From Dehalococcoidia bacterium (GTDB taxonomy: Bacteria; Chloroflexota; Dehalococcoidia; SZUA-161; SpSt-899): a stretch of DNA of 51,156 nt. The translations under genes were made by a program, and so were the position numbers. The stretch is from NCBI GenBank assembly GCA_023271215.1, contig JALPYG010000001.1, positions 1-51,156 on the forward strand, written 5' to 3'. Of this stretch, positions 1-51,156 are shown in pieces. The notes beneath the pieces were generated by a model, which saw nothing but the letters and a program-made list of their open reading frames with translations, was not told where the DNA came from and searched no databases. Numbering within the stretch: position 1 is the first letter of the stretch; every line of letters starts with the position of its first letter.

Positions 1-1
1 T

Positions 2-502
2 GAACAGGGATTAGACAAGCCGAGAGGTATTTTTGTGTGCAGTATGTCGGATTTATTTGGCATAGGCATTCCTTTAGAATGGACTGAGGCAATACTAAAT
101 GCGATGGATAATAAACATGATCGTTTCTATATCCTGACAAAACAGCCCCAGAACCTGATCAAATTCTCGCCGTTTCCGGATAATTGTTTTGTTGGTTTTA
201 CCGCTACGACAAATGAGCAGATTCAATATGGCTTGGCCCATATCGCCGATGTAGAAGCGAGGGTTAAATATATCAGTTTTGAACCTCTGCTGGAAAAAGT
301 GTCGCTCCTTGCACCGGAGATGGTTGATTGGGTAATCATCGGTGGACAATCGGGGCCAAGTAGGTTTCACCCCCCTGAAGAATGGATTCAGGAAATAGAG
401 GATGCCTGCGATAAGTGTGGCATACCTGTTTTTGAGAAGAATAACTTGAGACCATCCGGGGCACTTAGACAGGAAATGGCGGAGGCAAATCATGGGAAAT
501 AG
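2..502 (+). CDS. Gp37/Gp68-family phage protein (DUF5131-like), 5' end cut by window edge
   Basis: The frame is open back to nt 2 (EQGLDKPRGIFVCSMSDLFG...). The blocks IFVxSMSDLF, YILTKQPQN, ISFEPLLE and DWVIIGGQSGP fit my recollection of this family. The next gene overlaps its 3' end. Confidence 0.7.
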   Translation, partial: EQGLDKPRGIFVCSMSDLFGIGIPLEWTEAILNAMDNKHDRFYILTKQPQNLIKFSPFPDNCFVGFTATTNEQIQYGLAHIADVEARVKYISFEPLLEKVSLLAPEMVDWVIIGGQSGPSRFHPPEEWIQEIEDACDKCGIPVFEKNNLRPSGALRQEMAEANHGK

Positions 503-689
503 TTTTATGCGAAAGTCATTGCCATCTGGGAAGCATGGATTCAGGTATTCCCACAAAGGGTATTGTAGTGTATGTGGTCAACAGGGTCCTACGGTATACT
601 GGGATGACACGATAGGCAGACATTATTTTGCTCTATGCTCCGACTGCTGCCAAATTATAATGGCAATCCATGAGAGTAAGGACCTTTGA
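492..689 (+). CDS. small CxxC...CxxC zinc-ribbon protein (family member 1 of 3)
   Basis: GGAGG lies upstream of the ATG. Motif CSVCGQQGPTVYWDD...ALCSDCC. Clear paralogue of 3921..4118 and 21714..21875. Confidence 0.6.
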   Translation: MGNSFMRKSLPSGKHGFRYSHKGYCSVCGQQGPTVYWDDTIGRHYFALCSDCCQIIMAIHESKDL

Positions 690-700
690 GGAGGCAAACG

Positions 701-838
701 ATGAGTAGGCCAATCTATAATTGCATCCATTGCTGGGAAGATTGTGATTGGGCGGGGATAGAGAGGCTAGTATGGAGCGAAGACGAATGCGAATTAGGAA
801 TTATCTACGAAAATGATGAGGTTGACGAGACGAGATGA
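701..838 (+). CDS. small Cys-rich protein (45 aa)
   Basis: Below the size cut-off of the ORF track. GAGGAGG SD lies about 6 nt upstream of ATG 701. Its stop overlaps the next start (ATGA at 835). Motif CIHCWEDCDW. Confidence 0.45.
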   Translation: MSRPIYNCIHCWEDCDWAGIERLVWSEDECELGIIYENDEVDETR

Positions 839-1032
839 GAAAACGCACCTCTCGCAAGTGGCCGATTCCGAACGACCAATGGGCGATTGTTCGGGGGGAG
901 TTGCGAAGGGTTGTTGCACGTGCCACAACCCCTAAACCGGATCATCCTTGCGGGGCCTGTGATTCTAGCAATTGGTGGCAGAGGAAAGATGGCGGATGGG
1001 TTTGCGGTCGATGTTATCCCCGGCCGTGGTAG
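835..1032 (+). CDS. small zinc-ribbon protein
   Basis: Motifs CGACDSSNWW...CGRCYP. ATGA-coupled to the upstream ORF. Confidence 0.55.
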   Translation: MRKRTSRKWPIPNDQWAIVRGELRRVVARATTPKPDHPCGACDSSNWWQRKDGGWVCGRCYPRPW

Positions 1033-1039
1033 TGAAGTA

Positions 1040-1935
1040 GAGAGGAGGCAGCGTTGAGTTTCGTCCAGTCTCGCTGGGCAATGCAAAGGTGAGGTCAAGT
1101 GAAGTGTGGTTGTACAGAGTACTGTAGAGCAAAGGCGGAGCAGAGTGGTGTGAAGTGCGGTCCAGCGCAGTTCAGTGGAGTAACGCGCGGCAGGGGTAAC
1201 ATTGCGTTGGGTCGCGTTTTGTAGCGCAAAGGCGAAGCAGGGCAGAGTCGTGCACGGTGTGGCGCTGAGTGTTGTACTGCAAGGGCAAGGTAACGTGTGG
1301 CTGTGTTTTGTTCAGTTGTGTGGGGTGAAGTGAAGTAAAGGCGGTGTTAAGCAGTGTGGACCAGCGCGGAGGTAACGCAAAGTGCGGTGGTGTGGGGCGT
1401 CGCAAAGGCAATGTAGCGTGGAGTTGTGTTTTGCTCGGTGGTGTCGGGTGAAGCGAAGTGAAGGCAGTGTGGTGTCTGGTGAAGCGAGGTGAAGGCAGCG
1501 TTGAGTTTCGTCCAGTCTCGCTGGGCAATGCAAAGGCGGGGTATAGTGAAGTGTAGTTAAGTGATGTAGAGCAAAGGCGGTGTTAAGCAGTGTGGACCAG
1601 CGCGGAGGTAGCGCTGAGCGCGGTGACGTGGTGTCGAGTGAAGCAAAGTAAAGGCGGTGCTGTGTTTAGTTGAGTCCTGTAAGGTATTGTGACATGCTGT
1701 AAGGTAAAGGCAGTGTTGAGTTGCGTGTGGTTTTGCTCGGCAATGTAAAGGCGGGGTATAGTGAAGTGTAGTTAAGTGATGTAGAGCAAAGGCGGTGTCA
1801 AGCAGTGTAACGCAAAGGCACAGCAAGGTAGGGTGAGGTGACGTTGCGTAATGTAAAGCAAAGGTGTGGTGTTGTATGGTGCAGCAAGGGCGAGGCTTGG
1901 CATGGCATAGCGAAGTAAAACAAAGGAGGTAAGCA
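1040..1935 (+). repeat. ~0.9-kb non-coding, C-depleted (G/T-rich on + strand) region of interleaved direct repeats
   Basis: No + strand ORF of 60 aa or more. An identical 43-bp repeat sits at 1047-1089 and 1494-1536. A 62-bp repeat sits at 1532-1593 and 1747-1808 (1 mismatch). A 38-bp repeat sits at 1337-1374 and 1573-1610. About 18 copies of a CAAAGGCGG-like core are spaced at irregular intervals of roughly 25-100 nt. Hand counts of several 60-nt lines give C near 13% and G near 40%. Confidence 0.8.
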
Positions 1936-1938
1936 AGA

Positions 1939-2550
1939 ATGTACCGTAGGTATCAAGTGGAACTTGAGACCATAACCGAGCTTCTGGGCACGCAACCAGT
2001 CCAAGAGATTCGGCAAGAGCATCTCCCTACTAGGGAGGATGAGGAGGTGTTTGAAGGTGCGGGTGAGGAGAAAGAGCGCCCCACAACCTTCTATGTCCAC
2101 GACGGTAAAATTTGTCTCATGGACTACCAAGTGAAAGGGTGGTTCAAGGAGGCCTTTGGCGAGTTTCCTCAGTTCACGGGGATTAAGGGGCGTACTAAGG
2201 AATGGGCCAGTGCAACCACCGTGAAGGGGCGAATTGACAAATGGTTGTTCATCTCCCCTCGGTATATTCCTTTTGTGCGGGGTGGCAGGGAGATAACGAA
2301 ACCCGAAAGTGTCCTGTCTAGGATCGTGAGAGGCATGGGGGTGGGCGGAGTGCCTCGTGTTGTCCCCGTTAATTCGGACTCTCTCGATCCAGGGGTGAGG
2401 ATAGCATTCCAGATCAAGATAAGGGAAAACTGCCCCATAGACATGGAAGCCCTCAAAGGAGTCCTCCCCTATGGAGAGGAGTTCGGGCTTCTTGGTTGGA
2501 GAAGCGCTGGCTTCGGGAGCTTCAAAGTGATAAGCATTCAAGAGGTCTGA
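1939..2550 (+). CDS. hypothetical protein with C-terminal glycine-rich loop (LLGWRSAGFGSF)
   Basis: AAAGGAGG SD precedes ATG 1939. It is the first real gene after the repeat region. The overlapping minus-strand ORF 1798..2541 is judged spurious. Confidence 0.7.
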   Translation: MYRRYQVELETITELLGTQPVQEIRQEHLPTREDEEVFEGAGEEKERPTTFYVHDGKICLMDYQVKGWFKEAFGEFPQFTGIKGRTKEWASATTVKGRIDKWLFISPRYIPFVRGGREITKPESVLSRIVRGMGVGGVPRVVPVNSDSLDPGVRIAFQIKIRENCPIDMEALKGVLPYGEEFGLLGWRSAGFGSFKVISIQEV

Positions 2551-2595
2551 ACACTACGCCCTTGCTGCACCTTTGTCTTAATTGGAAAGAGAGCG

Positions 2596-2946
2596 ATGAA
2601 GCGGATCTGCAAAGATAAGAAAGAGGACGAGTTCTATCTTTTTACTCCTGAAGAAAAAGAGGAGCTGGTAAAGATTGTGCATTTAGGCGAAAAGGCGCTC
2701 AAATTGTATGAGCTGACTCGGGAGTTGATGGAGAGAGCAAAGGTAGCCGGCGAGATTGGAAATCGGCAGGAGTTTATGGATATGTATAAAAAGGCACTTG
2801 AATGCCGCTTGCTTGCTACTAACACTGCTCTTGAAGGTGTAGAGAAACAGATTGAGTTTTATAGAGGCATTGCTCGGGTTGAGGGGTGGGAGATATCCTC
2901 AGAAGAGGCGATGGTTGAGGATAAGGATGGCAGTAACCAAGCCTAA
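2596..2946 (+). CDS. hypothetical helical/coiled-coil protein
   Basis: Plus-strand ORF in register with the operon, with charged heptad-like composition. Confidence 0.55.
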   Translation: MKRICKDKKEDEFYLFTPEEKEELVKIVHLGEKALKLYELTRELMERAKVAGEIGNRQEFMDMYKKALECRLLATNTALEGVEKQIEFYRGIARVEGWEISSEEAMVEDKDGSNQA

Positions 2947-3178
2947 GTGCCGCATTTGTGGCAAAGAGATTAAACCCTTTGCCCAGTTCTGGCTCAGGGA
3001 ACCGGACAGGTACAACACCGAAGGGTTTGCAGTTGAGCGAGGCAGGGCCATGCCGTTCTGCAGCTTAGGCTGCGTGTTTGGCTGGAGTGGGAAGATGCTG
3101 CGAGAGCAAAAGAAGGCAAGGGATAGGAAAGACCTGGAACTGGCTGAAGCTGGCGAGGAGGAGGCAAATTGTGGATGA
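2927..3178 (+). CDS. TRASH/FCS-type zinc-finger protein
   Basis: Internal ATG 2927 follows GAGGATAAGG. The CRICGKEI...FCSLGC spacing is typical of CxxC...FCSxxC fingers. It has an acidic C-terminus. Confidence 0.5.
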   Translation: MAVTKPKCRICGKEIKPFAQFWLREPDRYNTEGFAVERGRAMPFCSLGCVFGWSGKMLREQKKARDRKDLELAEAGEEEANCG

Positions 3179-3476
3179 TCTTAGTTCAAAACTAAGGAAA
3201 GATTTAGAAAGTATCTTGGGCGATGAGGTTGAGCAATCTAAGACTAAGAGAGAGGGGTTGGACGAAACTTTGGTTGCGGAATTATTTGACGAAGCTTTTG
3301 CATGCGGGGTTCCACTTGAAAAAGACAGGTCACAGCTTATGTTTGTGTTTAACATGTTGATAGAGAATCTTTCAATCCGTGATGCATTGGTACTAGCATT
3401 TGGTTTGGGAAGGGGGTATCAAAAAAGGATGTCGCAAATGGAGAAGGAAAATGGCAAATCTGGCGGGGATAGCTAA
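3171..3476 (+). CDS. hypothetical protein
   Basis: GTG 3171 follows GGAGGAGG and overlaps the upstream stop. The longer ATG 3078 start would overlap the previous gene by 100 nt. Confidence 0.45.
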   Translation: MDDLSSKLRKDLESILGDEVEQSKTKREGLDETLVAELFDEAFACGVPLEKDRSQLMFVFNMLIENLSIRDALVLAFGLGRGYQKRMSQMEKENGKSGGDS

Positions 3477-3927
3477 CGATGGGGAAAGCTGTGCTATAGA
3501 CGAACACGAGGTCAAGCGGCTGTATCTCGAAGAAAAACTGCCCATAAACCAGATTGCTAACACTCTCGGGGTACCGCGCTACGCTGACAAAATCAAAGGC
3601 ATTTTAGCAGCACAGGGGATCGAAATCCTCTGCTGGTGTGGACTCCCGCGGAGAGGGCATACCCGGTGCGACGGATGCGGCATCCTGGTTGGGCCCAAGC
3701 ATATCACGAAGACTGTTCAGCAATATGAGGGCAAGGGTTATTGCGATAGCTGTTTCGAAAGGCGAGTGAGAGGAGCGCCACCCGAGGGCTGGGATCGATT
3801 TTTAGGGATGACTGAAGATGATGATGACGACGAGGAGGAGGAATATATCGAGCTTGCCAACCTCGGCATGGAGGACTACGCGCGTAGACTGTGGGGAATC
3901 GAGCAGGAGGAGCATGAAAAATGGTAA
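3451..3927 (+). CDS. HTH plus Cys-rich (zinc-ribbon-like) protein with poly-acidic tail
   Basis: ATG 3451 follows GGAGAAGG. HTH-like segment LPINQIANTLGVPRY, Cys cluster CWCG...CDGCG...CDSC, and a DDDDDEEEE run. Confidence 0.55.
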   Translation: MANLAGIANDGESCAIDEHEVKRLYLEEKLPINQIANTLGVPRYADKIKGILAAQGIEILCWCGLPRRGHTRCDGCGILVGPKHITKTVQQYEGKGYCDSCFERRVRGAPPEGWDRFLGMTEDDDDDEEEEYIELANLGMEDYARRLWGIEQEEHEKW

Positions 3928-4118
3928 ATACATTTATCCACGTAACAGTCCACAACGATTTAGGTGACTTCGATTATTTTGCCAGAGGGTTTTGCAGTGT
4001 GTGTGGGAAGGAGAAGCCTGTCGTCAATTGGACAGATAAGCTGGGCACACGCAGCTTTGCATTGTGTCAGGGCTGTGCCGAGGCGATTGTGGTAATACAT
4101 CAGAGGCAAAACCGGTGA
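3921..4118 (+). CDS. small CxxC...CxxC zinc-ribbon protein (family member 2 of 3)
   Basis: CSVCGKEKPVVNWTDKLGTRSFALCQGCAEAIVVIH aligns residue-for-residue with 492..689. Confidence 0.6.
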   Translation: MVNTFIHVTVHNDLGDFDYFARGFCSVCGKEKPVVNWTDKLGTRSFALCQGCAEAIVVIHQRQNR

Positions 4119-4150
4119 ATACGAAAAGTGGCGCAAGAAGAGGAGCCAAA

Positions 4151-4444
4151 ATGAACAAGCGGGATTTGACGCCGGCCGAGAAGCTGTGGATAGAGGTTTT
4201 CGGACCTCGCGGCCTGCCTGAACTGGATGACAGGAAGGTAGCAGAAATCCTTGACAGCCTTCCTGACCGTGAGCGACTGGTGGTATACATGCGCTTTGGA
4301 GAGAAGGGGCATGGGCAGTCTTTCAGCAGTATTGGAAAGAAGCTCTCCCTATCGAAGGAGACGGTGCGGTTAAACTTGAAACAGGCCATACGTCATCTCC
4401 GGCACCCCAGCCGGCGCAAGGCGTGGGAGGAGGCGCGGAGATGA
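4151..4444 (+). CDS. sigma-70 region-4-like / LuxR-type HTH protein
   Basis: ATG 4151 follows GAGGAG. LPDRERLVVYMRFG...QSFSSIGKKLSLSKETVRLNLKQAIRHLR matches the region 4.2 HTH pattern. Confidence 0.65.
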   Translation: MNKRDLTPAEKLWIEVFGPRGLPELDDRKVAEILDSLPDRERLVVYMRFGEKGHGQSFSSIGKKLSLSKETVRLNLKQAIRHLRHPSRRKAWEEARR

Positions 4445-4764
4445 GAGGCCGGGATTGGTATACTGACTTCATGAACCGGACTTTTGAGGAACTCATGGAG
4501 CGCCTCGCTAAGGATTGTGAGAAGGTTTTTGGTGAATTTGATGCGTCAAGGATCATGGGGCAGCCCGGTCTGGCATTGAATAAAGGAGCGGCCTATCATA
4601 TGCTTGGTCTAGAGGAATCGGCCTCGGACGAGGAGGTAAAAAAACGGTACCTGAGCCTTGTCAAGCGGCTGCACCCAGATGTGGCCGGCAGGGAAACGGA
4701 GCACCTGTTCAAGCTCGTCCATGTGGCCTATGAGCAGATTTCGAAGGAAAGAGGCTGGAAATGA
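4441..4764 (+). CDS. J-domain (DnaJ-like) protein
   Basis: ATGA overlap with the upstream stop. YHMLGLEESASDEEVKKRYLSLVKRLHPDV contains the HPD tripeptide in J-domain context. Confidence 0.75.
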   Translation: MRGRDWYTDFMNRTFEELMERLAKDCEKVFGEFDASRIMGQPGLALNKGAAYHMLGLEESASDEEVKKRYLSLVKRLHPDVAGRETEHLFKLVHVAYEQISKERGWK

Positions 4765-5684
4765 TAAACCTAACAGAGAATGACAAAGAGGGACTACAGA
4801 GGATACTTGAATACGAGAACGCCACTGACCGAGATCCAGAGCATTTCTCTCAATTTGGCTGGAGCTGGGACACGGTCAGGGTTTGGCCGGCTACGCTTAA
4901 CCGGCTAATCCAGATGGGATTACTGGAGGTTGTCTCGCACAGTAACAGCTATCGGGGAATGAAGTTGACCCCGGAGGGCTATGCCATTGCCCAGAGCTTA
5001 GGTAACCCACAGGCTGCCGAGGATGAAGTCCCAGCGATTCCCGATAGCCTGCCGGAGGATATCTTCCAGGACATCGTAGGCCACGAGAAGATCAAGAAAT
5101 TGCTGAGAGCTGTTGTCCTCGCTGCAAAGCCGGTGCACGTGCTTCTCTCGGGACCGCCGGCGCTGGCAAAGAGTTTATTCCTCCTAGAGTTGGAGAGGGT
5201 GTTGGGCAGTCGTGCTCACTGGGCACTGGGGTCGGCGGTATCTAAAGCCGGCCTCCAGGAGATGCTTTTGGAATTCCGGCCTTACGTCTTGCTCATCGAC
5301 GAGCTCGATAAGATGGACGGCAGGGATCAGGCCGCCCTCTTGTCGGTGATGGAAGGGGGGGGAGTGAGCAGGACGAAGGTGGGACGGATGGCCGATGAGA
5401 AGATTGAATGCCGAGTGGTGGCAACGGTTAATGTCCTGGGGAAGCTTCCCCCGGAGCTGACTTCCAGATTTGCTGTCAAGCAAGTTCGCCCTTACACCTC
5501 AGAGGAGTTCAAGAAGGTGGTCGAAGGGGTGCTGCAGAGGCGTGAGGGAATGGAAGAGTCAGTAGCGCTGAGCATAGCTCAGAAGCTGGATGGACGGATC
5601 CAGGATGTGCGAGATGCTATCAGGGTGGCTCGTCTGGTGCCTCAGGTTGGGTTAGAGGAGGCAATAATGCTGCTCCTAGGTTGA
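4761..5684 (+). CDS. AAA+ ATPase with N-terminal winged-helix-like region
   Basis: ATGA overlap. Walker A-like LLSGPPALAKS (atypical Ala before Lys). Walker B VLLIDELDK. Downstream VVATVN sensor-like strand. Confidence 0.7.
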   Translation: MINLTENDKEGLQRILEYENATDRDPEHFSQFGWSWDTVRVWPATLNRLIQMGLLEVVSHSNSYRGMKLTPEGYAIAQSLGNPQAAEDEVPAIPDSLPEDIFQDIVGHEKIKKLLRAVVLAAKPVHVLLSGPPALAKSLFLLELERVLGSRAHWALGSAVSKAGLQEMLLEFRPYVLLIDELDKMDGRDQAALLSVMEGGGVSRTKVGRMADEKIECRVVATVNVLGKLPPELTSRFAVKQVRPYTSEEFKKVVEGVLQRREGMEESVALSIAQKLDGRIQDVRDAIRVARLVPQVGLEEAIMLLLG

Positions 5685-5775
5685 TTTGCCGCTGGAATAG
5701 GCTTAAACTAAATACAGGGGATACAGGGGGGTAACCGGGGGCATGGCCGAAGAGAGTAAGGGAGAAAATGCCTTG

Positions 5776-5814
5776 CCATAGCTACTGGTGCCATAGTTAC
5801 TCACCATAGTTACT
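5776..5814 (+). promoter_or_regulatory. three direct repeats CCATAG(C/T)TACT (putative operator/iteron set)
   Basis: Copies at 5776-5786, 5791-5801 and 5804-5814, 20 nt upstream of ATG 5834. Confidence 0.4.
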
Positions 5815-5833
5815 TGTAGAGGGGGGAATAGAA

Positions 5834-6763
5834 ATGTTTACTTGCAGCATATGTGGTAAAAAGTTTAAGACCATGCAGGCTCTTGGTGGACATATGTCCC
5901 ATGCCCACGTGCACGACAAGACCAAGAACCAACCCCCGGCTGAGCCTTCTCCTCCTCCTAGTCAGCCAACCGATCAGGTTCGTGAGGATGGGAATGTGCC
6001 CGAGAACAACGCCTCAGAGCTTGGTAAAGCTGTTTCGGGGGAGCCACCCCAGCCCACGGATAAGGAGCTCGGTGTCATGGACAGTATCCGGGAGCTACGG
6101 AACCGCGGCTACAGCCCCAAGCAAGTGAGGGAACAGTTTGAATATCCCCGTCAAACCGTGGACCGGGTATTTGCCGAATATATCCCGCCAGAGGGAAAAG
6201 TGGATGAGACAAGATCGAATCAGGATAAAAAGCGGGAGACAATGCCAGCGGTCTACAAGAAGGACGAGCGCACGAACCCAGAAGTGCTACTGCGGGGATT
6301 GGCAGATGGTGACCACGAGGCTGAACTGGAATTCCGGGGAATGATGAAGTTGAGAGCGGCGATGCTTATGGTCATGGACTTGATGAGTATTCAGAGGACA
6401 GCCGCAGAGGCTGATGCGCTCAGGATCAAACCAATCCTAGATTTGATGAAAGAGACTAGGCTGGAGCAAGACGCCGCCGCTGCCAGGGCCAAAGAATCCA
6501 GCAAAGACATAGCGGATCGTGCCGCCTATGAAGGGGCGAGAATACTGGCGGAGCAGGTGGTACCGGAGGTGCGGACGCTGATGGAGAAGCAGAAACCTGC
6601 TCCGGCTGGGAAGACTATACACGATCGCATGTTCGGTCCGATAGCCGATATGATGGGCCAGCAAATGGGGAACATGTTCAGCGGCATGTTTGGGATAAGT
6701 TCCGCTGGGCAGCAGCCCCAAGTTCCACCAGGTTGGGAATACGAAGAGGTGAAAGGAGAGTAA
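5834..6763 (+). CDS. C2H2 zinc-finger protein with Pro-rich linker, coiled coil and Met/Gly-rich C-terminus
   Basis: FTCSICGKKFKTMQALGGHMSHAH is a classical C-x2-C-x12-H-x4-H finger. The C-terminus reads MFGPIADMMGQQMGNMFSGMFG. Confidence 0.7.
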   Translation: MFTCSICGKKFKTMQALGGHMSHAHVHDKTKNQPPAEPSPPPSQPTDQVREDGNVPENNASELGKAVSGEPPQPTDKELGVMDSIRELRNRGYSPKQVREQFEYPRQTVDRVFAEYIPPEGKVDETRSNQDKKRETMPAVYKKDERTNPEVLLRGLADGDHEAELEFRGMMKLRAAMLMVMDLMSIQRTAAEADALRIKPILDLMKETRLEQDAAAARAKESSKDIADRAAYEGARILAEQVVPEVRTLMEKQKPAPAGKTIHDRMFGPIADMMGQQMGNMFSGMFGISSAGQQPQVPPGWEYEEVKGE

Positions 6764-6766
6764 GTA

Positions 6767-7009
6767 ATGGAGTTTCCACAGATGGGTGTCTCGGCCGAAG
6801 ACATGGAGCGAGCAAAACAGATAGGAGGATATTACACCGTGGTGATCCGGAAGTGCCATAAGGACAACAAATTCGAGGTGCAATTTAACCCCCGGACCGC
6901 TGAGGCTGCGGCGAATATCCCTCAACTCATCGACAACATGGTCCTGCAATTAGGTATCCAGATGAATACCTTTTTTGGGATTCAAGGAAAGATCGAGAAC
7001 GTGAAATAG
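6767..7009 (+). CDS. hypothetical small protein
   Basis: GAAAGGAG SD; 3 nt after the upstream stop. Confidence 0.55.
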   Translation: MEFPQMGVSAEDMERAKQIGGYYTVVIRKCHKDNKFEVQFNPRTAEAAANIPQLIDNMVLQLGIQMNTFFGIQGKIENVK

Positions 7010-7061
7010 ACGGTCAAAACGTAGCTAATTGTGGGGATAACGGTCGAAATTTAGCTATGGT

Positions 7062-7111
7062 CATGGCAATTGCCATGGCAAGTTGACAAACTTTCGTAGC
7101 TGTGCTAGTGT
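7062..7111 (+). promoter_or_regulatory. 16-bp perfect palindrome followed by a sigma70-like promoter
   Basis: Palindrome CATGGCAATTGCCATG at 7062-7077. TTGACA at 7083-7088, then a 17-nt spacer, then TAGTGT at 7106-7111. Confidence 0.4.
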
Positions 7112-7134
7112 AAGATAAACATTTAAGAGAGACC

Positions 7135-7198
7135 AAAAAAGGGCGGGACAGCAACCTTCGACTGAGAGGTTGAGGGCTGTCCCGCCCTTTCCTTTTGG
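7135..7198. terminator. long GC hairpin flanked by A-run and T-rich tract (bidirectional intrinsic terminator)
   Basis: AAAAAAGGGCGGGACAGC...GCTGTCCCGCCCTTTCCTTTT, a 12-bp perfect outer stem. Confidence 0.7.
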
Positions 7199-7337
7199 TC
7201 GAGGTTGCTCTTCCGGGAATATGTGGAATATCTATTTCGGCCGACTGCTTATGCTTATGTTTGCTATGAGGCTCGTTGCTGAGCCTCGCAATGGCCGTTC
7301 AAATCCGCAGCCTCCGACTGAAGAAAGGACATCAAAA

Positions 7338-7369
7338 GGGGAAACATCTGAAGGGATGTTCCCCCTTTT
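7338..7369 (+). terminator. intrinsic terminator
   Basis: GGGGAAACATC-tgaagg-GATGTTCCCCC followed by TTTT. Confidence 0.6.
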
Positions 7370-7523
7370 GTTTGCACAGAGGCGAGAGTGGGCGAAGAAA
7401 GCAGTAGAGGGATATATAAGAGCGCAGGATAAGAAGTGGCTGAACTGGGAAGAATCTATGTTCGTCCTATCAGGGTCGGCCCGCCAGCCGGCAAAGAACA
7501 AAAACTAAGTAAGGAGGAAGAAC

Positions 7524-7745
7524 ATGGCTTATGCTACTTTTGAGGATCTGAAGCGAGGGGTCATTGATAGATTCACCGCGAACACCACCGCTGAGAGGTT
7601 CAAGAGAGGGCTGAACCGGGTAGCTGCTCCAGGAATGGAGGCTTGTCCGGACACGGCCGAGCTCTATGACGAGCGGACGGACAGGGATGCGGCAGAGTTG
7701 CTGGTAGAACGCTGGTCAACCAGCCGGCTGTTCAGGAGGAGATAA
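7524..7745 (+). CDS. hypothetical small protein (first gene of the structural-looking block)
   Basis: TAAGGAGG SD 6 nt upstream of the ATG. Confidence 0.6.
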   Translation: MAYATFEDLKRGVIDRFTANTTAERFKRGLNRVAAPGMEACPDTAELYDERTDRDAAELLVERWSTSRLFRRR

Positions 7746-7850
7746 CGACTGATGCCTTGGTCTTCTCCTGCCATAGTGGCGGCTGTGGTTGAGGAGAAGC
7801 CAGCGGAATACCAAAAGGCTTTATAAAAGCCAGAATAAGGAGGTAAGCAA

Positions 7851-8078
7851 ATGTTTGGAGCGCAGCAGGTCCACGGCCCGACTCCCCAAGGCGGTTTCGG
7901 CTCAGCACAGGTTACCGGCCCCTCCCCGATGCAGATTGGGGGACCACCGGCCTACCTCCCGATGCAGGCCGTCCCCGTCGGATTCGACATGAACGCTATG
8001 ATGAACATGATCATGATGATCATGATGATGGGCATAATGGTGGGCATGATGAAGCCGATGCTGGAAGGGGTGAGATAG
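7851..8078 (+). CDS. small tail-anchored protein with Met-rich C-terminal helix
   Basis: AAGGAGG SD. C-terminus FDMNAMMNMIMMIMMMGIMVGMMKPMLEGVR. No N-terminal signal-like segment. Confidence 0.7.
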   Translation: MFGAQQVHGPTPQGGFGSAQVTGPSPMQIGGPPAYLPMQAVPVGFDMNAMMNMIMMIMMMGIMVGMMKPMLEGVR

Positions 8079-8113
8079 ACAATCTCAAATAAGAATTGAA
8101 GGAGGTTAGTTCA

Positions 8114-8308
8114 ATGTTCGGAACACAGCAAACAAGGGTTATGCCACAGCAACCCGGGTGGGGGTGGCCTACCGGAGCGATACATGTCCTTCCGGCGCAA
8201 GCCCCGGGCGGATTCGACATGAACGCTATGATGAACATGATCATGATGATCGTGATGATGGGCATAATGGTGGGCATGATGAAGCCGATGATGGAACGCG
8301 TAAAATAA
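8114..8308 (+). CDS. paralogue of 7851..8078 (Met-rich tail)
   Basis: GAAGGAGG precedes ATG 8114. The last ~84 nt are nearly identical to 7979-8062, while the N-terminal half is divergent. Confidence 0.7.
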   Translation: MFGTQQTRVMPQQPGWGWPTGAIHVLPAQAPGGFDMNAMMNMIMMIVMMGIMVGMMKPMMERVK

Positions 8309-8346
8309 AGCATGCCCCTGCGGAAGCAGGGGACGGAGGCGATTCA

Positions 8347-9021
8347 ATGAAGAATCAAAAGAATGACGGATTGCATGGACCACGGCCGACTGGACCAAGG
8401 CCATACGGTCCGCAGCAGGTTATTATTCAGCCGCCCAAGGGGTATGTCCCGCCGCTCCGGAATGAGCTTCAGCCAATCGGAGTGTATAGCATCGACACCG
8501 GCTTCTGGGTCGGCCTGCCAATCGAGGCCTTTACCGAGGCCTTAGTTGTCGCCGAGAGCAAACACGCTGTCGATCGAATTGACGAGCGCGACAAAGTAGA
8601 GGCGAAGATTACGACCGCATCGGAAGTCGGCACTAGGAGGACGGCCTCATTTGAGGTTAGGGATGGTGAGGTCGCCTTCCTCAACCGCATCGTGGTGACA
8701 AGCCCGGCTGAATCCGGCCCTGCCGTCGGGGACATCGTTAGGGTCAATTTCCGCATCTCGAGGTGGGAACATCCCGACGCCCGGATCGGAGAGACGGTAA
8801 ACGAGGATGGTCGCTCCTACTGGTCTGAGAGTAAGGGTACCTTGGCCGCAGACACTTACACTGTCGACCTGCCTGCTCAGGGCGAGCTTGGCGAGGAGCT
8901 GAGGCTGGTTGGCCCAGCCAGGGTTACCCTGGTAGCTGAGCTCGTCGGGGCCGTCGCCGGCGCCGACCTCACCGCTACCCTGACGCCATACGGTCGCAAG
9001 GCGAGACGTCTCGTCGAGTAA
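8347..9021 (+). CDS. hypothetical structural-type protein (225 aa)
   Basis: ATG 8347 follows GGACGGAGG. The longer 8158 start would run antisense-like through the Met-codon repeats of the previous gene. Confidence 0.55.
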   Translation: MKNQKNDGLHGPRPTGPRPYGPQQVIIQPPKGYVPPLRNELQPIGVYSIDTGFWVGLPIEAFTEALVVAESKHAVDRIDERDKVEAKITTASEVGTRRTASFEVRDGEVAFLNRIVVTSPAESGPAVGDIVRVNFRISRWEHPDARIGETVNEDGRSYWSESKGTLAADTYTVDLPAQGELGEELRLVGPARVTLVAELVGAVAGADLTATLTPYGRKARRLVE

Positions 9022-9316
9022 GCTGTCAAAAGCCGAATAAGGGGATTCTATGACCGGCGGTATGAGGAGGGAAGCTCTGACTTCTATCCTTGTAAGCAAT
9101 CCTCGTGTGGACGGCGTGGCTCTGAATGTCGACGGCGCGGTCACCCCCCCGGCCTGCGGCCGGGGGTAGGCCTGCCAGAGCGGCCATTGCCGGCAACACC
9201 TTCGTTGTGGTAGGCCCGGGACAACGGTGGCGGGAGGCTTCGAGCCTCTTTGGGGGCGATGAAGCTTGATATGAAATAGGTTAGAGTTTCATACAGGTGA
9301 ACTCTATTGCCTGCAA

Positions 9317-9353
9317 GGGGGCTAAAGCTGTCGTGGCTTTAAGCCCCCTTTAT
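9317..9353 (+). terminator. intrinsic terminator
   Basis: GGGGGCTAAAGC-tgtcgtg-GCTTTAAGCCCCC followed by TTTATGTTT. Confidence 0.55.
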
Positions 9354-9414
9354 GTTTATAGCTATCGGGCTGGATAGCTTGAAAGCATAGGAACTTTAAT
9401 GTGAGAGATAAGAG

Positions 9415-9909
9415 ATGCCGAACAGAATGCTGACGCCGGAGACCAAGGCTTATCTCTTGGGCTCATTTGCCAGTATCGACGACCTCAATTCCTTTATACC
9501 GCTTGAGGAGAGTATGCCTGAGCCAAGCCTCATGTTGATGGAGCTCGACTTTACCGAGCCTCCCTCAAGTGAAACCCTTGCCGGGCTCAATCAAGCACTC
9601 CTTGAGGCGGGTGTGGATCCCTGGCCGGGTTACGGCCAGATCGTCTTTGCCGATCCAGCAAGCGAGCAGGTAACCTTGGCCTGGACCAAGGGGACGGCAT
9701 GGATGCCGATCATCATCGGGATACTCGCCTTGACTGTCTTCCCGATATTGCTCGGCGGGCTCATCTGGCTGATCATCCCCGAGCCGGTAAAGCAGATGAT
9801 AAATATGGTAGTGATGTTACTGGTGATGATGCTGATGATGAGGATGCTAGCGCCGATGCTCGCCCCTGCCAAAGAGAAGCCCAAAGAAGTTGAGGGAGGG
9901 AGGAGATAA
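9415..9909 (+). CDS. membrane protein with two C-terminal helices, the second Met-rich
   Basis: C-terminal segments WMPIIIGILALTVFPILLGGLIWLII and VKQMINMVVMLLVMMLMMRMLAPMLAPAKEK. Confidence 0.65.
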   Translation: MPNRMLTPETKAYLLGSFASIDDLNSFIPLEESMPEPSLMLMELDFTEPPSSETLAGLNQALLEAGVDPWPGYGQIVFADPASEQVTLAWTKGTAWMPIIIGILALTVFPILLGGLIWLIIPEPVKQMINMVVMLLVMMLMMRMLAPMLAPAKEKPKEVEGGRR

Positions 9910-10106
9910 TGAATGGGTACCCACCGCAGCACTACTATTATTACCCGGCGGAATATCAGCCCCTGTTATTTTCGCAACTCATCGGATTTCTGGTCAATGC
10001 GGTTATAGTGATTGGGTTGGCCTCGACGGCGATCACCATGGTTAGAAAGGTGCTGGCGGGTGAAGAGGTGGAACCGCCTTTCCGATCGCCTTTCTGGGAG
10101 AAGTAA
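9909..10106 (+). CDS. small membrane protein
   Basis: Its ATG overlaps the upstream TAA by one base (TAATG). One central hydrophobic helix, LIGFLVNAVIVIGLASTAITMV. Confidence 0.5.
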   Translation: MNGYPPQHYYYYPAEYQPLLFSQLIGFLVNAVIVIGLASTAITMVRKVLAGEEVEPPFRSPFWEK

Positions 10107-10108
10107 GT

Positions 10109-10639
10109 ATGGCCGTAGATTTGGCAGGTGCCCTGGGTGACGTCTTCTGGGATTTACCTCCCTGGATCACTTATATGCCTGGTTCCGACATCGGCTGCGT
10201 TATCTTTGTGGCCAACCCGACCGATGTGGTAAGAGAATACGCCCTGATGTCTTATCTGTCATCGGAGGGGGCGGTAATCAGCGAGGAATCGGTCACCGTC
10301 TTCGGGCATTCATGGTTCAAGGTTGATCCGGGCGGTTTTGTCAGGCTGCACGGCGCATTTCGCTTTGAGAATACCAATGTCACGCTGACTCTCTCGCTCA
10401 TCGAAAGGGAAAGCGATGAGGAAACCGATGCGGTTTCCACCTTTCTGGCCCAGCCGGCTGCCCCTCTCTGGCCGCAATGGCCCGAGGGGCCGGGTGTTCA
10501 GGAACCTGGGATTTTGCCCGATGGGGGTTTCATGGAGCTCCTTATGATCATGATTACGATGGGAATGGTCTTCCGAATGGCAAGAACCCCAAAAGAGGAA
10601 GAGGAGCGAAAGTTGCTTCCGGCAGGGAGGGGTGAATAA
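10109..10639 (+). CDS. tail-anchored protein with Met-rich C-terminal helix
   Basis: C-terminus GFMELLMIMITMGMVFRMARTPKEEEERK. Confidence 0.65.
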   Translation: MAVDLAGALGDVFWDLPPWITYMPGSDIGCVIFVANPTDVVREYALMSYLSSEGAVISEESVTVFGHSWFKVDPGGFVRLHGAFRFENTNVTLTLSLIERESDEETDAVSTFLAQPAAPLWPQWPEGPGVQEPGILPDGGFMELLMIMITMGMVFRMARTPKEEEERKLLPAGRGE

Positions 10640-11577
10640 TGGGCGGTGGATTCTATATCGAAGGCCGCAGAGGGGGTCAGGACACTCAAGAGTTGACCAT
10701 TATCCGTAACAAGATTGCCGATCTCCACCATGAGGTTACTAATCTTCAGGCGTCCGTCAGCGCGATCGATACCCGGGTAGTTGCTATCGAGAGCATTTTA
10801 ACCAGTGTCCAGGGCGAAGTTACTCTTATTCAGGATAAGGTTACCGATCTTCAAACAGCTGTCAGTGCGGTTGATACCCGGGTAGTTACTATCGAGAGCA
10901 TTTTAACCAGTGTCCAGGGCGAAGTTACTCTTATTCAGGATAAGGTTACCGATCTTCAAACAGCCGTCAGTGCGGTTGATACCCGGGTAGTCACCCTTGA
11001 GAGCACTTTAGCCGGTATCCAGAGCGAAGTTACTCTTATCCACGGTATGGTTACCGATCTTCAAGCAGCCGTCAGCGCGGTTGATACTAAGATAAGTGCC
11101 ATTGAGAGTTCTCTGGCCGCTGTTACCAGCCATATTGATTTCTGGAGCACCCAAGTACCGAAGATTGTTATCACCAGCATAGCGGGTAATCCGGGTTTTC
11201 CCGGGATAAGTGTCTCTGGCTTGCCGTTAGGAGTGGGGATCGTTCGGGTAGTTGCCATGCTCAAGATAAGGGCACTTAAAAACACCTCCGGGATCGACAA
11301 TTTCCTCAAGCAGGATGCTGCCATAGCGGTGATGCTCGCTGGCGGGAGCTGGGGAGTCGACGACACGCCTGCCATAAACTTGGTCAGGGATCAGTGGCAT
11401 GTGATAGGAGGGGTTAAGGAAAGTGGTGATGTCATGATCGGGAATAACGATGTCAAAGGTGTGGTGAGTGGTGACGGTGTTTACCTGCTCCGTGGCAATA
11501 ACATGGCTGCCTCGGGGGATAATCTGGAGCTCTACGACGTGCAGACGGGGCTGCGGGTGTACTTCAGGAAGCCGTAA
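10639..11577 (+). CDS. coiled-coil fibre-like protein with 35-aa tandem repeats
   Basis: The start overlaps the upstream stop. Heptad-like repeats VTDLQTAVSAVDTRVVTIESILTSVQGEVTLIQDK are followed by a globular C-terminal domain. Confidence 0.7.
   Translation: MGGGFYIEGRRGGQDTQELTIIRNKIADLHHEVTNLQASVSAIDTRVVAIESILTSVQGEVTLIQDKVTDLQTAVSAVDTRVVTIESILTSVQGEVTLIQDKVTDLQTAVSAVDTRVVTLESTLAGIQSEVTLIHGMVTDLQAAVSAVDTKISAIESSLAAVTSHIDFWSTQVPKIVITSIAGNPGFPGISVSGLPLGVGIVRVVAMLKIRALKNTSGIDNFLKQDAAIAVMLAGGSWGVDDTPAINLVRDQWHVIGGVKESGDVMIGNNDVKGVVSGDGVYLLRGNNMAASGDNLELYDVQTGLRVYFRKP
10735..11110 (+). repeat. 105-bp in-frame tandem repeat, about 3.6 copies
   Basis: Units start at 10735, 10840, 10945 and 11050. 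Copies 2 and 3 are nearly identical over about 85 nt. Confidence 0.85.
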
Positions 11578-11601
11578 TAAACAGGAAAGGAGGAAGTTGT
11601 A

Positions 11602-11997
11602 ATGAGAGCGCTACTTATCGAAGTTGATTTTGAGACGGGGAAGAGAGCTGGGGGTATAGACCCCAGAGACCCCAATTTGCGCTGTCGTGGCTGGCAAAAT
11701 CTGGACAGCGAGCCAGGACTTGAAATCCGACTGGTCGAGGATGATAGGGACCTGTCCCAGTATGCCGGCGTGCCTGGAGTAACGGTTCTGGAAGGAAAGG
11801 ATGCAATCAATGCAGCAATCCAGGCAAACTTTCCTCCGGGATATAATGTCGTAGATAAAGAGCTGTTACTGGCACATTTGAAAGAGAGGGGTATTTCTCT
11901 TGATCTCTTTGCAGGGCAGAGCCTTGATGACAGGGCAGAAGAGCTGTTTCGGCAAGGGTTTGCGGGGATTGTGGAGGTAAAGCCACAGCTCTTATAA
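11602..11997 (+). CDS. hypothetical protein
   Basis: AAAGGAGG SD upstream of the ATG; soluble composition. Confidence 0.55.
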   Translation: MRALLIEVDFETGKRAGGIDPRDPNLRCRGWQNLDSEPGLEIRLVEDDRDLSQYAGVPGVTVLEGKDAINAAIQANFPPGYNVVDKELLLAHLKERGISLDLFAGQSLDDRAEELFRQGFAGIVEVKPQLL

Positions 11998-12053
11998 ATG
12001 CGGTTTATGGAGTGTCAATCTGGTAGTCAATAGATAGGTGGAGTTGTATAACT

Positions 12054-15000
12054 ATGTCTTTTGGTAGCGTCATCAGGTCTGCTGGTGCACCATACCCTCA
12101 CCATTCTGGTGTGGGTATAGGTGGTGATGCAAATAGAATCTGGCATATACAATACAATGCTCACATGCGTGTTTGCCGAGTCTATGAGCTTTCGACTGTC
12201 GATTTTTCGGTACTTCAGGCTGCTAACTATGACGGGCTTTGGGCTGTGGGAGGAATAGGCGGTGATGCCAGTAGGGTTTGGGCGGGTGCCTGGCGTCGTG
12301 GTAGTCGACATCTGCGTGTAATGGAGTTATCGGCTTCTACATTAGGGCATATAAGAGCGGCGTACGGGTGGAGGAACCTTTCCAGTCGGGGCATTGGTGG
12401 TGATGCAAATGTAATCTGGCACATATGGCAGAATATGGTCGGAGGCGGATTTTATCTGGCAGAACGTTCAGTCGATAATCTGTCAGTAATAAGATCAGTT
12501 GGCTGTCCATGGTGGACTGCTGTAGGGGGTAACACCAAGGTTATCTGGGCTGGCGCACTTCATGAGCTGTCAACAGTCGATTTTTCGACCATAAGAGCAG
12601 CTGGCTCTCCTGGGGGGTCTGGTGTGGGTGGTGATGAGAAGACAATCTGGTCCTGTTCAGGGAGTCAGGTCTTTGAGATCAATGCGGCAGTGCTCCTGGA
12701 GCCGATAGTTACTACCAATCCTGCTACAGAAATTAGAAGAACCAGCGCTAGGGCCCACGGAGAGATAACCGACGTAGGCGCTGAAATGGCCAATGAGCGG
12801 GGCTTTGAGTGGGGAACCACCCCTGGCTTGTACCCCAACAGTGTAACTGAGACGGGGACTTTTGGAGTAGGGCCCTACTCTTTGACCTTAACCGGGCTTC
12901 CCAGCATTGTCACAATCTATTATCGTGCCAAGGCGCGCAATCCCGTAGATTGGGGATACGGCGACGAACTGACCTTCTTTACCGTAGACCCACCTGCAGT
13001 CACTACTCGATCTATTGCAGACCTCACCCCAACCAGCGCTACCGGTAGAGGGTTCATAACCGACACAGGTGGAATAAACTGCGATGAACGGGGTTTCGAC
13101 TGGGGGATCTCTCCCGGCGTGTATATCAATACTGTAACCGAGGCCGGCTCTTTTGAAGCTGGTGCCTATTCTCTGAGCTTAATCGGGCTTCCCGTTGACA
13201 CCATAATCTATTATCGCGCCAGGGCACACAACCCTAGTGGATGGTCGTATGGTAATGAGGTGTCCTTCACCACCGGGTTGGTAGAAGTACCTACAGTGGA
13301 GACTCTCGAGGTCACGGACATTACTCACGTCAGCGCTGTTGCCAGTGGAAAAATACTCTCCACCGGTGGGGAGGATTGTGAGGAATATGGATTTGAGTGG
13401 GGTGTTTCACCTAACCTAACAGACAGCATGACCGGCATTGGAGCTTGGAAAGAACTGACGTTCAGTGAGGTCTTACGTGATCTTCTCCCGGGGACTACAT
13501 ATGTCTTCCGTGCCAAGGCCCGCAATTCTGCAGGATGGGGTTTTGGCCCTTTGCTATCGTTTACCACTATAGGCCGTCCTGCGGTTCTTACCCGGGCCGT
13601 CACAGGGATTACACCGACCAGTGCTAGAATCCACGCGTTTATAGCCGACACCGGAGGTCCTGGATGGCGTGTTCTCGAGCGGGGTTTTGAGTGGGGGTTT
13701 TCTCCTGGCGTATATATTGACAGTTTAACCGAGGAAGGGACTTTTGGAGCAGGTCGCTACTCTTTATCTTTAACTGGGCTTCCTAGTTTCGTTACGGTCT
13801 ACGTCCGTGCCAAGGTCCGTAATGTAGTTGGGTGGGCATATGGGGGTACGATACAGTTCATTACTGTGCACGTGCCAGTGTTGAGCACCTTACCGCCCAC
13901 ACAGGTTGGGCCAACCAGCGCTATAGCTCGGGGAAGGATAATTGATATAGGCTACGATTCCCCCACCGAGCGTGGTTTTGATTGGGGGACCGAGCCGGGT
14001 GCGCTGATTAACAGCGTGACCGAAACTGGGAGTTTTGGGGCAGGACCTTTCTCCTTGCCTTTGACGGGGCTACCTGAGGATTCTTGGATCTATTACCGAG
14101 CCAAGGCAAAGAACGCTGCGGGCTGGGGATATGGTGGCGTTGCCCCGCCGGAACCGGGAGAAGAGCCTCCTCCCGGTGAGGCAGGCGATGTGGAGAGCTT
14201 CCACACAGCAATTCTTCCTACAGTGGTTACTCATCCTGCCAGTGAGATTGCCGGAACTACTGCTATGGGTAATGGAGCAATAACTCACTCAGGCTTTGTT
14301 TACTGCACTGAATGGGGCTTTGAATGGGGGATTGAGCCAGAAGTGTATCCGAATAGTGTAACTGCAACAGGGGATTTTGAAGTAGGACTCTTCTCCAGAT
14401 TCCTAACCGGCCTCCCCGACGACACCACTATCTATTATCGAGCTAAGGCGCATAACAGTGCTGGGTGGGGTTACGGGTCTGAGGAGTTTTTTGTCACTGA
14501 GAAGATAGTACCTCCTGAAGTAAACACCTATGATGCTGTAGACATTAGAGCATTTACCGTCATCGGACGGGGAGAGATAACCCACTGGGGCTGGGAGACT
14601 TGCACCGAGAGAGGATTTGAATGGGGGACATCTCCCGGCGTGTATCCCAATATTGTGACTGACAGCGGTTCTTTTGAAGAAGGAGGTTATTCCAGGATCA
14701 TAACCGGGCTTCCCACGGACACTACAATCTATTACCGTGCTAGGGCCCGTAACAGCGCTGGGTTGGGTTACGGTATGGAGAGAACCTTCAAAACTCGCTT
14801 ACTGATTCTTCCCTCGGTTATGACCTACGACGCTACACATGTTACCGAAGTCGAGGCTATGGGTCAAGGATTTATCATTGATGACGGTGGAGAGGATTGT
14901 GTGGAGCGTGGTTTTGAATGGGGGGAATCTTCAGGCGTTTATCCTAACGACGTAACCCAGACAGGTGCTTTTAGAACAGGGCACTACTCTCTACTTTTAG

Positions 15001-17657
15001 CCAATCTTCCCAGCTTCGTCACAATCTATTACCGTGCCAAAGCCCGCAATTCCCTAGGTCGGGTATACGGTGATGAAAAGACTTTCGTAACCCAACACTA
15101 CCCCGCGGTTACCACAGGTTCTGCTCTAAACATCACAAAGAACAGCGCTGCAGGCACTGGTAGGATAGTGGACATAGGCCATTACCTCTGTGACGAGCGG
15201 GGATTTGAATGGGGTACTGAGCCCGGGGTGTATCCGAATAGTGTAACCGAGACAGGGACTTTCGGCGTGACCCCCAGGCGTGAGCATTACACCCTGGCGT
15301 TAACCAATCTCCCCAGCTTTGTTAGAATCTATTACCGCGCCAAGGCACGTAATCTTACTGGATGGGGATATGGGCAGGAGGTATCATTCATTACAGTATA
15401 CCCTCCCGTAGTTTCCACCCGGAGACCCACCTGGATACACGGAACTGTTGCTACAGGCCATGGGAATATATCGGATGTCGGTCATGAACTTGCCAGCGAG
15501 CGGGGGTTTGAGTGGGGGACTGAACCCGGTGTATACCCCAATAGTGTAACCGAGACTGGCTCTTTCGGTGTGAACGAATGGCATCAAACTTACACCTTGG
15601 TGTTAACTGGTCTTCCTGTTAACACTGTAATCTACTATCGAGCTAAGGCTCGTAACAGTGCTGGGTGGGGATATGGAAATGAGGTAGCTTTTTGGAGCAC
15701 GCGTCTCCCCGTAGTGGCAACTATTGGCCCAGCACGGACCCGTGAAGAGCGTCGATGGATGACGTGGATTGCTGCAACCAAAGCCCGTGTCTGGGGGCGA
15801 ATAGTCTATACAGGTAGTGGAAGATGGGTTGGGGGGAGGCTGGTGGATTGGGAGAAATGCACTGTGCGGGGATTCGAATGGGGCACTGAACCCGGCGTGT
15901 ATCCCAATAGTGTAATTGAAAAAGGGAATTTTGGTAGCAATAGGCGTTTCCCTTTCCGGTACGAGCTTCTGCTCACTGGTCTTCCCCCAGATACCAAAAT
16001 CTACTTCCGGGCCAAGGCTAAAAACTCAGTCGGGTGGGATTATGGTGATGAGAGAACTTTCTCCACTGCGCATGCCCCTGCAGTAGTTACTCATAGCGCT
16101 ACAGGCATCAGAGCAACCAGCTTCACCGGTCAGGGAGAGATAACCGATACCGGCAGTGATTGGGAGAGATGCAGTGAGCGGGGTTTTGAGTGGGGGTTTT
16201 CTCCTGGCGCATACGTTGACAGTTTAACCGAGACCGGCACCTTTGAAAAGGGGCCTTATTCTCGACTCTTAACCGGACTTCCTAGTAACACTACGATTTA
16301 TTACCGTGCGAGGACCCGCAACACCGTGGGGTGGGCCTACGGTAACGAAAGGTCCTTTGTCACTCTGGAATTATTCCTACCTACTGTGAAGACTGGAGTT
16401 GTTCAAGAAACAGAGACCGTATACGTTACCGACATCACTGGTACCACGGCTGTTGCCCACGGGACCATAGTAGATGACGGCAATGAATACTGTGATGAGC
16501 GAGGCTTCGATTGGGGAACCTCTCCCGGCGTGTACACGAACAGCGTAACGGAGACGGGGGTTCTCGCCTTTGGCAGCGGGCCTTACTCCCTGACTTTGAC
16601 CGGGCTTCCTGATGGTACCACCATCTTCTTCCGAGCCAAAGCGCGCAATTCCCTTGATTGGGGCTACGGCGAGGAGACGTCTTTTACTACTCCCAAGATA
16701 GTGATCCCCACAGTGAGCACAGGAGATGCCACAGACATCGATGGAACCCGTGGTCTTATTCACGGAGCAATAACTCATACAGGCTGGGAGACTTGTACTA
16801 AGCGAGGTTTTGATTGGGGATTCTCTCCCGGTGTCTACCCTAACAGTGAGATTGAGACTGGGGCTTTTGGAACAGGGGCTTTCATGGCATGGTTAACAGG
16901 GCTTCCCTATAATACCGCAGTCTATTATCGCGCCAAGGCACGTAACTCCATCGGATGGGGTTACGGTTCTGAGAAAACCTTTAATACCGCACACGTCCCT
17001 ACAGTAACAACCCAGGATGCCACAGACGTCACGCGAAACAGTGCCACTGGCCACGGAAACATAACCGATGTGGGCAGGATGACCTGCGACCGACGTGGTT
17101 TCGATTGGGGACTGCACTCTGGTTTGTATATAAAGCGTACACTCAGCCTGGGGACCTTCGACGTAGGGGCCTATACCCGTACATTGCACGACCTCCCTAC
17201 TGGTGCTAGGATCTATTATCGGGCCATAGCTCGCAATCCTGTAGGGTGGAGTTATGGTAATGAATTGTTCTTCTTCACCCTGGGATTAGAACCCCCCACG
17301 GTAATTACCAAGAAGGCTGTAGACATCACCACAAACAGCGCTCTAGCCTTTGGAGAGGTAGTTGACACCGGTGGAGAGGATTGTGATAAGTGGGGCTTTG
17401 AGTGGGGAACCACCCCTGGCTTGTATCCCAACAGTGTAACCGAGACAGGGATTTTTAAGGGAGGAATCTTTTTGAAGGCTTTAACAGGGCTTCCTGATAA
17501 TACTACGATTTATTTCCGTGCCAAGGCTCGTAACCCTGCCGCAAACCCTACCGGATGGGGTTATGGGAGTGAGTTAAGTTTTACTACTCTGTCTGCGGCC
17601 GCACCCTTGGTCGGCGGCCTCCCGGCTGTCAGGGCGGCGGAGATGATCCTGGTATGA
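12054..17657 (+). CDS. giant surface/fibre protein: N-terminal propeller-like repeats plus 16 FN3/Ig-like ~95-aa repeats
   Basis: Five GIGGDxxxIWH-type ~45-aa repeats sit in the first ~210 aa. They are followed by 16 units that each end in (I/V)YYRAKARNxxGWGYG..F.T. Confidence 0.85.
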   Translation: MSFGSVIRSAGAPYPHHSGVGIGGDANRIWHIQYNAHMRVCRVYELSTVDFSVLQAANYDGLWAVGGIGGDASRVWAGAWRRGSRHLRVMELSASTLGHIRAAYGWRNLSSRGIGGDANVIWHIWQNMVGGGFYLAERSVDNLSVIRSVGCPWWTAVGGNTKVIWAGALHELSTVDFSTIRAAGSPGGSGVGGDEKTIWSCSGSQVFEINAAVLLEPIVTTNPATEIRRTSARAHGEITDVGAEMANERGFEWGTTPGLYPNSVTETGTFGVGPYSLTLTGLPSIVTIYYRAKARNPVDWGYGDELTFFTVDPPAVTTRSIADLTPTSATGRGFITDTGGINCDERGFDWGISPGVYINTVTEAGSFEAGAYSLSLIGLPVDTIIYYRARAHNPSGWSYGNEVSFTTGLVEVPTVETLEVTDITHVSAVASGKILSTGGEDCEEYGFEWGVSPNLTDSMTGIGAWKELTFSEVLRDLLPGTTYVFRAKARNSAGWGFGPLLSFTTIGRPAVLTRAVTGITPTSARIHAFIADTGGPGWRVLERGFEWGFSPGVYIDSLTEEGTFGAGRYSLSLTGLPSFVTVYVRAKVRNVVGWAYGGTIQFITVHVPVLSTLPPTQVGPTSAIARGRIIDIGYDSPTERGFDWGTEPGALINSVTETGSFGAGPFSLPLTGLPEDSWIYYRAKAKNAAGWGYGGVAPPEPGEEPPPGEAGDVESFHTAILPTVVTHPASEIAGTTAMGNGAITHSGFVYCTEWGFEWGIEPEVYPNSVTATGDFEVGLFSRFLTGLPDDTTIYYRAKAHNSAGWGYGSEEFFVTEKIVPPEVNTYDAVDIRAFTVIGRGEITHWGWETCTERGFEWGTSPGVYPNIVTDSGSFEEGGYSRIITGLPTDTTIYYRARARNSAGLGYGMERTFKTRLLILPSVMTYDATHVTEVEAMGQGFIIDDGGEDCVERGFEWGESSGVYPNDVTQTGAFRTGHYSLLLANLPSFVTIYYRAKARNSLGRVYGDEKTFVTQHYPAVTTGSALNITKNSAAGTGRIVDIGHYLCDERGFEWGTEPGVYPNSVTETGTFGVTPRREHYTLALTNLPSFVRIYYRAKARNLTGWGYGQEVSFITVYPPVVSTRRPTWIHGTVATGHGNISDVGHELASERGFEWGTEPGVYPNSVTETGSFGVNEWHQTYTLVLTGLPVNTVIYYRAKARNSAGWGYGNEVAFWSTRLPVVATIGPARTREERRWMTWIAATKARVWGRIVYTGSGRWVGGRLVDWEKCTVRGFEWGTEPGVYPNSVIEKGNFGSNRRFPFRYELLLTGLPPDTKIYFRAKAKNSVGWDYGDERTFSTAHAPAVVTHSATGIRATSFTGQGEITDTGSDWERCSERGFEWGFSPGAYVDSLTETGTFEKGPYSRLLTGLPSNTTIYYRARTRNTVGWAYGNERSFVTLELFLPTVKTGVVQETETVYVTDITGTTAVAHGTIVDDGNEYCDERGFDWGTSPGVYTNSVTETGVLAFGSGPYSLTLTGLPDGTTIFFRAKARNSLDWGYGEETSFTTPKIVIPTVSTGDATDIDGTRGLIHGAITHTGWETCTKRGFDWGFSPGVYPNSEIETGAFGTGAFMAWLTGLPYNTAVYYRAKARNSIGWGYGSEKTFNTAHVPTVTTQDATDVTRNSATGHGNITDVGRMTCDRRGFDWGLHSGLYIKRTLSLGTFDVGAYTRTLHDLPTGARIYYRAIARNPVGWSYGNELFFFTLGLEPPTVITKKAVDITTNSALAFGEVVDTGGEDCDKWGFEWGTTPGLYPNSVTETGIFKGGIFLKALTGLPDNTTIYFRAKARNPAANPTGWGYGSELSFTTLSAAAPLVGGLPAVRAAEMILV

Positions 17658-17673
17658 GGTAACAGGAGGTGCG

Positions 17674-18948
17674 ATGAGATATTCGGTGATTTCCAAAGGA
17701 CTGTCTCTATCCCAGATGGAAACAGAGGTTCTGAAGGCCGGCGGCAAAAGTGTAAAGAAGGCGGCCCTTGTGGACGAACTCTTCTGTGAGCTGGACGAAC
17801 CATCCGCCGAGAAGCTGTCTACTATTCCAGGGCTGAAGGTAAGGCCGGTGAGGGTTATAACACCGACCTCACTGATAGCGGACCCGGTATTACCCGTGGG
17901 GATGCCGGCGGCGCAGCAGATAATGACCGTCTCCGATGTTTTCCAGACGATGCGCTCTTACTTTATGCCACCGCTCAGCGGCATGGGACTCACCGTGGCT
18001 GTGCTCGACAGCGGAATAAGAAAGACGCATGAATCCCTCAAAAGGAAAATCGTCTATGAATTCAACGCTACTGAAGCCCCAGGCCACGACGATATCTACG
18101 GACACGGCACCGGGGTCGCTTACCTCATCGCCGGCGGCACGGGTGGGGTCAATGGGAGGGGCGGCGTCTCCCCCGGCGCTTCGATAATAAACATCAAGGT
18201 GCTCGATGATGAGGGAATTGGCACCGAGGAGACGGTGGTTATGGGGATTGATAAGGTGTGCCAACTGGCCCAAGATGCCCGCGAGGCCGGCCGGTGGCCC
18301 ACCGACGAGATGTATCCTAACATAATCAATGTCAGTATCGGAGCGGAGGACACCGGTGAAGTGGACGACCCAATGCGAATCGCCTGCCGGAAGGCCATCG
18401 AGGATTACGGCATCGATGTAATCGCCGCTGCAGGGAATGCCGGGCCGAGGAGGACTACAATGATGTTACCCGCCGCTGAGCCGGAAGTAATCGCCGTTGG
18501 GGGCGTCATAACCGGAGATCTCCAGATATGGGAGAGATCATCGAGAGGTCCCACGGTGCTGGGGGATACCAAGCCCGACTTCGTCTTCTGGGCGACTTCG
18601 CTGGAGGTTGCAAGTCACAGGGGCGACGACCGGTACGATGAGAAGTCAGGGACTAGCTTTGCCGCACCGATGGTCTCCGGACTGGCAGGACTCCTCTGGG
18701 AGACCGGCAGAAGAAGCTACGGGGAGGCCTGGACTTTCCGGTGGACGAGGGCCAGGGAGTTTGCCCCATTCTTCAGTATTAAACCAGCCGATGCCCCGAT
18801 GATGAAGGGCAACACTTACGGCTACGGCATGCCGGCTATGGGAACGATGGTGGGGATGATCGACAGACCTGAGCCAGTGTTTGATGTAACAAGGATGCTC
18901 CCCATGATCATGATGATGGGAATGATAGGGGTAATCGGTCGAAGATGA
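17674..18948 (+). CDS. subtilisin-like (S8) serine protease with Met-rich C-terminal anchor
   Basis: Catalytic-triad contexts VAVLDSGI, GHGTGVA and SGTSFAAPMVSG. C-terminus VTRMLPMIMMMGMIGVIGRR. Confidence 0.85.
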   Translation: MRYSVISKGLSLSQMETEVLKAGGKSVKKAALVDELFCELDEPSAEKLSTIPGLKVRPVRVITPTSLIADPVLPVGMPAAQQIMTVSDVFQTMRSYFMPPLSGMGLTVAVLDSGIRKTHESLKRKIVYEFNATEAPGHDDIYGHGTGVAYLIAGGTGGVNGRGGVSPGASIINIKVLDDEGIGTEETVVMGIDKVCQLAQDAREAGRWPTDEMYPNIINVSIGAEDTGEVDDPMRIACRKAIEDYGIDVIAAAGNAGPRRTTMMLPAAEPEVIAVGGVITGDLQIWERSSRGPTVLGDTKPDFVFWATSLEVASHRGDDRYDEKSGTSFAAPMVSGLAGLLWETGRRSYGEAWTFRWTRAREFAPFFSIKPADAPMMKGNTYGYGMPAMGTMVGMIDRPEPVFDVTRMLPMIMMMGMIGVIGRR

Positions 18949-19373
18949 TGAGGAAGAAACCCATGACTTCAACATTGGCAATCCCACAGTTACAGGTGCT
19001 TGGTGAGGTCACCGGTAACATACTCATCACGGTGCCGATAACGAACAAGGGCCGTGCCTGTGATGCGGTGGTGAATCTCTACATCTTTGAGGGGTCCTGG
19101 CTGCCTGGGGCTGGTGATCTCCTGGCAAGTTACTCACAGACTGTTTCGTTCCTTGAAGGGGAACAGAAGGGGGTGGTGTTCGCTCATACAGTGATACAGA
19201 CCGACGCGAGCCGCCGGGACGTTGGCGTTGAGGTGGTGGTCGGCGACTCGGTTAAGGCCTCTGCCCAATTTGATGATGTTTATCATGTGCCTACTGGGCC
19301 GGGGTTGATCGATAACATGATGATGATTATGATGATGGCGGTTATGATGACGGTAGTTCAAATAGGTGAATAA
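18945..19373 (+). CDS. CARDB/Ig-like beta-sandwich protein with Met-rich C-terminal anchor
   Basis: ATGA overlap with the protease stop. VPITNKGRACDAVVNLYIFEG... is paralogous to 19527..20039. Tail LIDNMMMIMMMAVMMTVVQIGE. Confidence 0.65.
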   Translation: MMRKKPMTSTLAIPQLQVLGEVTGNILITVPITNKGRACDAVVNLYIFEGSWLPGAGDLLASYSQTVSFLEGEQKGVVFAHTVIQTDASRRDVGVEVVVGDSVKASAQFDDVYHVPTGPGLIDNMMMIMMMAVMMTVVQIGE

Positions 19374-19529
19374 ACAAATGGAGGTAAAAAATGAGTGGGG
19401 TAGTGGCTCCTGCACTCGTCCTACCCTGGACGAGAATAAGAACAAATGGAGGTAAAAAATGAGTGGGGTAGTGGCTCCTGCACTCGTCCTAGTCTGGACG
19501 AGAATAAGAACAAATGGAGGTGAAAAATG
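19374..19529 (+). repeat. 68-bp tandem direct repeat, 2.3 copies, each carrying SD+ATG
   Basis: Copies at 19374-19441 and 19442-19509 differ at only 2 positions. A partial third copy provides the SD and ATG of 19527..20039. Confidence 0.9.
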
Positions 19530-20039
19530 AATACACTAGTGCCACAGCAGGTCTGGATTCCAGCACCCCCTCCGGTCCGACTCCCTCCCCCGGATGTCTG
19601 GATTCCTGTGATTCCTGAACGCCCCCGGATTCAGGCATGGACACCGCTCGGCTGGGTCCCACTGGCAACGGGGCCGACGTTTCCTCCCGGGACAAGAATC
19701 AAGATAGAGGTCCCTATAACCAACAACAGCAACGAGAGTTTCAGCACTCGTATAAGGGTGGGGATCTTCGAGGGGAGTATACTCCCGGGGCGCGGGGACC
19801 GTATAGCAACGATCGACTCATCGTGGCAGACGCTAACTGTCGGGCAAACGCGGGACTTTTCCGTGACACACACTACCAGACTGAGAGAAGGTGTAGAGCG
19901 CCGGGACGTCAATATAGAGGTGCAGTACCTGGATGCCGGCAGGGTGACCTCGGGTGGAGAACGGGAGTGGGATGATCTCTTCTGGGTCGAGGAAAAGATC
20001 GAGTTTGTGATAGGTGAACCAACAGTCACGGCGGCGTAA
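19527..20039 (+). CDS. CARDB/Ig-like beta-sandwich protein
   Basis: VPITNNSNESFSTRIRVGIFEGSILPG... aligns with 18945..19373. It has a Pro-rich N-terminus. Confidence 0.65.
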   Translation: MNTLVPQQVWIPAPPPVRLPPPDVWIPVIPERPRIQAWTPLGWVPLATGPTFPPGTRIKIEVPITNNSNESFSTRIRVGIFEGSILPGRGDRIATIDSSWQTLTVGQTRDFSVTHTTRLREGVERRDVNIEVQYLDAGRVTSGGEREWDDLFWVEEKIEFVIGEPTVTAA

Positions 20040-20180
20040 AAGACAGCCCGGATGGGTAATGCAGAACAGAACATTCCCGATTGGGGCGCATCTGCTCGGT
20101 CCGCAGAGTCCGCAGGGCGCTGACTGACTCGTGACAGCAGTGGCCTCAATCGGGGACAATAGCCTTGAGGGGGAAGAGTC

Positions 20181-20558
20181 ATGAGTGATGAGCTTCGCAT
20201 CGAAGGGCAGGGGGGGTCGCCTCCTCCGGAGGGGGACATAGGGACACTGCTGGCAAAACTTGAAGAGGCCTTCAGTCCCAGGATCAGCCACGGGAAGGCC
20301 ACCGGCACACTGGTGGTGGCTCTTGATCTTAGAGGCCTTGCTGGAAGGACAGACCTAGAGGTCTGGCTCAAGAGCTCCGGGGCAGCTGACTTTTTCTTGG
20401 AGGGCTCGGTGGACGGTAAAAACTGGAGGTCCATTGAGATAATCTCGCTTACCGCAGCGGGGGAGAGGCACGAGGGCTACCGGAACGCTTATCCCGTGGT
20501 GAGGGTGTGGACCACGGCGGGGAACGAGAATGAGATTGAACTCTGTGCTTCGAGGTGA
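20181..20558 (+). CDS. discoidin/galactose-binding-like jelly-roll protein
   Basis: GAADFFLEGSVDGKNWRS...GYRNAYPVVRV is paralogous to 20657..21160. Confidence 0.55.
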   Translation: MSDELRIEGQGGSPPPEGDIGTLLAKLEEAFSPRISHGKATGTLVVALDLRGLAGRTDLEVWLKSSGAADFFLEGSVDGKNWRSIEIISLTAAGERHEGYRNAYPVVRVWTTAGNENEIELCASR

Positions 20559-20656
20559 AAAATGTCCTACAGATGGAGGAGGTGAGAGCTATGACGGATA
20601 CGTGGACGAGATAGAGATTGTTACTGCAGGACGAAAACAAGAAGGAGGAACAAAAA

Positions 20657-21160
20657 ATGCCATTCAGAATTTCCCTGACGCCTGCTGACATTACGGATGT
20701 GTTGATCGCCCTGGGTTACACGAGCGACAGAGCGGTCAAACTAGACATGCTTGATGCCAGTGTTGCCAGTAGGGCCCCGAGTGGTGAGGTTGATGCGACA
20801 CTAACCACCCGCGGGTTGAGTGAAACTGGGTTGGCCAAGCTGGACAACATCTCAGCACAGGTAAGAGCTGTAGGCGACGTTGCCGCTGCCGCTAACAATG
20901 CCGGACTTACCGTGTCGCTGGACACGGACTTCAGAACGGTGGTTGAAGTCAAGTATAGCTGTGGAGCTGCTGCTGACTTCGTTCTTGAAGCCTCCGATGA
21001 TGGCAACACTTGGTTTACAGCAGATACCTTTAGCGAGCCTGCTGCCGTGGCCGTCGGTTCCGAGAGGGTTAGGGGCTACAACTCAGCGCGAAGGCACGTT
21101 AGGTTGACCTCGCCAACTACTGGTATCGACCTTGCGTTTGAGCTGGTAGCAGTGTTATAG
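20657..21160 (+). CDS. discoidin/galactose-binding-like jelly-roll protein
   Basis: ATG 20657 follows GAAGGAGG. Motif AAADFVLEASDDGNTWFT...GYNSARRHVRL. Confidence 0.6.
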   Translation: MPFRISLTPADITDVLIALGYTSDRAVKLDMLDASVASRAPSGEVDATLTTRGLSETGLAKLDNISAQVRAVGDVAAAANNAGLTVSLDTDFRTVVEVKYSCGAAADFVLEASDDGNTWFTADTFSEPAAVAVGSERVRGYNSARRHVRLTSPTTGIDLAFELVAVL

Positions 21161-21241
21161 CCAAAAGGCGGGGTGCTTCCAGAAAGGAGGCACCCCGCGA
21201 GGAAGGAAGAGAAACACTACTCGGAGGGCAGGAGTGGATCG

Positions 21242-21451
21242 ATGGCAGAGACTAAGATCAAGTGGCTCGAAGTCATCGACGATATGGAGGCTGAGATACT
21301 GCTCACCACCATCGATGCTGCCCAACGCCTGTGGGAGGATGAGCCTCCTGTGAAGTGGTGGCACTTAGGGTTCACTAAGGAGGATCTACAAGAACTCAGG
21401 ACCAAGCTGGTGGAGTTCCGGCTGCGTGTGCGCGGAGTTGATCGGAGGTGA
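21242..21451 (+). CDS. hypothetical small protein
   Basis: ATG 21242 follows a GGAGGGCAGGAG stretch. Confidence 0.45.
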   Translation: MAETKIKWLEVIDDMEAEILLTTIDAAQRLWEDEPPVKWWHLGFTKEDLQELRTKLVEFRLRVRGVDRR

Positions 21452-21454
21452 ACG

Positions 21455-21751
21455 ATGATTTGGATTGCTTTGGCGGCATTTCTCGGCGGGATAGCAACAG
21501 CTACTCTTGGGTGGCTGGGAAGCAACGAGAGCTTCAATACTAGGAAATTCTCATCTAGTGCCATAAGGGCATTCACCGCCGCTCTCGTGTTCGCTATCGG
21601 CCATGAGGCACTCTATGGAATTGGCGTAATTGGTGTGGCTATTGCCTTCTTAGCCGGCGCCGGTGTCGAGGTCGGGGGGCACCGACTGGCAGGAGCCTTG
21701 AAGAAGGGAAAAGATGGAACCAAAATACGAAATCACAATTGCCAAGTGTAG
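21455..21751 (+). CDS. small multi-pass membrane protein (holin-like by size and topology only)
   Basis: Three hydrophobic segments and a basic C-terminal tail. Confidence 0.5.
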   Translation: MIWIALAAFLGGIATATLGWLGSNESFNTRKFSSSAIRAFTAALVFAIGHEALYGIGVIGVAIAFLAGAGVEVGGHRLAGALKKGKDGTKIRNHNCQV

Positions 21752-21875
21752 CCTCTGTAGCGAAACAAAAAAGGCAGCCGTCTTTCAAATGAGATGGTGG
21801 GTGTTCACCGTCAGTAGGGCCATCTGCCAGACCTGCATTTCAAAGATGTTCCAGGGATTCCGGAGGGAGAAATGA
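21714..21875 (+). CDS. small CxxC...CxxC zinc-ribbon protein (family member 3 of 3)
   Basis: Below the track cut-off. CSLCSETKKAAVFQMRWWVFTVSRAICQTCISKM has the same Cys spacing as 492..689 and 3921..4118. Its stop overlaps ATG 21872. Confidence 0.5.
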   Translation: MEPKYEITIAKCSLCSETKKAAVFQMRWWVFTVSRAICQTCISKMFQGFRREK

Positions 21876-22138
21876 CTGAGTTATCCATCATACTGGGGTC
21901 CGGTCTGGTAGTAGCCTTTATCGGGGCGGTCTACGCCTATGGCAAACTGACCCAGAAGATCGAACACATAGGTACAACAACCGATAAGCTAACCCTAAAG
22001 TTCGATAACCACTTGAAGCACGAAACCAACGTGGTGCAAACAGATCTATCCAATCTCAAGACCGAGATCGCCCTATTAAACGCGCAGATGGAAAACCTCA
22101 CTAAAGTGATTGAGTTGATCCGGAAAGACAGATCATGA
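21872..22138 (+). CDS. N-terminally anchored coiled-coil protein
   Basis: LSIILGSGLVVAFIGAVYAY is followed by a heptad-rich segment. Confidence 0.5.
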   Translation: MTELSIILGSGLVVAFIGAVYAYGKLTQKIEHIGTTTDKLTLKFDNHLKHETNVVQTDLSNLKTEIALLNAQMENLTKVIELIRKDRS

Positions 22139-22812
22139 AAACGTATCTTGAACCCTTTGAAATAGACCTCCTGGAAAAGGCTGCCACCTGTGTCAGGGAC
22201 CAGTTGTTGATCAGACTTCTAGCCAGATTAGGCTGTCGCATCAGTGAGGCCCTGGCCCTGGAGGTAAAGGACATAGATTTTACTCGCGGCCAAGTGAGGA
22301 TCGAGCACCTCAAGAGCTGCCCTCTTCTTCTCTGCCCTCACTGTGACGGTCGCCTGGGGAAGAGTCATGCCTTCTGCCCCAAGTGCGGGGCGAAGGTGGA
22401 GCAGGCGGTTATCAGAGTCAAGGAGCACATCAGGGTGCGTACCCTTCCCATAGACGGCAGTACCTTGAACATGTTGCGCGACTACATCGACCGTGGTGGG
22501 GCGATTCCTAAAAACGGTAAGGTACCTATTTTTGGAATTACCCGTACCCACGGATGGAAGATTGTCAAGGAGTGCGCCGAGAGAGCCGGATTAGGAAAAT
22601 TGATTAACCCTGAAACAGACAGGGAGCACAATATCTCGCCTCACCGGCTGAGGGATGCCTTTGCGATCAAGGCAATCAAGGTGGATGACTCAGGCGATGG
22701 ACTGCGTCTCCTACAGGAACACCTTGGGCACGCCAGCTTTAATACGACCGCCAAATATCGCAAGATTAGCGGTCAGGAAAGTAGAGAGTGGTACGACAAA
22801 CTGTGGAATTAA
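22135..22812 (+). CDS. minimal tyrosine recombinase (catalytic domain only) with zinc-ribbon insertion
   Basis: Catalytic contexts LGCRISEAL (Arg I), HRLRDAF (H-x-x-R) and LGHASFNTTAKY (His plus Tyr). Insert CPHCDGRLGKSHAFCPKCG. There is no N-terminal arm- or core-binding domain. Confidence 0.85.
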   Translation: MKTYLEPFEIDLLEKAATCVRDQLLIRLLARLGCRISEALALEVKDIDFTRGQVRIEHLKSCPLLLCPHCDGRLGKSHAFCPKCGAKVEQAVIRVKEHIRVRTLPIDGSTLNMLRDYIDRGGAIPKNGKVPIFGITRTHGWKIVKECAERAGLGKLINPETDREHNISPHRLRDAFAIKAIKVDDSGDGLRLLQEHLGHASFNTTAKYRKISGQESREWYDKLWN

Positions 22813-22824
22813 CGGAGGTGAAAC

Positions 22825-25200
22825 GTGAGTGGAACAGCAATAGTAACCATCGGCCCAAAGCAGTGGGAGGTGTATCTTGCCACCACCTATGAGGAGATCA
22901 TCCAGGGCCTCGGGGAAGTCATCGGCATCCCACCACAAACGGGGATGCTCTTTGACCTGGGTTACGACCAGGTCATCACCGTCACCACGGTGCCTATGCT
23001 TTTCCCACTGGATATAGTCTTTATTTCAAGCGACCTGCGAGTGGTAGACATAGCGAGAAATGTCCCTCCGGGGAATCTGGTAGTCTCAGACGAATTTGCT
23101 AGGTATTTCCTGGAAGTCAACGCCGGCGAGGCCTCCGGGGTGCAAATAGGGGACGAGGTTCACGTCCATGTTCTGGTTTATCCTGCTGAGATAAGAATTC
23201 CTCCTCCTCCTCCCTCCATGGATGATATCATTAACTTCGGCATGACCGCCATGGCGATGCTGTTTGCTGGGAACATAGCCGTGTCGGTGATTGAGAGTGC
23301 CCTCGCGCCGCCTGAGAAGGAGAAGGAGCTTCTCCCCGGGCGAAAGCTACTCCCTCCAGGGAAATTGCCTCTACTTCCCCGCACTAAGGGCAGCCGCGAG
23401 CGCGACCCTTGGTTTGGTAAACAGGCAGTCGAGATCCAAGATATAACTGGCGAAGAGTTAAAAGCTATTATCAAATCTGGTGAGCATCCTCTTGGTCTTT
23501 ATATCGGGCCTAGGTACTTTATTCCGACAATAGAGCCTGGAAGGATTGTTGGCTACCTCCAAGTGGTGCCAGGCATCCCACGGCGCCGACTCCGTGTGCA
23601 TGATACTATGCCTCGTCTACCTGATCCCACACCTGGGAAGACAAAACTGGAGCAATTGCAAGGGGGAGCCTTAAAGTTGTACCGCACAATCATTGACAGA
23701 TGGCCCGAGGGACCTCCTGATCCTTGGCCAGAGGAATTCGAACAAATAATGGACCGTCTCGCCAAACTGGCAGATGAGATAATCGCAGAAAGGAAAAGGC
23801 GAGGGCTTCCGCTTATTCCCCTGACTCGCGATCCCTCGAACAAAGAGCTAACGGGGAAGTGGTTCGATCGGGGGGTGGAGGCAGGAAAGACCGATGGCTG
23901 GATGACGCTGGAAGACACGGTGGGGGAGACGCTGGAAGACCATCCGAAGATAAGAGACGCAGCCGAGTTGGTCTGGACCGACATTGAACTATGGGAGGAA
24001 ACCGATCACTTCCAGATACTATATGGTGCGAAGATAATGGAAGACGCTGGCGGGGACATAGATCTCTATTCCGACTTGAAGGCAGAGTTCTGGGAGGGTT
24101 ACCTCACCGGCAGGAAAGAAATAGGATTCGACATCTACAAGATAGCCGCGGAACTGATACGGCAAAGGGAACGCGGTCTGGAAAAACCCGAGGACCCATT
24201 GCCGAAGGTCGAGGGGAAGCACCTGCCAAAGACAGCAGATAAGCGGCGCAGGACTGGGAATATAGGGAAAAAACTTCGGCCTACTAGGGATGACGTAGCC
24301 GTGAGAGCTTGGTCGGAGCGTGACCGACTGGGTATCTGGATCGTTGATAATCGCACCGATGAGACGATTGCTGAGTGGTGGGACGAAGCTGCTCGTGAAA
24401 TGTTTGAGGCCGGGTTCTTTAAGCCAGGTGTTCCTCAGCACTCATGGGAAGAGCCAAGCCGGGAATTCGTGGACAGCGTCCTAGACTACGCTGAAGACAT
24501 GGGGTGGCTGGCTAAGGACAATCCTTTCAAGTTCTCACCCCGGACCGCAGCGGGGGGAAGGAAGATAAGAGCTCGCTCCATCACCCTGCGAAGACTTGAG
24601 GGGGATCGACAGAGAGACGATTTCTCATCCCACACGCTAACACCTCTTGATGATAAGAGCGTCTGGGAGAGAGCCAATAGCCTGCTTCGTAAATGGTCAG
24701 AGACCGCGCCCCGCAGAGGAGAAGGCTACCATAAGGTAAGTTTTATCGTCACCTATGAAGACGGTGAAACATACCAAGGGCGATTCGACCTGAAACACTA
24801 CACTGTCGAATACCCCGACTTGGCCAAGCACATATATCACTTCGTTGCCTTCTATGCTGGGAGATACCGCCCACCGCACATGACAGAGGAGCAATACAAG
24901 GAGTTTCTGGAGGATCGGATTGTGGTCGAGATCAGAACAGACTTTATAAACTTCTTGGATAATTATGAGATAGGTAATGGTTCCCCAAAAGGAAACCCGG
25001 GGGAGGTCAGCCCGCGTCTCATTGGCCGAATCAGGCGCCCGGAGACCCCGGAGAGGCTGGAGTTCTTTGCCGACAGTAGAGACCACATCGAGGACAGCAT
25101 CAAGGGTAACGGCCTCCATCCTCAGCTTGAAGCCGTCTTCTTGGAAAGCATCGCGCGGGCCAAGGGAGAAAAGATAGCCAAGAAGATAATGGGGGACTAA
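22825..25200 (+). CDS. large protein: DUF192-like N-terminal domain, one TM segment, long unknown C-terminal region
   Basis: GTG 22825 follows GGAGGTG. GMLFDLGYDQVITVTTVPMLFPLDIVFISSDLRVV...YFLEVNAGEA resembles DUF192. TM segment FGMTAMAMLFAGNIAVSVI. Confidence 0.65.
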   Translation: MSGTAIVTIGPKQWEVYLATTYEEIIQGLGEVIGIPPQTGMLFDLGYDQVITVTTVPMLFPLDIVFISSDLRVVDIARNVPPGNLVVSDEFARYFLEVNAGEASGVQIGDEVHVHVLVYPAEIRIPPPPPSMDDIINFGMTAMAMLFAGNIAVSVIESALAPPEKEKELLPGRKLLPPGKLPLLPRTKGSRERDPWFGKQAVEIQDITGEELKAIIKSGEHPLGLYIGPRYFIPTIEPGRIVGYLQVVPGIPRRRLRVHDTMPRLPDPTPGKTKLEQLQGGALKLYRTIIDRWPEGPPDPWPEEFEQIMDRLAKLADEIIAERKRRGLPLIPLTRDPSNKELTGKWFDRGVEAGKTDGWMTLEDTVGETLEDHPKIRDAAELVWTDIELWEETDHFQILYGAKIMEDAGGDIDLYSDLKAEFWEGYLTGRKEIGFDIYKIAAELIRQRERGLEKPEDPLPKVEGKHLPKTADKRRRTGNIGKKLRPTRDDVAVRAWSERDRLGIWIVDNRTDETIAEWWDEAAREMFEAGFFKPGVPQHSWEEPSREFVDSVLDYAEDMGWLAKDNPFKFSPRTAAGGRKIRARSITLRRLEGDRQRDDFSSHTLTPLDDKSVWERANSLLRKWSETAPRRGEGYHKVSFIVTYEDGETYQGRFDLKHYTVEYPDLAKHIYHFVAFYAGRYRPPHMTEEQYKEFLEDRIVVEIRTDFINFLDNYEIGNGSPKGNPGEVSPRLIGRIRRPETPERLEFFADSRDHIEDSIKGNGLHPQLEAVFLESIARAKGEKIAKKIMGD

Positions 25201-25234
25201 AGCCGCGTCAAATACTGTCGCCTAGAGGAATGAC

Positions 25235-25990
25235 ATGACAGGATACATTTCTTACCGATCACCAAACGAAGATTGGCTCAACGCTATGTCTCGATTCATG
25301 GGCTTTGCGGTGGTAGGTGCATTTGCGGCCAGCATCGCCAAAACCATGATCGAGGATACGTCCCCTGAGCCTACGCCTGAAGAGGCTCATAATAATCCTA
25401 ATCCCGAACCAATACTTATTCCCTTTGCAGAGGCTCCCAAGTGGGTAAGAAAAGAGTGGCAGTGGTTATATGGACGAACAAGACCACGGGTTGAACTATA
25501 TCGTACAGAAGTCGCTAGAATTACTCCACCAACCTTTGAATATGCAGTAAGAAATATTGTAGCACACAAAAAAGGCCAAATAATGAGACGATATGTCCCC
25601 AGTTATGATACTTTGTTAGCTTCGACGCGGGAAGATCGAACACTATACTTTGGCGGGGGTGTGAAGCTCAAACCGGGTGAAGCAATTGCGGTCATGGATT
25701 ATTGGGGAGACAGATTTCAAGGGATTAAACTTTATATTCACCCAGCGGATTATGAGCCACCAAAATTGATTAAACCTGATTTAACAGAAAGGCAGATGAA
25801 AATTTTAGCTACTATAAGCGCCTACAAACCAAGATATCGCAGAGAAGTACTTAAAGCTGCTAAGGTAACCCAGGATGAACTTGACGAATTGCGTAAAATG
25901 GGACTAATTGATGCTAGAGGAGCTATCACTATCACAGGCCGTAATATTGTAGGTGCGGAGGACCCTTGGGGAATGATTGATCTTTACTAG
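25235..25990 (+). CDS. N-terminally anchored protein with C-terminal winged-helix-like domain
   Basis: The N-terminus MTGYISYRSPNEDWLNAMSRFMGFAVVGAFAASIAK is shared with 26001..26504. The C-terminus LTERQMKILATISAYKPRYRREVL...LIDARG is MarR-like. Confidence 0.55.
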   Translation: MTGYISYRSPNEDWLNAMSRFMGFAVVGAFAASIAKTMIEDTSPEPTPEEAHNNPNPEPILIPFAEAPKWVRKEWQWLYGRTRPRVELYRTEVARITPPTFEYAVRNIVAHKKGQIMRRYVPSYDTLLASTREDRTLYFGGGVKLKPGEAIAVMDYWGDRFQGIKLYIHPADYEPPKLIKPDLTERQMKILATISAYKPRYRREVLKAAKVTQDELDELRKMGLIDARGAITITGRNIVGAEDPWGMIDLY

Positions 25991-26000
25991 AGAAAATGAC

Positions 26001-26504
26001 ATGACAGGATATATTTCCTACCGATCACCAGACGGAGATTGGCTCAACGCTATGTCTCGATTCATGGGCTTTGCGATGGTAGGTGCATTTGCGGTCAGCG
26101 TCTCCAAAAGCGTGATCGAGGGAATGACCCTCAAGGAGGAGAAATTCCTTCCAGCAACAGTCGAATCGGCAGAGGGAAAAACACTACGGTTTGCCACCGA
26201 GACAAGGGCAATTACCGGAACTACCTTAAAGAGATGGCAACGCCAAGGCAGGGCGTATCTGCTGCAACCCGGTGGTTTTTATGGAGCTGAAGGACTAAAA
26301 CCCAAGTTATGGGTTGTAGACAATACCATCTATCAATTAGACCCAATAATAGGCTACCATTGGACATTCCTCCCGGCAAGGAAGGAAGATTTGGCTCAGA
26401 AGACAATAGAGCGGTTAGCCAAGGAGCAAAGACTTCCCCCGGCAGTGTCAGGAGGTGGCTCTGGAGAAGTGGTAGATATACTCAAGGAGGCAGCATACAG
26501 ATAA
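26001..26504 (+). CDS. paralogue of 25235..25990 in the N-terminal anchor only
   Basis: ATG 26001 follows the same AATGACATGACAGGATA context as 25235. Confidence 0.55.
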   Translation: MTGYISYRSPDGDWLNAMSRFMGFAMVGAFAVSVSKSVIEGMTLKEEKFLPATVESAEGKTLRFATETRAITGTTLKRWQRQGRAYLLQPGGFYGAEGLKPKLWVVDNTIYQLDPIIGYHWTFLPARKEDLAQKTIERLAKEQRLPPAVSGGGSGEVVDILKEAAYR

Positions 26505-26505
26505 G

Positions 26506-29310
26506 ATGGTTACCGCAGCCACTGTAACAGCACCAAGAACCATCTCAATGGAAGAATTCCGCCGGGAATGGGAGCCGAAGGGGTGGAGACTTATTATCAT
26601 CGGTCCCACCTCCACTTGGCGCCAAGAGTGGGGGATGTGGGAAGCCATCAGGGACATTGTCCAGAACTCATGTCCACACGATATGCCTCTTCTGATTTTG
26701 CAAAACCAGAGAGTTAAGTTTGTGCCCATTGGGGAATTTGTGGAAATGCATTTGGAAGATGAAAGGCAGGGCACCGTTAAAGACGAGGTTTATGCCTTAT
26801 CCTTCAAGAATCACAAAAGCCGGGGATATAAGCTGAGATGGCAAAGGATTCACAAAGTCTATCGCCATCATTATCAAGGAGATATGGTTGAGGTATCTCT
26901 CACCAATGGCCTAAAGGTAAGGGTTACCTGCGGGCACAGCTTATTCCGGAGAGACCTCAAGAAGGGCAGGATGTGGCTATGCTCTGTTCCCACTGATCGG
27001 TTGCACAAAACAGACTATATTGCCATTCCTTTTGCTAAATTGCTTGATTTCCCCGCCGCGGATGAAGTTGACTTGCTGGAGTTTCTTGAGCAGGAAAAAG
27101 ATTCCCTTAGAGTTCGAGGTATGTGTGATACCCTAGAATCCGTAGGTGTGGAAGTCAGTAAAGACGGCCGGAGCCGGGATTCGATCCCGCTCTGGACGAT
27201 ACCTGTTCCTCTACCGAAGGATACCTTACTTGGATACCACCATGCTTCCCATCCTGTTCGTAGAACTCTTCCCCTTGAACCACTGGCCTATCTACTCGGA
27301 CTTTACCTTGCAGAAGGTTCAATTGTGAATCACAGGAAGAAGGGCGACAAAGCTGTGTGCTTTTCCTTAGGTACACATGAGCATGAAGTCCTAGAGAAAG
27401 TGAAGAGGTGCGCCGAGCAAATTGGGGTAGGGGTCTCAGTTCAGCACCCACACGAAACAGCCATAAACACTGTCCTTAAATGTCATGTTCTTGCCCTTGT
27501 TTTTGAAAGGCTTTTTGGGAAGACTCGAGCAAATACCAAAGCCATCCCGGATTTTATTTTTAATCTCCCACATAAATTCCAGACGAAATTCCTCGAAGGA
27601 TACTTTGACGGCGACGGCTATGATCAAGGAGACAGAATAATTATAACCACCGCATCAAAGAAAATAGCCCAAGGTCTCCAGTATCTCCTTCTTCTTAATG
27701 GTATTCCCTTCAGCATCGAAGAGCAAGAAGGTAAAGAAAGGGTTATTGGCAAAAATAGAACCTTCTCTGGACCAGCAAATTACCTCTATATTCGCAAGTC
27801 GGGTCTTAACGGTAATGTCTCAAAGAGCCCTATTGCACGACAAAGGTGTGGTGACCTTAGCTTCGTCGGTGTGAAAGAGATTAAGCCTGTCGAGTATAAG
27901 CATCCGTGGGTCTATGATATAGGTGTTCCAGGGTGCGAGAACTTCGTCGGCGGGGAGAGTCCAGTCATACTACATAACTCCCTCGACGAGGCTGAAAAAT
28001 ATACCTGGGGCTTTGATGAAGAGGGTCTGTGGATCAAGGACCGGGGACAGGGCGTCCAGGTTGCCGACTTCCTCTTGGGTCCTCCCAGAACCAAGCCGCC
28101 TCATGCCAGGGGAAGATTTGGCGAAGGGATGAAGATCGCCGCCCTGGTGATGCTCCGCGAGGGATATGCCATCAGGATAGATACCGTGGGTCGGTCGGTG
28201 TGGATGATCTTCCTGGAGCAGGAAATAAACGGTACTGCCGAGGTCCTGGCGGCTATGTGGCGGCCCAATGGCTTGGACAGGGGAACTCGTTTCCACATCA
28301 TCGGCTACTTCGGGGATGACTACAAGTGGAACTTCGCTGTAAATATCCCCAGGAAGTTCATTGCTCATGAGGGCCCCAGCCGGCTCCACGAACCCATCAG
28401 ACGTTTCAACCAACTGATACTTTCCCCCAGTGGTAAGATCTACGCCCGGGATATCTACATGAGGGACATCAAGAGTCCCTACTCCTACAACCTCTGGAGC
28501 TTTGAAATGGCTCCCGATCGCCATGGCCCAAAACATGAATCCGACATGTGGGTCGACATGGGTCGCCTCTGGGCTACCTGCAAGCGCAAAGAACCCCTGC
28601 AGGTCTTGCTTCGGATGGTATCTATGCCTCCTGTTCTTGCAACTGATGAGTCTGTCAATCTCTCCATGAGTCCCTGGGACATGGGCCCCGAGCCGGTTTC
28701 CGGGAAGCGTTATACCGAAATCATGGAAGACAACAAGAAGGTGTGGCAGGATGCATGGAAAGAGGCTCACGGCGAGAATGCTGTCCTCAGACAGTCGGAT
28801 CGCTGGGACACTATGGTGACCCACCTAGGATACAAGTCGGTTAGTGTTTTCTACGGTGTTACTGATGCCCTTTCTAAGGTTATCTTGACTGATGAAGCTC
28901 TCATTCGGGACTCGCAGAAAAGGCTGGCTGAGGTTGAGATTATTCCTGATGAGGAGCTCACTGAACGCCAGCGTGCTCACCTCAGGCTGGCGCGCAAAAT
29001 AGCCGAGGCGACCCTAGTGCGTGAGCTTACCGGTGTCCACGCTGCCATAATACCCCCGGCAAGCGATCGGATGCGCACCGCGGGTCTCTACAGCTCAGCG
29101 GCTGAGACAATATACATCGCTGCTGACCAGCTCAACACGGCTCGGGCAACTGTGGATGTCCTGATCCACGAGATGGCTCATCATACCAGCGGGAGAGAAG
29201 ACGGCGATCCACTTCACAATGCACAGATGACGGTCCTGGGATCTCGGGTGGTGCAGTTGACAGCAGAGGGGCGCTTTGACGAGGAGTTGAAGAAGGCGGT
29301 GTGGTATTAA
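26506..29310 (+). CDS. GHKL (HATPase_c_3/MORC-like) ATPase with C-terminal HExxH domain, interrupted by an intein
   Basis: The extein gives the N-box DIVQN(S)SLDEA, the G1 box IKDRGQGV and the G2 box GRFGEGMKIAAL. The C-terminus has VLIHEMAHHTSGRED. Confidence 0.75.
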   Translation: MVTAATVTAPRTISMEEFRREWEPKGWRLIIIGPTSTWRQEWGMWEAIRDIVQNSCPHDMPLLILQNQRVKFVPIGEFVEMHLEDERQGTVKDEVYALSFKNHKSRGYKLRWQRIHKVYRHHYQGDMVEVSLTNGLKVRVTCGHSLFRRDLKKGRMWLCSVPTDRLHKTDYIAIPFAKLLDFPAADEVDLLEFLEQEKDSLRVRGMCDTLESVGVEVSKDGRSRDSIPLWTIPVPLPKDTLLGYHHASHPVRRTLPLEPLAYLLGLYLAEGSIVNHRKKGDKAVCFSLGTHEHEVLEKVKRCAEQIGVGVSVQHPHETAINTVLKCHVLALVFERLFGKTRANTKAIPDFIFNLPHKFQTKFLEGYFDGDGYDQGDRIIITTASKKIAQGLQYLLLLNGIPFSIEEQEGKERVIGKNRTFSGPANYLYIRKSGLNGNVSKSPIARQRCGDLSFVGVKEIKPVEYKHPWVYDIGVPGCENFVGGESPVILHNSLDEAEKYTWGFDEEGLWIKDRGQGVQVADFLLGPPRTKPPHARGRFGEGMKIAALVMLREGYAIRIDTVGRSVWMIFLEQEINGTAEVLAAMWRPNGLDRGTRFHIIGYFGDDYKWNFAVNIPRKFIAHEGPSRLHEPIRRFNQLILSPSGKIYARDIYMRDIKSPYSYNLWSFEMAPDRHGPKHESDMWVDMGRLWATCKRKEPLQVLLRMVSMPPVLATDESVNLSMSPWDMGPEPVSGKRYTEIMEDNKKVWQDAWKEAHGENAVLRQSDRWDTMVTHLGYKSVSVFYGVTDALSKVILTDEALIRDSQKRLAEVEIIPDEELTERQRAHLRLARKIAEATLVRELTGVHAAIIPPASDRMRTAGLYSSAAETIYIAADQLNTARATVDVLIHEMAHHTSGREDGDPLHNAQMTVLGSRVVQLTAEGRFDEELKKAVWY
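26668..27978 (+). mobile_element. intein with LAGLIDADG homing-endonuclease domain (~436-437 aa)
   Basis: N-terminal (S)CPHDMPLLIL. Block B GLKVRVTCGHSLF. LAGLIDADG motifs LLGLYLAEGS and FLEGYFDGDGY. C-terminal VYDIGVPGCENFVGGESPVILHN followed by Ser. The first intein residue is either Ser (26668) or Cys (26671). Confidence 0.8.
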
Positions 29311-29432
29311 GAATTCAAAACCTGGAGCAGGCGTTGAGCGATGGGGCAAGACAGTGTGAAGAGACCCCATGGGCATAATGAGGATAGCGATGATGGCAGG
29401 GATTCTGCTAATAAAGAAACCGGAGGAATAAG

Positions 29433-29870
29433 ATGCCTATTCAACAACAATTGGCAGAGATCACCTCGATTGAGGTCCCGCCGGAGATTCAGGTGGGAAA
29501 GGTCCTCCCCATCAGGGTGCAGGGCACGATAGGCATTCCTCTTGTGGGGTATCTATTTGCGGGTCTTCTTGAGCCACCGGCGTATAACACCTACAGGAGC
29601 TTCAGATCTACCCCGATACTTACCTTTTTGCCACCAAGTTTCGACATTGTCATGGAACTTGATGTGCAGATGGACAACGTCCTAGGGGTAAATCAGCTTC
29701 GAGTCGATCTGGTAAGCGGGCAGACGATTGCCACAAGAAGGGTTGAGATTTTAGTCAAAGCACCTGAGGTGACGCCCACTCCACCGGATATCATGGGCCC
29801 GATGATGGGCATAATAGGGATAGCACTGGTGGCCGGGTTAATGGCTCGGATGATAAAACCAGAGGAATAG
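29433..29870 (+). CDS. Ig-like protein with Met-rich C-terminal anchor
   Basis: C-terminus PDIMGPMMGIIGIALVAGLMARMIKPEE. Confidence 0.6.
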   Translation: MPIQQQLAEITSIEVPPEIQVGKVLPIRVQGTIGIPLVGYLFAGLLEPPAYNTYRSFRSTPILTFLPPSFDIVMELDVQMDNVLGVNQLRVDLVSGQTIATRRVEILVKAPEVTPTPPDIMGPMMGIIGIALVAGLMARMIKPEE

Positions 29871-29888
29871 GGTCAAGGGAGGGAGGAA

Positions 29889-30260
29889 ATGCCTACAGTC
29901 GCAGAACAGTTGGCGAGCGTTTGGGACTATATTAGTGGTGCGGGAACTCTCGTAGAAGACCACGCGATTGCAGTCTGGAGAGAAGGCAGATTCCACCTGT
30001 ATTCGACATTCGTACCTATCGACGAAATTGGATACTTTCGCTTTAGTGAAGCACCCTGGCTCTACGCTACCCAGGATTGCGTACTGACTTATAAAGGGAT
30101 GACGACGCCGCTCTACACAGGATGGAACAACATCGCGTGGTTAGTAGACGAAGAGCCGCCGGCGACGTGGATGGATATGCTCATGCCAATAATCATGATA
30201 GGGATGATGGGATACGTGATGTGGCCGATGATTAAAGGGCTTTTCAAGAAGGATAAATAA
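29889..30260 (+). CDS. tail-anchored protein with Met-rich C-terminal helix
   Basis: GGGAGGGAGG SD. C-terminus WMDMLMPIIMIGMMGYVMWPMIKGLFKKDK. Confidence 0.6.
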   Translation: MPTVAEQLASVWDYISGAGTLVEDHAIAVWREGRFHLYSTFVPIDEIGYFRFSEAPWLYATQDCVLTYKGMTTPLYTGWNNIAWLVDEEPPATWMDMLMPIIMIGMMGYVMWPMIKGLFKKDK

Positions 30261-30262
30261 CT

Positions 30263-30892
30263 ATGGTAATGGACCTGCGCCCAAAGCGTGGTGGATTCCT
30301 TCGTCCATTTTTCTTGGGCATATTCATCCGCGATTACCTGTTGGGCAAGGGGCCCTTCGGGTCCGAAATGGTTGACCCTGATCGCGGTGCAGCTCAAGAT
30401 GATATCCGAGCAGCCTATAAAGATGCACTTTTCAGAGAGTATGCCACACGGGCTGTGGGTGAAGAACAAGCCGATCGCATAGAACGCGGAGAGGAACCCT
30501 TTACTGAGGAGGAATGGCGCGAACGCTGGTTAACCCACCTAGAGCGTATCCCGCAGAGGCTCACTAGAATGAGATCCCATTCCTTCTATCGCTACTTCCA
30601 CCACCTGAAGCAACTGGGATGGGTAGAACTAACCGGGGAAGAGGAGTCGTCATTTCGGGGCGGCATAGTAACCCCTGAACCTTGGGGTAAACCCGGGGCA
30701 ATAGTGATAAAAACCGATGAACTAGTTCCTGGAAGGGGAACAATACTAACAGAAGTCCCGAAACCACGACGCCTTTTCCGCCTGACTGCTAAAGGAAAGG
30801 CTGCCACAGAGGACGAATGGCGGGATCCCCTCCAAGCCCTTCATAATTATCCTACCTGGCGACGGCAAGGCCAACCGCCACCGAAGAACTGA
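30263..30892 (+). CDS. hypothetical protein, possible winged-helix
   Basis: SFYRYFHHLKQLGWVELTG looks like a recognition helix plus wing. Weak call. Confidence 0.5.
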   Translation: MVMDLRPKRGGFLRPFFLGIFIRDYLLGKGPFGSEMVDPDRGAAQDDIRAAYKDALFREYATRAVGEEQADRIERGEEPFTEEEWRERWLTHLERIPQRLTRMRSHSFYRYFHHLKQLGWVELTGEEESSFRGGIVTPEPWGKPGAIVIKTDELVPGRGTILTEVPKPRRLFRLTAKGKAATEDEWRDPLQALHNYPTWRRQGQPPPKN

Positions 30893-30928
30893 ACTCCTCC
30901 CCCATGAGGGATAGCATCCCTAGTCCGA

Positions 30929-30963
30929 CGGCCCTTCCGAAAGGAAGGGCCGTTTCTTTTTAT
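30929..30963 (+). terminator. intrinsic terminator
   Basis: CGGCCCTTCC-gaaa-GGAAGGGCCG followed by TTTCTTTTTAT. Confidence 0.8.
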
Positions 30964-31215
30964 CCTCAACAGACTATCCCCTAGTGGGGGAAGGATTGAA
31001 CTTATTAGTTCCTCAAGTCGAACAAAAGGACTTTTTGTTTGATAATAAACTTGGAAGCTGAAGCTGAAAGGCGTGAAACAAGCGACTGGACAGCTTAACC
31101 TTAACAACTGAATAATGAAGCCGAAGCCCGAACACTTGCCCAGTCTGAAGCATAAAATATCCCGTAGCCAGGGACAAGCTGACTACGGGAAATCTAACAA
31201 AGGCAGGAACGCACA

Positions 31216-32094
31216 ATGTTAGACTGTGGTAAGCATAGCACAGAGGGCACAGCAAGGCAAGAGCTAACCTATAAGCGACAGCGGGGATGTTGGTATTGGC
31301 GATGCCAGATATGCGGGCGAAGTGGTCAAGCACGCATACCAGACAAGGCGCAAGACCACTACCAGCATAACCCTGGTAACCCTGCGCTAGTGATATGCGG
31401 GCGATGCACGGAATACCGTTTTGACCCTGCTAGGGTGACATTAACATTAAATAATAAGCGAAACGGTAAGCACAAGAACGGAAAGAACGGAAAGCCGATA
31501 AAGGATAGCCAAGACTGCGACCCCGATAGCGAAAATAGCGAAGCCCTAGACGCACCTTGGGGCGATTATATGGCGATTGCCAAGCGATTTCAGCACAAGG
31601 CGATTTACCAGGACAGGGAAGACTTAAAGCATAATATCATGCTTTGTCTGGCCGAAGCCCACGCCAATAACGGGCACAACAAGCCGACCAGTCAAGCCTT
31701 GATGCACCGTATAGCAAGTCATACCGTGGCTAGGTATTGGCGAGAACGATACCAGCACGCTAACGGGGTAAATTGCCATAATTGCGCTAAAGACCAGCGA
31801 CAAGAGTGTAAAGATAGCGATCTATATTCTAGTTGCCCTAAAGCCATACGGGTTGAAAGCCTATCGAGGCCGATAACCGATGAAGATGGCAATATAACTG
31901 AGCTAGGCCAGCTCATAGCCGATGATCGGGCGATCGATATCCTAGACTGGATAGAGGTAAACACTTGGCAATTAGGCTATCCTCAAAGACTGGTAAACAT
32001 AGCCGATAAGATACAGCGGGGCGAAGCTCTATCGGATAAAGATAGGCAGTATCTAAGCCGATATAGGCGCAAGGCACAGGGCAAGTTATTTTAA
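31216..32094 (+). CDS. Cys-rich hypothetical protein, tentatively sigma-like (region 2/4-like segments)
   Basis: N-terminal CxxC...CxxC (CQICGRSG...CGRCTEY). DLKHNIMLCLAEA and a C-terminal RLVNIADKIQRGEALSDKDRQYLSRYRRK weakly resemble sigma regions 2 and 4. Confidence 0.5.
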   Translation: MLDCGKHSTEGTARQELTYKRQRGCWYWRCQICGRSGQARIPDKAQDHYQHNPGNPALVICGRCTEYRFDPARVTLTLNNKRNGKHKNGKNGKPIKDSQDCDPDSENSEALDAPWGDYMAIAKRFQHKAIYQDREDLKHNIMLCLAEAHANNGHNKPTSQALMHRIASHTVARYWRERYQHANGVNCHNCAKDQRQECKDSDLYSSCPKAIRVESLSRPITDEDGNITELGQLIADDRAIDILDWIEVNTWQLGYPQRLVNIADKIQRGEALSDKDRQYLSRYRRKAQGKLF

Positions 32095-32237
32095 TAAGAT
32101 GTCACGTTTCCCCTCAAAATCGCAATATATGTAGTGGAAGCACCGATTATGCTAGCGTGTCGCAGATAATCGGTAGCTTACTACTGAGCTAGCTGGTAGC
32201 TTGCCCACTACCAGCAACGCTAAGAGGGGGGTGAGTC

Positions 32238-33536
32238 TTGGAACAACTGAATATCGAGGGCAAGCGTTCGGGTGACGGCTTCGTGGCGCATAAGGCTACA
32301 CTGGTAAACGCTCTATCAAGAGCGATAGCCGACAGGGTGATGTTAAATGATGTTACCCTAGGGCGCAAGGGGCTTCTCGGATACCTAAGAGCCCTAGGCG
32401 GTAGTAACATTGTCAAGGTTACCCCCGCCAACGGTAGTGCTAGCGGGTCGCAGACTATCTTTAATAAGGGGCTTAAGGTTGTCTGTGGGGCTAATACCAG
32501 TTACCTAGCCGACGGGGACTGGATAGGTGAGAAGACTCCGATAACATTCTGCCAAGTGAGGGTGTGCCCATCTAACTCAGTTATCCCCAACATCGGGGCT
32601 ACCGAGCTAGCGGAGGCGTTGAATCGGGTGATACCGTTTAGCGCTAAAGATGATACCCGTCCAGTCTTACAATGTGTCAAGCTCATCGCCGAAAATGGCA
32701 AGCTGGCCTTAGTTAGCACCGATGGCTTTCGCTTGGCAGTAGTCAACCTTGACTGTCACGATGCCCAAGGGCAAGCGCTAGTAAACGCCGATGACCTCAA
32801 GGGTATTGCAGGGGCGTTAAAGCGGGCGAAGCGGGCAAGGATTGAGCTTACCGATGAGGGGCTTACCATCGACACTGAGCTAATTCGCTATAAGTGGGCT
32901 AACTCCGATGGTAACTATCCCGACTTTGAAAAGCTCATTCCTGCTGAGGAAGATTTTACCTGCTTCACTAGCTTTGATTCTGTCGAAGCTATCAAGGCGG
33001 TTAGCTCTCTCAAGTCCTTAGCCGATGGCAAGGAATATGCCATTGATCTAGTGATAGGTGATGGTAAGTTAGTTATGGCTAATCCCGACGCTAAGGGGCA
33101 AGCTGAGCTAGCGGCTAACACCGAGGGGCAGGGCAGAATAAGGCTAAACGGCCTATACCTTGCGCAAGCCTTGCGGGCTTGTAGTGGTATGGTAGATTTT
33201 AAGCTGTCAAGCCCAACTGCTCCAATGCTTTTTAGCGTTGATGGTTACCAGTTGGCAGTTATGCCAATGCAGATTCCGCCAGAAGCTGAAGCTAAAGAGG
33301 CAGAGGAAACAAAGGCAGAGACAAAGCCCACCGAAGCGGTAGCTGAAGCGGTAGCTGAAGCCGAAGCGGTAACGGGGCAAGCCGACCAAGAAGCCGAAAC
33401 GGTAGCGGAGCAAGCCGACCAGGGCGACCAGGTAGCCGAAGCGGTAGCCGAAGCCGAGGCGGTAGCCGAGCAAGCCGACCATGAAGCCAAGCCGAAGCGC
33501 AAGCGGAAAGACAGGGAAGCCGTAGCCGTAGCCTAA
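32238..33536 (+). CDS. DnaN-like sliding clamp (domains II-III recognisable) with unrelated N-terminus and ~100-aa Glu/Ala-rich tail
   Basis: TTG start follows AGAGGGGGG. VSTDGFRLAV, GNYPDFEKLIP, RLNGLYLAQALRA and QLAVMPMQ are colinear with E. coli beta ATDGHRLA, GRFPDYRRVLP, IGFNVSYVLDVL and YVVMPMRL. Confidence 0.7.
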   Translation: MEQLNIEGKRSGDGFVAHKATLVNALSRAIADRVMLNDVTLGRKGLLGYLRALGGSNIVKVTPANGSASGSQTIFNKGLKVVCGANTSYLADGDWIGEKTPITFCQVRVCPSNSVIPNIGATELAEALNRVIPFSAKDDTRPVLQCVKLIAENGKLALVSTDGFRLAVVNLDCHDAQGQALVNADDLKGIAGALKRAKRARIELTDEGLTIDTELIRYKWANSDGNYPDFEKLIPAEEDFTCFTSFDSVEAIKAVSSLKSLADGKEYAIDLVIGDGKLVMANPDAKGQAELAANTEGQGRIRLNGLYLAQALRACSGMVDFKLSSPTAPMLFSVDGYQLAVMPMQIPPEAEAKEAEETKAETKPTEAVAEAVAEAEAVTGQADQEAETVAEQADQGDQVAEAVAEAEAVAEQADHEAKPKRKRKDREAVAVA

Positions 33537-33565
33537 GAACGCTTGAACTCACAAAACAAAAAGCC

Positions 33566-33617
33566 ACGCACAAAGGGGAGTCTTTGCGAGGGGACTCCCT
33601 TTTTGTGCGTTTTTTTG
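33566..33617 (+). terminator. intrinsic terminator
   Basis: ACGCACAAAGGGGAGTC...GACTCCCTTTTTGTGCGT followed by T7. Confidence 0.75.
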
Positions 33618-33840
33618 TAAAGAGGGGTATTCGTTCCCCAGCGTGGGAGCGGATACCCCTTTCTTTGTCTCCGCCCAGAGTTGGGCAAACCGGGCAAGGC
33701 AATAGGGGTGGCCGCCCCCAGAACTCGCCCAGAATCGGATTCTGGAGCTTCAGTTATTGTCCCGTATGCCCAGCCCGAAGCTGGGGAAGGGGAGGTCTGC
33801 CCAAATCTAAAGGGAAATAACCATAAAAGGCTAATCAATC

Positions 33841-33888
33841 CAGCCCGACCCTGGGCAGTCAGGAAGGGGGAAATCCGCCTGGAAAGGA
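33841..33888 (+). promoter_or_regulatory. leader cassette class A, copy 1 (diverged)
   Basis: CAGCCCGACCCTGGGCAGTCAGGAAGGGGGAAATCCGCCTGGAAAGGA ends 8 nt before ATG 33896. A half-copy sits at 33771-33808. Confidence 0.6.
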
Positions 33889-33895
33889 ACAGAAA

Positions 33896-34087
33896 ATGGA
33901 ATCAAAGGGTTATCCATGGCCGGCGTCAGCGCTTACGGCGCTTGAGATGAGGATCCTCTTTGACCTCAAAGAAGAGACTGGGATCCCGATAACCAGGCTC
34001 CTCTGTGAAGCGGTGCTAGAACTAAAGACGTACGATCAGGAATACATCGACAGATTGAACAACAAAAGAAAAGCAAGTGAGGGATAG
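33896..34087 (+). CDS. small protein, possibly RHH/HTH DNA-binding
   Basis: Preceded by leader cassette copy 1. Segment LEMRILFDLKEETGIPITRLLCEAVLEL. Confidence 0.5.
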   Translation: MESKGYPWPASALTALEMRILFDLKEETGIPITRLLCEAVLELKTYDQEYIDRLNNKRKASEG

Positions 34088-34136
34088 CCCGACCTTGGGC
34101 AAGATGGGAAAGGGAAGGTCTGCGAAAAACAAGGGG
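34086..34136 (+). promoter_or_regulatory. leader cassette class A, copy 2
   Basis: AGCCCGACCTTGGGCAAGATGGGAAAGGGAAGGTCTGCGAAAAACAAGGGG lies upstream of ATG 34145. Confidence 0.6.
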
Positions 34137-34144
34137 TAAAGCAA

Positions 34145-34315
34145 ATGGATAAAAGGCAAACCAGGCGATGGCTTAAAGCCCTAGAGATTGCAGAGAATCT
34201 CTTTGAGGATGAAGGTTACTCCAGCAACTACCTAGAGGAGATTAAGGACTTCATTCTCACAAGCAGGGAAGGTCTATCCGAACCTGAAGGGAAAGGAGAT
34301 GCCCATGCCAGCTAA
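34145..34315 (+). CDS. small hypothetical protein (56 aa)
   Basis: Below the track cut-off. Follows cassette copy 2. The next ORF overlaps its end. Confidence 0.45.
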   Translation: MDKRQTRRWLKALEIAENLFEDEGYSSNYLEEIKDFILTSREGLSEPEGKGDAHAS

Positions 34316-34478
34316 AGACTTGACTGGCAAGACAGTCTATGAGTTAGACTCCGAGGACTTTGAAAAGCTCTTTTGCAGGGGATGTAAAGAGAACGGCGGC
34401 TGTCCCAAAGACCCCAGGACAATGAGCGTGTGTCAAGTCATGATTGACAGCGGGATATGGTATCAAGTCAACCGATAA
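34305..34478 (+). CDS. small Cys-rich protein (57 aa)
   Basis: AAAGGAG lies 6 nt upstream of ATG 34305. Motif FCRGCKENGGCPKD...VCQV. Confidence 0.45.
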   Translation: MPAKDLTGKTVYELDSEDFEKLFCRGCKENGGCPKDPRTMSVCQVMIDSGIWYQVNR

Positions 34479-34494
34479 ATCAGAAGAAGCAATA

Positions 34495-34544
34495 AGCCCG
34501 ACCCTGGGCAAGTCGGGAGGGGGAAAGTTTGCCCGGAAAGGAGG
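34495..34544 (+). promoter_or_regulatory. leader cassette class A, copy 3
   Basis: AGCCCGACCCTGGGCAAGTCGGGAGGGGGAAAGTTTGCCCGGAAAGGAGG lies 9 nt before ATG 34554. Confidence 0.65.
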
Positions 34545-34553
34545 TGATTTGAA

Positions 34554-34829
34554 ATGGGACTCGATATCTCAACCTTCACCACATCGCCCATTGAAGAGCC
34601 GGAATCCCTGGCAGCCTATGAGTTCGCTCAAGCTCTGGCAGGGGAATGCTCTTGTATCGGTGAAGGTATGGCCTTCGGGTGGTTTACCAGAATAGAGGTT
34701 ATGTGGGTGTTAGATGCCCACACTATATCGAAACGTCTGATCCGCGAGGAGAGGGTTCAAATCCAGGACTGGATAAACAGCCTTCCCTGGGATGAGCATG
34801 ACTGCATTCGGCTTTACTTCAACTGGTAA
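34554..34829 (+). CDS. small hypothetical protein
   Basis: Follows cassette copy 3. Confidence 0.55.
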   Translation: MGLDISTFTTSPIEEPESLAAYEFAQALAGECSCIGEGMAFGWFTRIEVMWVLDAHTISKRLIREERVQIQDWINSLPWDEHDCIRLYFNW

Positions 34830-34847
34830 GCGCTAAACATAAGGGAT

Positions 34848-34896
34848 AGCCCGACCCTGGGCAAGTCGGGAACGGGAAGGTCTGCCCGGAAAGGAG
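34848..34896 (+). promoter_or_regulatory. leader cassette class A, copy 4
   Basis: AGCCCGACCCTGGGCAAGTCGGGAACGGGAAGGTCTGCCCGGAAAGGAG lies 6 nt before ATG 34903. Confidence 0.65.
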
Positions 34897-34902
34897 ATAA
34901 AA

Positions 34903-35157
34903 ATGGACGCTAGATTGAGGCAGGAGATTGAGGAGTTATTAGCCAAAGCTACCTTACGAGAATTCTGCACCGACCTGCAGCCCTACTTTAACCGGATTAT
35001 GCCTCTCAATGATGAGGCAGAGGATGCCTTGACCGCTATCTTTCGGGGTTACCTGGCATCATCCTCATCACCCGTCAGGGCAATGTGGAAAGCCTTTATT
35101 GTAGGACAGGCCTGGCAAAGGGTAGTGGATGAAGCTGAGCTGGCAAGCAGGGAGTAG
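34903..35157 (+). CDS. small hypothetical protein
   Basis: Follows cassette copy 4. Confidence 0.55.
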   Translation: MDARLRQEIEELLAKATLREFCTDLQPYFNRIMPLNDEAEDALTAIFRGYLASSSSPVRAMWKAFIVGQAWQRVVDEAELASRE

Positions 35158-35232
35158 AGAGATTAGCGCAAGGAAGGGGCGGGATCGGTAGGGGAACTGC
35201 CCTAAAAATCAAGACAGAAAGGAGGTGAAACC

Positions 35233-35550
35233 ATGCCTATCAGATGGAGTGCCCTCAAGGTGAGTGAGGCTATGGATAGGGTGGAACACCAGATCAACCT
35301 GGCCGAGGTGTTTCTTCCCGAGGCCAGGTCAATAGCAAGCCAGGTCAGGCAAGTCGACAACCTGCCGGGCTACCTGGATGACCGCCTTCGCCGGCTGATC
35401 TATGCGATTGAGCGGCTAGACGAGGTTAAGGCGTCCATAGAAGCCATCCGCAAGGCTATCCCCGACGGAGCGATAGAGGCGGAGCGAAAGCGTCTACGGC
35501 GTGGCAGCCAGCAATCGCTGATCCCTGGACCTGACCAGGGACAGGTCTAA
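35233..35550 (+). CDS. small hypothetical protein, paralogue of 38009..38329
   Basis: The N-terminal MPIRWSALKVSEAMD and C-terminal IEA(I/V)RKAIPDGAIEAERKRLR.GSQQSLI are shared. It also shares the leader GGGGAACT.C.C(C/T)(A/T)AAAATCAAGACAGAAAGGAGGTGAAA. Confidence 0.6.
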   Translation: MPIRWSALKVSEAMDRVEHQINLAEVFLPEARSIASQVRQVDNLPGYLDDRLRRLIYAIERLDEVKASIEAIRKAIPDGAIEAERKRLRRGSQQSLIPGPDQGQV

Positions 35551-35553
35551 GAG

Positions 35554-35602
35554 TTGCTTGGTTTGAAAGGATAGGTCTGCCCAAAATCTGAGAGAAAGGG
35601 GG
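35554..35602 (+). promoter_or_regulatory. leader cassette class B, copy 1
   Basis: TTGCTTGGTTTGAAAGGATAGGTCTGCCCAAAATCTGAGAGAAAGGGGG lies upstream of GTG 35611. Confidence 0.6.
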
Positions 35603-35610
35603 TGATAGAA

Positions 35611-36081
35611 GTGACAAGCCAGTTGAGCCTGTTTGAAGAGGTTGAGGTGATGGGAGAGGTTGAGAAGCCGACGCCGGTAAGGGCGGGGAACCGAGTTGTT
35701 GAAATCCCCCTCCGCAAGAGGCGCAGGGAGGCTCTAAAGAAGCTGGTGGAGCTACTCCGTCAGCTTGAGGGGAAGGACATCTACATCGGTGCCCACTTTG
35801 GCCCACAGAACCACTTCTGGGTAAGGAATCTGAAGTTGGGGCGGTTAAGGGTAGGGAATCTATTGAGTAATGATGGCCTGCCGTCCGTCGTAGTCCTCTG
35901 GGGTAACCGAGAGGGGAGCATCCGGATATTCACCGACCAGGTGGTCAATCTCCGGCAGCAGGAATACCAGGGTTACACTCAGTGGCTGCTCGACTTCTGG
36001 AATGGATTCGGTGCGTATCCCATTGATCCTTACCGACCCAGAGGCTATGTAAGCCTGGAGATTGTCAGGTTTAAGGACTAA
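35611..36081 (+). CDS. hypothetical protein
   Basis: GTG 35611 is better spaced from AAAGGGGG than GTG 35602. Confidence 0.5.
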   Translation: MTSQLSLFEEVEVMGEVEKPTPVRAGNRVVEIPLRKRRREALKKLVELLRQLEGKDIYIGAHFGPQNHFWVRNLKLGRLRVGNLLSNDGLPSVVVLWGNREGSIRIFTDQVVNLRQQEYQGYTQWLLDFWNGFGAYPIDPYRPRGYVSLEIVRFKD

Positions 36082-36104
36082 CCAAAGTCTGACCTTCAGA
36101 GTTA

Positions 36105-36206
36105 AGCCCGGCCTTGGGCAAGCTGGGAAAGGGAAAATCTGCCCGGAAGGAGAAGGCCGAGGAATTTTGAAGGGGTAACTCTGCCCAAAATCTGAAAGAA
36201 AGGAGG
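36105..36206 (+). promoter_or_regulatory. leader cassette class A copy 5 immediately followed by class B copy 2
   Basis: AGCCCGGCCTTGGGCAAGCTGGGAAAGGGAAAATCTGCCCGGAAGGAG, then TTTTGAAGGGGTAACTCTGCCCAAAATCTGAAAGAAAGGAGG. Two TATAAT hexamers follow at 36214-36228. Confidence 0.6.
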
Positions 36207-36244
36207 TCAACAAAGGATATAATGATATAATGAAAGGAGGAGAG

Positions 36245-36439
36245 ATGAGTATAAATCTAGAAGATAAGTTGAATGAGGCTGAGCGTAAAGCTCACGATGC
36301 GCTCAGCCGCTACAAGTTCATAATGTTTGGGTATTGGGCGAGTATATGGACGCATCTCAACGACGTTGGAGAGTTCAAAAGGCCAAATCCCTTCCGGGGG
36401 TATATCGCCTTGGCTCGACAATTAAAGGAGGAGAAATGA
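36245..36439 (+). CDS. small hypothetical protein
   Basis: ATG 36245 follows AAAGGAGG. The ATG 36230 alternative lies inside that SD. Confidence 0.5.
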   Translation: MSINLEDKLNEAERKAHDALSRYKFIMFGYWASIWTHLNDVGEFKRPNPFRGYIALARQLKEEK

Positions 36440-36565
36440 TGTAAAGAAGAACTAGCAGAGACCAAAAAAACAAGAAAGAGGAAGGAGGAGAGATGACAGT
36501 GTAAAAGAATTAGCCAAAGGCCAATCAAGAGGCCAATCAAGCAAAAAGAGAAAGGAGGAAGAGAA

Positions 36566-36874
36566 ATGAAAACCAAGAGAACTAAACTAACCAAGCAAAT
36601 GTACCTCGATGCTTTGGCGCGCGATGACGAAACTCTCGCCCTCATACGGCGCAATCGCCCCGAGGGGGAGGGGATGCTCGATACTCCTGAAAAGCGTGCC
36701 TGCTTCCGCGTGGGCTTTGACGCTGGACCAGGAGCCCAGACCGGGCGCTTCAGCCATCCTGACACGGAGAAGGAGCGCTTTCACGGGTGGCGGGCCCTCC
36801 ATCCCAAGAAGGCGACCCCGAATGACGCCTTCTACGCTCAGCTGGGAGCGAATCTGGCTGAAGCGTGGGAATAG
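36566..36874 (+). CDS. small hypothetical protein
   Basis: GAAAGGAGG SD. The overlapping ORF 36609..36962 is judged spurious. Confidence 0.5.
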   Translation: MKTKRTKLTKQMYLDALARDDETLALIRRNRPEGEGMLDTPEKRACFRVGFDAGPGAQTGRFSHPDTEKERFHGWRALHPKKATPNDAFYAQLGANLAEAWE

Positions 36875-37022
36875 AGTGGGGAATTGGGGGCCGAGCGGTT
36901 CAAATCCGCCGGCCCGAGAAGCGCATGATGGGGCTATAGGGGAATCAAATGGGGCTGGTTAACCGGTACTCACGGCCTCATAAGCCGGTTAGGGGCCTCC
37001 GGGTGAACAAAAGGCGCCAGCC

Positions 37023-37070
37023 AGCCCGACCCTGGGCAAGTCGGGAAGGGGGAAGTCTGCCCGAAAGGAG
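37023..37070 (+). promoter_or_regulatory. leader cassette class A, copy 6 (drives a 5-codon uORF)
   Basis: AGCCCGACCCTGGGCAAGTCGGGAAGGGGGAAGTCTGCCCGAAAGGAGG is followed by ATG AGA ACA AGG GAC TAG at 37076-37093. Confidence 0.6.
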
Positions 37071-37131
37071 GTGAGATGAGAACAAGGGACTAGTCAGAGA
37101 CCAAGAGCAACAAAAAGGAAAAGGAGGAGAG

Positions 37132-37578
37132 ATGTATAAAAACACATTCGATCAACTAATCGAGACAGGACAAGAGCTGAGCGAAAAACAGGCGCAAGCG
37201 AGGGAAAGCTATGATGAGTTAATGAAGAAACTGAACGAGCGTTTGAAAAGCATCACTGTAGAGGGTCCGACTCTGTACTACACAGTTCACGAGTGGGACG
37301 AACGAATATATGGCGGCACGCTCAAACACCGTAAGGCCCAACTTGCCCTCCATTTCTGGGAAGAGGGTGCTTATCTGGAGCTCGAGGAGATGTGGGAAGA
37401 TGAATGTTACCAGTGGCAAACTGACACCCTGATCCACCCCTCTCTTGAGGTTATGCTATCAGTCAGCGAAAACCTTGACAAGGCACTAGACTACTTTTTA
37501 GAAAAGATGCAGCAGTGGGGCACCGATCACGACCAAGCTATTGCGGTGCTGGCTGAGCTGGCTGCGAAACTACAGTAG
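37132..37578 (+). CDS. hypothetical protein
   Basis: AAAAGGAGGAGAG SD; helical, acidic composition. Confidence 0.55.
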   Translation: MYKNTFDQLIETGQELSEKQAQARESYDELMKKLNERLKSITVEGPTLYYTVHEWDERIYGGTLKHRKAQLALHFWEEGAYLELEEMWEDECYQWQTDTLIHPSLEVMLSVSENLDKALDYFLEKMQQWGTDHDQAIAVLAELAAKLQ

Positions 37579-37692
37579 ACCCGATGCCCACCGGTTAGGG
37601 GCCTCCGGACAAAAGGCCCCGAAAGGAGTAGAGATGGAAGCACGGGATTAACCAGAAACCAGAAGCAAGAACAACAAGAGGAGAATCTAGAA

Positions 37693-37920
37693 ATGAAAAC
37701 CAAATTCAAGCGGTATACATACCACTGCCCAGAGTTGCTTCCTGTGGAGAACACAGAGGAGTGGATCGAGGCTGAGGTGTACCAAGCAGCGGGTTTCGAC
37801 CCTAAAGACGAAGAGGTTTGGGTAGGCCGACTGATCTCCGACTGGGAAGGGCACCCAAAAGGGGCACTTGTCCTAAGTGGGTTAACCAGTAGTGGCCACC
37901 CCTTTGCGGTAGAGTGCTGA
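37693..37920 (+). CDS. small hypothetical protein
   Basis: AGAGGAG SD, preceded by uORF 37634-37651. Confidence 0.5.
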   Translation: MKTKFKRYTYHCPELLPVENTEEWIEAEVYQAAGFDPKDEEVWVGRLISDWEGHPKGALVLSGLTSSGHPFAVEC

Positions 37921-38008
37921 TTGTATACCGGTTTCGGGGTCTCCGGCCAAAAGGCCCCACCTAAAAGGGGAACTACACCCAAAATCAAGACAGAAAGGAG
38001 GTGAAATC

Positions 38009-38329
38009 ATGCCTATCAGATGGAGTGCCCTCAAGGTAAGTGAGGCTATGGACCAAGCAGAACATCAGGTTAACCTAGCCAAGGTGTTTCTTGCTGAGGC
38101 CAAGTCAATAGCAAAGAAGGCTAAGGGCATAGACAACCTTCCCGGATATATTGACCACGAGCTGAGTCGATTCATCTGGGAACTGGAGGGGGCAATCGGA
38201 GGTGGTTCAGCCGAGCCAGTAGGACGACTGAAGGCAACCATAGAAGCCGTTCGCAAGGCTATCCCCGACGGAGCGATAGAGGCGGAGCGAAAACGTCTAC
38301 GGCATGGCAGTCAGCAATCGCTGATTTAA
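38009..38329 (+). CDS. small hypothetical protein, paralogue of 35233..35550
   Basis: See 35233..35550. The central third is divergent. Confidence 0.6.
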   Translation: MPIRWSALKVSEAMDQAEHQVNLAKVFLAEAKSIAKKAKGIDNLPGYIDHELSRFIWELEGAIGGGSAEPVGRLKATIEAVRKAIPDGAIEAERKRLRHGSQQSLI

Positions 38330-38338
38330 GAATCGCTC

Positions 38339-38383
38339 GGTTCCAACGGATAGCTCTGCCCAAAATCTGAGAGAAAGGAGAGG
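38339..38383 (+). promoter_or_regulatory. leader cassette class B, copy 3
   Basis: GGTTCCAACGGATAGCTCTGCCCAAAATCTGAGAGAAAGGAGAGG lies upstream of ATG 38387. Confidence 0.6.
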
Positions 38384-38386
38384 AAC

Positions 38387-38857
38387 ATGACAAGTATCTT
38401 TTTCATCGGGCACAATGGGGAACGAGTTGTGGATTCCATGACGACGCTCAAACAGATAGAGGAAGTCAAAAAACTGGAATGCACAATGGAACATGAGGGT
38501 GAGCGAATCAGATGGGATATGCTTGATGACCCTACAGAACCTCGATCGCTGTTTCAAGCTATTGTAGCTGATCGCAGGTTGCGAGTCGATCAGAACACGC
38601 TGATGGCTGATCGGCCACCAATCGCCGTTGTGACTGCTGTCGCTGGCAAAGCAGTGCGCATGGAGTTCTATGAAGGCCACGATGCGCTTCGCCTGACCCA
38701 CGATTTGCGCACCAAGGAGTTGCAGGGAAAGCCAGTGCCTCGCTGGCTGACATCTGACCCGCAAGCTTATAACCCATACCGGTTCCTGCAATCAATTGGG
38801 TTCCCTGTACCTGATGAGTTGATTGAAGCTAAGGATAATGAGCAGAAAACAACTTGA
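38387..38857 (+). CDS. hypothetical protein
   Basis: Follows class B copy 3. Confidence 0.55.
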   Translation: MTSIFFIGHNGERVVDSMTTLKQIEEVKKLECTMEHEGERIRWDMLDDPTEPRSLFQAIVADRRLRVDQNTLMADRPPIAVVTAVAGKAVRMEFYEGHDALRLTHDLRTKELQGKPVPRWLTSDPQAYNPYRFLQSIGFPVPDELIEAKDNEQKTT

Positions 38858-38866
38858 GACATGACA

Positions 38867-38917
38867 GCTTGCCTAGTTTGAAAGGATAGGTCTGCCCAAA
38901 ATCTCAAGTAAAGGAGG
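38867..38917 (+). promoter_or_regulatory. leader cassette class B, copy 4
   Basis: GCTTGCCTAGTTTGAAAGGATAGGTCTGCCCAAAATCTCAAGTAAAGGAGG lies upstream of TTG 38925. It is nearly identical to copy 1. Confidence 0.6.
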
Positions 38918-38924
38918 TCAACAA

Positions 38925-39413
38925 TTGAATACAACCAAGACAATCGAGAAAGGCATCTCCGAGTTAGTGGGTGTCTTCACTGATCCTATCATTGCGTATC
39001 CCAGCCCATGGAGGGAAGATATCCCCCAGTGGATCAAGGATCAAATAAAGATGGAACGCCTCGTGATGAACATGAAGGTTCTCAGGGGAGAACAGCCAAC
39101 CGGGACCGATGCCGAAGCCCTGGCCTACCTTATCCCGGCCAGCCTCGAGCACCCGATCGGTAGAGACTGGACGGATATCTACATGTATCTGGTTACCACA
39201 GTATCTATCAGGGCTGGTAAAGAGCTACCGGAGAATATCCGAGTGGAGACCCTCAGCGAATACCTCATGCGAAAGCTCAATCACCTCAAGTCCTGGCTGT
39301 ATCAGCAGCGAGTGAAGGCAAGGCTGGAGCGAGAGCGAGGCGAGAGGCGAAAAATGAAAGAGGAAGAGATAGCGCGGAAAAGGACAGAACAGTTGGCGCT
39401 ATTCGAGTTCTAG
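38925..39413 (+). CDS. hypothetical protein with basic/acidic coiled C-terminus (last gene of the element)
   Basis: TTG start follows AAAGGAGG. A strong terminator follows the gene. Confidence 0.55.
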   Translation: MNTTKTIEKGISELVGVFTDPIIAYPSPWREDIPQWIKDQIKMERLVMNMKVLRGEQPTGTDAEALAYLIPASLEHPIGRDWTDIYMYLVTTVSIRAGKELPENIRVETLSEYLMRKLNHLKSWLYQQRVKARLERERGERRKMKEEEIARKRTEQLALFEF

Positions 39414-39434
39414 TTTGCCAAACTTGGGGAATCA

Positions 39435-39471
39435 GGGGCCGGGGGTTCAACTCCCCCGGCCCCCTTTTTTT
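39435..39471 (+). terminator. strong intrinsic terminator with T-loop-like loop
   Basis: GGGGCCGGGGG-TTCAACT-CCCCCGGCCCC (11-bp perfect stem), then C and T7. Confidence 0.85.
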
Positions 39472-39740
39472 GTCCAAGATAACAAAACAGGCTTTTGTTC
39501 TATTAAGCCGTACTTCTTCTAAGAGTGCGGTCCCTCTCTACGTGCCTTCGTCTCTCCATCTTGCACGAACCTCAGTCCGCCGATGTTTTTGTCAATGAAA
39601 AAGGCGCCAGTCTGACGGTATATTCTCTCTTCCTTCCCAAAAAGCTACCGTAAATTGAAAAGCTGAAGGCCGAGGCTAAACCTGAGTCAATATCTGTGCA
39701 AATTTGCAAACCCGCCAGGTTTTTCCCAAAAACTCACCTA

Positions 39741-39998
39741 TTACCCATCGGTACAACCTTCCAGTGTCTCTAAACGCTTCCCAGCCCAGTCCTCAACCTG
39801 ATTGAGCCGGTGATCACCCAGGGAAAGGATGTGGGTCAACCAGATCGCGCTCGTCCAGCCCAGGCTCATCCCGTGCCAGTTGCCATGCGTAGGAAAGCAT
39901 TGATCCAACGTGGGCTGAACGCCCATCCTTTCCATTTGCGCCAACAAAACAGGAATGTCTTCCACCAGTTCGTCGGTTATGGTAAGATCCTCGTTCAT
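39741..39998 (-). pseudogene. N-terminal fragment of an IS1634/IS4-type transposase (DUF4277-like)
   Basis: The 85 aa DIPVLLAQMERMGVQPTLDQCFPTHGNWHGMSLGWTSAIWLTHILSLGDHRLNQVEDW resemble the N-terminal module of these ~500-aa transposases. The rest is missing. Confidence 0.55.
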
Positions 39999-40299
39999 AA
40001 TACCTACATCTTACCATCATTTCCTATCTTTGTCAGATTTCGAGCGAACCATGGGACGTCTGTCTTAACAGTTCTCTCAATAACCGCTAGAGAAATTAAT
40101 GAATTATACCAAGTCTCATAGATAAGGCATTTTGTGGCCTGTTTATCGCACCAGTCGTTCCTGTTCCTGTAGAATGGACAATCATCACTCGCCGGACACA
40201 GTCTTGAATCCTCCTTTCATTAAATCTCCTTTCCATGATCTTCTCATTTCACTTAATCGCTCTTCGTCTAACGGCTACTCAGCGAAACATGCAAGATTA

Positions 40300-40968
40300 T
40301 TAAACTTCATCAATCCACCTTATCCCTAATCGCTCTAGAGTTGGCTTTACGGACCTTTCACAAATGGTTCCCCAATCCTCGGCTTCTATTCCCCTGCAAC
40401 AAGAAAAGAGGTCTATTTTTAAGGGGATATTTCCATATTTAGATTCAAACGTGATCGCCCCTTCGATTGACCATTCATTCTTAGAATTTGGCAACTCTAT
40501 TATCCTGTCTGCTATCACTGAGAATTCCTCTTCACGATGCCTTATTTCTTTAGCCAATGTCCAAAGGGAAAAATCGATGATAGGATTAAAGAAGATCGTA
40601 ATAGAAAGCTCCCCCAAAGCCTTTAGCTTCCCCTCACTTGTGTGAGGACGAGTTAGGTTACTGGCCCATTCATCACCTTTCTCCCACCTCATAAGTTGTA
40701 GAGGAATATTTTTGTAAAGGAATATACAATCGATACACTTAATATGGACATCATCAAAACCTCTACTATATAGCAATAGAGTGAAAGCCAAAGGGGGAAA
40801 TGAGTGCCCCGAGGGTCCTGTCCGAAGCTCTCCCTTCACCCTTTCAATTGCGATCTTTTCTTGCAAAGCATCTCTTGCCCTTTTCTTAATCTTTTCTATA
40901 GGGATCCCAAATAATGGTTTAATTATTGGTCCCACCATAGGATTGACAAGCAAAGCACCAAGATCCAT
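40300..40968 (-). CDS. orphan hypothetical protein in an AT-rich island
   Basis: 222-aa ORF. Local composition is visibly more AT-rich than the flanks. No motif recognised. Confidence 0.55.
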   Translation of the reverse strand: MDLGALLVNPMVGPIIKPLFGIPIEKIKKRARDALQEKIAIERVKGELRTGPSGHSFPPLAFTLLLYSRGFDDVHIKCIDCIFLYKNIPLQLMRWEKGDEWASNLTRPHTSEGKLKALGELSITIFFNPIIDFSLWTLAKEIRHREEEFSVIADRIIELPNSKNEWSIEGAITFESKYGNIPLKIDLFSCCRGIEAEDWGTICERSVKPTLERLGIRWIDEV

Positions 40969-41382
40969 CTAAACTTTCCTCTCAACCAAGGATATCTTTA
41001 CTTTGGTTCCTCCTTTGTTTCCGTTGCTGTCTCTATCAACAGAATAGAGAAACCCGATTCTTTTATCAAGGTCTTTCAATCCCAACGCCGCCTATGCCTT
41101 GTGGAAATGCCATGATTGACGCTCCTAGGGAAAACCTGATGAACAGACAGGCTGCCCGCAGGTTTACCCTTGACAAGTTGAGGGGTAAACCCCATCCGCT
41201 TGGAAAAGTCTTCGACTTTCCCACAATCATTTGGATAACTGCTCCGCAGTTACCCACATCCCACAAGGTCGATTATTACTGATTCAATAGGTCAAAGAGC
41301 TAAAATCATACAAACTTGGGATAAAGCCGATAATTGAGTACAATGCCGTGCCTAGTTTTCAGCCCGGCCACACATTTTTGCC

Positions 41383-41748
41383 TCAACAAGGATGGAAATC
41401 ATCTGGCCCATCCTTAATCACAGCATACTTGAGTCCAGGCCCTCTGCTCCGAATCGTGTGGCACATCCCTATCGGTACATGAATGACGGTAGCCCTATTC
41501 AAGGATTCAATCACTTGGACATTATTCTCCGACCCTTGGCGAGTCACAAAATCAAACTCGGCGTCGCAGACGATCGTCCACTCGTTGGTCGTAAGGGGGT
41601 TGTGAATAGGAAAACCATGGTAGGGTGCTAACTGGTGCATTTGATAATACTTACCCCTTTTAGTCTGCAACTCCCGCATCAGGAGAGACACAGCCTCTTC
41701 AAGTGAATGACAGTTCTCGAACTCTCGGATCGTATGCCACGCCTTCAT
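41383..41748 (-). CDS. hypothetical protein (possibly small beta-barrel/cupin-like)
   Basis: Internal ATG 41748 follows GGAGGCAAAGAGTT. The longer 41805 start overlaps the upstream gene. Confidence 0.45.
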   Translation of the reverse strand: MKAWHTIREFENCHSLEEAVSLLMRELQTKRGKYYQMHQLAPYHGFPIHNPLTTNEWTIVCDAEFDFVTRQGSENNVQVIESLNRATVIHVPIGMCHTIRSRGPGLKYAVIKDGPDDFHPC

Positions 41749-41776
41749 AACTCTTTGCCTCCATGTCCACCTCCGT

Positions 41777-42151
41777 TTATGGGAAGAAAGTGTCAGCGGG
41801 ATCATACGGAGGTGAGTTTATGGCCAATAGCTGGAGTGTCGTCCGGCCAGAGTTCTTAATCGTATGGACACATCCTGGTGGAATGAGTACAGCATAACCC
41901 TGAGAGACGCTGTAGGCATTTTCCCCGATGGTAACTTCGCCTTGGCCTTCGAGAATGAAGTAGATCTCTTCAGTCTGCCGGTGCAAGTGAAGTTGCGCTG
42001 CCCGGCCTTCGTCTATGTTCACTTGTGCAAGATTTAGCCTTTGAGCATCCGTATTCTTCCTATCGATGAGCTCCCACACAAGGCCGCAATACCCTTGTAT
42101 CGCGGCTATCTCCTTTGCAGCAACAACTTTGGGCTTAGGCCCAGTGGCCAC
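41777..42151 (-). CDS. cupin-domain protein
   Basis: GTG 42151 follows GAGAGGAGGGG just after the pyrE stop. HLHRQTEEIYFILEGQGEVTIGENAYSVSQGYAVLIPPGCVHTIKNSG shows cupin motifs 1 and 2. Confidence 0.7.
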   Translation of the reverse strand: MATGPKPKVVAAKEIAAIQGYCGLVWELIDRKNTDAQRLNLAQVNIDEGRAAQLHLHRQTEEIYFILEGQGEVTIGENAYSVSQGYAVLIPPGCVHTIKNSGRTTLQLLAINSPPYDPADTFFP

Positions 42152-42168
42152 TCGGTATACCCCTCCTC

Positions 42169-42795
42169 TCAGGTTTGGGCACTCTCCAAATAGTCCATAG
42201 TTTTGCCATATTGTTCTTGGCTGATCTTTCCTGAATCGACATAGAACTTGAGCACTTCCTTCAGCTTGAAAGCAGTATGGCAACCATAACCACGTTTCTT
42301 GAGTTCTTCAACGCCACCTTGTTCTCGATCCATAAGAACCGCTACATCACCTACCTTGAGACCATTCTCTTCAAGAACAGCAATCGCTTCTAGTTTGCTA
42401 TCTGCCTGCGTAATTAGGTCATCAATCAAGAGGGCAACCTGTCCTTTCTTGAAAGCTCCATCAACTGGGCGTTTCATACCATGGCCCTTCTCTTCCCTTC
42501 GCGGTGAAATCATGGGGACTCTTGTCAAATGAGACAGGACAGCCACAATTGGTGTTGCTGCTGTCGGGATATCAGCGTAGACATCGAACTTAAGTCCTTC
42601 GGTTAGCTCCTCACAAACCTCGACCGCAGAATCCATGACGTCAGGAAACGACCTCAGTAATCGCAAGTCAATGTAAATGGGAGACAACGGAGCGTCCGGC
42701 TTTTTCTCGTGCAATTTCAGCTTGAACGCCCCGAACTTGATGGCACCTATATCAAACAGTTGTAGTGCAAGCTTTTTCTTTCTATCTGTTAGCAC
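42169..42795 (-). CDS. pyrE: orotate phosphoribosyltransferase (UMP-synthase-like type)
   Basis: IGAIKFGAFKLKLHEKKPDAPLSPIYIDLR, a PRPP loop VALLIDDLITQADS, LMDREQGG, and a C-terminal helix colinear with the OPRT half of eukaryotic UMPS. Confidence 0.85.
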   Translation of the reverse strand: MLTDRKKKLALQLFDIGAIKFGAFKLKLHEKKPDAPLSPIYIDLRLLRSFPDVMDSAVEVCEELTEGLKFDVYADIPTAATPIVAVLSHLTRVPMISPRREEKGHGMKRPVDGAFKKGQVALLIDDLITQADSKLEAIAVLEENGLKVGDVAVLMDREQGGVEELKKRGYGCHTAFKLKEVLKFYVDSGKISQEQYGKTMDYLESAQT

Positions 42796-42832
42796 TTTGC
42801 AGCCCCCTTCCGTTAGAATTTGATGTCAGAAC

Positions 42833-43582
42833 TCACGGTTTCGCCAATGCTGCTGCAATTTCTTCTGCAACCCGTCTGGCCGCATCCACAGGCGTGCCGA
42901 TTTGAGCTGGTGGCTTAGTTATGGGTCGCCCAATAACCACGTATGAAGCTCCATTTTTGATTGCCTCGCCCGGCGTCATTATTCTCTTTTGGTCTTGGGT
43001 AGCAGCCCAGGAAGGTCGGACGCCGGGCGTTACAATCAAGATTTGCCTTGAAGCATGACTGCGGATAGCTATGATTTCCTGAGGTGAGGCGATTACGCCA
43101 TCCAGCCCTGCCTTTTCAGCGAGCTTAGTCAAGTGAACAACTTGCGACTCGATGTCCCCAGGAATCTGCAACTGCTCCTTCATAGTTGCTTGGTCAATAC
43201 TGGTAAGGATAGTAACGCCAAGAACCAATGGCCGCTCTACCTGCAATTTACGCGCTTCTTCCGTAGCTGCTTCGAGAGCAAGTTTCATCATTTCAACTCC
43301 ACCCATTGCGTGAACATTAAACATTCGTACTGCTAACCTTGTCACGCCTCTTGATGCCCCAGCAACCGTGTTGGGAATATCATTAAACTTTCCGTCGTAG
43401 AAAACTTTCCCCCCCAGCTCAGCTACCTTTTGCACTATCCCGACACCTTCCCATGTGAGCAATTCCAGGCCTATTTTGAAGAGACCAACGTGCCCCTTCA
43501 GTGTTCGAACCAGTTCTAGCGCCTCCAGTTCAGTTGGCACATCCAGCGCCACAATAATCCGCTCATGAGTTGAGTCCAGCAT
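42833..43582 (-). CDS. pyrF: orotidine 5'-phosphate decarboxylase
   Basis: Motifs IIVALDV, LFKIGLEL, DGKFNDIPNTV, NVHAMGG, VTPGVRP and YVVIGRPI. AAGGAGG SD. Confidence 0.9.
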   Translation of the reverse strand: MLDSTHERIIVALDVPTELEALELVRTLKGHVGLFKIGLELLTWEGVGIVQKVAELGGKVFYDGKFNDIPNTVAGASRGVTRLAVRMFNVHAMGGVEMMKLALEAATEEARKLQVERPLVLGVTILTSIDQATMKEQLQIPGDIESQVVHLTKLAEKAGLDGVIASPQEIIAIRSHASRQILIVTPGVRPSWAATQDQKRIMTPGEAIKNGASYVVIGRPITKPPAQIGTPVDAARRVAEEIAAALAKP

Positions 43583-43604
43583 ACCAAGGCCTCCTTCTAA
43601 TCTT

Positions 43605-46600
43605 TCAGTGAGGCTGAATTTTGCGCCAACGCGCTGCGACGCTCTTTTTCTGACTCAAGTCGTCGACATCCTGGGGATCTATGCTCTTTTTGACAGGAAG
43701 CTCCTGACGCGCCAGGGCAATAGTATTCAAATAGAGCTCCGTGAGTACCAAATCTATTACCTCGTTTGGGATACCCTGGGCCCCCACAAAGTTAATAGGG
43801 AATCCATCTCCAAGAAGTAGAATCTTCTTGTCTTGTTGCATCAGTACATATTCAGTACCCACGACCTCTTTATCTACGGCTTTCGATACAGACCGCTTCG
43901 ATAGAGTCTTCAGAATATCAGGGCTAATTTCCTCTTGGTCTGATGAGACACTGACCAGCACGCTATCGGCCTGCAAGCGCCGTATCTCATCCGCGTGGAT
44001 TGAGGTGTTCCCAGTAGCACCAAGTATTAGCCAGCATTTCTCTGCTAATCTGGAAAGGCTCTCCTCATCTATGCAACCAGCAATTCGAGCCGCGGCTAGT
44101 CTCTGAGGGTCTCTATCATAGACGTGAACAACCATTGGAATCTTCCTCAGTTTCTCTGCAAGAGGGCGTCCTATGTTTCCGTAACCGATCACACCGGCGT
44201 GTTGACCGCAGAAGTTTTTGTTCGGTAGCATTCGCCTGATGTTCTGAATGGCAGCGTCAGCGACATGCGGCGATTCCATCTCCCTTTTGATGGTGCTCTC
44301 CGCGACATCCCGATAGGGGATCCGCATATGCATATTCATCTCCGCCAGCCGAGTCCTCACCCTTTCAACCCCCTTGGTGGTCTGTTCTACTACACCCCTG
44401 AATAGTTTAATGTCACCGAGATACTGTTTGTGTATAAGAGGGGTAAGATAGCCGCCATCCTCAACGATTATGATTTGCTTCTTCTCAGTTTTCTTGGCGG
44501 TCGAAACTACAAGGTCTAGCGCTTGCTCCACCTGATTCAGCGGGGAAAGCGCGTACCCCAGCCCCTTGAGCTGTCTTTCTACCTCTATGCCGTGCTTGTA
44601 TGGATACAACTTATAAATCAGGTGTACATTGTGCGGGCCGACCTGCACTCTCTTCATCGCCAATAGAAAGCCGTATAGGTCTTCCACAAGGTGCAGAATG
44701 AAAAGAAATCGAAAGTTGGAAAGGTCGGTACCCAATCGCTTCTCTTCTTTGGAATACTCGTCCAGAAGTTGCAAAGTCTCCATTGGTGCCAACTGATCAA
44801 GCGTGTTGGCGGCACCTGCCCCTTTGCTTGGGAGCGAGGACGCCTCGCCTCTGCCCACGTCCCATTGAACTTCCAGTACTCTTTCTTGAACAGTGGCTTT
44901 CGCGGCTACGTATTCTTCGCAAGTATAGGCCAGCTCTTGTGCAGTTTTCGCTAGCTCCTCTGCAATGTAGAGGCCACCCGGGCCAACCCCCGCCGCCCTG
45001 GTCAAGAACTGCTGCTTTTGTTCCAGTTCTTGCCGGCGCATCGGGCCAGCCTGGCGATGCCTACCCAGGCACATGCTGATGTGCAGTGGAAGCACAGTGG
45101 TAGGTTGAACTCGTTCGCTTGTCTCTTGCAGCACACGAATCGCAGCGGTGAAACCTTTTTTTGAATCATCAAAGACTACCAGCTTCCCGTTGCCTTCCTC
45201 CACACAAACTTTACCTCCAGATTCCTCGATAGTAGCTGGGAGTTCGTCAGTGCAATACTTGCTTACCCTATGTATCTCAAGGGGGGACAGAGAAGGGAAA
45301 CTGGCACGCAATTCATCCGTGCGGATATACATGAATACAGAGCCTTCAATTTGGGCCCATGGCTCGGCAAGATTGTTCAGATTTACAACCCTTAATGGGT
45401 CGACCTCCAAAGTTGATTCGGGTGCGGGCAATTCGCTCTTAAAAACTCGGCATATATCCTCGTAAAGCCTGCCGAGAGGGGCTAGTAACGAGCGCAAGAA
45501 AGCAAAACTCAGAGATTCGTCACTGATCGAAAAGGGTGCTAGCAATTCCTCTGATGTTACCAGACCCGCGGATGCTTCTCTTACTCTAGCGAGATAATAG
45601 TCTAGTTTATTCTTCTTTTCATGTTCGTCTCGTCTATCAGAAATATTGAATTCCTCAACCCTGGAGAATATATATTTGGTCATCGTGGTGACGGCTTTCA
45701 TTAATTGGCCCAGGCGCTTCAGGAACAGTAGTCGGGGGGATAGACTGTCTTGTGGAGCTATGCGGCTTAACATCCTGCTCCCAAGCTTCAACAGCACGAT
45801 GTCGTCCTGGTCCTTTATCATCTGATCCAGTTCTCTTCTCGTATCTGCGACCCTCTCATATCGTGTTACTTTGCCAACAATCTCGCCAGTGTCGCCGATA
45901 GCCTGTAAGACCATCACTTCGGCCCAGGTTATTGTCTTATCGAAGCCTTCTGCCTTGCGACCATTAAACCTCCTGTTGCAGAGGTCAAGAAAACGCCGGA
46001 ACGCGCGTTCCCACAACACAAGATTATGATGAGCATATTTGTAAGTGCTTTCTTCGTCAAAACAGGCCGACAGAGTTAATAGATTGTCCACAGCAGGTCG
46101 CTTTGCCCCAGCCTCCAATCTGTTAAAAATCGCCGAATAAACCTGCAAGTATCCGTCAATATTTGCAAGCTCATTTTCATCATAGTAGTCAGAAACCACT
46201 TTCTGCCAGCCTTTGCTGGGTATCCAACGTTCTCGGCGTCGGCCTGCGGGCGGTTTCGACTTTATGAATGCTTCTCCATCGCCGACCAGTTCATACAGAT
46301 TTCCACCACGTTCTATGGCGCTCGTGGAACTGGGAATCCGCGGCAATGGCCCGAATGGGCCAGCAGATGCCTCCCAAGAGGCCCATTCTCGCCTTTCCGA
46401 CTTTTTCAGCCAATCAAGGATTAGGCAAGCCATTACCTTGCAGGCCAGGAATGGCTCGACTCCGTCCTTTTGTGTTGGGCAATACTTCATCAACCGGTCT
46501 AGGAGAAAAGACACGAGGAATTTGTCTCGCCTAAAACGATCTATGGCTGGATCCAGTGCTCTGGAGTCTTCGTGGCCCACCTGCTCCGGGGGGGTTCCTG

Positions 46601-48218
46601 GTGCTGGTTCCCCTGGGCCGTAAGCCCTTCTAAACTTAAATATCCTGTCACTTAGTCTGGTCTTCAGGTTAACAGGCACGATTAGAGTCCTGTCTAGCCC
46701 CAAATCTAATGCAAAGCTAACTTCCCATGGCATGAGATCCCCTTCTACTCGTTGGCAGATCTCTGAGAATGTCAGCCCTTGCTTCTCCCGCTCGTGCTCT
46801 TGCACAAGCAGGTTTGTGACTGGCAGAATGTGCCGCACCGCTTCCAACTGCCTGCTTGCTATTAGATCTTGGGAAAAGAATGAATCAAGTGTTTTGTCCT
46901 GCTTATCAAACATTCTGCGCTGATGTGCAATGCTCGGATGCAGCTTCACAACCTTACTTAAGTATTGTATTATGCACTCGGCAAGCGTCTTGCCCAACTC
47001 AGGCCCGTAGGAATATTCCAAATCCTCGCGGTTAATGAACGGGTCGACGAGCGATACTTGGAATACGCTGCCTTTACTATTCATACGGCTTAGTAGCTGT
47101 TCCAGCATCATTTGGCTAAGATTTAGCGAGAGGTCTCTATAGCAGGCTTGGGCTTTTTGCTCTTCTGAAAGCAGGTCATACTTAAGTCCCATCTCTCTCA
47201 AATTGATTGGAAGGTGGCTATCTCGCTCATCATTATCGAAATAAGTGTCAATACTAAATGTGGCTTCTGGCATGGTCAAACCTAAGACTCCGAAGCTATC
47301 GGTTCCTAAGTCGTAATAGAACCTGAACTTGATCACGCCATCCTCAAAGTTAAGCACAATAGGAAGATCAGCCATCTCGGTATCCAGCGCGACAAAGTTC
47401 GGGCAATCGAGTGTAATGGTGACGATTCCGTTCTCTTCTGCAATAGACGGAACAACGAAAACAGTTCCTAGCTCGGCTAGGAATTCAAGGAATTCTTTTA
47501 GCCCCCTGGGTTTCTTCTTGCCACTAAAGGCAAGGAATATGGTGAAATGATCTGTATCCTGAGTCCGCCCTCTCAACAACAGATGTTCAGTGAGTTCTGC
47601 ACAGGCCTTAGTAAAGTCATGACCAGCTAGACTCATCCATATTCGAGCCGTCTGATCCTGAGGCACTGGCTTTACAGGAATAAACGACTGGCGGTCGACA
47701 AATGCGAAGGTGCGAACTGTAGCCCCCCGGTCTTCAAGATATTTTCGTTTTTCATAAAGTTTATGTCCATGCTGCTTAGAATCATCCACCAGCGCAATAT
47801 ATTTGCCGCTTATCTCCACATCGGGCATTAGTTCAAGCGCCTGGAAGTTGCAGACAATACCCTCATGACCTGATAGTGAGTGTACCAACTCGGCAAACCA
47901 TAATTGGCCTCTACGTTCCAACGAAGCTAGAATATCGGGCTTGGTTTCACATATCTCCTGTGCATACTCGCGGGAAGCCGGTCCGTATTTTGCCTCCCAG
48001 GCCGACCTTCTGTTCGCCATTGAACCGGCAACTGATACCCTAGCTAGTTGTGAGGCGTTCTGAGCTAGCCACTTGTCAATAGCGTCCTTTGAGAACCGCC
48101 ATTGGTTGCCGATCTTAGTTGCCTTTATCTCAGCCCTTTGAATCATTCGATAAACGGTCATATGCGATAAGCGAAGATACCATGCCACCTCATCTAGAGT
48201 AAGTAAGCGATCCTCCAT
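43605..48218 (-). CDS. 1537-aa multidomain protein: excisionase/MerR-type HTH, PRTase-like domain, long helical middle with a degenerate nucleotide-cyclase-like segment, C-terminal AdoHcy-hydrolase-like NAD domain
   Basis: N-terminal HTH LTLDEVAWYLRLSHMTVYRMIQRAEIKATKIGNQWRF. PRTase-like GKYIALVDDSKQHGHKL. C-terminal IIVEDGGYLTPLIH, GVVEQTTKGVERV and GVIGYGNIGRPLAEKL are colinear with SAHH DDGGD, EETTTGV and GYGDVGKG. Confidence 0.85.
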   Translation of the reverse strand: MEDRLLTLDEVAWYLRLSHMTVYRMIQRAEIKATKIGNQWRFSKDAIDKWLAQNASQLARVSVAGSMANRRSAWEAKYGPASREYAQEICETKPDILASLERRGQLWFAELVHSLSGHEGIVCNFQALELMPDVEISGKYIALVDDSKQHGHKLYEKRKYLEDRGATVRTFAFVDRQSFIPVKPVPQDQTARIWMSLAGHDFTKACAELTEHLLLRGRTQDTDHFTIFLAFSGKKKPRGLKEFLEFLAELGTVFVVPSIAEENGIVTITLDCPNFVALDTEMADLPIVLNFEDGVIKFRFYYDLGTDSFGVLGLTMPEATFSIDTYFDNDERDSHLPINLREMGLKYDLLSEEQKAQACYRDLSLNLSQMMLEQLLSRMNSKGSVFQVSLVDPFINREDLEYSYGPELGKTLAECIIQYLSKVVKLHPSIAHQRRMFDKQDKTLDSFFSQDLIASRQLEAVRHILPVTNLLVQEHEREKQGLTFSEICQRVEGDLMPWEVSFALDLGLDRTLIVPVNLKTRLSDRIFKFRRAYGPGEPAPGTPPEQVGHEDSRALDPAIDRFRRDKFLVSFLLDRLMKYCPTQKDGVEPFLACKVMACLILDWLKKSERREWASWEASAGPFGPLPRIPSSTSAIERGGNLYELVGDGEAFIKSKPPAGRRRERWIPSKGWQKVVSDYYDENELANIDGYLQVYSAIFNRLEAGAKRPAVDNLLTLSACFDEESTYKYAHHNLVLWERAFRRFLDLCNRRFNGRKAEGFDKTITWAEVMVLQAIGDTGEIVGKVTRYERVADTRRELDQMIKDQDDIVLLKLGSRMLSRIAPQDSLSPRLLFLKRLGQLMKAVTTMTKYIFSRVEEFNISDRRDEHEKKNKLDYYLARVREASAGLVTSEELLAPFSISDESLSFAFLRSLLAPLGRLYEDICRVFKSELPAPESTLEVDPLRVVNLNNLAEPWAQIEGSVFMYIRTDELRASFPSLSPLEIHRVSKYCTDELPATIEESGGKVCVEEGNGKLVVFDDSKKGFTAAIRVLQETSERVQPTTVLPLHISMCLGRHRQAGPMRRQELEQKQQFLTRAAGVGPGGLYIAEELAKTAQELAYTCEEYVAAKATVQERVLEVQWDVGRGEASSLPSKGAGAANTLDQLAPMETLQLLDEYSKEEKRLGTDLSNFRFLFILHLVEDLYGFLLAMKRVQVGPHNVHLIYKLYPYKHGIEVERQLKGLGYALSPLNQVEQALDLVVSTAKKTEKKQIIIVEDGGYLTPLIHKQYLGDIKLFRGVVEQTTKGVERVRTRLAEMNMHMRIPYRDVAESTIKREMESPHVADAAIQNIRRMLPNKNFCGQHAGVIGYGNIGRPLAEKLRKIPMVVHVYDRDPQRLAAARIAGCIDEESLSRLAEKCWLILGATGNTSIHADEIRRLQADSVLVSVSSDQEEISPDILKTLSKRSVSKAVDKEVVGTEYVLMQQDKKILLLGDGFPINFVGAQGIPNEVIDLVLTELYLNTIALARQELPVKKSIDPQDVDDLSQKKSVAARWRKIQPH

Positions 48219-48242
48219 GTTTTCCTCCTGACACTGTTGTTA

Positions 48243-48271
48243 ATTATAGTTAATCATTGACAAGAAGTCAA
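48243..48271 (-). promoter_or_regulatory. near-consensus sigma70 promoter of the giant gene with overlapping palindrome
   Basis: On the minus strand: TTGACT (48271-48266), a 17-nt spacer, then TATAAT (48248-48243), about 25 nt upstream of ATG 48218. The inverted repeat TTGAC-AAGAA-GTCAA overlaps the -35. Confidence 0.65.
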
Positions 48272-48370
48272 GTCTCTCTTTTGCGTCTTTATGGCATCGA
48301 TCAGATAGGGGATTAGCAATAGGCTATTTCTTCAACCTGACCCGGACGAGCCGGAACCAAAAAGTTTTCC

Positions 48371-48400
48371 ATTTTGGGCAAGACTTCAGATTTTGGGGCC
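48371..48400 (-). promoter_or_regulatory. copy of the element's class B box outside the element
   Basis: The minus strand reads GGCCCCAAAATCTGAAGTCTTGCCCAAAATGG. CCCAAAATCTGAA is a 13-nt exact match to 36184-36196, and TGCCCAAAAT is a second half-copy. Confidence 0.5.
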
Positions 48401-48706
48401 TAACAAAACGCCCTTTTGTTCAATGAGACAACAAACCAGTAAGTTACCCGACTCAACTCAGATCTGACACAGTGAAACAGGTTACCGAGAAGGTGAGAAC
48501 CATAATAAAGCGACAATCGTCGGTGGCCCAGGGGGTGGTCAACTTGGATGAAGAACACCTGGGTCAATAACAGGGCCGACCAGGAATCGGCATCGCTGAA
48601 TGTTTATTTCAGCGCAGTCGGCCACCTGATGATTCCTCATATTTCTTGAGGTCATCTGTAGTGGAGATAGCGAATAGCGGAATCCCCGTCCGTGTGCATG
48701 CCAGTG

Positions 48707-49186
48707 TTAGCCCTCTGGTCGTCTTCTCAGTTCAAGTTCCCAGTAAACAACATCTGGGAGTGGATTGCTATAATATCGGTCGATCCTTTTGAAGTCCAGG
48801 GACTCGTATAGCCTCATCGCTTCGGTAAGGATATGAAGTGTGTCAAGCCGCATTCGACTATAGCCGATCCGGGCAGCTTCTTCGATTATTCTCTGGGCGA
48901 GCAGCTTGCCGAGACCACGTCCCCTGTGTTGAGGTCTGACAAAGAGCCGTTTCATCTCGCAGACATCGTCTTCCAACTCCTTGACGGCAACGCACCCCAT
49001 CACATCTTGTCCCTCTACAGCCATTAGGAGCGCTCCTTTTGGGGGAGCGTATTTGCCAGGAAGTCTGACGAGTTCTTCCTCAAAATTCTGGAAGCATAAG
49101 TCGACGTTGAGGAACTTCTCGTACTCGCGGAATAGTTGACGTATTTCAGCTAATTCCTCCGCTGTCTTTGCATGGATGATTTCCAC
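48707..49186 (-). CDS. GNAT-family N-acetyltransferase
   Basis: LFVRPQHRGRGLGKLLAQRIIEEA is the acetyl-CoA motif A (Q/RxxGxG/A). Confidence 0.85.
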   Translation of the reverse strand: MEIIHAKTAEELAEIRQLFREYEKFLNVDLCFQNFEEELVRLPGKYAPPKGALLMAVEGQDVMGCVAVKELEDDVCEMKRLFVRPQHRGRGLGKLLAQRIIEEAARIGYSRMRLDTLHILTEAMRLYESLDFKRIDRYYSNPLPDVVYWELELRRRPEG

Positions 49187-49360
49187 CGTAATCCTCTTGC
49201 GCTAACGTCTGCGCATAACCTGCGCCCCGCCGAATCATTGCCTAAAGCTTACTTCCGACCGGAGACACCCCACCGATAAAAAGCGACGATTGGGCGTCAG
49301 GTTAATGCGCATTGTTAGGCCGTTTGCCCAGTAACTACAGTCACCTGCTCCTCCAGGGTT

Positions 49361-50063
49361 TCAATGCGTAGAAGTCGAAGCAGGCTTGACGAGTCGTCCA
49401 ACCGCGACCGTCAAACGCTCTTGCGTCTCTTCATCGAACCACTGTGCCACAATTTCGTCCATATGGCTTTTATCCAGGCTTTGCATGCTTTCAGCGACAG
49501 CCCCACGTAGATAGCGTTTAAGGCGCTGATATCCTGCAGGAGGCTTGCTGCCCAAAAGGTGCGCCTTTTCGAGTGCTCGGTCTAGAATAGCATCCGGCTC
49601 GACGACCTCGTCAACCAACCCAATAGCGAGAGCTTGCTGAGGGGAATGGGTCTCCCCGCCCAGCAACACCTTGTTGGCCAAATGGCCGCCGAGGACGTAC
49701 CGGACCATCTCCACGGTTCCCGCAGGCGCCGCTAGGCCGATGTCGATTTCCATCAGCCCAATCTTGAAGGGTCCGTCGACCATGAGGCGGTAGTCGCCGG
49801 CCAGCGCCATGATGCATCCCCCAGCGAGAGCATGACCGTTTAAAGCGTACACCTCCGGTTTGGGATATACGAACTTGCGGTGAAGGAGGGCAGTCATTTC
49901 TTCGAAGAAGTGGCGTACCTCAGAACGGGAATATCCCATAAGCGTTGGCAGGTCAACGCCGGGAGAGAACATGGTCTTGTGAGAGGATGTCACCACAAGA
50001 CCACGAATCGCATCATCCTGCTCGATAAAAAATGCCTACATCTTCAATACGCTCGAGCTTCAT
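49361..50063 (-). pseudogene. enoyl-CoA hydratase/isomerase (crotonase) family gene, frameshifted and internally deleted near the 5' end
   Basis: AAGGAGG plus ATG 50063 give MKLERIEDVGIFYRAG*. The family-like frame (FIEQDDAIRGLVVTS...GHALAGGCIMALAGDYR) resumes one frame over, at a T6 run near 50025-50030. About 25-30 aa that are normally present between these parts are absent. Confidence 0.65.
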
Positions 50064-50219
50064 GCTTACACCTCCTTTCATCTCTTACTATGACGTCTTC
50101 GTCCACACACTTTAACGGCATAACGACCAAGCTCAGCCGCCGCTAACAGTATGGGGCACTATGCTAGAAAATGCAACAAGATCGTTTGCGAAGCAGGGCC
50201 TTGGTAATTAAACGACGCT

Positions 50220-51156
50220 GTTAGCGGTCGGCTTCCGGCTAGAGCCAGCGGTTTCCCGACCAGCCCCCCCACAGACCCGGACGTGAGCAATTAACTCATC
50301 CGGTTCCTCGGTAACTAGAGCCTCGGCACAACTCTAGCGCATAACTTTGCTGCCCTGCAGGCTTCTCAGATGTAATAGACGATTTTGGGCTTGGGAAGCA
50401 GGTAGCTCAATTGCATCCGCTCGGATTTTTCCCACGATATGGCGCTCTTGTGACTGCGTCTGCTCAGCCAGTACCGCCACGTTTTCTCGGCGTGCTCGAA
50501 GACTACCTCCAGCATTCGATAGTTACCCCTGATGCCGTAGTATTGAAAGTGTCCTCGTAGCTTTTGGCTCAGTTCCTTGAACTGCTCTTTCAGCGGCATG
50601 TGGCGATTTCGTTCGCACCACCGCCATATCGCCTTCATCGTGCGTCGCATTCGTTTCCTGGCCGTCTCCCGCTTGATGACCCAATATCCCCGGCGTGACT
50701 TGGCCCAGTAGTGGGTGAATCCGAGAAAGTCAAATGTGCCGTTCCCACTCGCCCCCTCTTTCCTAGAGTTTGGCTTCCCGAACCGCACCAGCGCCGTCTT
50801 CTCAGGATGAATGGTCAGCCCGTAGCAGGCAAACCGCTTCGGTAGCACTTCCATCACCCGTCGGGCGTCTTCTTCCCGCTCGCATCCGATAATAAGGTCA
50901 TCGGCAAAACGAATCAGAAAGCTTCGGCCTTTCAACCTGGGCTTTATCTGTTGCTCATACCATTCATCCAGTACCTGATGCAGAAATATATTCGCTAACA
51001 TCGGGGAAATTACCCCACCTTGCGGTGTGCCTTTTTCTGGGTGGGTTAACGTTTCCCCTTCCAGCTCCCCTTCCAGCACGCCAGCGTTGAGGAATTTCCC
51101 GATGAGGCGAATTATCCCCCCATCATTGACCCGCCGCTTGATAATCTCTCGCAGCT
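50220..51156 (-). mobile_element. group II intron, 3' part (5' part lies beyond the window)
   Basis: RT/maturase ORF plus a domain V-like hairpin at 50274-50306 (minus strand GAACCGGAUGAG...CUCACGUCCGGGUC with an AC bulge). A domain VI-like helix follows. The 3' boundary is approximate. Confidence 0.75.
50366..51156 (-). CDS. group II intron reverse transcriptase/maturase, N-terminally truncated by window edge
   Basis: GTPQGGVISPMLANIFLH (RT block 4), IRFADDLIIG (block 5, YADD-type), FDFLGFTHYW, and a maturase X-like C-terminus. The frame is open to nt 51156. Confidence 0.85.
   Translation of the reverse strand, partial: LREIIKRRVNDGGIIRLIGKFLNAGVLEGELEGETLTHPEKGTPQGGVISPMLANIFLHQVLDEWYEQQIKPRLKGRSFLIRFADDLIIGCEREEDARRVMEVLPKRFACYGLTIHPEKTALVRFGKPNSRKEGASGNGTFDFLGFTHYWAKSRRGYWVIKRETARKRMRRTMKAIWRWCERNRHMPLKEQFKELSQKLRGHFQYYGIRGNYRMLEVVFEHAEKTWRYWLSRRSHKSAISWEKSERMQLSYLLPKPKIVYYI

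Follow-up and report, generated by a model that had tools for sequence, protein, structure and literature searches.

Integrative elements of the IME1 family in Dehalococcoides have no hallmark genes, encode many small membrane proteins and are the dominant component of viromes where filamentous particles are seen (10.64898/2026.09.15.751708). They are 21 to 28 kb long, with a Zot/pI-like FtsK-family ATPase, a 5′ tyrosine recombinase and a 3′ replication module (10.64898/2026.09.15.751708). Here we describe a locus from a Dehalococcoidia bacterium, contained in a window of 51,156 nucleotides (the whole stretch of DNA analysed). The first 39.4 kb of the window makes up the greater part of an integrated mobile element. 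Its family, restricted to Dehalococcoidia (Chloroflexota), is large and apparently undescribed so far. A greedy ORF call placed approximately 57 to 60 genes on the plus strand of 1-39,413 and none convincingly on the minus strand; a preliminary description had also put its genes on the plus strand, with a slightly high count of more than 60. GC skew is positive across the element and changes sign at ~39.4 kb, where GC content also shifts and a hairpin with a T-run marks the right limit (Table 1). The window edge truncates the DUF5131 protein at its N-terminus, and the element therefore extends further left. Domains were assigned by Pfam and PHROGs profile searches of all window proteins; of ~40 unknowns, two (8347-9021 and 22825-25200) were modelled with AF2 and the rest were judged mostly by sequence profiles.

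Table 1. Features of the element, with the evidence for each assignment.
Feature	Coordinates	Strand	Evidence or remarks
Element, most of it	1-39,413	+	Right limit ~39.4 kb; left end outside window
DUF5131 (phage Gp37/Gp68-like) protein	35-502	+	PF07505 1.9e-27, profile positions 75-214 of 243; phrog_2045
Small Cys-rich, Zn-ribbon-like proteins (3)	492-689, 686-838, 835-1032	+	Translations; 492-689 is a paralogue of 3921-4118
Non-coding array of degenerate direct repeats	1040-1930	.	Core GCAAAGGC(G/A)G; plus strand nearly without C
Early/regulatory genes	1939-2550, 2596-2946, 3078-3476, 3400-3927, 3921-4118	+	Within 1939-4118
Sigma-70 region 4 protein (Sigma70_r4)	4064-4444	+	PF04545 3.8e-13
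J-domain (DnaJ) protein	4423-4764	+	PF00226 4.7e-11
AAA+ ATPase, N-terminal winged-helix-like domain; family marker	4761-5684	+	Pfam MCM/AAA/RuvB_N
C2H2 zinc-finger/HTH coiled-coil protein, Gly/Met/Gln-rich C-terminus	5834-6763	+	PF13912
Small conserved soluble proteins (3)	6767-7009, 7170-7508, 7524-7745	+	Homologues in 5-14 related loci
Tandem tiny proteins, Gln/Gly/Pro-rich N-terminus, Met-rich C-terminal transmembrane anchor	7851-8078, 8096-8308	+	Hydropathy
Jelly-roll protein, disordered Pro-rich N-arm, basic C-terminal tail	8347-9021	+	AF2 model
Membrane protein, two transmembrane segments	9415-9909	+	Homologues of the 9415-10639 trio in 13-16 loci
Membrane protein, conserved	9909-10106	+	Hydropathy
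Membrane protein, beta-rich domain and C-terminal anchor	10109-10639	+	Hydropathy
Coiled-coil fibre-like protein, globular C-terminal part	10639-11577	+	35-aa coiled-coil repeats (105-bp DNA repeats)
Variable adhesin-like region: 131-aa protein, then 1,867-aa FN3-like protein	11602-17657	+	Pfam
Subtilase (Peptidase_S8), Met-rich C-terminal membrane anchor	17674-18948	+	PF00082 1.7e-34
Small beta-rich proteins (4)	18945-19373 (anchored), 19527-20039, 20181-20558, 20618-21160	+	Within 18945-21160
Small proteins, including membrane proteins 21455-21751 and 21872-22138	21173-22138	+	Hydropathy
Short tyrosine recombinase, catalytic domain only, inserted Zn ribbon	22135-22812	+	PF00589 (Phage_integrase)
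791-aa membrane protein: DUF192, transmembrane helix, helical and alpha/beta domains	22825-25200	+	PF02643
Paralogous N-terminally anchored proteins (2)	25235-26504	+	Translations, hydropathy
GHKL-type ATPase-like N-terminus and SprT-like HExxH C-terminus, intein-split	26506-29310	+	Extein phrog_6077, 1.2e-22
C-terminally anchored proteins (2)	29433-30260	+	Hydropathy
Conserved partner of short recombinase	30263-30892	+	Weak PadR match
Zn-ribbon protein	31216-32094	+	Pair with clamp
DnaN-type sliding clamp, acidic repeat tail	32238-33536	+	Pfam/PHROGs
Right arm of small genes	33681-39413	+	Paralogues 35233-35550 and 38009-38329
Conserved terminal genes of right arm	35602-36081, 38925-39413	+	Homologues in relatives
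GC hairpin, 11-bp, then T-run	39435-39463	+	Directly 3′ of last gene

The element is syntenic with others in D. mccartyi VS, Dehalogenimonas alkenigignens IP3-3, a KB-1 metagenome contig and dozens of MAGs, and we found 65 related loci in GTDB genomes. The AAA+ protein has 1,421 homologues, those with a named source being almost all from Dehalococcoidia/Chloroflexota; among the 65 GTDB loci, every one at 45% AAA+ identity or above is assigned to this group except two probably mis-binned contigs. None of the related contigs retrieved is circular. IMG/VR holds just one close relative, which counts against reading the element as virus-like.

The architecture of the family is fixed. Integration and immunity genes are followed by replication genes, then by the sigma-r4, J-domain and RuvB/MCM-like AAA+ genes, the late module, the Zn-ribbon tyrosine recombinase with the DUF192/ArdC-like membrane protein, and a right arm of GHKL-SprT protein, winged-helix (wHTH) partner, clamp and small genes. 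The late module, conserved and ~17 kb long, consists of the C2H2/HTH DNA-binding protein, Met-rich membrane proteins, the jelly roll, anchored proteins, variable fibre/adhesin genes and the anchored subtilase. In the left arm of relatives, a serine recombinase and a cI/Cro-like pair are accompanied by replication genes, which encode either an O-like initiator plus a DnaC-like loader or a DUF3854 primase, and the arm then gives way to host genes; the serine recombinase lies beside these, 6-8 kb upstream of the AAA+ gene, with only lysogeny and replication genes in between. A complete relative of 29.8 kb, rebuilt from two overlapping loci, has the serine recombinase at its left end, nothing but lysogeny and replication genes in its left arm, and the window's terminal genes at its right. 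Small relatives keep only the serine recombinase, short tyrosine recombinase, wHTH partner, Zn-ribbon protein and clamp, and thus show that the backbone can occur free of the late module.

The leftmost 4 kb of the window is not common to relatives. Neither the three Cys-rich proteins nor the genes of 1939-4118 matched a Pfam or PHROGs family, and among the latter only 3400-3927 has a homologue, a weak one, in a relative. The repeat array (GC skew 0.34) had no match in Rfam and is a candidate iteron or origin region. The sigma-70 region 4 gene, which keeps its position in relatives, is a candidate late-gene regulator; the J-domain protein is present in 31 related loci, and homologues of the C2H2 protein, conserved in position directly 3′ of the AAA+ gene, in 26. 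A Walker-A scan identified the AAA+ protein (GPPALAKS) as the sole P-loop NTPase of the element. Its profile is closest to RuvB (1e-13) and MCM2 (5e-12) in the PDB, and a homologue in an Asgard locus adjoins a PCNA gene, suggesting that the protein may be replicative and not a packaging motor, a further point against a virus-like reading.

Hydropathy analysis predicted transmembrane segments in all four clusters of membrane proteins proposed earlier (7.8-10.6, 21.4-22.1, 25.2-26.5 and 29.4-30.3 kb). Seven window proteins have a single C-terminal anchor, Met-rich in six of the seven. In 13 relatives, Met-rich anchors make up 27 of the 122 transmembrane segments encoded downstream of the AAA+ gene and none of the 52 upstream, and are thus specific to the late module; the unusual motif recurs there across the family. 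Tandem paralogues of the tiny anchored proteins are also found in relatives. The jelly-roll protein, from a family of 118 clusters, was modelled at pLDDT 82.8 and has a conserved basic C-terminal tail (PYGRKARRLV in the alignment). Foldseek matched the model to single-jelly-roll capsid proteins, C1q/TNF-like heads, carbohydrate-binding modules and fibre tips (E = 1e-5 to 3e-3, TM 0.3-0.44); for this predicted fold the match is generic, capsid proteins being only one of several fold classes, and this too counts against a virus-like reading. The fibre-like protein has a conserved N-terminal motif, MxGxFY(I/V)E, which is found in 13 ORFs of related loci, and fibre-like genes keep their N-terminal motifs while C-terminal parts and lengths diverge between relatives. 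The adhesin-like position is hypervariable among relatives; in the window, the 1,867-aa protein (12054-17657) has ~17 FN3-like repeats (Pfam Pur_ac_phosph_N, PhoD_N, fn3). The subtilase, mycosin-like in NCBIfam, is conserved in the family, with 57-59% identity in D. mccartyi VS and D. alkenigignens. Farther downstream are a 68-bp tandem repeat (19373-19530) and two beta-rich proteins with homologues in one related locus, L002 (20181-20558 and 20618-21160). With its conserved jelly roll, C-anchored proteins, module-specific Met-rich anchor and variable fibres, the late module resembles one for particles or for the cell surface.

The short tyrosine recombinase has at least 350 metagenome relatives, and its counterparts in D. 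mccartyi VS and D. alkenigignens (59-63% identity) also sit at the same mid-element position. Its partner, probably a winged-helix DNA binder, was found in 51 of 80 recombinase-anchored metagenome loci; in relatives it immediately follows the recombinase or stands no more than a few genes away, and in the window it is ~7.5 kb downstream. The 791-aa protein was modelled at pLDDT 72, and its position in relatives is taken by ArdC-N with a metallopeptidase (ArdcN in L115, L070 and L159). A 436-aa intein with a LAGLIDADG endonuclease (DNA 26671-27978) splits the GHKL-SprT protein, for which L115 has an intein-less homologue (56% identity). Conjugative elements typically carry ArdC-like and SprT-like domains, and the presence of these domains here counts against a virus-like reading. 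Mini-elements and D. mccartyi VS both keep the Zn-ribbon and clamp pair, and the terminal genes have the same order in D. mccartyi VS.

The profile searches confirmed the Gp37/Gp68, recombinase, clamp, intein, J-domain and AAA+ assignments of the preliminary description. Its fibre, FN3 and protease labels are borne out by the coiled-coil repeats, FN3-like Pfam matches and Peptidase_S8 domain; however, Pfam gives nothing for a CARDB domain in 18945-20039, and the discoidin label has only a marginal F5/8-type-C match (E = 0.095, 20618-21160). In line with its account, searches of all window proteins with Pfam and PHROGs recognised no family for a terminase, portal, capsid, tape measure or tail. 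The element also has no HK97 or double-jelly-roll capsid, Zot or FtsK/HerA gene, and no relaxase, VirB4 or coupling protein. A comparison with 50,697 deposited phage genomes gave no DNA or protein similarity apart from weak AAA+ matches, and the complete relative has no hallmark gene. The ORFs ranked first for such searches gave a generic jelly roll (8347-9021), a RuvB/MCM-like AAA+ (4761-5684) and DUF192 structures only (22825-25200); apart from the jelly roll, none of them resembled a portal, terminase or capsid. The only unexplained proteins above 400 aa are the DUF192 protein and the GHKL extein, and neither is portal- or terminase-like. The earlier caution that hallmarks could lie beyond the missing left end is right about the truncation, but the relatives' left arm, which runs from serine recombinase, repressor and replication genes into host DNA, largely removes it. 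Together this supports the original proposal of a non-tailed membrane virus or surface-remodelling integrative element in preference to a caudovirus.

From its genes, and with IME1 as a biological analogue, we hold at about even confidence that this is a temperate, non-tailed, membrane-assembling virus-like element. Dehalococcoides lack peptidoglycan. We hypothesize that late proteins would be directed to the cytoplasmic membrane of a host without a peptidoglycan wall by their shared Met-rich C-terminal anchor, and that the subtilase may mature them. The C2H2 protein, the basic tail of the jelly roll and the ArdC-like membrane protein would recruit the genome, the AAA+ protein could power DNA translocation or could act in replication, and particles would be released by budding or by extrusion and would attach through the variable fibre/FN3 proteins.

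Less probable, though a serious competitor, is a non-viral element, ICE/IME-like or 'plasmid-vesicle'-like, whose late module remodels or decorates the host surface and whose DNA moves by contact or in vesicles. The ArdC-N and metallopeptidase domains of relatives, the SprT-like domain, the giant FN3-repeat protein and fibre-like adhesins, the lack of a recognised capsid or packaging ATPase and the near absence of the family from IMG/VR would all fit. However, relaxase, VirB4 and coupling-protein genes are missing and the single P-loop protein is the AAA+; phage-like cI/Cro, O/P-like replication and sigma-r4 genes form one long co-directional operon, and the conserved core includes a cytoplasmic, basic-tailed jelly-roll protein. 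We find it improbable that the element is a satellite with its own accessory or surface proteins, encapsidated by a helper virus, tailed or otherwise: the lack of capsid and packaging genes and the small relatives with a backbone free of the late module are consistent with this, but the element, which is over 39 kb long (the complete relative is 30 kb), far exceeds known satellites in size, has its own conserved late module and has no recognised helper-related genes. An ordinary tailed prophage, whose genes for terminase, portal, capsid and tail either lie upstream of the window or have diverged too far to be recognised, would accommodate the missing left end (DUF5131 cut at position 35), the unshared left 4 kb and the examination of most proteins by sequence profiles only, but is very hard to reconcile with relatives that end at a serine recombinase by host genes, a complete relative devoid of hallmarks, the lack of a second P-loop ATPase and two large proteins that resemble neither portal nor terminase.

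Membership of IME1 (Nesbo et al., 2026 preprint) is equally doubtful. The host class is the same, tailed-phage hallmarks are lacking in both, many small membrane proteins follow the ATPase, anchored proteins are beta-sandwiches, and relatives carry a serine recombinase and primase; however, the only ATPase here is a RuvB/MCM-like AAA+ with no Zot match, the element is at least 39 kb with its recombinase mid-element and replication genes ahead of the late module, and 'protease', 'peptidase', 'DnaJ' and 'AAA' are absent from the preprint's main text. IME1 is the closest published analogue and, as described, is set apart by ATPase type, size and gene order.

The first 39.4 kb of the window hold an integrated element of a host-restricted family. 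Its regulation and replication genes are phage-like, its late module is conserved and directed to the membrane, and it has no known machinery for encapsidation. Roughly 57 to 60 co-directional ORFs lie on the plus strand across positions 1-39,413, and GC skew is strongly positive over the whole element and changes sign at ~39.4 kb. Most function labels of the preliminary description were recovered with Pfam and PHROGs, as listed in the table, the exceptions being "CARDB" and "discoidin", which did not reappear even when family members were scanned singly. The element closes with 38925-39413, the terminal gene that is conserved in the family, and this gene is directly followed by a hairpin (39435-39463) with an 11-bp GC stem, the loop TTCAACT and a T-run, which together place the right border at ~39.46 kb. 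We dropped the idea that this hairpin is a tRNA 3′ fragment or att remnant, since its perfect 11-bp stem and T-run are terminator-like; Rfam and tRNA scans returned no matches. Three paralogous gene pairs lie inside the element (35233-35550 and 38009-38329; 492-689 and 3921-4118; 25235-25990 and 25977-26504). Minus-strand genes to its right encode a cupin, pyrE, pyrF, an enoyl-CoA hydratase, a group II intron reverse transcriptase and a GNAT-like protein, the last called from sequence only, and are taken to be host genes. On this side, a 1,537-aa protein (43605-48218, minus strand) joins an N-terminal HTH_17 (excisionase-like) domain to a C-terminal AdoHcyase_NAD / 2-Hacid_dh-like NAD-binding domain, and the intron reverse transcriptase/maturase (50366-51079, minus strand) is cut by the window's right end. 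Between the element and pyrE/pyrF, a low-GC stretch (39470-41805, ~0.45) with two unassigned minus-strand ORFs and an N-terminal fragment of an IS-type transposase (39741-39998, minus strand) may be the leftover of another mobile element.

Features of the element copy in the window, with related loci that share the anchor or the right arm (L-numbers are fetched related loci; L159 is the D. mccartyi VS copy)
Feature	Position or loci	Strand	Basis
DUF5131/Gp37-Gp68	35-502	+	Pfam/PHROGs; N-terminus cut by window edge
Sigma-70 region 4	4064-4444	+	Pfam/PHROGs
DnaJ	4423-4764	+	Pfam/PHROGs
AAA+	4761-5684	+	Pfam/PHROGs
C2H2 zinc finger	5834-6763	+	Pfam/PHROGs
Coiled-coil fibre	10639-11577	+	Pfam/PHROGs
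FN3-like repeat protein, 1,867 aa	12054-17657	+	Pfam/PHROGs
S8 subtilase	17674-18948	+	Pfam/PHROGs
Tyrosine recombinase	22135-22812	+	Pfam/PHROGs
DUF192 fusion protein	22825-25200	+	Pfam/PHROGs
Intein-containing protein	26506-29310	+	Pfam/PHROGs
DnaN clamp	32238-33536	+	Pfam/PHROGs
Met-rich anchor, window proteins	7851-8078, 8096-8308, 9415-9909, 10109-10639, 17674-18948, 18945-19373, 29889-30260		
Met-rich anchor, relatives	L159, L070, L071, L002, L014, L023		
Mini-elements, ~7-10 kb	L111, L130, L133, L126, L127, L134, L150, L152, L153, L157 and others		

The preliminary description had recognised no tailed-phage hallmarks in this region, and this holds in a Pfam/PHROGs profile search combined with a P-loop motif scan. 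Models for terminase, portal, capsid, tape-measure, tail, Zot, FtsK/HerA, relaxase and VirB4 proteins found no match in the element. The sole genuine P-loop protein in 39 kb is a 307-aa AAA+ protein with the variant GPPALAKS, which is invariant in the family. A large terminase, with P-loop ATPase and nuclease, had no Pfam or PHROG match, and the lone Walker A protein is this AAA+. No profile matched a portal, and the 791-aa DUF192 fusion protein, modelled as multidomain (pLDDT 72), resembles DUF192 structures only. An HK97-fold capsid drew no profile match either; the core is without a conserved alpha+beta protein of 280-450 aa, and the C2H2 protein appears helical, to judge from its residues. 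Searches for tail genes (tape measure, tube, baseplate) gave only coiled-coil/FN3 noise to "tail needle" and "minor tail" PHROGs (E = 1e-7 to 1e-8), Zot (PF05707) had no match in the Pfam search, and no profile matched a double-jelly-roll capsid or an A32/FtsK-HerA ATPase, with no second P-loop protein in the element. Megablast of 25 kb against phage genomes gave no match; in tblastn against phages the jelly-roll protein had none either, the AAA+ gave weak matches only, in unannotated gut contigs, and an exact-sequence look-up of two window proteins returned no record. Against the PDB, the AAA+ profile matched RuvB (1e-13) and MCM (5e-12). This protein could be a RuvB/MCM-like dsDNA translocase that packages DNA; a role in replication fits equally well, since the protein is paired with a J-domain protein and has a full-length homologue beside a PCNA gene in an Asgard locus.

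Three ORFs had been put forward as priorities for profile and structure comparison, and they proved to encode a generic jelly roll (8347-9021), the RuvB/MCM-like AAA+ and the DUF192 protein, with no capsid, terminase or portal match beyond that jelly roll. The model of 8347-9021 (pLDDT 82.8) contains a single jelly roll of ~180 aa plus a 44-residue disordered Pro-rich arm. Its structural matches (E = 1e-5 to 3e-3, TM 0.3-0.44) include single-jelly-roll capsid proteins (picornavirus VP3; nanovirus, luteovirus, circovirus and CRESS-DNA virus coats) as well as C1q/collagen heads, carbohydrate-binding modules and fibre tips. Because these neighbours are mixed, the fold fits a capsid or matrix role without diagnosing one. 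A PDB sequence search with the jelly-roll profile, the extein of the intein-containing protein and the 791-aa protein recovered DUF192 only. The jelly-roll family is small and self-contained: 1.84 billion representatives include 118 of its clusters at 50% identity, and full-length members are all 190-250 aa; the protein has neither a signal peptide nor a transmembrane segment, its basic C-terminal tail is almost invariant, and its alignment is too variable for a pattern scan. The gene most likely starts at 8347, matching the gene call on a near-identical NCBI contig. The longest ORF here, 8158-9021, masks a second tiny Met-rich transmembrane protein (8096-8308), a paralogue of 7851-8078.

Hydropathy predicts 14 membrane proteins, in agreement with the dense set that had been noted in four intervals, all of which are represented. 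Seven proteins have a single C-terminal anchor, in which Met reaches up to 58%. In relatives the tail motif approximates DMFSxMMPMIMMxMMMAxxMPMxKG, and the window tails are looser Met-rich variants. The carriers are unrelated to one another: tiny proteins, beta-sandwich proteins, 10109-like proteins (names of this form denote homologues, in relatives, of the window gene at that coordinate) and 29889-30260, with a variant form of the motif on the subtilase. Across 13 relatives, 27 of the 122 transmembrane segments predicted downstream of the AAA+ gene contain at least 30% Met, 25 of them C-terminal, and none of the 52 upstream segments does. No Pfam or NCBIfam model matches the motif, and no known sorting signal corresponding to it was found in NCBIfam. 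The anchor may act in sorting or assembly, as a signal so far undescribed and linked to the anchored subtilase that the element also encodes. Between the 10109-like gene and the protease, gene content varies among relatives while N-terminal motifs are kept, a pattern expected of receptor-binding or adhesion proteins. Two small beta-rich genes are separated by a 68-bp tandem repeat (19373-19530; 2.3 copies, 96% identical), and its unit includes a ribosome-binding site and an ATG.

The mid-element tyrosine recombinase consists of the catalytic domain only, with R..HxxR..H..Y present. It was considered as the junction of two tandem elements, a reading we rejected because D. alkenigignens, D. mccartyi VS and a complete groundwater relative all have the recombinase at this internal position too. 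Further right, the 934-aa intein-containing protein is a GHKL-like ATPase with an N-box (IVQN/SLDE, the slash marking the insertion point) and a DxGxG motif, whose Pfam matches are weak (HATPase_c_3, E = 0.0025; SprT-like HExxH C-terminus, E = 0.0028). Its 436-aa LAGLIDADG intein (26671-27978; Cys1 ... HN/Ser+1) sits exactly within the N-box, and an intein-less homologue in a complete relative (L115) is 56% identical. The short recombinase, together with its 30263-like partner, is extremely common in metagenomes from sediment and groundwater (no fewer than 350 loci). At 16 loci or more the pair directly follows a serine recombinase and a 277-aa gene, both on the minus strand, and the longer of these loci also have Zn-ribbon and clamp genes, with the late module absent. 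The window's right arm therefore also exists as an independent integrative unit, and these mini-elements could be satellites or an ancestral backbone.

The family is widespread and, as far as can be told, uncharacterised. We found 1,421 AAA+ homologues, of which those with a named source are almost all from Dehalococcoidia or Chloroflexota, and a scan of one genome per GTDB species gave 65 loci. All loci with AAA+ identity of at least 45% are from Dehalococcoidia/Chloroflexota, Dehalogenimonas included, bar two contigs that are probably mis-binned. The near-identical contig JALPXR010000002.1, from a Dehalococcoidia MAG, has an AAA+ with 99% identity. Members also occur in D. alkenigignens IP3-3 (KQ758903.1, ~1.745-1.77 Mb), whose recombinase shares 62.5% identity with that of the window, in D. 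mccartyi VS (CP001827.1, ~218-240 kb; DUF192-ArdC gene annotated "LtrC-like") and in the KB-1 metagenome. In the VS copy (L159), four minus-strand cargo genes with no window counterpart lie between the 30263-like and 31216-like genes (12075-15932). Archaeal AAA+ homologues were considered as related proviruses and set aside, since most lie in ordinary cellular contexts and only an Asgard locus resembles a mobile element. At that locus (L048, a Candidatus Borrarchaeum MAG, 8041-10897), which looks like an Asgard mobile element, the homologue beside the PCNA gene is full-length and 38% identical, N-terminal domain included; L049-L059, from Nitrososphaeria and Thermoplasmata, hold AAA+-only homologues (32-44% identity) in mostly cellular contexts.

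Gene-by-gene comparison of relatives gave a common order. Host genes come first, then a large serine recombinase, a ~310-aa gene and an HTH repressor, these three on the minus strand. A cro-like gene and a Gp3-like protein come after them, together with a DUF3854 primase or, in its place, an O-like initiator and a DnaC-like loader. Next come (sigma-r4), the J-domain protein, the AAA+ and a C2H2/HTH protein. A set of small proteins leads to two or three tiny transmembrane proteins rich in Met, to the jelly roll and to three membrane proteins, after which stand a fibre with an MxGxFY(I/V)E N-terminus, variable beta-rich proteins, the anchored S8 and anchored beta-sandwich proteins. The order closes with the short Zn-ribbon tyrosine recombinase, the DUF192(-ArdC) membrane protein, (GHKL-SprT), a wHTH partner, (Zn-ribbon and clamp) and the terminal 35602-like and 38925-like genes. 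The window contains this syntenic core from J-domain/AAA+ through the two terminal genes.

The preliminary description cautioned that hallmark genes could lie beyond the missing left end. The end is indeed missing from the window copy, where DUF5131 is cut and the left 4 kb are unshared, but the left arms of relatives speak against hidden hallmarks. Two loci of one groundwater contig share an identical 9,324-bp overlap and merge into 32,242 bp, which hold a complete 29.8-kb relative from serine recombinase to 38925-like gene. The left arm of this relative contains immunity and replication genes only (precomputed Pfam; PHROGs), and host genes directly adjoin the serine recombinase in Dehalogenimonas and several MAGs. 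Hallmark genes are therefore not expected upstream of the window; the left 4 kb of the window copy (DUF5131, Zn-ribbon proteins and a C-poor array), with no counterpart in relatives, are a caveat to this reading. The array is a non-coding stretch of ~0.9 kb (1040-1930), nearly C-free on the plus strand, with several degenerate direct-repeat families (core GCAAAGGC(G/A)G); it looks like an iteron/origin array, and Rfam gave no match to it. No circular contig was found among all fetched loci.

Together, the absent hallmarks and the membrane-targeted late module support the earlier hedged reading of a non-tailed membrane virus or surface-remodelling element rather than a caudovirus. We hypothesize that the product of the late module is a membrane-derived particle outside the cell or a structure on its surface. 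Since there is no peptidoglycan wall in Dehalococcoidia, budding or extrusion without lysis genes is plausible. That the element is a self-sufficient non-tailed virus-like element is, in our judgement, an even call. A more specific proposal, which we hold tentatively and consider somewhat doubtful as a whole, is that the family forms a new virus lineage of wall-less Dehalococcoidia, temperate, non-tailed and enveloped, with release by budding or extrusion. Envelope proteins would be gathered by the undescribed Met-rich C-terminal anchor domain (~MMPMIMMxMMMAxxMPMxKG) and matured by the co-encoded membrane-anchored subtilase; the basic-tailed single-jelly-roll protein would serve as matrix or nucleocapsid protein; the RuvB/MCM-like AAA+ would replace any known packaging ATPase; and the widespread recombinase/clamp mini-elements would be satellites or the ancestral replicon.

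A non-viral transfer or surface element, which we judge unlikely, is favoured by the adhesins, by the domains that resemble ArdC and SprT and by the scarcity of the family in IMG/VR, where we found one close relative among 2.9 million contigs and where single-protein scans with the AAA+ and with the jelly-roll protein found no relatives. ArdC conjugative elements likewise have ArdC-N ssDNA-binding and metallopeptidase domains, surface adhesins and integrases, but the window element differs from them in having no relaxase, VirB4 or coupling protein (Pfam; the lone P-loop protein is the AAA+). A helper-dependent satellite seems to us improbable. A hidden tailed phage is highly improbable given the absent hallmarks and the left arms of relatives.

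Few dsDNA viruses of bacteria are non-tailed, and those that are have a small size. If the virus-like reading is true, a hallmark-free lineage of 30-40 kb widens the diversity of bacterial viruses and strengthens the idea that archaeal-like wall-less envelopes go with archaeal-style budding viruses. The family is common (AAA+ homologues, searched GTDB species genomes and short-recombinase metagenome loci), and standard virus finders almost never detect it; its single close relative in IMG/VR marks it as a blind spot in subsurface Chloroflexota viromics. Since members reside in cultured bioremediation dechlorinators (D. mccartyi VS, Dehalogenimonas), direct laboratory testing is possible. The subtilase-linked anchor, found on unrelated proteins, may itself be a new protein-sorting signal.

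No account of this family turned up in the literature that could be searched; the 2012 paper by Waller et al. on a "Siphoviridae-like" Dehalococcoides prophage may have touched on the element. Inoviridae have a small ssDNA genome, unlike the window element, which is at least 39 kb and has no pI/Zot ATPase. Sphaerolipoviridae and Matsushitaviridae (P23-77, SH1) have small single-jelly-roll capsids, an internal membrane and many small membrane proteins, and some are temperate. They require a pair of vertical single-jelly-roll capsid proteins together with an A32/FtsK-HerA packaging ATPase, whereas the window element has one modelled conserved jelly roll, with generic matches, and no such ATPase; the ectodomain of 10109-10639 is a candidate second jelly roll, and capsids of these families are absent from the top structural matches of 8347-9021. 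The archaeal, integrative SSV1 (Fuselloviridae) has an AAA+ ATPase, small hydrophobic, proteolytically matured major virion proteins and exit by budding. It differs in its archaeal host, integrase type and gene order, and the PHROGs search of window proteins gave no sequence match to it, VP1 (phrog_11172) included. The closest functional model for the late module's possible role is given by Pleolipoviridae (haloarchaea) and Plasmaviridae (Acholeplasma phage L2). These enveloped viruses, temperate or chronic, infect hosts that lack a rigid wall; they have no capsid or terminase genes, build virions of membrane proteins, are released by budding and have genomes of 7-17 kb. The window element differs from them in its jelly-roll protein, subtilase and long fibre/FN3 proteins, and the PHROGs search showed no similarity to any PHROG of either family.

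The closest published analogue is IME1, a group of elements from Dehalococcoides and Dehalogenimonas, with three copies in D. mccartyi 195. These are 21-28 kb long, have no tailed-phage hallmarks and share 14 conserved orthologous groups. They encode a Zot/pI-like (FtsK-family) ATPase, transmembrane proteins of five groups, CARDB proteins and PEP-CTERM proteins, with a tyrosine recombinase at the 5′ end and a replication module at the 3′ end (10.64898/2026.09.15.751708). IME1 dominates KB-1 viromes, in which filamentous particles were seen, and a lifestyle of budding or extrusion was proposed (10.64898/2026.09.15.751708). The window family likewise consists of integrated, temperate-style elements of Dehalococcoidia without Caudoviricetes hallmarks, with a serine recombinase, a primase(-helicase), anchored beta-sandwich proteins and, in the window too, an ATPase followed by several small hydrophobic/transmembrane proteins. 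In contrast to IME1, its ATPase is the RuvB/MCM-like AAA+ after a J-domain protein; it adds the anchored S8, the jelly-roll core protein, GHKL-SprT and the clamp; its short recombinase lies mid-element with the DUF192/ArdC-like protein, and its replication genes lie upstream of the late module; and its members span 30 to >39 kb (at least 39.4 kb for the window copy, 29.8 kb for the complete relative). The window element is thus IME1-like in outline and is set apart from IME1, as described, by ATPase type, size and gene order.

Follow-up and report, generated by a model that had tools for sequence, protein, structure and literature searches.

A probable VIPR locus with a pentanucleotide repeat array on a prophage-like element in a Dehalococcoidia contig

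The window analyzed here, a 51,156-nt stretch of a contig filed under a Dehalococcoidia MAG, carries a 0.9-kb repeat region between an ORF at 835-1032 and a gene for a protein of 203 residues (Table 1). The repeats start 4 nt past the stop codon of the upstream ORF and end in the Shine-Dalgarno (SD) sequence of the downstream gene, 7 nt ahead of its ATG; no sigma-70-like promoter or terminator was found flanking them. An earlier note on this DNA had described positions 1040-1935 as C-depleted and free of plus-strand genes, and both statements hold. The base composition is A.235, C.140, G.396 and T.229 (the window as a whole has C.237 and G.279), and the two longest plus-strand ORFs inside the region encode 41 and 43 aa. 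As the note had also recognized, the long minus-strand ORFs, of 118, 89 and 247 aa, reflect the scarcity of C on the plus strand. By gene content, the location is viral or proviral. Phage-like genes in the window encode a DUF5131 protein, a sigma-70 region 4 protein, a DnaJ-domain protein, an MCM-like AAA+ ATPase (2.8 kb downstream of the repeats), a tail-like protein, an S8 protease and a beta-clamp, and cellular-type genes appear from ~40 kb onward. Positions 1-8000 have no DNA similarity to known phages, and the motif GTAGAGCAAAGGCGG returned only single chance matches in IMG/VR. No CRISPR-type pattern of 25-40-nt repeats and spacers was found in the window, nor were Cas families among the 28 other window proteins scanned.

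Table 1. Features of the candidate VIPR locus, in window coordinates (a hyphen within a motif marks the junction).
Feature	Position	Strand	Basis
Candidate vrRNA array	1036..1932	+	Phase tracking, autocorrelation, shuffle control
Segment starts, first half	1047, 1088, 1134, 1195, 1231, 1258, 1284, 1340, 1371, 1407, 1463	+	
Segment starts, second half	1494, 1535, 1576, 1607, 1653, 1709, 1750, 1791, 1817, 1863, 1889	+	
Example segment junction GCAAA-GGCGG (the "core" of the earlier note)	1129..1138	+	Phase tracking
Segment present twice	1047-1087 = 1494-1534 exact; diverged third copy 1709-1749	+	
Other exact segment duplicates	1535-1575 = 1750-1790; 1340-1370 = 1576-1606	+	
SD sequence AAAGGAGG of the vipr-like gene (plausible)	1922..1929	+	9 nt before the ATG at 1939
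vipr-like gene, 203 aa	1939..2550	+	AF2 model, Foldseek, profile comparison
Next ORF, 116 aa, where a vap gene could sit	2596..2946	+	Position

Phase tracking resolved the region into ~176 consecutive units of the form N-G-Y-N-N. Position 1 can be any base, position 2 is G in 96% of units, position 3 is always a pyrimidine (T 67%, C 33%), and positions 4 and 5 are variable with a bias against C (only 9-12%); the G-Y pair stands at positions 2-3 in 168 of the 176 units. Steps between units are 5 nt in 151 cases, 6 nt in 21, 4 nt in two and 7 nt in one. The autocorrelation of G at lags of 5, 10, 15 and 20 is.38,.31,.19 and.11, respectively, and is ~0 in the neighboring coding sequence. The G-Y chain scored 114.25, compared with 5.13 ± 1.23 (maximum 12) in 200 dinucleotide-preserving shuffles, which together with the skewed composition confirms that the repeat region is real and non-random. 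The best score elsewhere in the window was 5, and no second array was found there.

The 6-nt steps give the array its second level of order. Every 5-12 units the phase is shifted by a 6-nt unit, NGYAAA, with GGY after it, which splits the array into ~22-23 segments, each 5-12 units or 26-61 nt long. Thirteen of the 21 +1 slips end in AAA and the rest in GAA, AAG, GGA or AGG; the unit after the slip starts with GG in 20 of the 21. The earlier note had taken CAAAGGCGG as a core repeat or binding unit recurring about 18 times at irregular intervals. We find instead that this core is the junction between pentamer tracts, and because 6-nt units punctuate a tract of 5-nt periodicity, the cores are spaced strictly at 5n+1 (26, 31, 36, 41, 46, 56 ... 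nt). As written, [CT]AAAGG[CT]GG occurs seven times, all inside the region and nowhere else in the 51 kb; the higher count is approached only with relaxed forms (13 for [AG][CT]A[AG]AGG[CT], 19 for AAGG[CT][AG]). GTAGAG and GTAGCG, said to precede the core often, do so three times each.

Duplicated segments account for the three families of long direct repeats that had been reported. All three exist with some correction of length: 44 rather than 43 bp at 1046/1493, 52 bp exact (62 bp only near-exact) at 1532/1747, and 38 bp, exact as reported, at 1337/1573. A 107-nt repeat family is present in three copies, at 1040, 1487 and 1702. Duplication of this kind shows recent slippage or recombination, as would be expected had the whole array arisen by neutral, functionless expansion of a pentanucleotide microsatellite. 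Such expansion does not explain why the unit has two near-invariant positions and three that vary freely, and it is contradicted by the comparative data given below, in which the same pattern lies beside homologous genes in dozens of unrelated genomes. We assign it a next-to-negligible probability.

Sponge RNAs of the CsrB/RsmZ type carry GGA in many hairpin loops and titrate a global regulator. The earlier note had likened the region to them, or to a decoy for the anti-SD, with ~18 SD- or GGA-like sites titrating a CsrA-type regulator or the 3' end of 16S rRNA. The one-strand bias and the many AAGG-containing sites are compatible with this idea, and the last core copy is, as had been suggested, plausibly a genuine SD. 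The supposed sites are array junctions, however, and what stays constant is the G-Y at 5-nt intervals rather than AAAGG. The likeness to an SD is incidental, as AGGCGG mismatches the anti-SD in its middle, and the junction of a close relative (L046), GCAGAGGC, is less SD-like still. Nor is the hairpin architecture present: the fold energy of the RNA is no better than that of shuffles on either strand (z +0.24 and -0.33), no stem-loops present the motifs, and an Rfam search of the region returned no match. With a RAMP gene rather than a CsrA-type protein as the conserved partner, we consider a sponge or decoy very improbable.

That partner was identified by structure and profile rather than by direct search. 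The 1939-2550 protein alone had no matches in Pfam, PHROGs or PADLOC, and tblastn with it did not find Escherichia phage SUSP1, whose Vipr is compared below; a scan of 70 family members gave only weak Cas6/RAMPs matches and the unnamed phrog_4652, with no PADLOC match for the family. A first AF2 model from four sequences (pLDDT 59.5) already retrieved Cas7 in Foldseek at TM 0.35-0.44. The model from a 70-sequence alignment (pLDDT 90.6, pTM 0.85) is a single-RRM RAMP with the element order β1, helix 62-75, helix 92-102, a β-hairpin thumb (residues 124-149), helix 169-182, a C-terminal glycine-rich loop (G183-L-L-G-W187-R188-S-A-G-F-G193) and strand 195-202. Its best 50 Foldseek matches in the PDB are all Cas7-type RAMPs (Cas7, Csm3, Cmr4), with E to 4.4e-7 and probability 1.00. 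Searching the PDB with the family profile (hmmsearch) returned type VII Cas7 (E 9.2e-5), Csm4 (1e-3) and the "SUSP1 Vipr protein" 36pp_D (E 8.4e-3). In hhalign, the 70-sequence profile matched SUSP1 Vipr (gp039) at 92.5% (E 4.7e-7, 177 columns), spanning residues 7-205 against 2-192 and hence the full length, with a remote identity of ~20% between SUSP1 Vipr and the 1939-2550 protein. The gene encodes a Vipr-type RAMP, and the earlier note had thus pointed to the right product for binding tests.

The residues that read RNA in SUSP1 are partly retained. There, W178 and R179 stack on G2 and hold Y3, and H17 and D177 read G1 (10.64898/2026.04.26.720920, 10.64898/2026.04.26.720927). The W-R pair is kept as W187-R188 in the glycine-rich loop. 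H17 and D177 are without counterpart, as H17 falls in a gap (stretch LLGTQP) and G186 occupies the position of D177; the absence of the G1-reading residues agrees with the occurrence of any base at position 1 of the unit.

As a broader test of the pairing between protein and array, we examined related loci. The three closest homologs (47-52% identity) all adjoin arrays of the same logic, with 86 units in one (L042), 170 in another (L046) and a third array cut by the contig end (L047); their NN content is unrelated to that of the window array. Junctions of the type GC[AG][AG]A-GGC recur in L042 and L046, and NGCAAA or NGCAAT junctions in many distant family arrays. Among 134 distant family loci, gathered with a 9-sequence family alignment, 56 contain a G-Y pentamer chain, called at a chain score >10; the 41 control viral loci scored 7 at most. 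The array lies within 400 nt of the family gene in 54 of the 56, on the same strand in 52 and downstream in 44. The best 30 of the 56 arrays advance mainly by 5 nt; steps of 6 nt make up 10-25%, and steps of 4 nt hardly ever occur. Conservation in related elements, which the earlier note had named as a check, is therefore borne out: the pairing of protein and array is conserved across the protein family, and the survey shows +1 punctuation to be general across this Vipr clade.

These data also bear on whether the repeats act as double-stranded DNA, as an iteron-type or R-loop-primed origin, a partition site or a packaging site that is bound by the neighboring protein or primed by a G-rich transcript. 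Direct repeats beside a small conserved gene would suit such an element, as would the nearby MCM-like ATPase, a G-rich non-template strand that favors R-loops, and the placement of the array either up- or downstream of the gene, as for centromere-like sites. That 52 of 56 arrays are co-oriented with the gene instead favors a transcript and counts against a dsDNA site. Furthermore, the units are 5 nt rather than 17-22 bp, GC is.53 throughout with no AT-rich unwinding element, and the GC-skew switch that had been proposed as a check is absent at the array, the sole one lying at ~39.5 kb. The partner has a predicted RNA-binding RAMP fold, not that of Rep, ParB or TerS. The origin and packaging proposals of the earlier note are consequently not supported, and a dsDNA role of any kind seems to us decidedly improbable. 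Helical phasing on dsDNA (period 5.1-5.2 nt, two units per ~10.3 bp) was likewise considered and dropped in light of the RAMP/Vipr link and strand conservation.

A VIPR (Viral Interference Programmable Repeat) locus consists of a gene for a ~20-kDa Vipr protein with intergenic repeat RNAs of consensus YNNGG at its flanks; most such loci are proviral (10.64898/2026.04.26.720920). Positions 1036-2550 combine a small RAMP with homology to Vipr, a pentanucleotide array far longer than the four-unit minimum, a viral location and no other cas genes, and we conclude that they very likely constitute a VIPR locus on a prophage-like element. The view that the region is a multi-site, protein-bound RNA element of one strand thus fits the Vipr-homologous RAMP next door, although the specific mechanisms first proposed for it do not. 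VIPR is classified into seven types, I-VII, and loci "typically" include a vap gene (10.64898/2026.04.26.720920). The ORF at 2596-2946 has no Pfam or PHROG match and no homolog in 140 related loci, among which vipr has no conserved vap-like neighbor. The structured 3' tail that follows each repeat tract in type II is also absent, as is any conserved hairpin between tracts. This excludes a type II-like architecture but not VIPR membership, since tail-less staggered arrays have been reported, along with the alternative consensuses NNNGG, YNNNG and NNNNG (10.64898/2026.04.26.720920). As N-G-Y-N-N is YNNNG in another register, the variant at hand is most likely a staggered array with a relaxed YNNNG-type consensus. 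According to the legend of fig. S18 in that preprint, staggered vrRNAs overlap by 1 nt, the end of one being the start of the next (10.64898/2026.04.26.720920). A terminal ..NG and an initial GGY sharing one G would give exactly the 6-nt step and the 5n+1 spacing, and the NGYAAA-GGY junctions most likely mark where one guide ends and another begins. Confirmation by small-RNA sequencing extends to the ribozyme-interspersed and single-vrRNA architectures but not to staggered arrays (10.64898/2026.04.26.720920).

SUSP1 Vipr polymerizes along its repeats with one protomer per 5-nt unit (10.64898/2026.04.26.720920, 10.64898/2026.04.26.720927). By analogy with SUSP1 and the Pseudomonas fulva prophage, the array would be transcribed from the plus strand, probably by read-through from the upstream operon, as there is no room for a promoter of its own. 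A helical filament would form as Vipr protomers polymerize on the RNA, each covering one pentamer; protein pockets would take up the flipped-out G-Y that is invariant in every unit, leaving the two variable bases exposed for pairing. The NN string could then read a dsDNA target, skipping one base for every unit (NNx), and so form an R-loop or triplex that blocks transcription. For the long segment 1134-1194, the predicted target would read GGxAGxGGxGAxGCxCCxGCxTCxGGxAAxGC; a competing phage or other mobile element would be the likely target.

Searches for such targets returned none that we accept. Self-targets in the window, with skips of 0-3, scored 0.79-0.81 at best against 0.80 for the shuffled null, and cross-targeting among the window, its relatives and 1.17 Mb of family loci equaled the null. 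Exact NNx patterns (1-nt skip) of guides 1134, 1284 and 1653 had no match in IMG/VR. The guide 1134 pattern matched five times in JGI metagenomes, in two unrelated genes: four near-identical matches fall at the N-terminus of an 886-aa permease-like ORF (LEEEMRLHLEM), with the skipped base at codon position 2, and the fifth in an unrelated 615-aa ORF. We treat these as chance, given that a rough estimate, with no computed control, anticipates ~1 chance match when a 22-base, G-rich pattern is run against metagenomes rich in GC.

The empty searches raise the question of whether Vipr binds this RNA without targeting DNA, either to autoregulate vipr translation from a 5' leader or as an uncut 0.9-kb nucleoprotein filament. 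The array abuts the vipr SD without a gap; no tails, ribozymes or hairpins able to direct processing were found; and the short segments offer only 10-24 specifying bases. The scarcity of C at positions 4-5 and the three exactly duplicated segments would also be odd for a library of independent guides. A leader role cannot be general, however, because the array is downstream of the gene in most relatives, and relatives have entirely different bases at the NN positions, which is what guides would show. Given further that characterized Vipr homologs target DNA (10.64898/2026.04.26.720920), we regard a non-targeting filament as unlikely. Within the favored VIPR assignment, it is possible, if rather doubtful, that the +1-punctuated, tail-less array represents a mechanistically distinct architecture or an uncut 0.9-kb multi-guide filament. 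Guide boundaries would then be written only as NGYAAA-GGY, once per 5-12 protomers, a spacing that nearly equals one turn of the Vipr helix with its six subunits, and the filament itself or an unknown nuclease would set maturation and length with neither ribozyme nor structured tail. Loss of the two G1-reading residues would accompany the relaxed N-G-Y code. Alternatively, the RNA might never be cut and act as one long filament of many guides.

Together, these findings indicate that reading raw sequence can flag a VIPR locus, even though the region was at first explained otherwise. The locus supplies a large, clean example (~176 units, ~22 tracts) of a staggered, relaxed-consensus array, so far described from sequence only, and adds a provirus from a Dehalococcoidia-binned contig. 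A chain of G-Y in 5-nt steps with +1 slips serves as a simple operational detector that separates family loci from controls, and questions of processing and guide length become directly testable. For annotation, the region becomes a vrRNA array and the gene at 1939-2550 becomes vipr in place of "hypothetical protein."

Several known systems invite comparison. The CsrB/RsmZ RNAs likewise are non-coding and offer many short purine-rich protein sites, but the array lacks their hairpins, its period is strict, and its partner is encoded next door and would polymerize. The best structural matches to the 1939-2550 product are Cas7 backbone filaments (Csm3, Cmr4, type VII Cas7). In class 1 Cas7 filaments, one RAMP subunit covers a fixed number of guide nucleotides and the thumb flips bases at intervals; the period in CRISPR effectors is 6 nt, compared with 5 nt here. 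The locus differs from class 1 CRISPR-Cas (type III/VII) in its single RAMP gene, its non-contiguous guide information, and its lack of a repeat-spacer array, Cas5, Cas6, Cas10, Cas1-2 and a second RRM. Cas6-like processing of a degenerate CRISPR array was rejected because repeats of CRISPR size are absent and the protein contains only one RRM. Type II VIPR, as in SUSP1 and the P. fulva prophage, shares the ~200-aa single-RRM RAMP with thumb and G-loop, a same-strand pentanucleotide repeat RNA flanking its gene, an invariant G and pyrimidine alternating with variable dinucleotides, and a phage or proviral location free of cas genes. The unit is G-G-Y-N-N in type II and N-G-Y-N-N here, and tracts run to 5-12 units here against the 9-16 reported for VIPR. 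SUSP1 has discrete tracts of GGYNN x ~12 plus a hairpin, in ~100-nt genes each with an upstream conserved sequence and a hairpin/pseudoknot tail; here these elements are absent and a single uninterrupted 0.9-kb tract contains +1 junctions. The 6-nt step and 5n+1 spacing resemble staggered vrRNA arrays insofar as the wording of the figure legend describes them, and the locus is a further example of the kind of VIPR already described in the 2026 preprint.

[quoted passage not shown] The array is real and biologically interesting. Read in register, the tract consists of consecutive pentamers (GTGAA GCGAA GTAGA ...), and its G autocorrelation at lags of 5, 10, 15, and 20 is.38,.31,.19, and.11, compared with ~0 in the adjoining coding sequence. 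Dynamic-programming phase tracking over 1033–1938 called 176 units, separated by 151 steps of 5 nt, 21 of 6, two of 4, and one of 7. G-Y occupies unit positions 2–3 in 168 of the 176 units. Position 1 accepts any base (G.33, A.31, T.23, C.13), position 2 is G (.96), position 3 is a pyrimidine (Y 1.00; T.67, C.33), and positions 4–5 are variable; variable positions are C-poor (9–12%). The chain score is 114.25, versus 5.13 ± 1.23 (maximum 12) for 200 dinucleotide-preserving shuffles.

The 6-nt steps separate ~22 segments of 5–12 units, laid out with GGY at the start and N-G-Y-A-A-A at the end. The Shine-Dalgarno (SD)-like core (C/T)AAAGG(C/T)GG, described in an earlier note as recurring about 18 times at irregular intervals, is a segment junction (GCAAA/GGCGG). 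Relaxed patterns give 13–19 copies, but the motif as written occurs only seven times, always within the array region and nowhere else in the 51 kb; the spacings (26, 31, 36, 41, 46, 56 ... nt) are not irregular but always 5n+1. Three segments are exactly duplicated, which accounts for the long direct repeats. These are real, with a 38-bp pair at 1337/1573, although the other exact lengths are 44 bp (1046/1493) and 52 bp (1532/1747) rather than 43 and 62; a 107-nt repeat family is present in three copies. The region is as the earlier note describes it, and + strand ORFs between the stop of ORF 835–1032 and the ATG at 1939 do not exceed 43 aa. Base composition across 1040–1935 is A.235, C.140, G.396, and T.229, compared with C.237 and G.279 for the whole window.

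VIPR combines a ~20-kDa ancestral RAMP (Vipr) with vrRNAs of YNNGG (GGY/NN) pentanucleotide repeats, whose genes occupy intergenic DNA on either side of vipr, mostly in phages and proviruses (bioRxiv 10.64898/2026.04.26.720920). The 203-aa product of the window's vipr-like gene is named hypothetical protein M1O54_00015 (Dehalococcoidia bacterium) at NCBI, and searching it alone against Pfam, PHROG, and PADLOC returned no match. An exhaustive profile search recovered 1313 cluster representatives at E ≤ 1e-3, mostly of ~200–250 aa. AlphaFold (pLDDT 90.6, pTM 0.85; 70-sequence alignment) predicts one ferredoxin-like RRM core bearing a long β-hairpin (124–149) and a C-terminal glycine-rich loop, and the top 50 Foldseek PDB matches to this model are Cas7-type RAMPs throughout (Cmr4, Csm3, type VII Cas7, gRAMP; probability 1.00, best E 4.4e-7). 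Against PDB sequences, the family profile matched type VII Cas7 (E 9.2e-5), Csm4 (E 1e-3), and 36pp_D, "SUSP1 Vipr protein" (E 8.4e-3), while Vipr (gp039) of Escherichia phage SUSP1 aligned to it full-length with an hhalign probability of 92.5% (E 4.7e-7, 177 columns). In SUSP1 Vipr, the G-loop pair W178–R179 stacks on G2 and holds Y3, and H17 and D177 read G1 (the VIPR preprints, 10.64898/2026.04.26.720920 and 10.64898/2026.04.26.720927). W187–R188 is the window protein's counterpart of the G-loop pair. Counterparts of H17 and D177 are absent: a gap follows LLG17, and D177 aligns with G186 (most relatives have Q there); in this remote alignment, loss of the G1-reading residues would fit the free first unit position.

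The three closest homologs (47–52% identity; contigs L042, L046, and L047, from groundwater and other metagenomes) each adjoin an array, downstream of the gene, that follows the same logic but is unrelated at the variable positions. We scanned both strands of 134 distant-member loci (80 GTDB species genomes and 54 from IMG/VR) for G-Y chains, with 41 unrelated viral loci as controls. The controls reached a maximum score of 7.0 (median 4.25), whereas 56/134 family loci exceeded 10 and 47/134 exceeded 15. The array was downstream of the gene, on the same strand, and adjacent (<400 nt) in 44 of the 56; upstream, same-strand, and adjacent, as in the window, in five; adjacent on the opposite strand, upstream or downstream, in four; downstream on the same strand but far in two; and overlapping the gene match (same strand, adjacent) in one. 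Among the 30 best arrays, 5-nt steps are broken by 10–25% 6-nt steps and almost never by 4-nt steps, mean runs are 4–8.6 units, and NGCAAA and NGCAAT are frequent as junction units. Because these arrays share the 6-nt steps, the +1 punctuation is clade-wide and not peculiar to the window.

Features of the window and arrays of the three closest homologs (homolog coordinates refer to their own contigs)
Feature	Position	Strand	Remarks
Zinc-ribbon protein, 65 aa, CxxC	492–689	+	flanks VIPR locus
Zinc-ribbon protein, 65 aa, CxxC	3921–4118	+	flanks VIPR locus
934-aa protein with intein and LAGLIDADG homing endonuclease	26506–29310	+	Intein_splicing, LAGLIDADG_3, Hom_end
OMP decarboxylase	42833–43582	-	cellular-type gene past flip
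1537-aa protein	43605–48218	-	N-terminal excisionase-like HTH_17; C-terminal NAD-binding Rossmann (AdoHcyase_NAD / 2-Hacid_dh_C)
GNAT acetyltransferase	48707–49186	-	cellular-type gene past flip
Enoyl-CoA hydratase	49361–49996	-	cellular-type gene past flip
Reverse-transcriptase ORF	50366–51079	-	RVT_1 E 2e-20, phrog_1423; very end of contig
L042 array	5900–6340		86 units; position 2 G.99, position 3 C.76
L046 array	1916–2790		170 units; runs to contig end
L047 array	starts 960		cut by contig end

Contigs L046 (2790–2823) and L047 (960–1013) end within the array; the terminal sequence of L046 is poly-C and resembles an artefact of sequencing or assembly. Short-read assemblies seem to break at arrays of this type, which are probably under-represented in metagenome contigs. 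The largest array observed, directly downstream of a vipr-like gene on a 1.78-Mb Thermodesulfobacteriota MAG contig (L059 5588–7185), has 311 units over 1.6 kb. Opposite-strand chains beside a vipr-like gene (L125 3167–3830, L130 4256–4908, L150 4461–4845, L151 5577–6253) have a different logo, with G at position 1 in only 9–15% and junction units of the TGCCGG or CGCCTT type; they are either inverted arrays or a different consensus caught on the wrong strand. Another 78/134 family loci scored 10 or less (e.g., L087, L091, L152–L172), and several from gut Clostridia still have a best weak chain that starts directly after the gene (e.g., L087 5616–5682). Low-scoring loci may use another consensus (NNNNG-type) or have their array beyond the sequence examined. 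The window protein also had weak tblastn matches to two thermophile phages, cultured or assembled, in each case to a hypothetical protein: Hydrogenobaculum phage 1 gp16 (L048, locus 3128–3898; E 6e-6) and Aquificae Conch Spring virus (H3; E 1e-3). Both are possible further VIPR loci. The top-scoring G-Y chain at the Hydrogenobaculum locus reaches only 8 and lies at 4475–4537, ~580 nt downstream of gp16.

In published systems, one Vipr protomer binds per repeat with GGY sequestered, the vrRNA NN dinucleotides read double-stranded DNA while skipping one base per unit, and competing phages or satellites are transcriptionally silenced (the VIPR preprints). By homology to these characterised systems, the + strand of the window array would be transcribed, one Vipr-like protomer would occupy each pentamer unit, the NN bases would be presented so as to recognise DNA with a 1-nt skip, and a competing element would be silenced. 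The array extends from 4 nt past the stop of the preceding ORF to the vipr SD. A promoter of its own would not fit, and the array thus probably lies within the operon transcript; neither a promoter-like nor a terminator-like site was seen beside it, but scans for a sigma-70 consensus may not suit Chloroflexota. The earlier idea of an RNA bound multivalently by the 1939–2550 product is supported, by analogy, by a Vipr-homologous RAMP beside a pentamer array. The functions proposed in that note, as a sponge RNA, anti-SD decoy, origin, or packaging site, found no support.

Self-targets in the window did not rise above the shuffled null at skips of 0–3, and the VIPR preprint likewise reports no self-targeting (10.64898/2026.04.26.720920). 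Targets were absent from 1.17 Mb of related loci, as were exact matches to three long guides in IMG/VR when one target base was skipped per unit. The array segment starting at 1134, used as a guide, had five metagenome matches, which represent two unrelated genes of cellular appearance, where the skipped base does not fall on the wobble position; we rejected them as targets, their number being about that expected by chance for a G-rich pattern (rough estimate). No vap-like (vipr-accessory) neighbour was recognised among the window ORFs and related loci.

Elsewhere, 39000–51156 looks like a provirus–host junction: GC skew is positive and genes lie on the + strand up to ~39.4 kb, beyond which both flip. 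A single weak inverted pair of 30 nt lies at 39710/41810. The reverse transcriptase could belong to a group II intron or retron, and a search of 39–51 kb yielded no DGR-style template/variable repeat pair. The intein host protein matches unnamed phrog_6077. The 1537-aa protein is an unusual domain combination, with ~1200 residues between the domains lacking assignment. The zinc-ribbon proteins look like paralogs (...YCSVCGQQGPTVYWDDTIGRHYFALCSDCCQIIMAIHE... vs ...FCSVCGKEKPVVNWTDKLGTRSFALCQGCAEAIVVIHQ...), the first having a weak match in related contigs L042–L044 (E 5e-4); further small CxxC ORFs lie at 701–838 and 835–1032.

Other VIPR consensuses have been reported, namely NNNGG, YNNNG, and NNNNG, and small-RNA sequencing backed ribozyme-interspersed and single-vrRNA architectures, not staggered ones (10.64898/2026.04.26.720920). 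The text of that preprint describes "staggered arrays" as variants in which adjacent vrRNAs come from positions overlapping by 1 nt. In the window, a G shared by the terminal ..N-G and the initial G-G-Y gives the 6-nt step, which we read as this 1-nt-overlap staggering as that text describes it. SUSP1 arrays differ: they are discrete tracts of ~12 GGYNN units, and every tract is preceded by a conserved sequence and followed by a hairpin tail. VIPR is a kind already described, in April–June 2026, and the window locus is a further example, most likely of its less-studied staggered, relaxed-consensus variety.

Follow-up and report, generated by a model that had tools for sequence, protein, structure and literature searches.

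We found that eight plus-strand genes of the window (the whole 51,156-nt stretch of Dehalococcoidia DNA that was analysed) encode proteins with an uncharged C-terminal helix in which 15-57% of the residues are Met, as read from the ORF list and a coordinate check. This Met-rich module is present on at least five unrelated families: small tandem proteins, a two-helix protein in which it forms the second helix, proteins of ~160 aa and ~190 aa, and an S8 protease. On balance it is probable that the segment is a C-terminal membrane-anchor helix, used as a common module on a subset of the proteins of an integrated, self-replicating and probably virus-like element, where it would anchor and co-assemble the proteins of a non-tailed particle or of its assembly site. 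Anchor helices made mostly of methionine appear to be undescribed; the tails fall outside every Pfam and NCBIfam model, and a phrase search of roughly 8 million papers found no mention of methionine-rich transmembrane (TM) helices. The eight genes and their helices are:

7851..8078, plus strand: p75, family A; Gly/Pro/Gln-rich, near-uncharged N-terminal part, Asp cap, Met-rich helix at nt 7989-8051 (12/21 Met), then KPMLEGVR
8114..8308, plus strand: p64, tandem paralogue of p75; Met-rich helix at nt 8219-8281 (11/21 Met)
9415..9909, plus strand: p164, family B1; ordinary TM helix at residues 93-125 (3% Met), Met-rich helix at nt 9793-9840 (7/16 Met), basic tail APAKEKPKEVEGGRR
10109..10639, plus strand: p176, family C; ~135-residue N-terminal domain, Met-rich helix at nt 10523-10573 (5/17 Met), charged tail ending ERKLLPAGRGE
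17674..18948, plus strand: S8 subtilase (Pfam PF00082, 4e-35); variable linker to a Met-rich C-terminal helix at nt 18886-18939 (6/18 Met)
18945..19373, plus strand: p142, N-terminal domain paralogous to p170; Met-rich C-terminal helix at nt 19314-19367 (8/18 Met)
29433..29870, plus strand: p145, accessory protein; moderately Met-rich helix (MGPMMGIIGIALVAGLMARMIKPEE) at nt 29769-29846 (4/26 Met; best window 5/20), the weakest member
29889..30260, plus strand: p123, accessory protein; Met-rich C-terminal helix (MDMLMPIIMIGMMGYVMWPMIKGLFKKDK) at nt 30156-30233 (8/26 Met)

All eight positions agree with the initial annotation, as does the start of p64 at ATG 8114. With a background Met frequency of 2.3%, the binomial probability per tail ranges from 3e-3 to 5e-15, and the Met fraction of the anchor helices reaches two thirds (at most 12 of 18 residues). 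The uncharged stretch of the tails has a median length of 25 residues (IQR 22-26). The layout first proposed was an acidic residue, a Met helix and a charged end. Its acidic part held up, with Asp or Glu at the helix start or a few residues from it in seven of the eight window tails and an Asp/Glu cap in 108 of 120 tails, but its charged end is inconstant: Lys or Arg follows the helix in most of the eight, the post-helix end differs between tails (Lys/Arg, Glu or nothing), and most S8-family tails stop at a free C-terminus without a charged residue. A semi-conserved acidic lead-in, T/G-D-M/W-T/S-S, directly precedes the helix.

As had been claimed, a Kyte-Doolittle scan, which is a heuristic, detected no signal-like hydrophobic segment at the N-terminus of any of the eight proteins (10-residue maxima of 0.5-2.0 in all eight, for windows starting in the first 30 residues). 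The N-terminal parts are mutually dissimilar after low-complexity masking, except for the p75/p64 pair and for p142 and the tail-less p170, and the tails are, as first described, common to otherwise unrelated proteins clustered around an S8 protease with a tail of its own. Because p170 is a tail-less paralogue of p142, the tail is a separable module. A tail-anchored topology fits part of the set: p75, p64, the S8 protease, p142, p145 and p123 have a single TM helix no more than ~30 residues from the C-terminus and no second one (the protease being marginal on an insertion scale), but p164 has an ordinary TM helix before the Met-rich one and is predicted to be a two-helix hairpin rather than tail-anchored, and in p176 a charged tail of ~21 residues follows the helix. 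Acidic residues on the N-side and basic residues on the C-side suggest an N-out orientation; since the large N-terminal domains come without signal peptides, such an orientation is difficult to explain.

The tail DNA of p64 and p75 is 92% identical over 105 nt, and the N-terminal halves of the two proteins have diverged. Strong Shine-Dalgarno sites (AAGGAGGT) lie 7-8 nt upstream of both genes. P0125 and P0131 are homologues of p75, and tandem paralogues of the pair are found at the same position in six related loci (L001, L003, L006, L014, L020 and L058).

The initial annotation had allowed that Met-rich TM helices might be a general property of the host's membrane proteins. They are not: 0 of 760 TM-like segments from 682 kb of host-like chromosomal DNA are at least 25% Met, versus 101 of 426 segments from related element loci (Fisher p = 2e-49). 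Within one element, Met-poor ordinary TM helices adjoin the Met-rich ones, and each element has C-terminal helices of both kinds, only some being Met-rich. Families A, B2 and C have in common the positional motif D-x-x-S-x-M-M-P-M-I/L-M-M-x-M-M-x-G/A (z of 4-6 versus shuffles), which the S8 tails share more weakly. Real tails score far above composition-matched shuffles, and a small-residue motif, G/A-x-x(x)-G, is conserved after the Met run. The Met-rich feature is under selection, we argue, because it is conserved, specific and present on at least five protein families.

Distant homologues, found by searches with the N-terminal domains only, retain a hydrophobic helix at the C-terminus, followed by a charged end, and the number of Met per 16 residues runs from 1 to 10; in some, ordinary Leu/Val/Ala or Ile-type helices replace the Met-rich ones at the same place, and some lack the lead-in. 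Since these homologues carry ordinary helices at the same position, the C-terminal membrane anchor is the conserved function, and Met-richness appears to be a lineage- and family-specific form of it. Insertion-scale sums, computed with approximate scale values, do not distinguish the tails from control TM-like segments (p = 0.9), a control that includes non-TM hydrophobic stretches; the small and mid-size tails are similar to it. On the same approximate scale, the S8 tails are marginally hydrophobic (median +5.3 kcal/mol) and may not span the membrane on their own. What a poly-Met helix does in a membrane beyond what Leu, Ile and Val do is the biophysical question that these tails pose.

A tail-profile search of 5.8 billion proteins gave 201 candidates and 13 weak matches, all from the same families, in a setting where composition correction and the word index leave tail-only searches powerless. 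The DNA pattern for MMPMIMM occurs in 16 stretches of IMG/VR, and in-frame tails are found only on one contig, which also holds an S8 relative; one relative is listed in that database. We found no close relatives in deposited phage or plasmid records or among PDB sequences.

The tails mark the structural-looking module of a widespread Dehalococcoidia element. This module is the conserved middle part of the integrated element, which we found at 36 loci in species-representative Dehalococcoidia genomes; the same five tail-bearing families recur across the syntenic loci. We found no earlier description of the element. Its other genes in and around the module are:

4423-4764, plus strand: DnaJ-domain protein, upstream of the module
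4761-5684, plus strand: clamp-loader-like AAA+ ATPase (phrog_168, 1e-10), upstream of the module
5834-6763, plus strand: C2H2 zinc-finger protein with Met/Gln-rich regions, upstream of the module
8347..9021, plus strand: 224-aa core protein, disordered N-terminal arm (~residues 1-44) and jelly-roll beta-sandwich; no Met tail
9909..10106, plus strand: p65, a small protein whose single TM helix is ordinary (3.6% Met)
10639..11577, plus strand: 312-aa protein, coiled coil of 105-nt (35-aa) repeats and a C-terminal non-repeat region; fibre-like
12054..17657, plus strand: 1867-aa repeat protein, N-terminal GIGGDANxIWH repeats, then ~18 Fn3-like repeats; adhesin-like
19527..20039, plus strand: p170, paralogue of p142 without the tail (37% identity over 60 aa by blastp, E = 2e-6)
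22135..22812, plus strand: tyrosine recombinase with an inserted zinc ribbon (Pfam PF00589, 1e-16), directly downstream of the module

The recombinase has homologues in 23 loci and is the predicted integrase of the element, which further carries a primase-like DUF3854 protein, a clamp, DUF192/ArdC and an SprT-like domain. Host genes occupy 40-51 kb of the window, and at least ~40 kb of the element lies within it; no tRNA genes, Rfam matches or att repeats that could mark its ends were found in the window. The sole ATPase of the module region is the clamp-loader-like one, with no packaging or assembly ATPase there. An anti-phage defence system was considered and rejected, PADLOC having returned only generic subtilase and coiled-coil matches.

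The 224-aa core protein has 88 homologues, Dehalogenimonas isolates among them. Its AF2 model (pLDDT 82.6) is a beta-sandwich with a disordered 44-residue arm, and the best Foldseek matches are mostly single-jelly-roll capsid proteins, at modest scores (TM-score 0.25-0.5) and with non-capsid jelly rolls mixed in; it is a candidate structural or capsid-like protein. Homologues of p164 are found in 19 loci and those of p176 in 24, the N-terminal domain of p176 alone having 108 representative homologues. The p65 family, with 0-1 Met in other loci, provides an internal control within the module. The 1867-aa repeat protein has neither a TM helix nor a signal peptide.

The S8 domain scores 121.9 bits against PF00082 (cutoff 21.8). 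Asp112, His144, Ser328 and Asn219 are invariant in 63 sequences, and sequence motifs predict Asp112/His144/Ser328 to be the catalytic triad and Asn219 the oxyanion residue. The protease has more than 1000 homologues; the tail is kept, at ~60% identity, in 120 of 120 of the matches listed, and a Met-rich tail is also present in a divergent S8. Residues 1-58 are predicted to form a pro-domain-like beta-alpha-beta-beta-alpha-beta fold in an AF2 model, of which the N-terminal domain alone is usable (pLDDT 43 for the whole) and which is uninformative on tail docking.

In the reading that we favour, the tail-bearing proteins would be cytoplasmic products that lack export signals and enter the membrane by the Met-rich helix. 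The shared helix would gather these proteins and the protease at one membrane site, where the helices would pack together, helped by their flexible Met side chains and by the small-residue motif that follows the Met run; the assembly site could then pass into a transmissible particle, as its membrane or its hydrophobic core. Small tandem proteins of the p75/p64 type, with their strong ribosome-binding sites, may be its major component, as are, in filamentous and budding viruses, coat proteins that reside in the membrane before assembly, and the tethered S8 protease may process neighbouring structural proteins. By a permutation test on a sample dominated by close relatives we found no element-wide co-variation of Met content, and the test thus gives no demonstration of co-evolution between packing partners.

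The initial annotation had weighed two ideas, a C-terminal sorting signal that the subtilase could help to process, and membrane components of a lipid-containing virion. The jelly-roll, coiled-coil and repeat proteins, together with presumably strongly expressed small hydrophobic proteins, make a context that seems to fit the second better. The first, in which the tail would be cleaved or transferred by the co-tagged S8 enzyme, has lost ground and now seems quite unlikely. It draws on a tripartite layout with an acidic lead-in right before the helix, the arrangement of lead-in, helix and often basic end that LPXTG/sortase, PEP-CTERM/exosortase, PGF-CTERM/archaeosortase and GlyGly-CTERM/rhombosortase systems have on unrelated proteins near a candidate enzyme, and also on a positional motif common to several families, strict co-encoding with the protease, and the restriction of Met-richness to some C-terminal helices per element, as for a selective label. 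However, the Met composition is, as had been suspected, unlike that of known signals: sorting-signal models gave no match in NCBIfam (E up to 10, eight proteins and two isolated tails) or Pfam (E up to 0.1, eight proteins). The heuristic scan saw no N-terminal signal peptides, and no sortase, exosortase, archaeosortase or rhombosortase was found among ~40 window proteins scanned against Pfam or in the Pfam lists of L001, L003 and L058. The inconstant post-helix end, the relatives with ordinary helices at the same position, some without the lead-in, and the hairpin of p164, where the Met-rich helix is the second arm and precedes a conserved basic tail, all speak against a sorting signal. Another unlikely reading has the helices anchor the subunits of a non-viral transfer or secretion device, such as a new conjugation-like system of a wall-less bacterium, with a mycosin-like S8 protease; known Dehalococcoides and Dehalogenimonas have no peptidoglycan wall. 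ArdC-N, DUF3854 and SprT-like domains, all present here, are known mainly from conjugative plasmids and elements, and it is because of ArdC-N and DUF3854 that such a device keeps some probability. No capsid, portal or terminase matches were obtained among the scanned window proteins, and the best named NCBIfam match of the protease is the T7SS mycosin TIGR03921; mycosins are C-terminally anchored. Yet the score of 114.3 bits is far under the family cutoff of 278.75, neither the window nor the related loci, by their Pfam lists, showed a VirB4, VirD4, FtsK or relaxase-type protein, and a jelly-roll protein with a disordered N-terminal arm and the fibre-like and adhesin-like proteins suit a particle better.

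Two further explanations concern the methionines themselves. That the Met runs work through sulfur chemistry and not as anchors, be it as ligands of Cu(I) or another metal or as scavengers or oxidation-sensitive switches, is very improbable. The Met-rich domains that we found in the literature are copper-related (e.g. CueO), and the hosts are strict anaerobes in which Met oxidation is of little cost. But copper-binding proteins use MxxM/MxxxM loops with His or Asp, unlike the uncharged hydrophobic C-terminal stretches of 22-26 residues found here, Leu, Val or Ile substitutes for Met at the same positions in relatives, and the module has no visible metal-handling genes. The chance of an artefact, either true genes on the opposite strand, where CAT repeats would read as His, or a functionless nucleotide or compositional bias, is close to negligible. 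His-rich minus-strand ORFs do run across four of the eight tails (8020-8313 and 8111-8404 at the small proteins, 18646-18987 at the S8 gene and 19134-19445 at p142). We rejected them as genes on the plus-strand evidence: long syntenic genes, the Pfam-verified S8 among them, read in frame into the tails, hundreds of homologues have a stop directly behind the helix, and the plus-strand Shine-Dalgarno sites are strong. Against a bias, adjacent TM helices of the same genes are Met-poor and real tails beat composition-matched shuffles by far.

A more specific proposal, which we regard as doubtful though arguable, is that the Met-rich helix acts as a selective code deciding which proteins co-assemble or enter the particle. 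Only proteins whose anchors have a D-cap, M-M-P-M-I-M-M and G-x-x-G would be drawn in by Met-mediated packing or escorted by an element-encoded factor, possibly the DnaJ protein acting with the zinc-finger protein, which has a Met/Gln-rich region itself. Those of the element's proteins that have ordinary anchors would be left out, and the S8 tail would be a docking peptide rather than an independent anchor. If true, membrane proteins would here be sorted by side-chain chemistry, a principle that would be new. The flexible Met side chain is the classic explanation of promiscuous hydrophobic binding by the Met-rich grooves of SRP54/Ffh and Get3; in the present case it is the client helix, and not the chaperone, that bears the Met-rich surface. 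A single C-terminal helix without a signal peptide, implying post-translational insertion, is likewise the mark of tail-anchored proteins, from which the element differs in having one family with a two-helix hairpin and one with 20-30 residues after the helix. T7SS mycosins are, like the S8 protease, subtilases with a C-terminal membrane anchor among the membrane proteins of a machine; the protease differs in its Met-rich, marginally hydrophobic anchor and in having no N-terminal signal peptide and no ESX/T7SS components beside it.

The closest parallels to the membrane-anchor reading come from filamentous and budding viruses, in their coat and membrane proteins (Pf3/M13-type inovirus coat, SSV1 VP1, pleolipovirus VP3/VP4). 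These too are small and look abundant, with an acidic or uncharged N-terminal part, one hydrophobic helix and a short basic end; several virion proteins are each anchored by one helix before assembly, and the genes sit together in a single module of an element that is temperate and carries an integrase. The Pf3 coat protein, like the small proteins here, has no signal peptide. The element differs in its Met-dominated helices, its size above 40 kb, its jelly-roll protein and its subtilase, and it has no sequence or PHROG match to these viruses and no pI/Zot-type assembly ATPase.

A precedent for non-tailed viruses in the same host class is provided by the IME1 viruses of Dehalococcoides and Dehalogenimonas, which are integrated or episomal and for which budding or filamentous particles have been proposed (bioRxiv 10.64898/2026.09.15.751708). 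They are 21-28 kb long and are defined by a pI/Zot-like (PF05707) ATPase with five TM families after it, and by a serine resolvase, an archaeal-type primase-helicase and a 5' tyrosine recombinase; their central module holds several small hydrophobic TM proteins and CARDB-type and C-terminally anchored proteins, with a 'PEP-CTERM' match reported, and the preprint makes no mention of methionine richness or a protease (bioRxiv 10.64898/2026.09.15.751708). Both are integrated and have clusters of small hydrophobic proteins. In contrast to IME1, our element has no pI-like ATPase and no resolvase, carries the S8 protease, DnaJ, clamp loader, clamp, DUF3854 and DUF192/ArdC, has its integrase mid-element and a primase-like gene of the DUF3854 type, and is at least ~40 kb long. 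Compared by description, membership in IME1 was rejected on hallmark genes, there being no Zot match in the window or related loci. Recognition of non-tailed viruses in Dehalococcoidia is just beginning. The type strain of Dehalogenimonas alkenigignens, which is in culture, also carries the element, separately from the 36 loci, and the predictions made here are therefore directly testable in it.

The eight plus-strand open reading frames singled out in the initial annotation are all present and end in the Met-rich C-terminal tails described there. Met content of the tail helices is highest in p75, one of two small tandem proteins (12 of 21 residues), and lowest in p145, the weakest case (4 of 26), with per-tail binomial probabilities from 3e-3 to 5e-15 against a background of 2.3% Met. 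Both small genes, p75 and p64, have a ribosome-binding site (AAGGAGGT) 7-8 nt 5' of the ATG, and a repeat finder assigned the tail-coding sites of all eight genes to one DNA repeat family, D5. Two paralogues differ in having the tail (p142) or lacking it (p170), which shows that the Met tail is a separable module. Over 105 nt, the tail-coding DNA of p75 and p64 (7973-8077 vs 8203-8307) is 92% identical despite strongly diverged N-terminal halves, which points to gene conversion or else to the tail being very strongly constrained.

Three controls agree that the tails are more than an effect of composition or chance. Within the module, the first TM helix of the two-helix protein p164 has 3% Met, against 32% in the stretch spanning its second helix, and the ordinary helix of the small protein p65 has 3.6%. 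For comparison with host-like DNA we used 80 chromosomal neighbourhoods (682 kb, overall Met 2.3%) from metagenomic relatives of the window's pyrF; because these come from related organisms rather than the window's own genome, they serve as a proxy for the host proteome. None of the 760 TM-like segments in this host-like proxy reached 25% Met (maximum 23.5%, median 0), against 101 of 426 in 513 kb of element loci, 69 of the 101 being C-terminal (Fisher p = 2e-49); the observation thus survives the first of the two refuting conditions set in the initial annotation, that Met-rich TM helices are general in the organism's membrane proteome. In the third control, an HMM built from one family's tails was used to score the tails of other families against composition-matched shuffles. 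Families A (the small tandem proteins), B2 (a further tail-bearing family) and C (the p176 type) scored each other 4-6 z above shuffles in both directions, S8 protease tails stood at z = 1.8-3.3 against A and B2, and the second helix of the two-helix family gave mostly weak signals; these z-scores are descriptive, because sequences within each family are related. We consider it unlikely that the tails are an artefact.

The tails share a pattern. Of 120 tails, 108 have Asp or Glu directly before the uncharged stretch, and T/S-rich residues are often included. This stretch usually measures 22-26 residues (median 25), with a core of M-M-P-M-[ILV]-M-M-x-M-M and either a small-residue motif, G/A-x-x(x)-G, or a second M-P-M. 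The helix is followed by Lys/Arg in 67 tails, by Glu in 27 and by the free C-terminus in 24, mostly those of S8 proteases. Family C proteins end past the Met helix in a conserved charged tail with the motif ERKLLPPGR[ED]. This tail reads EERKLLPAGRGE in the window (10580-10636) and recurs in family C of L005, L006, L019, L023 and L143.

At E below 1e-10 there are more than 1000 homologues of the S8 protease. The best 120 all end in a Met-rich tail; they are mostly 414-428 aa long and mostly 57-62% identical to the window's protein, four closer relatives reaching 84-100%. Scanning one genome per GTDB species revealed 36 element loci, labelled Dehalococcoidia, Dehalococcoidales or Dehalogenimonas, two of them only as 'Chloroflexi MAGs'. 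They include one complete chromosome and several MAGs with two or three copies, and the element is complete in the Dehalogenimonas alkenigignens type strain, where it lies at 1745446-1766033 of KQ758903.1. One relative is catalogued in IMG/VR; none was found among deposited phage and plasmid records.

In the window, nearly all genes from about 4.4 to about 39.5 kb lie on the plus strand, and from 40 kb there follow minus-strand chromosomal genes for pyrF, a GNAT acetyltransferase, an enoyl-CoA hydratase and a group II intron reverse transcriptase. The gene order of the element is conserved in the three loci compared.

Conserved gene order of the element in three loci (L001, L003 and L058), with the window's own DnaN-like gene.
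1. HTH regulators, Gp3-like protein, DUF3854 primase-like protein
2. DnaJ, AAA+ ATPase, C2H2 zinc-finger protein
3. MazE-like protein (2 of 3 loci)
4. Two or three small Met-tail paralogues
5. Protein of 195-236 aa
6. Two-helix protein (about 165 aa), followed by a TM protein (about 57 aa)
7. Met-tail protein of about 190 aa
8. Variable proteins
9. S8 protease
10. Three to five small proteins, ending with a Met-tail protein (about 160 aa)
11. Integrase, then DUF192/ArdC-N, then protein of about 178 aa
12. Cargo where the fetched locus reaches: Thoeris (L001), Fic (L003); DnaN-like clamp in L001
Window 32238-33536: DnaN-like gene

The AAA+ ATPase resembles a clamp loader (phrog_168, 1e-10) and is therefore grouped with the clamp as replication machinery. 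Downstream of DUF192/ArdC, L001 (16117-18970) and L002 carry a Thoeris-like set of three ThsB-TIR genes and a SIR2/STALD gene, and L003 (19917-21071) a Fic protein, as defence or toxin cargo. The C2H2 zinc-finger protein (window 5834-6763, with homologues in L003, L006, L014 and L022) adjoins the DnaJ and AAA+ genes and has Met/Gln-rich low-complexity regions such as MQQMMQMFG..PGM; that it binds the Met-rich tails is conceivable, as pure speculation. A protein of 1867 aa (12054-17657) combines N-terminal GIGGDANxIWH repeats with about 18 Fn3-like repeats, each roughly 97 aa long, and its position in related loci is taken by proteins of 200-380 aa. Between the Met-tail module and the integrase lie two paralogues, p125 (20181-20558) and p180 (20618-21160), 40% identical over 73 aa and with no family match.

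We searched exhaustively with the N-terminal domain of p176 alone, leaving out the tail, and recovered 108 homologues, down to 27% identity. Nearly all of the 62 near-full-length homologues examined end in a hydrophobic helix followed by charged residues, and Met in that helix varies continuously from 1-3 per 16 residues (P0318, P0301, P0241) to 10 per 16 (P0235, P0285, P0295). The small protein of the divergent locus L139, GEIFAALGPILMLVVLGVMLAGMGKGLTKE, shares its skeleton with the Met-rich form, Met being replaced by Leu and Val. All tails are Met-poor in L139 and L142 and mixed in L141 and L143; in L144, a locus of a different type with its own S8, they are Met-rich, including that of the protease. 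That the p176 homologues and L139 keep the helix at varying Met content points to a C-terminal membrane anchor as the conserved function, and from the same comparison Met-richness appears to be a derived state, particular to certain lineages and families. Each element has ordinary C-terminal helices (the 57-65-aa family) alongside Met-rich ones, and element-wide co-variation of Met content found no support in a permutation test. On an approximate membrane-insertion scale, small and mid-size tails score much like control TM-like segments, and S8 tails are marginal (median +5.3 kcal/mol), so the protease may depend on partner helices. L144 (Ga0315274_10000438, 65.7 kb) may be a second element type using the same anchors; it encodes a Met-tailed S8 of 452 aa, Met-tailed p176 homologues, DUF192, Big_2, a weak holin-like match and proteins of 990 and 1239 aa.

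On the best-supported reading, the Met-rich tail would serve the proteins of a particle or an assembly site as a shared helix for anchoring and co-assembly. The element would be temperate, non-tailed and virus-like, and the S8 protease would be its co-localised maturation protease. The confident model (pLDDT 82.6) of a 224-aa core protein, which has 88 homologues, is a jelly-roll that carries a disordered 44-residue arm at the N-terminus. Among its best fold matches, capsid proteins of the single-jelly-roll type predominate (picornavirus VP3, birnavirus VP2, and nano-, tymo-, sobemo-, luteovirus and CRESS-DNA virus coats), at modest scores and with cellular jelly rolls interspersed, so the model is only suggestive of a capsid-like protein. 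Until they assemble, the virion proteins of filamentous and budding viruses all sit in the membrane by a single helix; the major one is small, acidic or neutral in its N-part and basic at its C-end. By this analogy, these viruses are the closest functional parallel to the present element. Viruses of this type, IME1, are described from Dehalococcoides and Dehalogenimonas in a recent preprint (bioRxiv 10.64898/2026.09.15.751708). The present element differs from IME1 in its gene set and lacks the pI/Zot-like ATPase and the resolvase that define IME1, and would therefore be a distinct family of analogous design.

The anchor and co-assembly reading has two main rivals: a genuine sorting signal that is cleaved, S8 being its processing enzyme, and a non-viral transfer device. 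The former, in the manner of LPXTG or PEP-CTERM, was favoured in the initial annotation and fits less well than the alternative offered there, membrane components of a lipid-containing virion: the tails match no sorting-signal model in Pfam or NCBIfam, permissive thresholds included, so that the second refuting condition of the initial annotation is survived as well, and a heuristic scan shows no apparent signal peptides in the tail-bearing proteins. A PADLOC scan of the module proteins returned generic matches only. The Met-rich domains found in the literature searched are soluble and copper-handling. Metal or redox chemistry of the Met is unlikely here. We found no description of Met-rich transmembrane helices in the literature searched, nor one of the element family. 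The tails would be a compositional and sequence variant of the C-terminal membrane anchors of mobile-element structural proteins.

The window holds several further repeats and insertions. An iteron-like array at 1040-1808, in which a 32-nt unit (GTGGTGTCGGGTGAAGCGAAGTGAAGGCAGTG) recurs seven times within 107-nt repeats, sits in an ORF-poor stretch of high GC skew (800-2540) and is a candidate for the element's replication origin. An intein with a LAGLIDADG homing endonuclease (26506-29310) interrupts a gene whose match to a SprT-like domain is weak; uninterrupted homologues of that gene in related loci are about 510 aa long. Repeats at 33842-37071 and 35548-38914 belong to two families. The first, a 49-nt intergenic unit, AGCCCGACCCTGGGCAAGTCGGGA...GTCTGCCCGGAAAGGAG, occurs in six copies and contains an inverted repeat and the ribosome-binding site; five of the six end 5-10 nt (in one case about 60 nt) ahead of the start of a small plus-strand gene. 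Together with the second family (52 nt, four copies), these units look like repeated regulatory cassettes. A 68-nt tandem duplication (19373-19530; 2.3 copies, 96% identical) sits precisely between the p142 stop and the p170 start. Duplicated gene starts or segments at 25229-25364 and 25995-26130 (90% identical) and at 35190-35522 and 37966-38325 (77-93%) point to recent internal duplications within the element.

Follow-up and report, generated by a model that had tools for sequence, protein, structure and literature searches.

The open reading frame at 26506..29310 on the plus strand of the 51,156-nucleotide stretch of Dehalococcoidia DNA analysed here (the window) encodes a 934-residue precursor, followed by a stop codon, in which a predicted class-1 intein with a LAGLIDADG endonuclease interrupts the N-box of a GHKL ATPase fused to a zincin domain. 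We interpret the intein as a mobile element belonging to a lineage of N-box inteins, and the interrupted gene as a core gene of virus-like elements, the product of which may act as a clamp-like protease; to this explanation as a whole we assign a probability of roughly 0.8. The combination of intein and GHKL ATPase, noted in a preliminary description of this DNA, is real and not attributable to chance.

Intein boundaries and the empty allele

The precursor comprises an N-extein (residues 1-54, 26506..26667), which ends with W45 E46 AIR D50 IVQ N54 and thus the first half of the N-box, an intein of 437 amino acids (Ser55..Asn491, 26668..27978) with Ser1 as nucleophile, and a C-extein (residues 492-934, 27979..29307), which opens with the +1 residue Ser492 (TCC) followed by LDEAE, the second half of the N-box; all three are on the plus strand. 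The start at 26506 is consistent with the N-termini of intein-free homologues, and as the intein extends from Ser55 to Asn491, it is preceded by 54 amino acids and not by 55 as originally counted. Within the precursor, the principal motifs are located at residues 46-54 (EAIRDIVQN), 492-497 (SLDEAE), 512-516 (DRGQG), 536-543 (GRFGEGMK) and 888-893 (HEMAHH). Splicing would rejoin DIVQN|SLDEAE to yield a predicted protein of 497 amino acids, in which the insertion point would lie between Asn54 and Ser55.

Comparison with curated intein models, as proposed in the preliminary description, placed the LAGLIDADG intein in this frame with scores above all cut-offs. Pfam Intein_splicing (PF14890) matched residues 64-491 with 60.7 bits (cut-off 35.8), LAGLIDADG_3 (PF14528) matched twice with 67.3 bits (cut-off 22.5), and Hom_end (PF05204) matched with 28.2 bits (cut-off 21.1); of the NCBIfam models, intein_Nterm and intein_Cterm (residues 468-492) were both recovered (TIGR01445, 28.7, cut-off 24.5; TIGR01443, 22.8, cut-off 15.6). 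Block B (TxxH, T141-C-G-H144; 26926..26937, plus strand) aligned to KITSGHSLF of PI-PkoII, and blocks F and G (VYDIGVPGCENFV ... VILHN; 27910..27978, plus strand), ending in His490-Asn491, were assigned from NCBIfam and the PI-PkoII alignment. The two LAGLIDADG motifs, LLGLYLAEGS with its acidic Glu (27292..27321, plus strand) and FLEGYFDGDGY with its acidic Asp (27589..27621, plus strand), were assigned from Pfam and the same alignment. Blocks A, B, F and G are intact, and the splicing residues of a class-1 intein are all kept (Ser55, T141..H144, the block F Asp, H490-N491 and the +1 Ser492). By models, motifs and intein-free alleles the element is thus a class-1 intein for which splicing is predicted; its homing endonuclease is apparently intact, with cleavage predicted from the retained motifs.

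A search for intein-free alleles in related contigs, likewise suggested earlier, yielded the syntenic locus L002, which aligned to the window at 94.3% nucleotide identity over 24199-26669 and at 86.6% over 27971-33668. Between the two segments, L002 contains a clean gap of 1311 bp that corresponds exactly to the intein DNA, with the junction CAGAAC|TCCCTCGAC. The candidate homing site derived from this locus reads ...GTACAGAAC|TCCCTCGACGAGGCT....

A lineage of N-box inteins

The N-box reads N|S...HN|S in 31 relatives that carry an intein, and Ser1 is found in all of those in which the start is present; the 31 include five proteins of the extein family and the truncated P0371, 11 Top6B proteins, and nine GyrB proteins and P0209. 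About 30 related Ser-start inteins aligned without gaps. In the intein tree, which is unrooted, the inteins of the extein family group together (100/99), with a Top6B N-box intein as their sister (96/93). The AU test did not reject monophyly of the 25 N-box inteins included (p-AU 0.36) but rejected a clade of family and GyrB inteins (p-AU 6e-10), the groups for the AU test having been named after the tree had been seen; two long-branch V-ATPase inteins were placed among the N-box inteins with weak support. Judged by its sequence, the intein is therefore a member of a lineage occupying the N|S position of the N-box in archaeal Top6B and Patescibacteria GyrB.

Both of these hosts are catalogued, Top6B with 15 inteins and GyrB with 33 (Novikova et al., 2016; PMC4760082). 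The N-box inteins of archaeal Top6B (named examples from Micrarchaeota) share the junction VDN|S...HN|SLDA, Ser1 and Ser+1, and the LAGLIDADG endonuclease; outside the family they are the closest in sequence (E 1e-45), yet intein identity is only about 26-33%, and their host is the ATPase subunit of archaeal topoisomerase VI, encoded beside Top6A, rather than the GHKL-zincin of a virus-like element in a bacterium. The GyrB N-box inteins of Patescibacteria/Nealsonbacteria (junction DN|S...HN|SLDEAMAG, Ser1 and Ser+1) are followed by the identical first five C-extein residues, SLDEA, but form a separate clade, are about 110 amino acids longer and reside in an essential cellular gene. The best relative of solved structure is PI-PkoII, the Pol-2 intein of Thermococcus kodakarensis (PDB 2cw7, E 1.5e-22), which has Ser1 in the same register, TSGHSLF as block B and two LAGLIDADG motifs; it differs in its length of 537 amino acids and in its archaeal, hyperthermophilic host, where it interrupts a family-B DNA polymerase. 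Among 401 genomes of the host phylum scanned with the intein, no close relative was found, the best match having 28% identity, mostly in the endonuclease domain. The window's own genome contains only one other intein, at an unrelated site in a class II ribonucleotide reductase.

The GC content of the intein is 46.1% (GC3 45.5%) and that of the extein 55.4% (GC3 about 64%), a difference consistent with a recent arrival. Together with its precise presence or absence relative to a near-identical element, this low GC content suggests that the intein was acquired recently, through homing into an allele that bears Ser.

Three other accounts of the intein were weighed against this reading. The preliminary description had left the start open between Ser (26668) and Cys (26671). 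The Cys56 option (26671..27978) would splice to QNS-SLDEAE and so lengthen the N-box by a Ser; it draws on Cys being the commonest intein nucleophile and sitting directly after Ser55, and on a DNA junction that is ambiguous within the common AACTC. Yet each of the 19 intein-free homologues in the alignment has QN[A/S/C]LDE, with exactly one residue separating Asn from Leu, and the empty allele has TCC, the same codon as that of Ser492 after HN. Moreover, relatives that lack Cys at position 2 (SLPYEE, SLTYDM, SITYQT) align gapless from Ser1 to IGEFV (positions 21-25), and PI-PkoII, which also begins with Ser1, shares this register, so that of the two candidates only Ser stands and a start at Cys56 is extremely unlikely. 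That the intein has decayed and no longer splices, which would in effect inactivate the gene, must be considered, given that degenerate endonucleases are common among inteins and that splicing is a prediction; we deem it very unlikely, as the 934-codon frame is open, the splicing residues and both LAGLIDADG acidic residues are kept, and the exteins retain every invariant residue of the family. Five more family proteins carry related inteins at the same site with intact ends and 37-51% identity, which argues for long persistence under selection. The identical position in three GHKL families could also suggest one ancient intein inherited vertically from a GHKL ATPase ancestor. The probability of this is next to negligible: the intein occurs in only 6 of several hundred family clusters, is absent from a syntenic element with 94% identity upstream and differs from its extein by 9 points in GC; the sampled host-phylum GyrB inteins (one inspected, from Chloroflexota) are at the Toprim DxD site instead of the N-box, and the family inteins are nested within the Top6B N-box inteins, not sister to them.

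The GHKL and zincin domains of the extein

The evidence supports a GHKL (Bergerat) fold for the N-terminal part of the spliced protein, in which all four boxes (N, G1, G2 and G3) are intact. From the family alignment and hhalign, the G1 box DRGQG (DxGxG, invariant in the family) was assigned to 28039..28053, the G2 box or ATP lid GRFGEGMK to 28111..28134, and the G3 box GTRFH, of which G-T is invariant, to 28282..28296, all on the plus strand. In the numbering of the spliced protein, the GHKL residues are D50/N54/D57, D75xG77xG79, R98-G99-xF-G102-E-G104 and G156-T157; D50 is nearly invariant (at least 90%), and the others listed are invariant across the family. The residue at -4 of the N-box Asn is always acidic (Asp in 223 members, Glu in 60), and the subfamily of the extein has Asp instead of the usual Glu at this general-base position.

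In hhalign comparisons, the extein aligned to GyrB with a probability of 79% (E 1.5e-5), with N, G1 and G2 in register, and to Top6B with a probability of 50% (E 1.7e-4), with G3 in register as well. Asn54 was set on the N-box Asn of both proteins, and the G1 and G2 boxes on their counterparts, in agreement with the placement of the intein in the N-box and the boxes named in the preliminary description. The AF2 model of the spliced protein has a pLDDT of 91 and a pTM of 0.80, and the top PDB matches in Foldseek were Top6B (1mx0, probability 1.0), MORC2, ParE and the histidine kinase YycG; fold matches in BFVD included rIIA, HSP90-like and histidine kinase-like ATPase proteins. As the match is confined to one domain, whole-chain TM-scores against solved GHKL structures reach only 0.17-0.25; the MORC2 match (5ofa) covers 200-308 columns (E 4e-3) with a TM-score of only 0.18. 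The profile and fold comparisons of the spliced extein upheld the proposed GHKL assignment. By sequence, Asn54 is the predicted Mg-ATP ligand, and in the AF2 model the insertion point falls immediately after it, within helix 44-59, so that the unspliced precursor would be unable to form the ATP site.

The C-terminal part of the spliced protein is supported, by conserved columns and fold matches of the model, as a minigluzincin/SprT-like HExxH zincin domain and thus a predicted protease; it is separated from the GHL ATPase by a beta/helical middle part. The active site H888-E889-xx-H892-H893, E898-D899 and H904 is encoded by 29167..29226 on the plus strand and corresponds to H451, E452, H455, H456, E461, D462 and H467 of the spliced protein. 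HExxHH is invariant in the family and H467 and E461 are nearly so; candidates for the third metal ligand are H467 or E461/D462. In Foldseek, the domain matched abylysin (4jiu, probability 0.99, TMt 0.60) and selecase (4qhi, probability 0.90, TMt 0.58), with SprT-like proteins also among the matches.

Pfam models remained below threshold for both domains, HATPase_c_3 scoring 18.3 bits on the extein (cut-off 25; E<0.01 in only 4 of 50 members) and SprT-like 17.9 bits (cut-off 25.6; weak matches with E<0.01 in 14 of 50). A search of the family profile against the PDB returned nothing significant, the HExxH match to Aip56 reaching only E 0.5. The GHKL and zincin assignment is thus carried by fold and profile-profile evidence. 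As the Pfam scores are below the curated cut-offs, we do not claim membership in MORC/HATPase_c_3 or in SprT proper, both of which had been suggested; the GHKL fold and the zincin nature of the HExxH motif were retained.

Element context and probable function

The fusion of GHKL and metallopeptidase domains, at first considered unusual, defines a large, unnamed metagenomic family of 2624 representative clusters at E<=0.001 (180 at E<=1e-30), for which no published description was found in the literature searched. It is sporadic in the host class (6 of 301 genomes), and a scan of IMG/VR with the family alignment returned one locus only. The gene order recombinase, DUF192, GHKL-zincin ... sliding clamp is conserved, with the GHKL-zincin gene bordering the replication module that contains the clamp. 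As its position next to recombinase and DUF192 is kept in elements that are only 55-60% identical, the GHKL-zincin gene belongs to the core of this family of integrated virus-like elements and is not a moron. Among the products of further neighbouring genes are an S8 protease, Met-rich proteins anchored in the membrane and a giant FN3 protein. In two of five loci, a gene for an ArdC-N and Zn-ribbon protein overlaps the GHKL-zincin stop codon; this link is not universal, since the window's own genome, which is 68% complete, yielded no ArdC-N (PF08401) gene. The N-terminal extensions of longer family members have no BLAST similarity to the neighbouring genes of the window and hence provide no Rosetta-stone link; Pfam matched only a GNAT domain in 2 of 10 of them.

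Several known phage proteins resemble the extein in part. Proteins of the phage T4 rIIA type likewise begin with a GHKL domain but end in another kind of module, and their models gave many Foldseek matches with a probability of about 1.0, at the level of the fold only (E 1e-5 to 1e-3); they have no zincin domain, and no rIIA PHROG or Pfam model matched the extein. ArdC, SprT-like and minigluzincin zincins share the small HExxH catalytic domain (fold probability 0.90-0.99, TMt about 0.6), which is here joined to a GHKL ATPase instead of ArdC-N and has the motif HExxHH. The GHKL and middle regions of the extein matched phrog_6077 (E 1e-22), and tblastn recovered, at 22-27% identity, genes annotated as histidine kinase-like ATPase, sacsin-beta sandwich or RIIA in cultured phages, rV5-like ones among them; these cover only residues ~25-325, seemingly without the zincin domain. 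rIIA, with its GHKL and variable C-terminal domain, has been treated as a counter-host factor and poorly understood counter-defence protein (PMC7824862), as have phage SprT/ArdC MPTases as counter-host factors (PMC6222260).

The extein probably functions as an ATP-gated, DNA-associated protease in the conflict between element and host. The mature protein would be an ATP-driven dimerising clamp that gates the zincin or targets it to DNA-bound proteins, most likely in the role of an ArdC/rIIA-like counter-defence or takeover factor. It could conversely be a prophage-borne defence or superinfection-exclusion gene, in which the GHKL domain would serve as a sensor or switch and the zincin would be the effector that targets incoming phages. 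GHL/MORC-type ATPases are reported in anti-phage systems (bioRxiv 10.64898/2026.09.30.754977), and the nearby recombinase and sporadic occurrence in the host class would agree with such a role; we nevertheless consider it unlikely, as a PADLOC scan of the spliced extein matched 0 families at E<=10, the conserved place beside recombinase and DUF192 marks a core gene, and the distribution simply tracks the element. A morphogenesis factor, combining an Hsp90-like chaperone with a maturation protease for particle or membrane proteins, would suit the neighbouring S8 protease, FN3 and membrane-anchored protein genes, and a distant structural match in BFVD bears the annotation of a putative structural protein from a filamentous virus of Sulfolobales. 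This appears quite unlikely, given that the best profile and fold matches are DNA-acting GHL enzymes (GyrB, Top6B, MORC2, ParE) and not Hsp90, that two loci show translational coupling with an ArdC-N gene, and that the gene adjoins a replication module with a sliding clamp.

Beyond the counter-host clamp-protease preferred here, a tentative and less than even possibility has two separate parts: the lineage would track the GHKL N-box and be shuttled by virus-like elements, and the extein would be a new kind of ATP-gated clamp-protease against DNA-bound defences of the host. The target of the endonuclease would be the conserved coding sequence around V-x-N|S-L-D, which would allow the lineage to jump between non-orthologous ATPases and across domains; virus-like elements bearing GHKL genes would serve as shuttle among Top6B, GyrB and GHKL-zincin, and in some elements the clamp-protease and the ArdC-N protein might constitute a two-gene ArdC-like pair.

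The GHKL-zincin proteins represent a new extein family for GHKL N-box inteins and the first virus-borne host seen here. As the tree joins these viral inteins with those of archaeal Top6B and Patescibacteria GyrB at a homologous position, it provides evidence for spread between paralogous motifs. With filled allele, empty allele and homing site all defined, the system is a tidy one for the limit that the +1 nucleophile sets on intein spread: if invaded, the roughly 20% of family alleles with Ser/Cys/Thr at +1 could splice, whereas the 77% with Ala could not. The GHKL-zincin family itself, large, unnamed and unstudied, may plausibly constitute a new class of enzymes of mobile elements.

Boundaries of the intein

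The preliminary description had placed a LAGLIDADG intein in the open reading frame at 26506..29310 (plus strand, 934 codons), and comparison with intein HMMs bore this out. The Pfam intein splicing domain matched residues 64-491 with 60.7 bits (cut-off 35.8), alongside two LAGLIDADG_3 domains (67.3 bits) and Hom_end, and both the N-terminal and the C-terminal NCBIfam splicing models matched, the latter at 468-492. The splicing residues are complete (Ser55, T141..H144, block F Asp, H490-N491 and Ser492), and both endonuclease acidic residues are kept, in LLGLYLAEG and FLEGYFDGDG. The closest solved structure is the Ser1 intein PI-PkoII (2cw7, E 1.5e-22), with its block B ITSGHSLF aligned to VTCGHSLF here and both LAGLIDADG motifs aligned.

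For the first intein residue, two options had been proposed, Ser at 26668 and Cys at 26671. Five lines of sequence-based evidence select Ser55, which puts the intein at 26668..27978 (plus strand, 437 aa) with 54 preceding residues, not the 55 originally counted. In every aligned homologue that lacks the intein the sequence is DIVQN-[A/S/C]-LDE, with a single residue separating Asn from Leu (A in 219, S in 33, C in 23 and T in 1 of 283 members). L002, an intein-free locus of a Dehalococcoidia MAG that is syntenic with the window, encodes a protein (P0002) 90% identical to the extein; the locus is 94.3% identical to the window over 24199-26669 and 86.6% over 27971-33668, and lacks exactly 1311 bp. 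Comparison of its empty site, GTACAGAAC/TCCCTCGACGAG, with the window junctions, CAGAAC-TCA-TGT...CAT-AAC-TCC-CTC-GAC, identifies the TCC 3' of the His-Asn codons as the host's own codon. Related inteins without Cys2 (SLPYEE..., SLTYDM..., SITYQT..., SLTADE...) align gaplessly from Ser1 to IGEFV at positions 21-25, and the PI-PkoII alignment gives the same Ser1 register.

The interrupted protein and its predicted ATP site

The spliced 497-aa protein is, with high confidence, a GHL-type GHKL ATPase fused to a zincin (GHKL-zincin hereafter); no description of such a fusion was found in the literature searched. Any closer tie to MORC, rIIA or SprT proper would be putative, and the Pfam hits were all below the cut-offs (HATPase_c_3, E 0.0025, 18.3 bits, cut-off 25; SprT-like, 17.9 bits, cut-off 25.6). 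The protein matches phrog_6077 (function unknown) with E 1e-22 and no PADLOC model. An AF2 model was calculated for P0002 with 50 homologues (pLDDT 91, pTM 0.80). The best PDB matches of its N-terminal part were Top6B (1mx0, prob 1.0), MORC2, the ParE ATPase domain and a histidine kinase, and its C-terminal part matched abylysin (4jiu, prob 0.99, TMt 0.60) and selecase (4qhi). In BFVD, uncharacterised phage proteins ranked highest (best E 6e-24, TMq 0.63), followed by many rIIA proteins and by HSP90- or histidine-kinase-like ATPases, with SprT-like, M48 and IrrE-like proteins matching the C-terminus.

Profile-profile comparison supported the GHKL assignment. The alignments to spliced GyrB (prob 79%, E 1.5e-5) and to Top6B in spliced form (prob 50%, E 1.7e-4) both match Asn54 to the N-box Asn, D75xGxG to G1 and RGxFGEG to G2; G156-T157 align to G3 of Top6B, and IIGPTS of the family to YIGST of GyrB. 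Position -4 from the N-box Asn is acidic in every member (Asp 223, Glu 60). In the metallopeptidase-like C-terminus, HExxHH and a downstream His and Glu/Asp are invariant or nearly so. Among the candidates scored from a 5.8-billion-protein set, 380 clusters reached E<=0.001; the matches listed are about 480-720 aa long, mostly ~500, and 55-90% identical. When 1.84 billion representatives were searched with a profile, 2624 proteins scored E<=0.001 and 180 of them E<=1e-30; the two regions, GHKL (profile 35-272) and zincin (318-498), also occurred there separately or preceded by other N-termini. Some members carry N-terminal extensions of 350-700 aa, such as P0199 (1112 aa) and P0163 (936 aa); two of ten scanned extended members have a GNAT acetyltransferase domain there, the remainder being without any Pfam match.

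As proposed, the intein sits exactly in the N-box, since Asn54 aligns to the N-box Asn of both GyrB and Top6B. In the model, insertion between residues 54 and 55 would break the helix 44-59 directly after a predicted Mg-ATP ligand; from Bergerat-fold geometry, the precursor is predicted to be incapable of forming an ATP site until spliced.

Relatives and spread of the intein

Relatives were collected with the intein-only region as query, and their junctions read individually. The same N/S junction is occupied in five further GHKL-zincins (37-51% identity), all with DxGxG, GxFGEGxK and a C-terminal HExxH; in 11 Top6B proteins (...VDN/S...HN/SLDA), one named example being from Micrarchaeota and one adjoining Top6A in an archaeal context; and in nine GyrB proteins plus P0209, a GyrB from an earlier search (...DN/S...HN/SLDEAMAG), with Patescibacteria and Nealsonbacteria as named sources. 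One Patescibacteria gyrB contig has the codon for Ser1 of the N-box intein as its very first three bases (L001:1-3), possibly through an assembly break caused by a mixture of intein-plus and intein-minus alleles in the sample. More distant inteins occupy the Top6B G2 box, TFIIB, VirB11-like ATPases, V-ATPase A, PolB and others.

In an unrooted IQ-TREE phylogeny of 43 inteins, those of GHKL-zincins group together (100/99). Their sister is a Top6B N-box intein (96/93), and a second one of that kind joins next (91/88). The N-box inteins of GyrB make up a clade of their own (100/100), whose sister group is nine other Top6B N-box inteins (100/93). With weak support, two long-branch V-ATPase inteins fall among the N-box inteins. 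In AU tests, with groups named after the tree had been seen, a constraint uniting all 25 N-box inteins was not rejected (p-AU 0.36), and a grouping of GHKL-zincin with GyrB inteins was (p 6e-10). The site flanks are partially alike (ATTGTCCAGAAC/TCCCTCGACGAG in the window, GGCGTTGACAAC/TCATTGGACGCT in one Top6B, /TCTCTTGACGAAGCG in GyrB), and LAGLIDADG enzymes often tolerate partial likeness of this degree. GC content is 46.1% in the intein (GC3 45.5%) versus 55.4% in the extein (GC3 about 64%). Judged from sequence, the relatives at a shared site, the low GC and the vacant site of a 94%-identical element point to recent lateral acquisition at a site common to paralogous ATPases.

The only other intein in the assembly lies in a class II (B12-dependent) ribonucleotide reductase of 1197 aa (contig C87, L003:73-3666 (-); ...NP/CVSADTWIM...YVHN/CGEQ, Cys1, Cys+1). 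A Chloroflexota GyrB (L018, G223:C1:5582727-5586185) carries its intein at the Toprim DxD site, not the N-box (RILIM/SVAGDEP...YAHN/TDADVDG); five other Chloroflexota genomes gave matches in open frames of equal length, about 1210 aa.

Genomic setting and possible function

A virus-like integrated element takes up the window's left 39 kb and encodes DUF5131, an MCM-like AAA+ protein, a giant FN3 protein, an S8 protease, a short tyrosine recombinase, DUF192 and a sliding clamp. Beyond it lie host or defence-island genes on the minus strand; those at the right end (42833-43582 and 50366-51154) include genes for OMP decarboxylase, for an HTH/NAD-binding fusion of 1537 aa and for a reverse transcriptase that is truncated at the window's edge. 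These non-element genes place the element end at around 39.4-40 kb, which is also where GC skew changes sign. Elements only 55-60% identical keep the gene order recombinase, DUF192, GHKL-zincin ... sliding clamp. Within the host class, 6 of 301 species genomes sporadically carry a GHKL-zincin gene, and only the window's copy is split by an intein.

A gene for ArdC-N plus zinc ribbons, without ArdC's own peptidase, overlaps the GHKL-zincin stop codon in two related elements (L006:11494-12810; L020:5167-6693, an IMG/VR contig), and the pair resembles an ArdC-like unit divided over two genes; no ArdC-N gene was found in the window's own genome (68% complete). The 209-aa product of 30263-30892, without Pfam or PHROG match, is homologous (38-41%) to a 178-aa L006 protein and to each half of a protein of the related element L007 (372 aa, tandem-duplicated). 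Because all three lie 1-3 genes downstream of GHKL-zincin, this unit of about 180-210 aa is a second conserved neighbour. In L007, a Prok_Ub / Prok-E2 / JAB / ThiF(E1) ubiquitin-like conjugation cluster (L007:16410-19530) lies between GHKL-zincin and the sliding clamp.

In ArdC, an ssDNA-binding domain is joined to a zincin whose suspected targets are restriction enzymes (PMC6222260), and counter-defence is the role ascribed to rIIA-type GHKL proteins, whose C-termini vary (PMC7824862). Our tentative reading (probability roughly 0.35-0.4) is that the extein could be an ATP-gated dimerising clamp that would steer its zincin onto DNA-bound proteins while the element establishes itself or is induced. 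A role in prophage-borne defence seems unlikely, and one as a morphogenesis chaperone-protease somewhat more so.

Inteins at the N-box as such are already known, with 33 catalogued in GyrB and 15 in Top6B (PMC4760082). What is new is the host family, the virus-borne GHKL-zincins, together with a defined pair of filled and empty alleles and a tree that connects three host families, GHKL-zincin, Top6B and GyrB.
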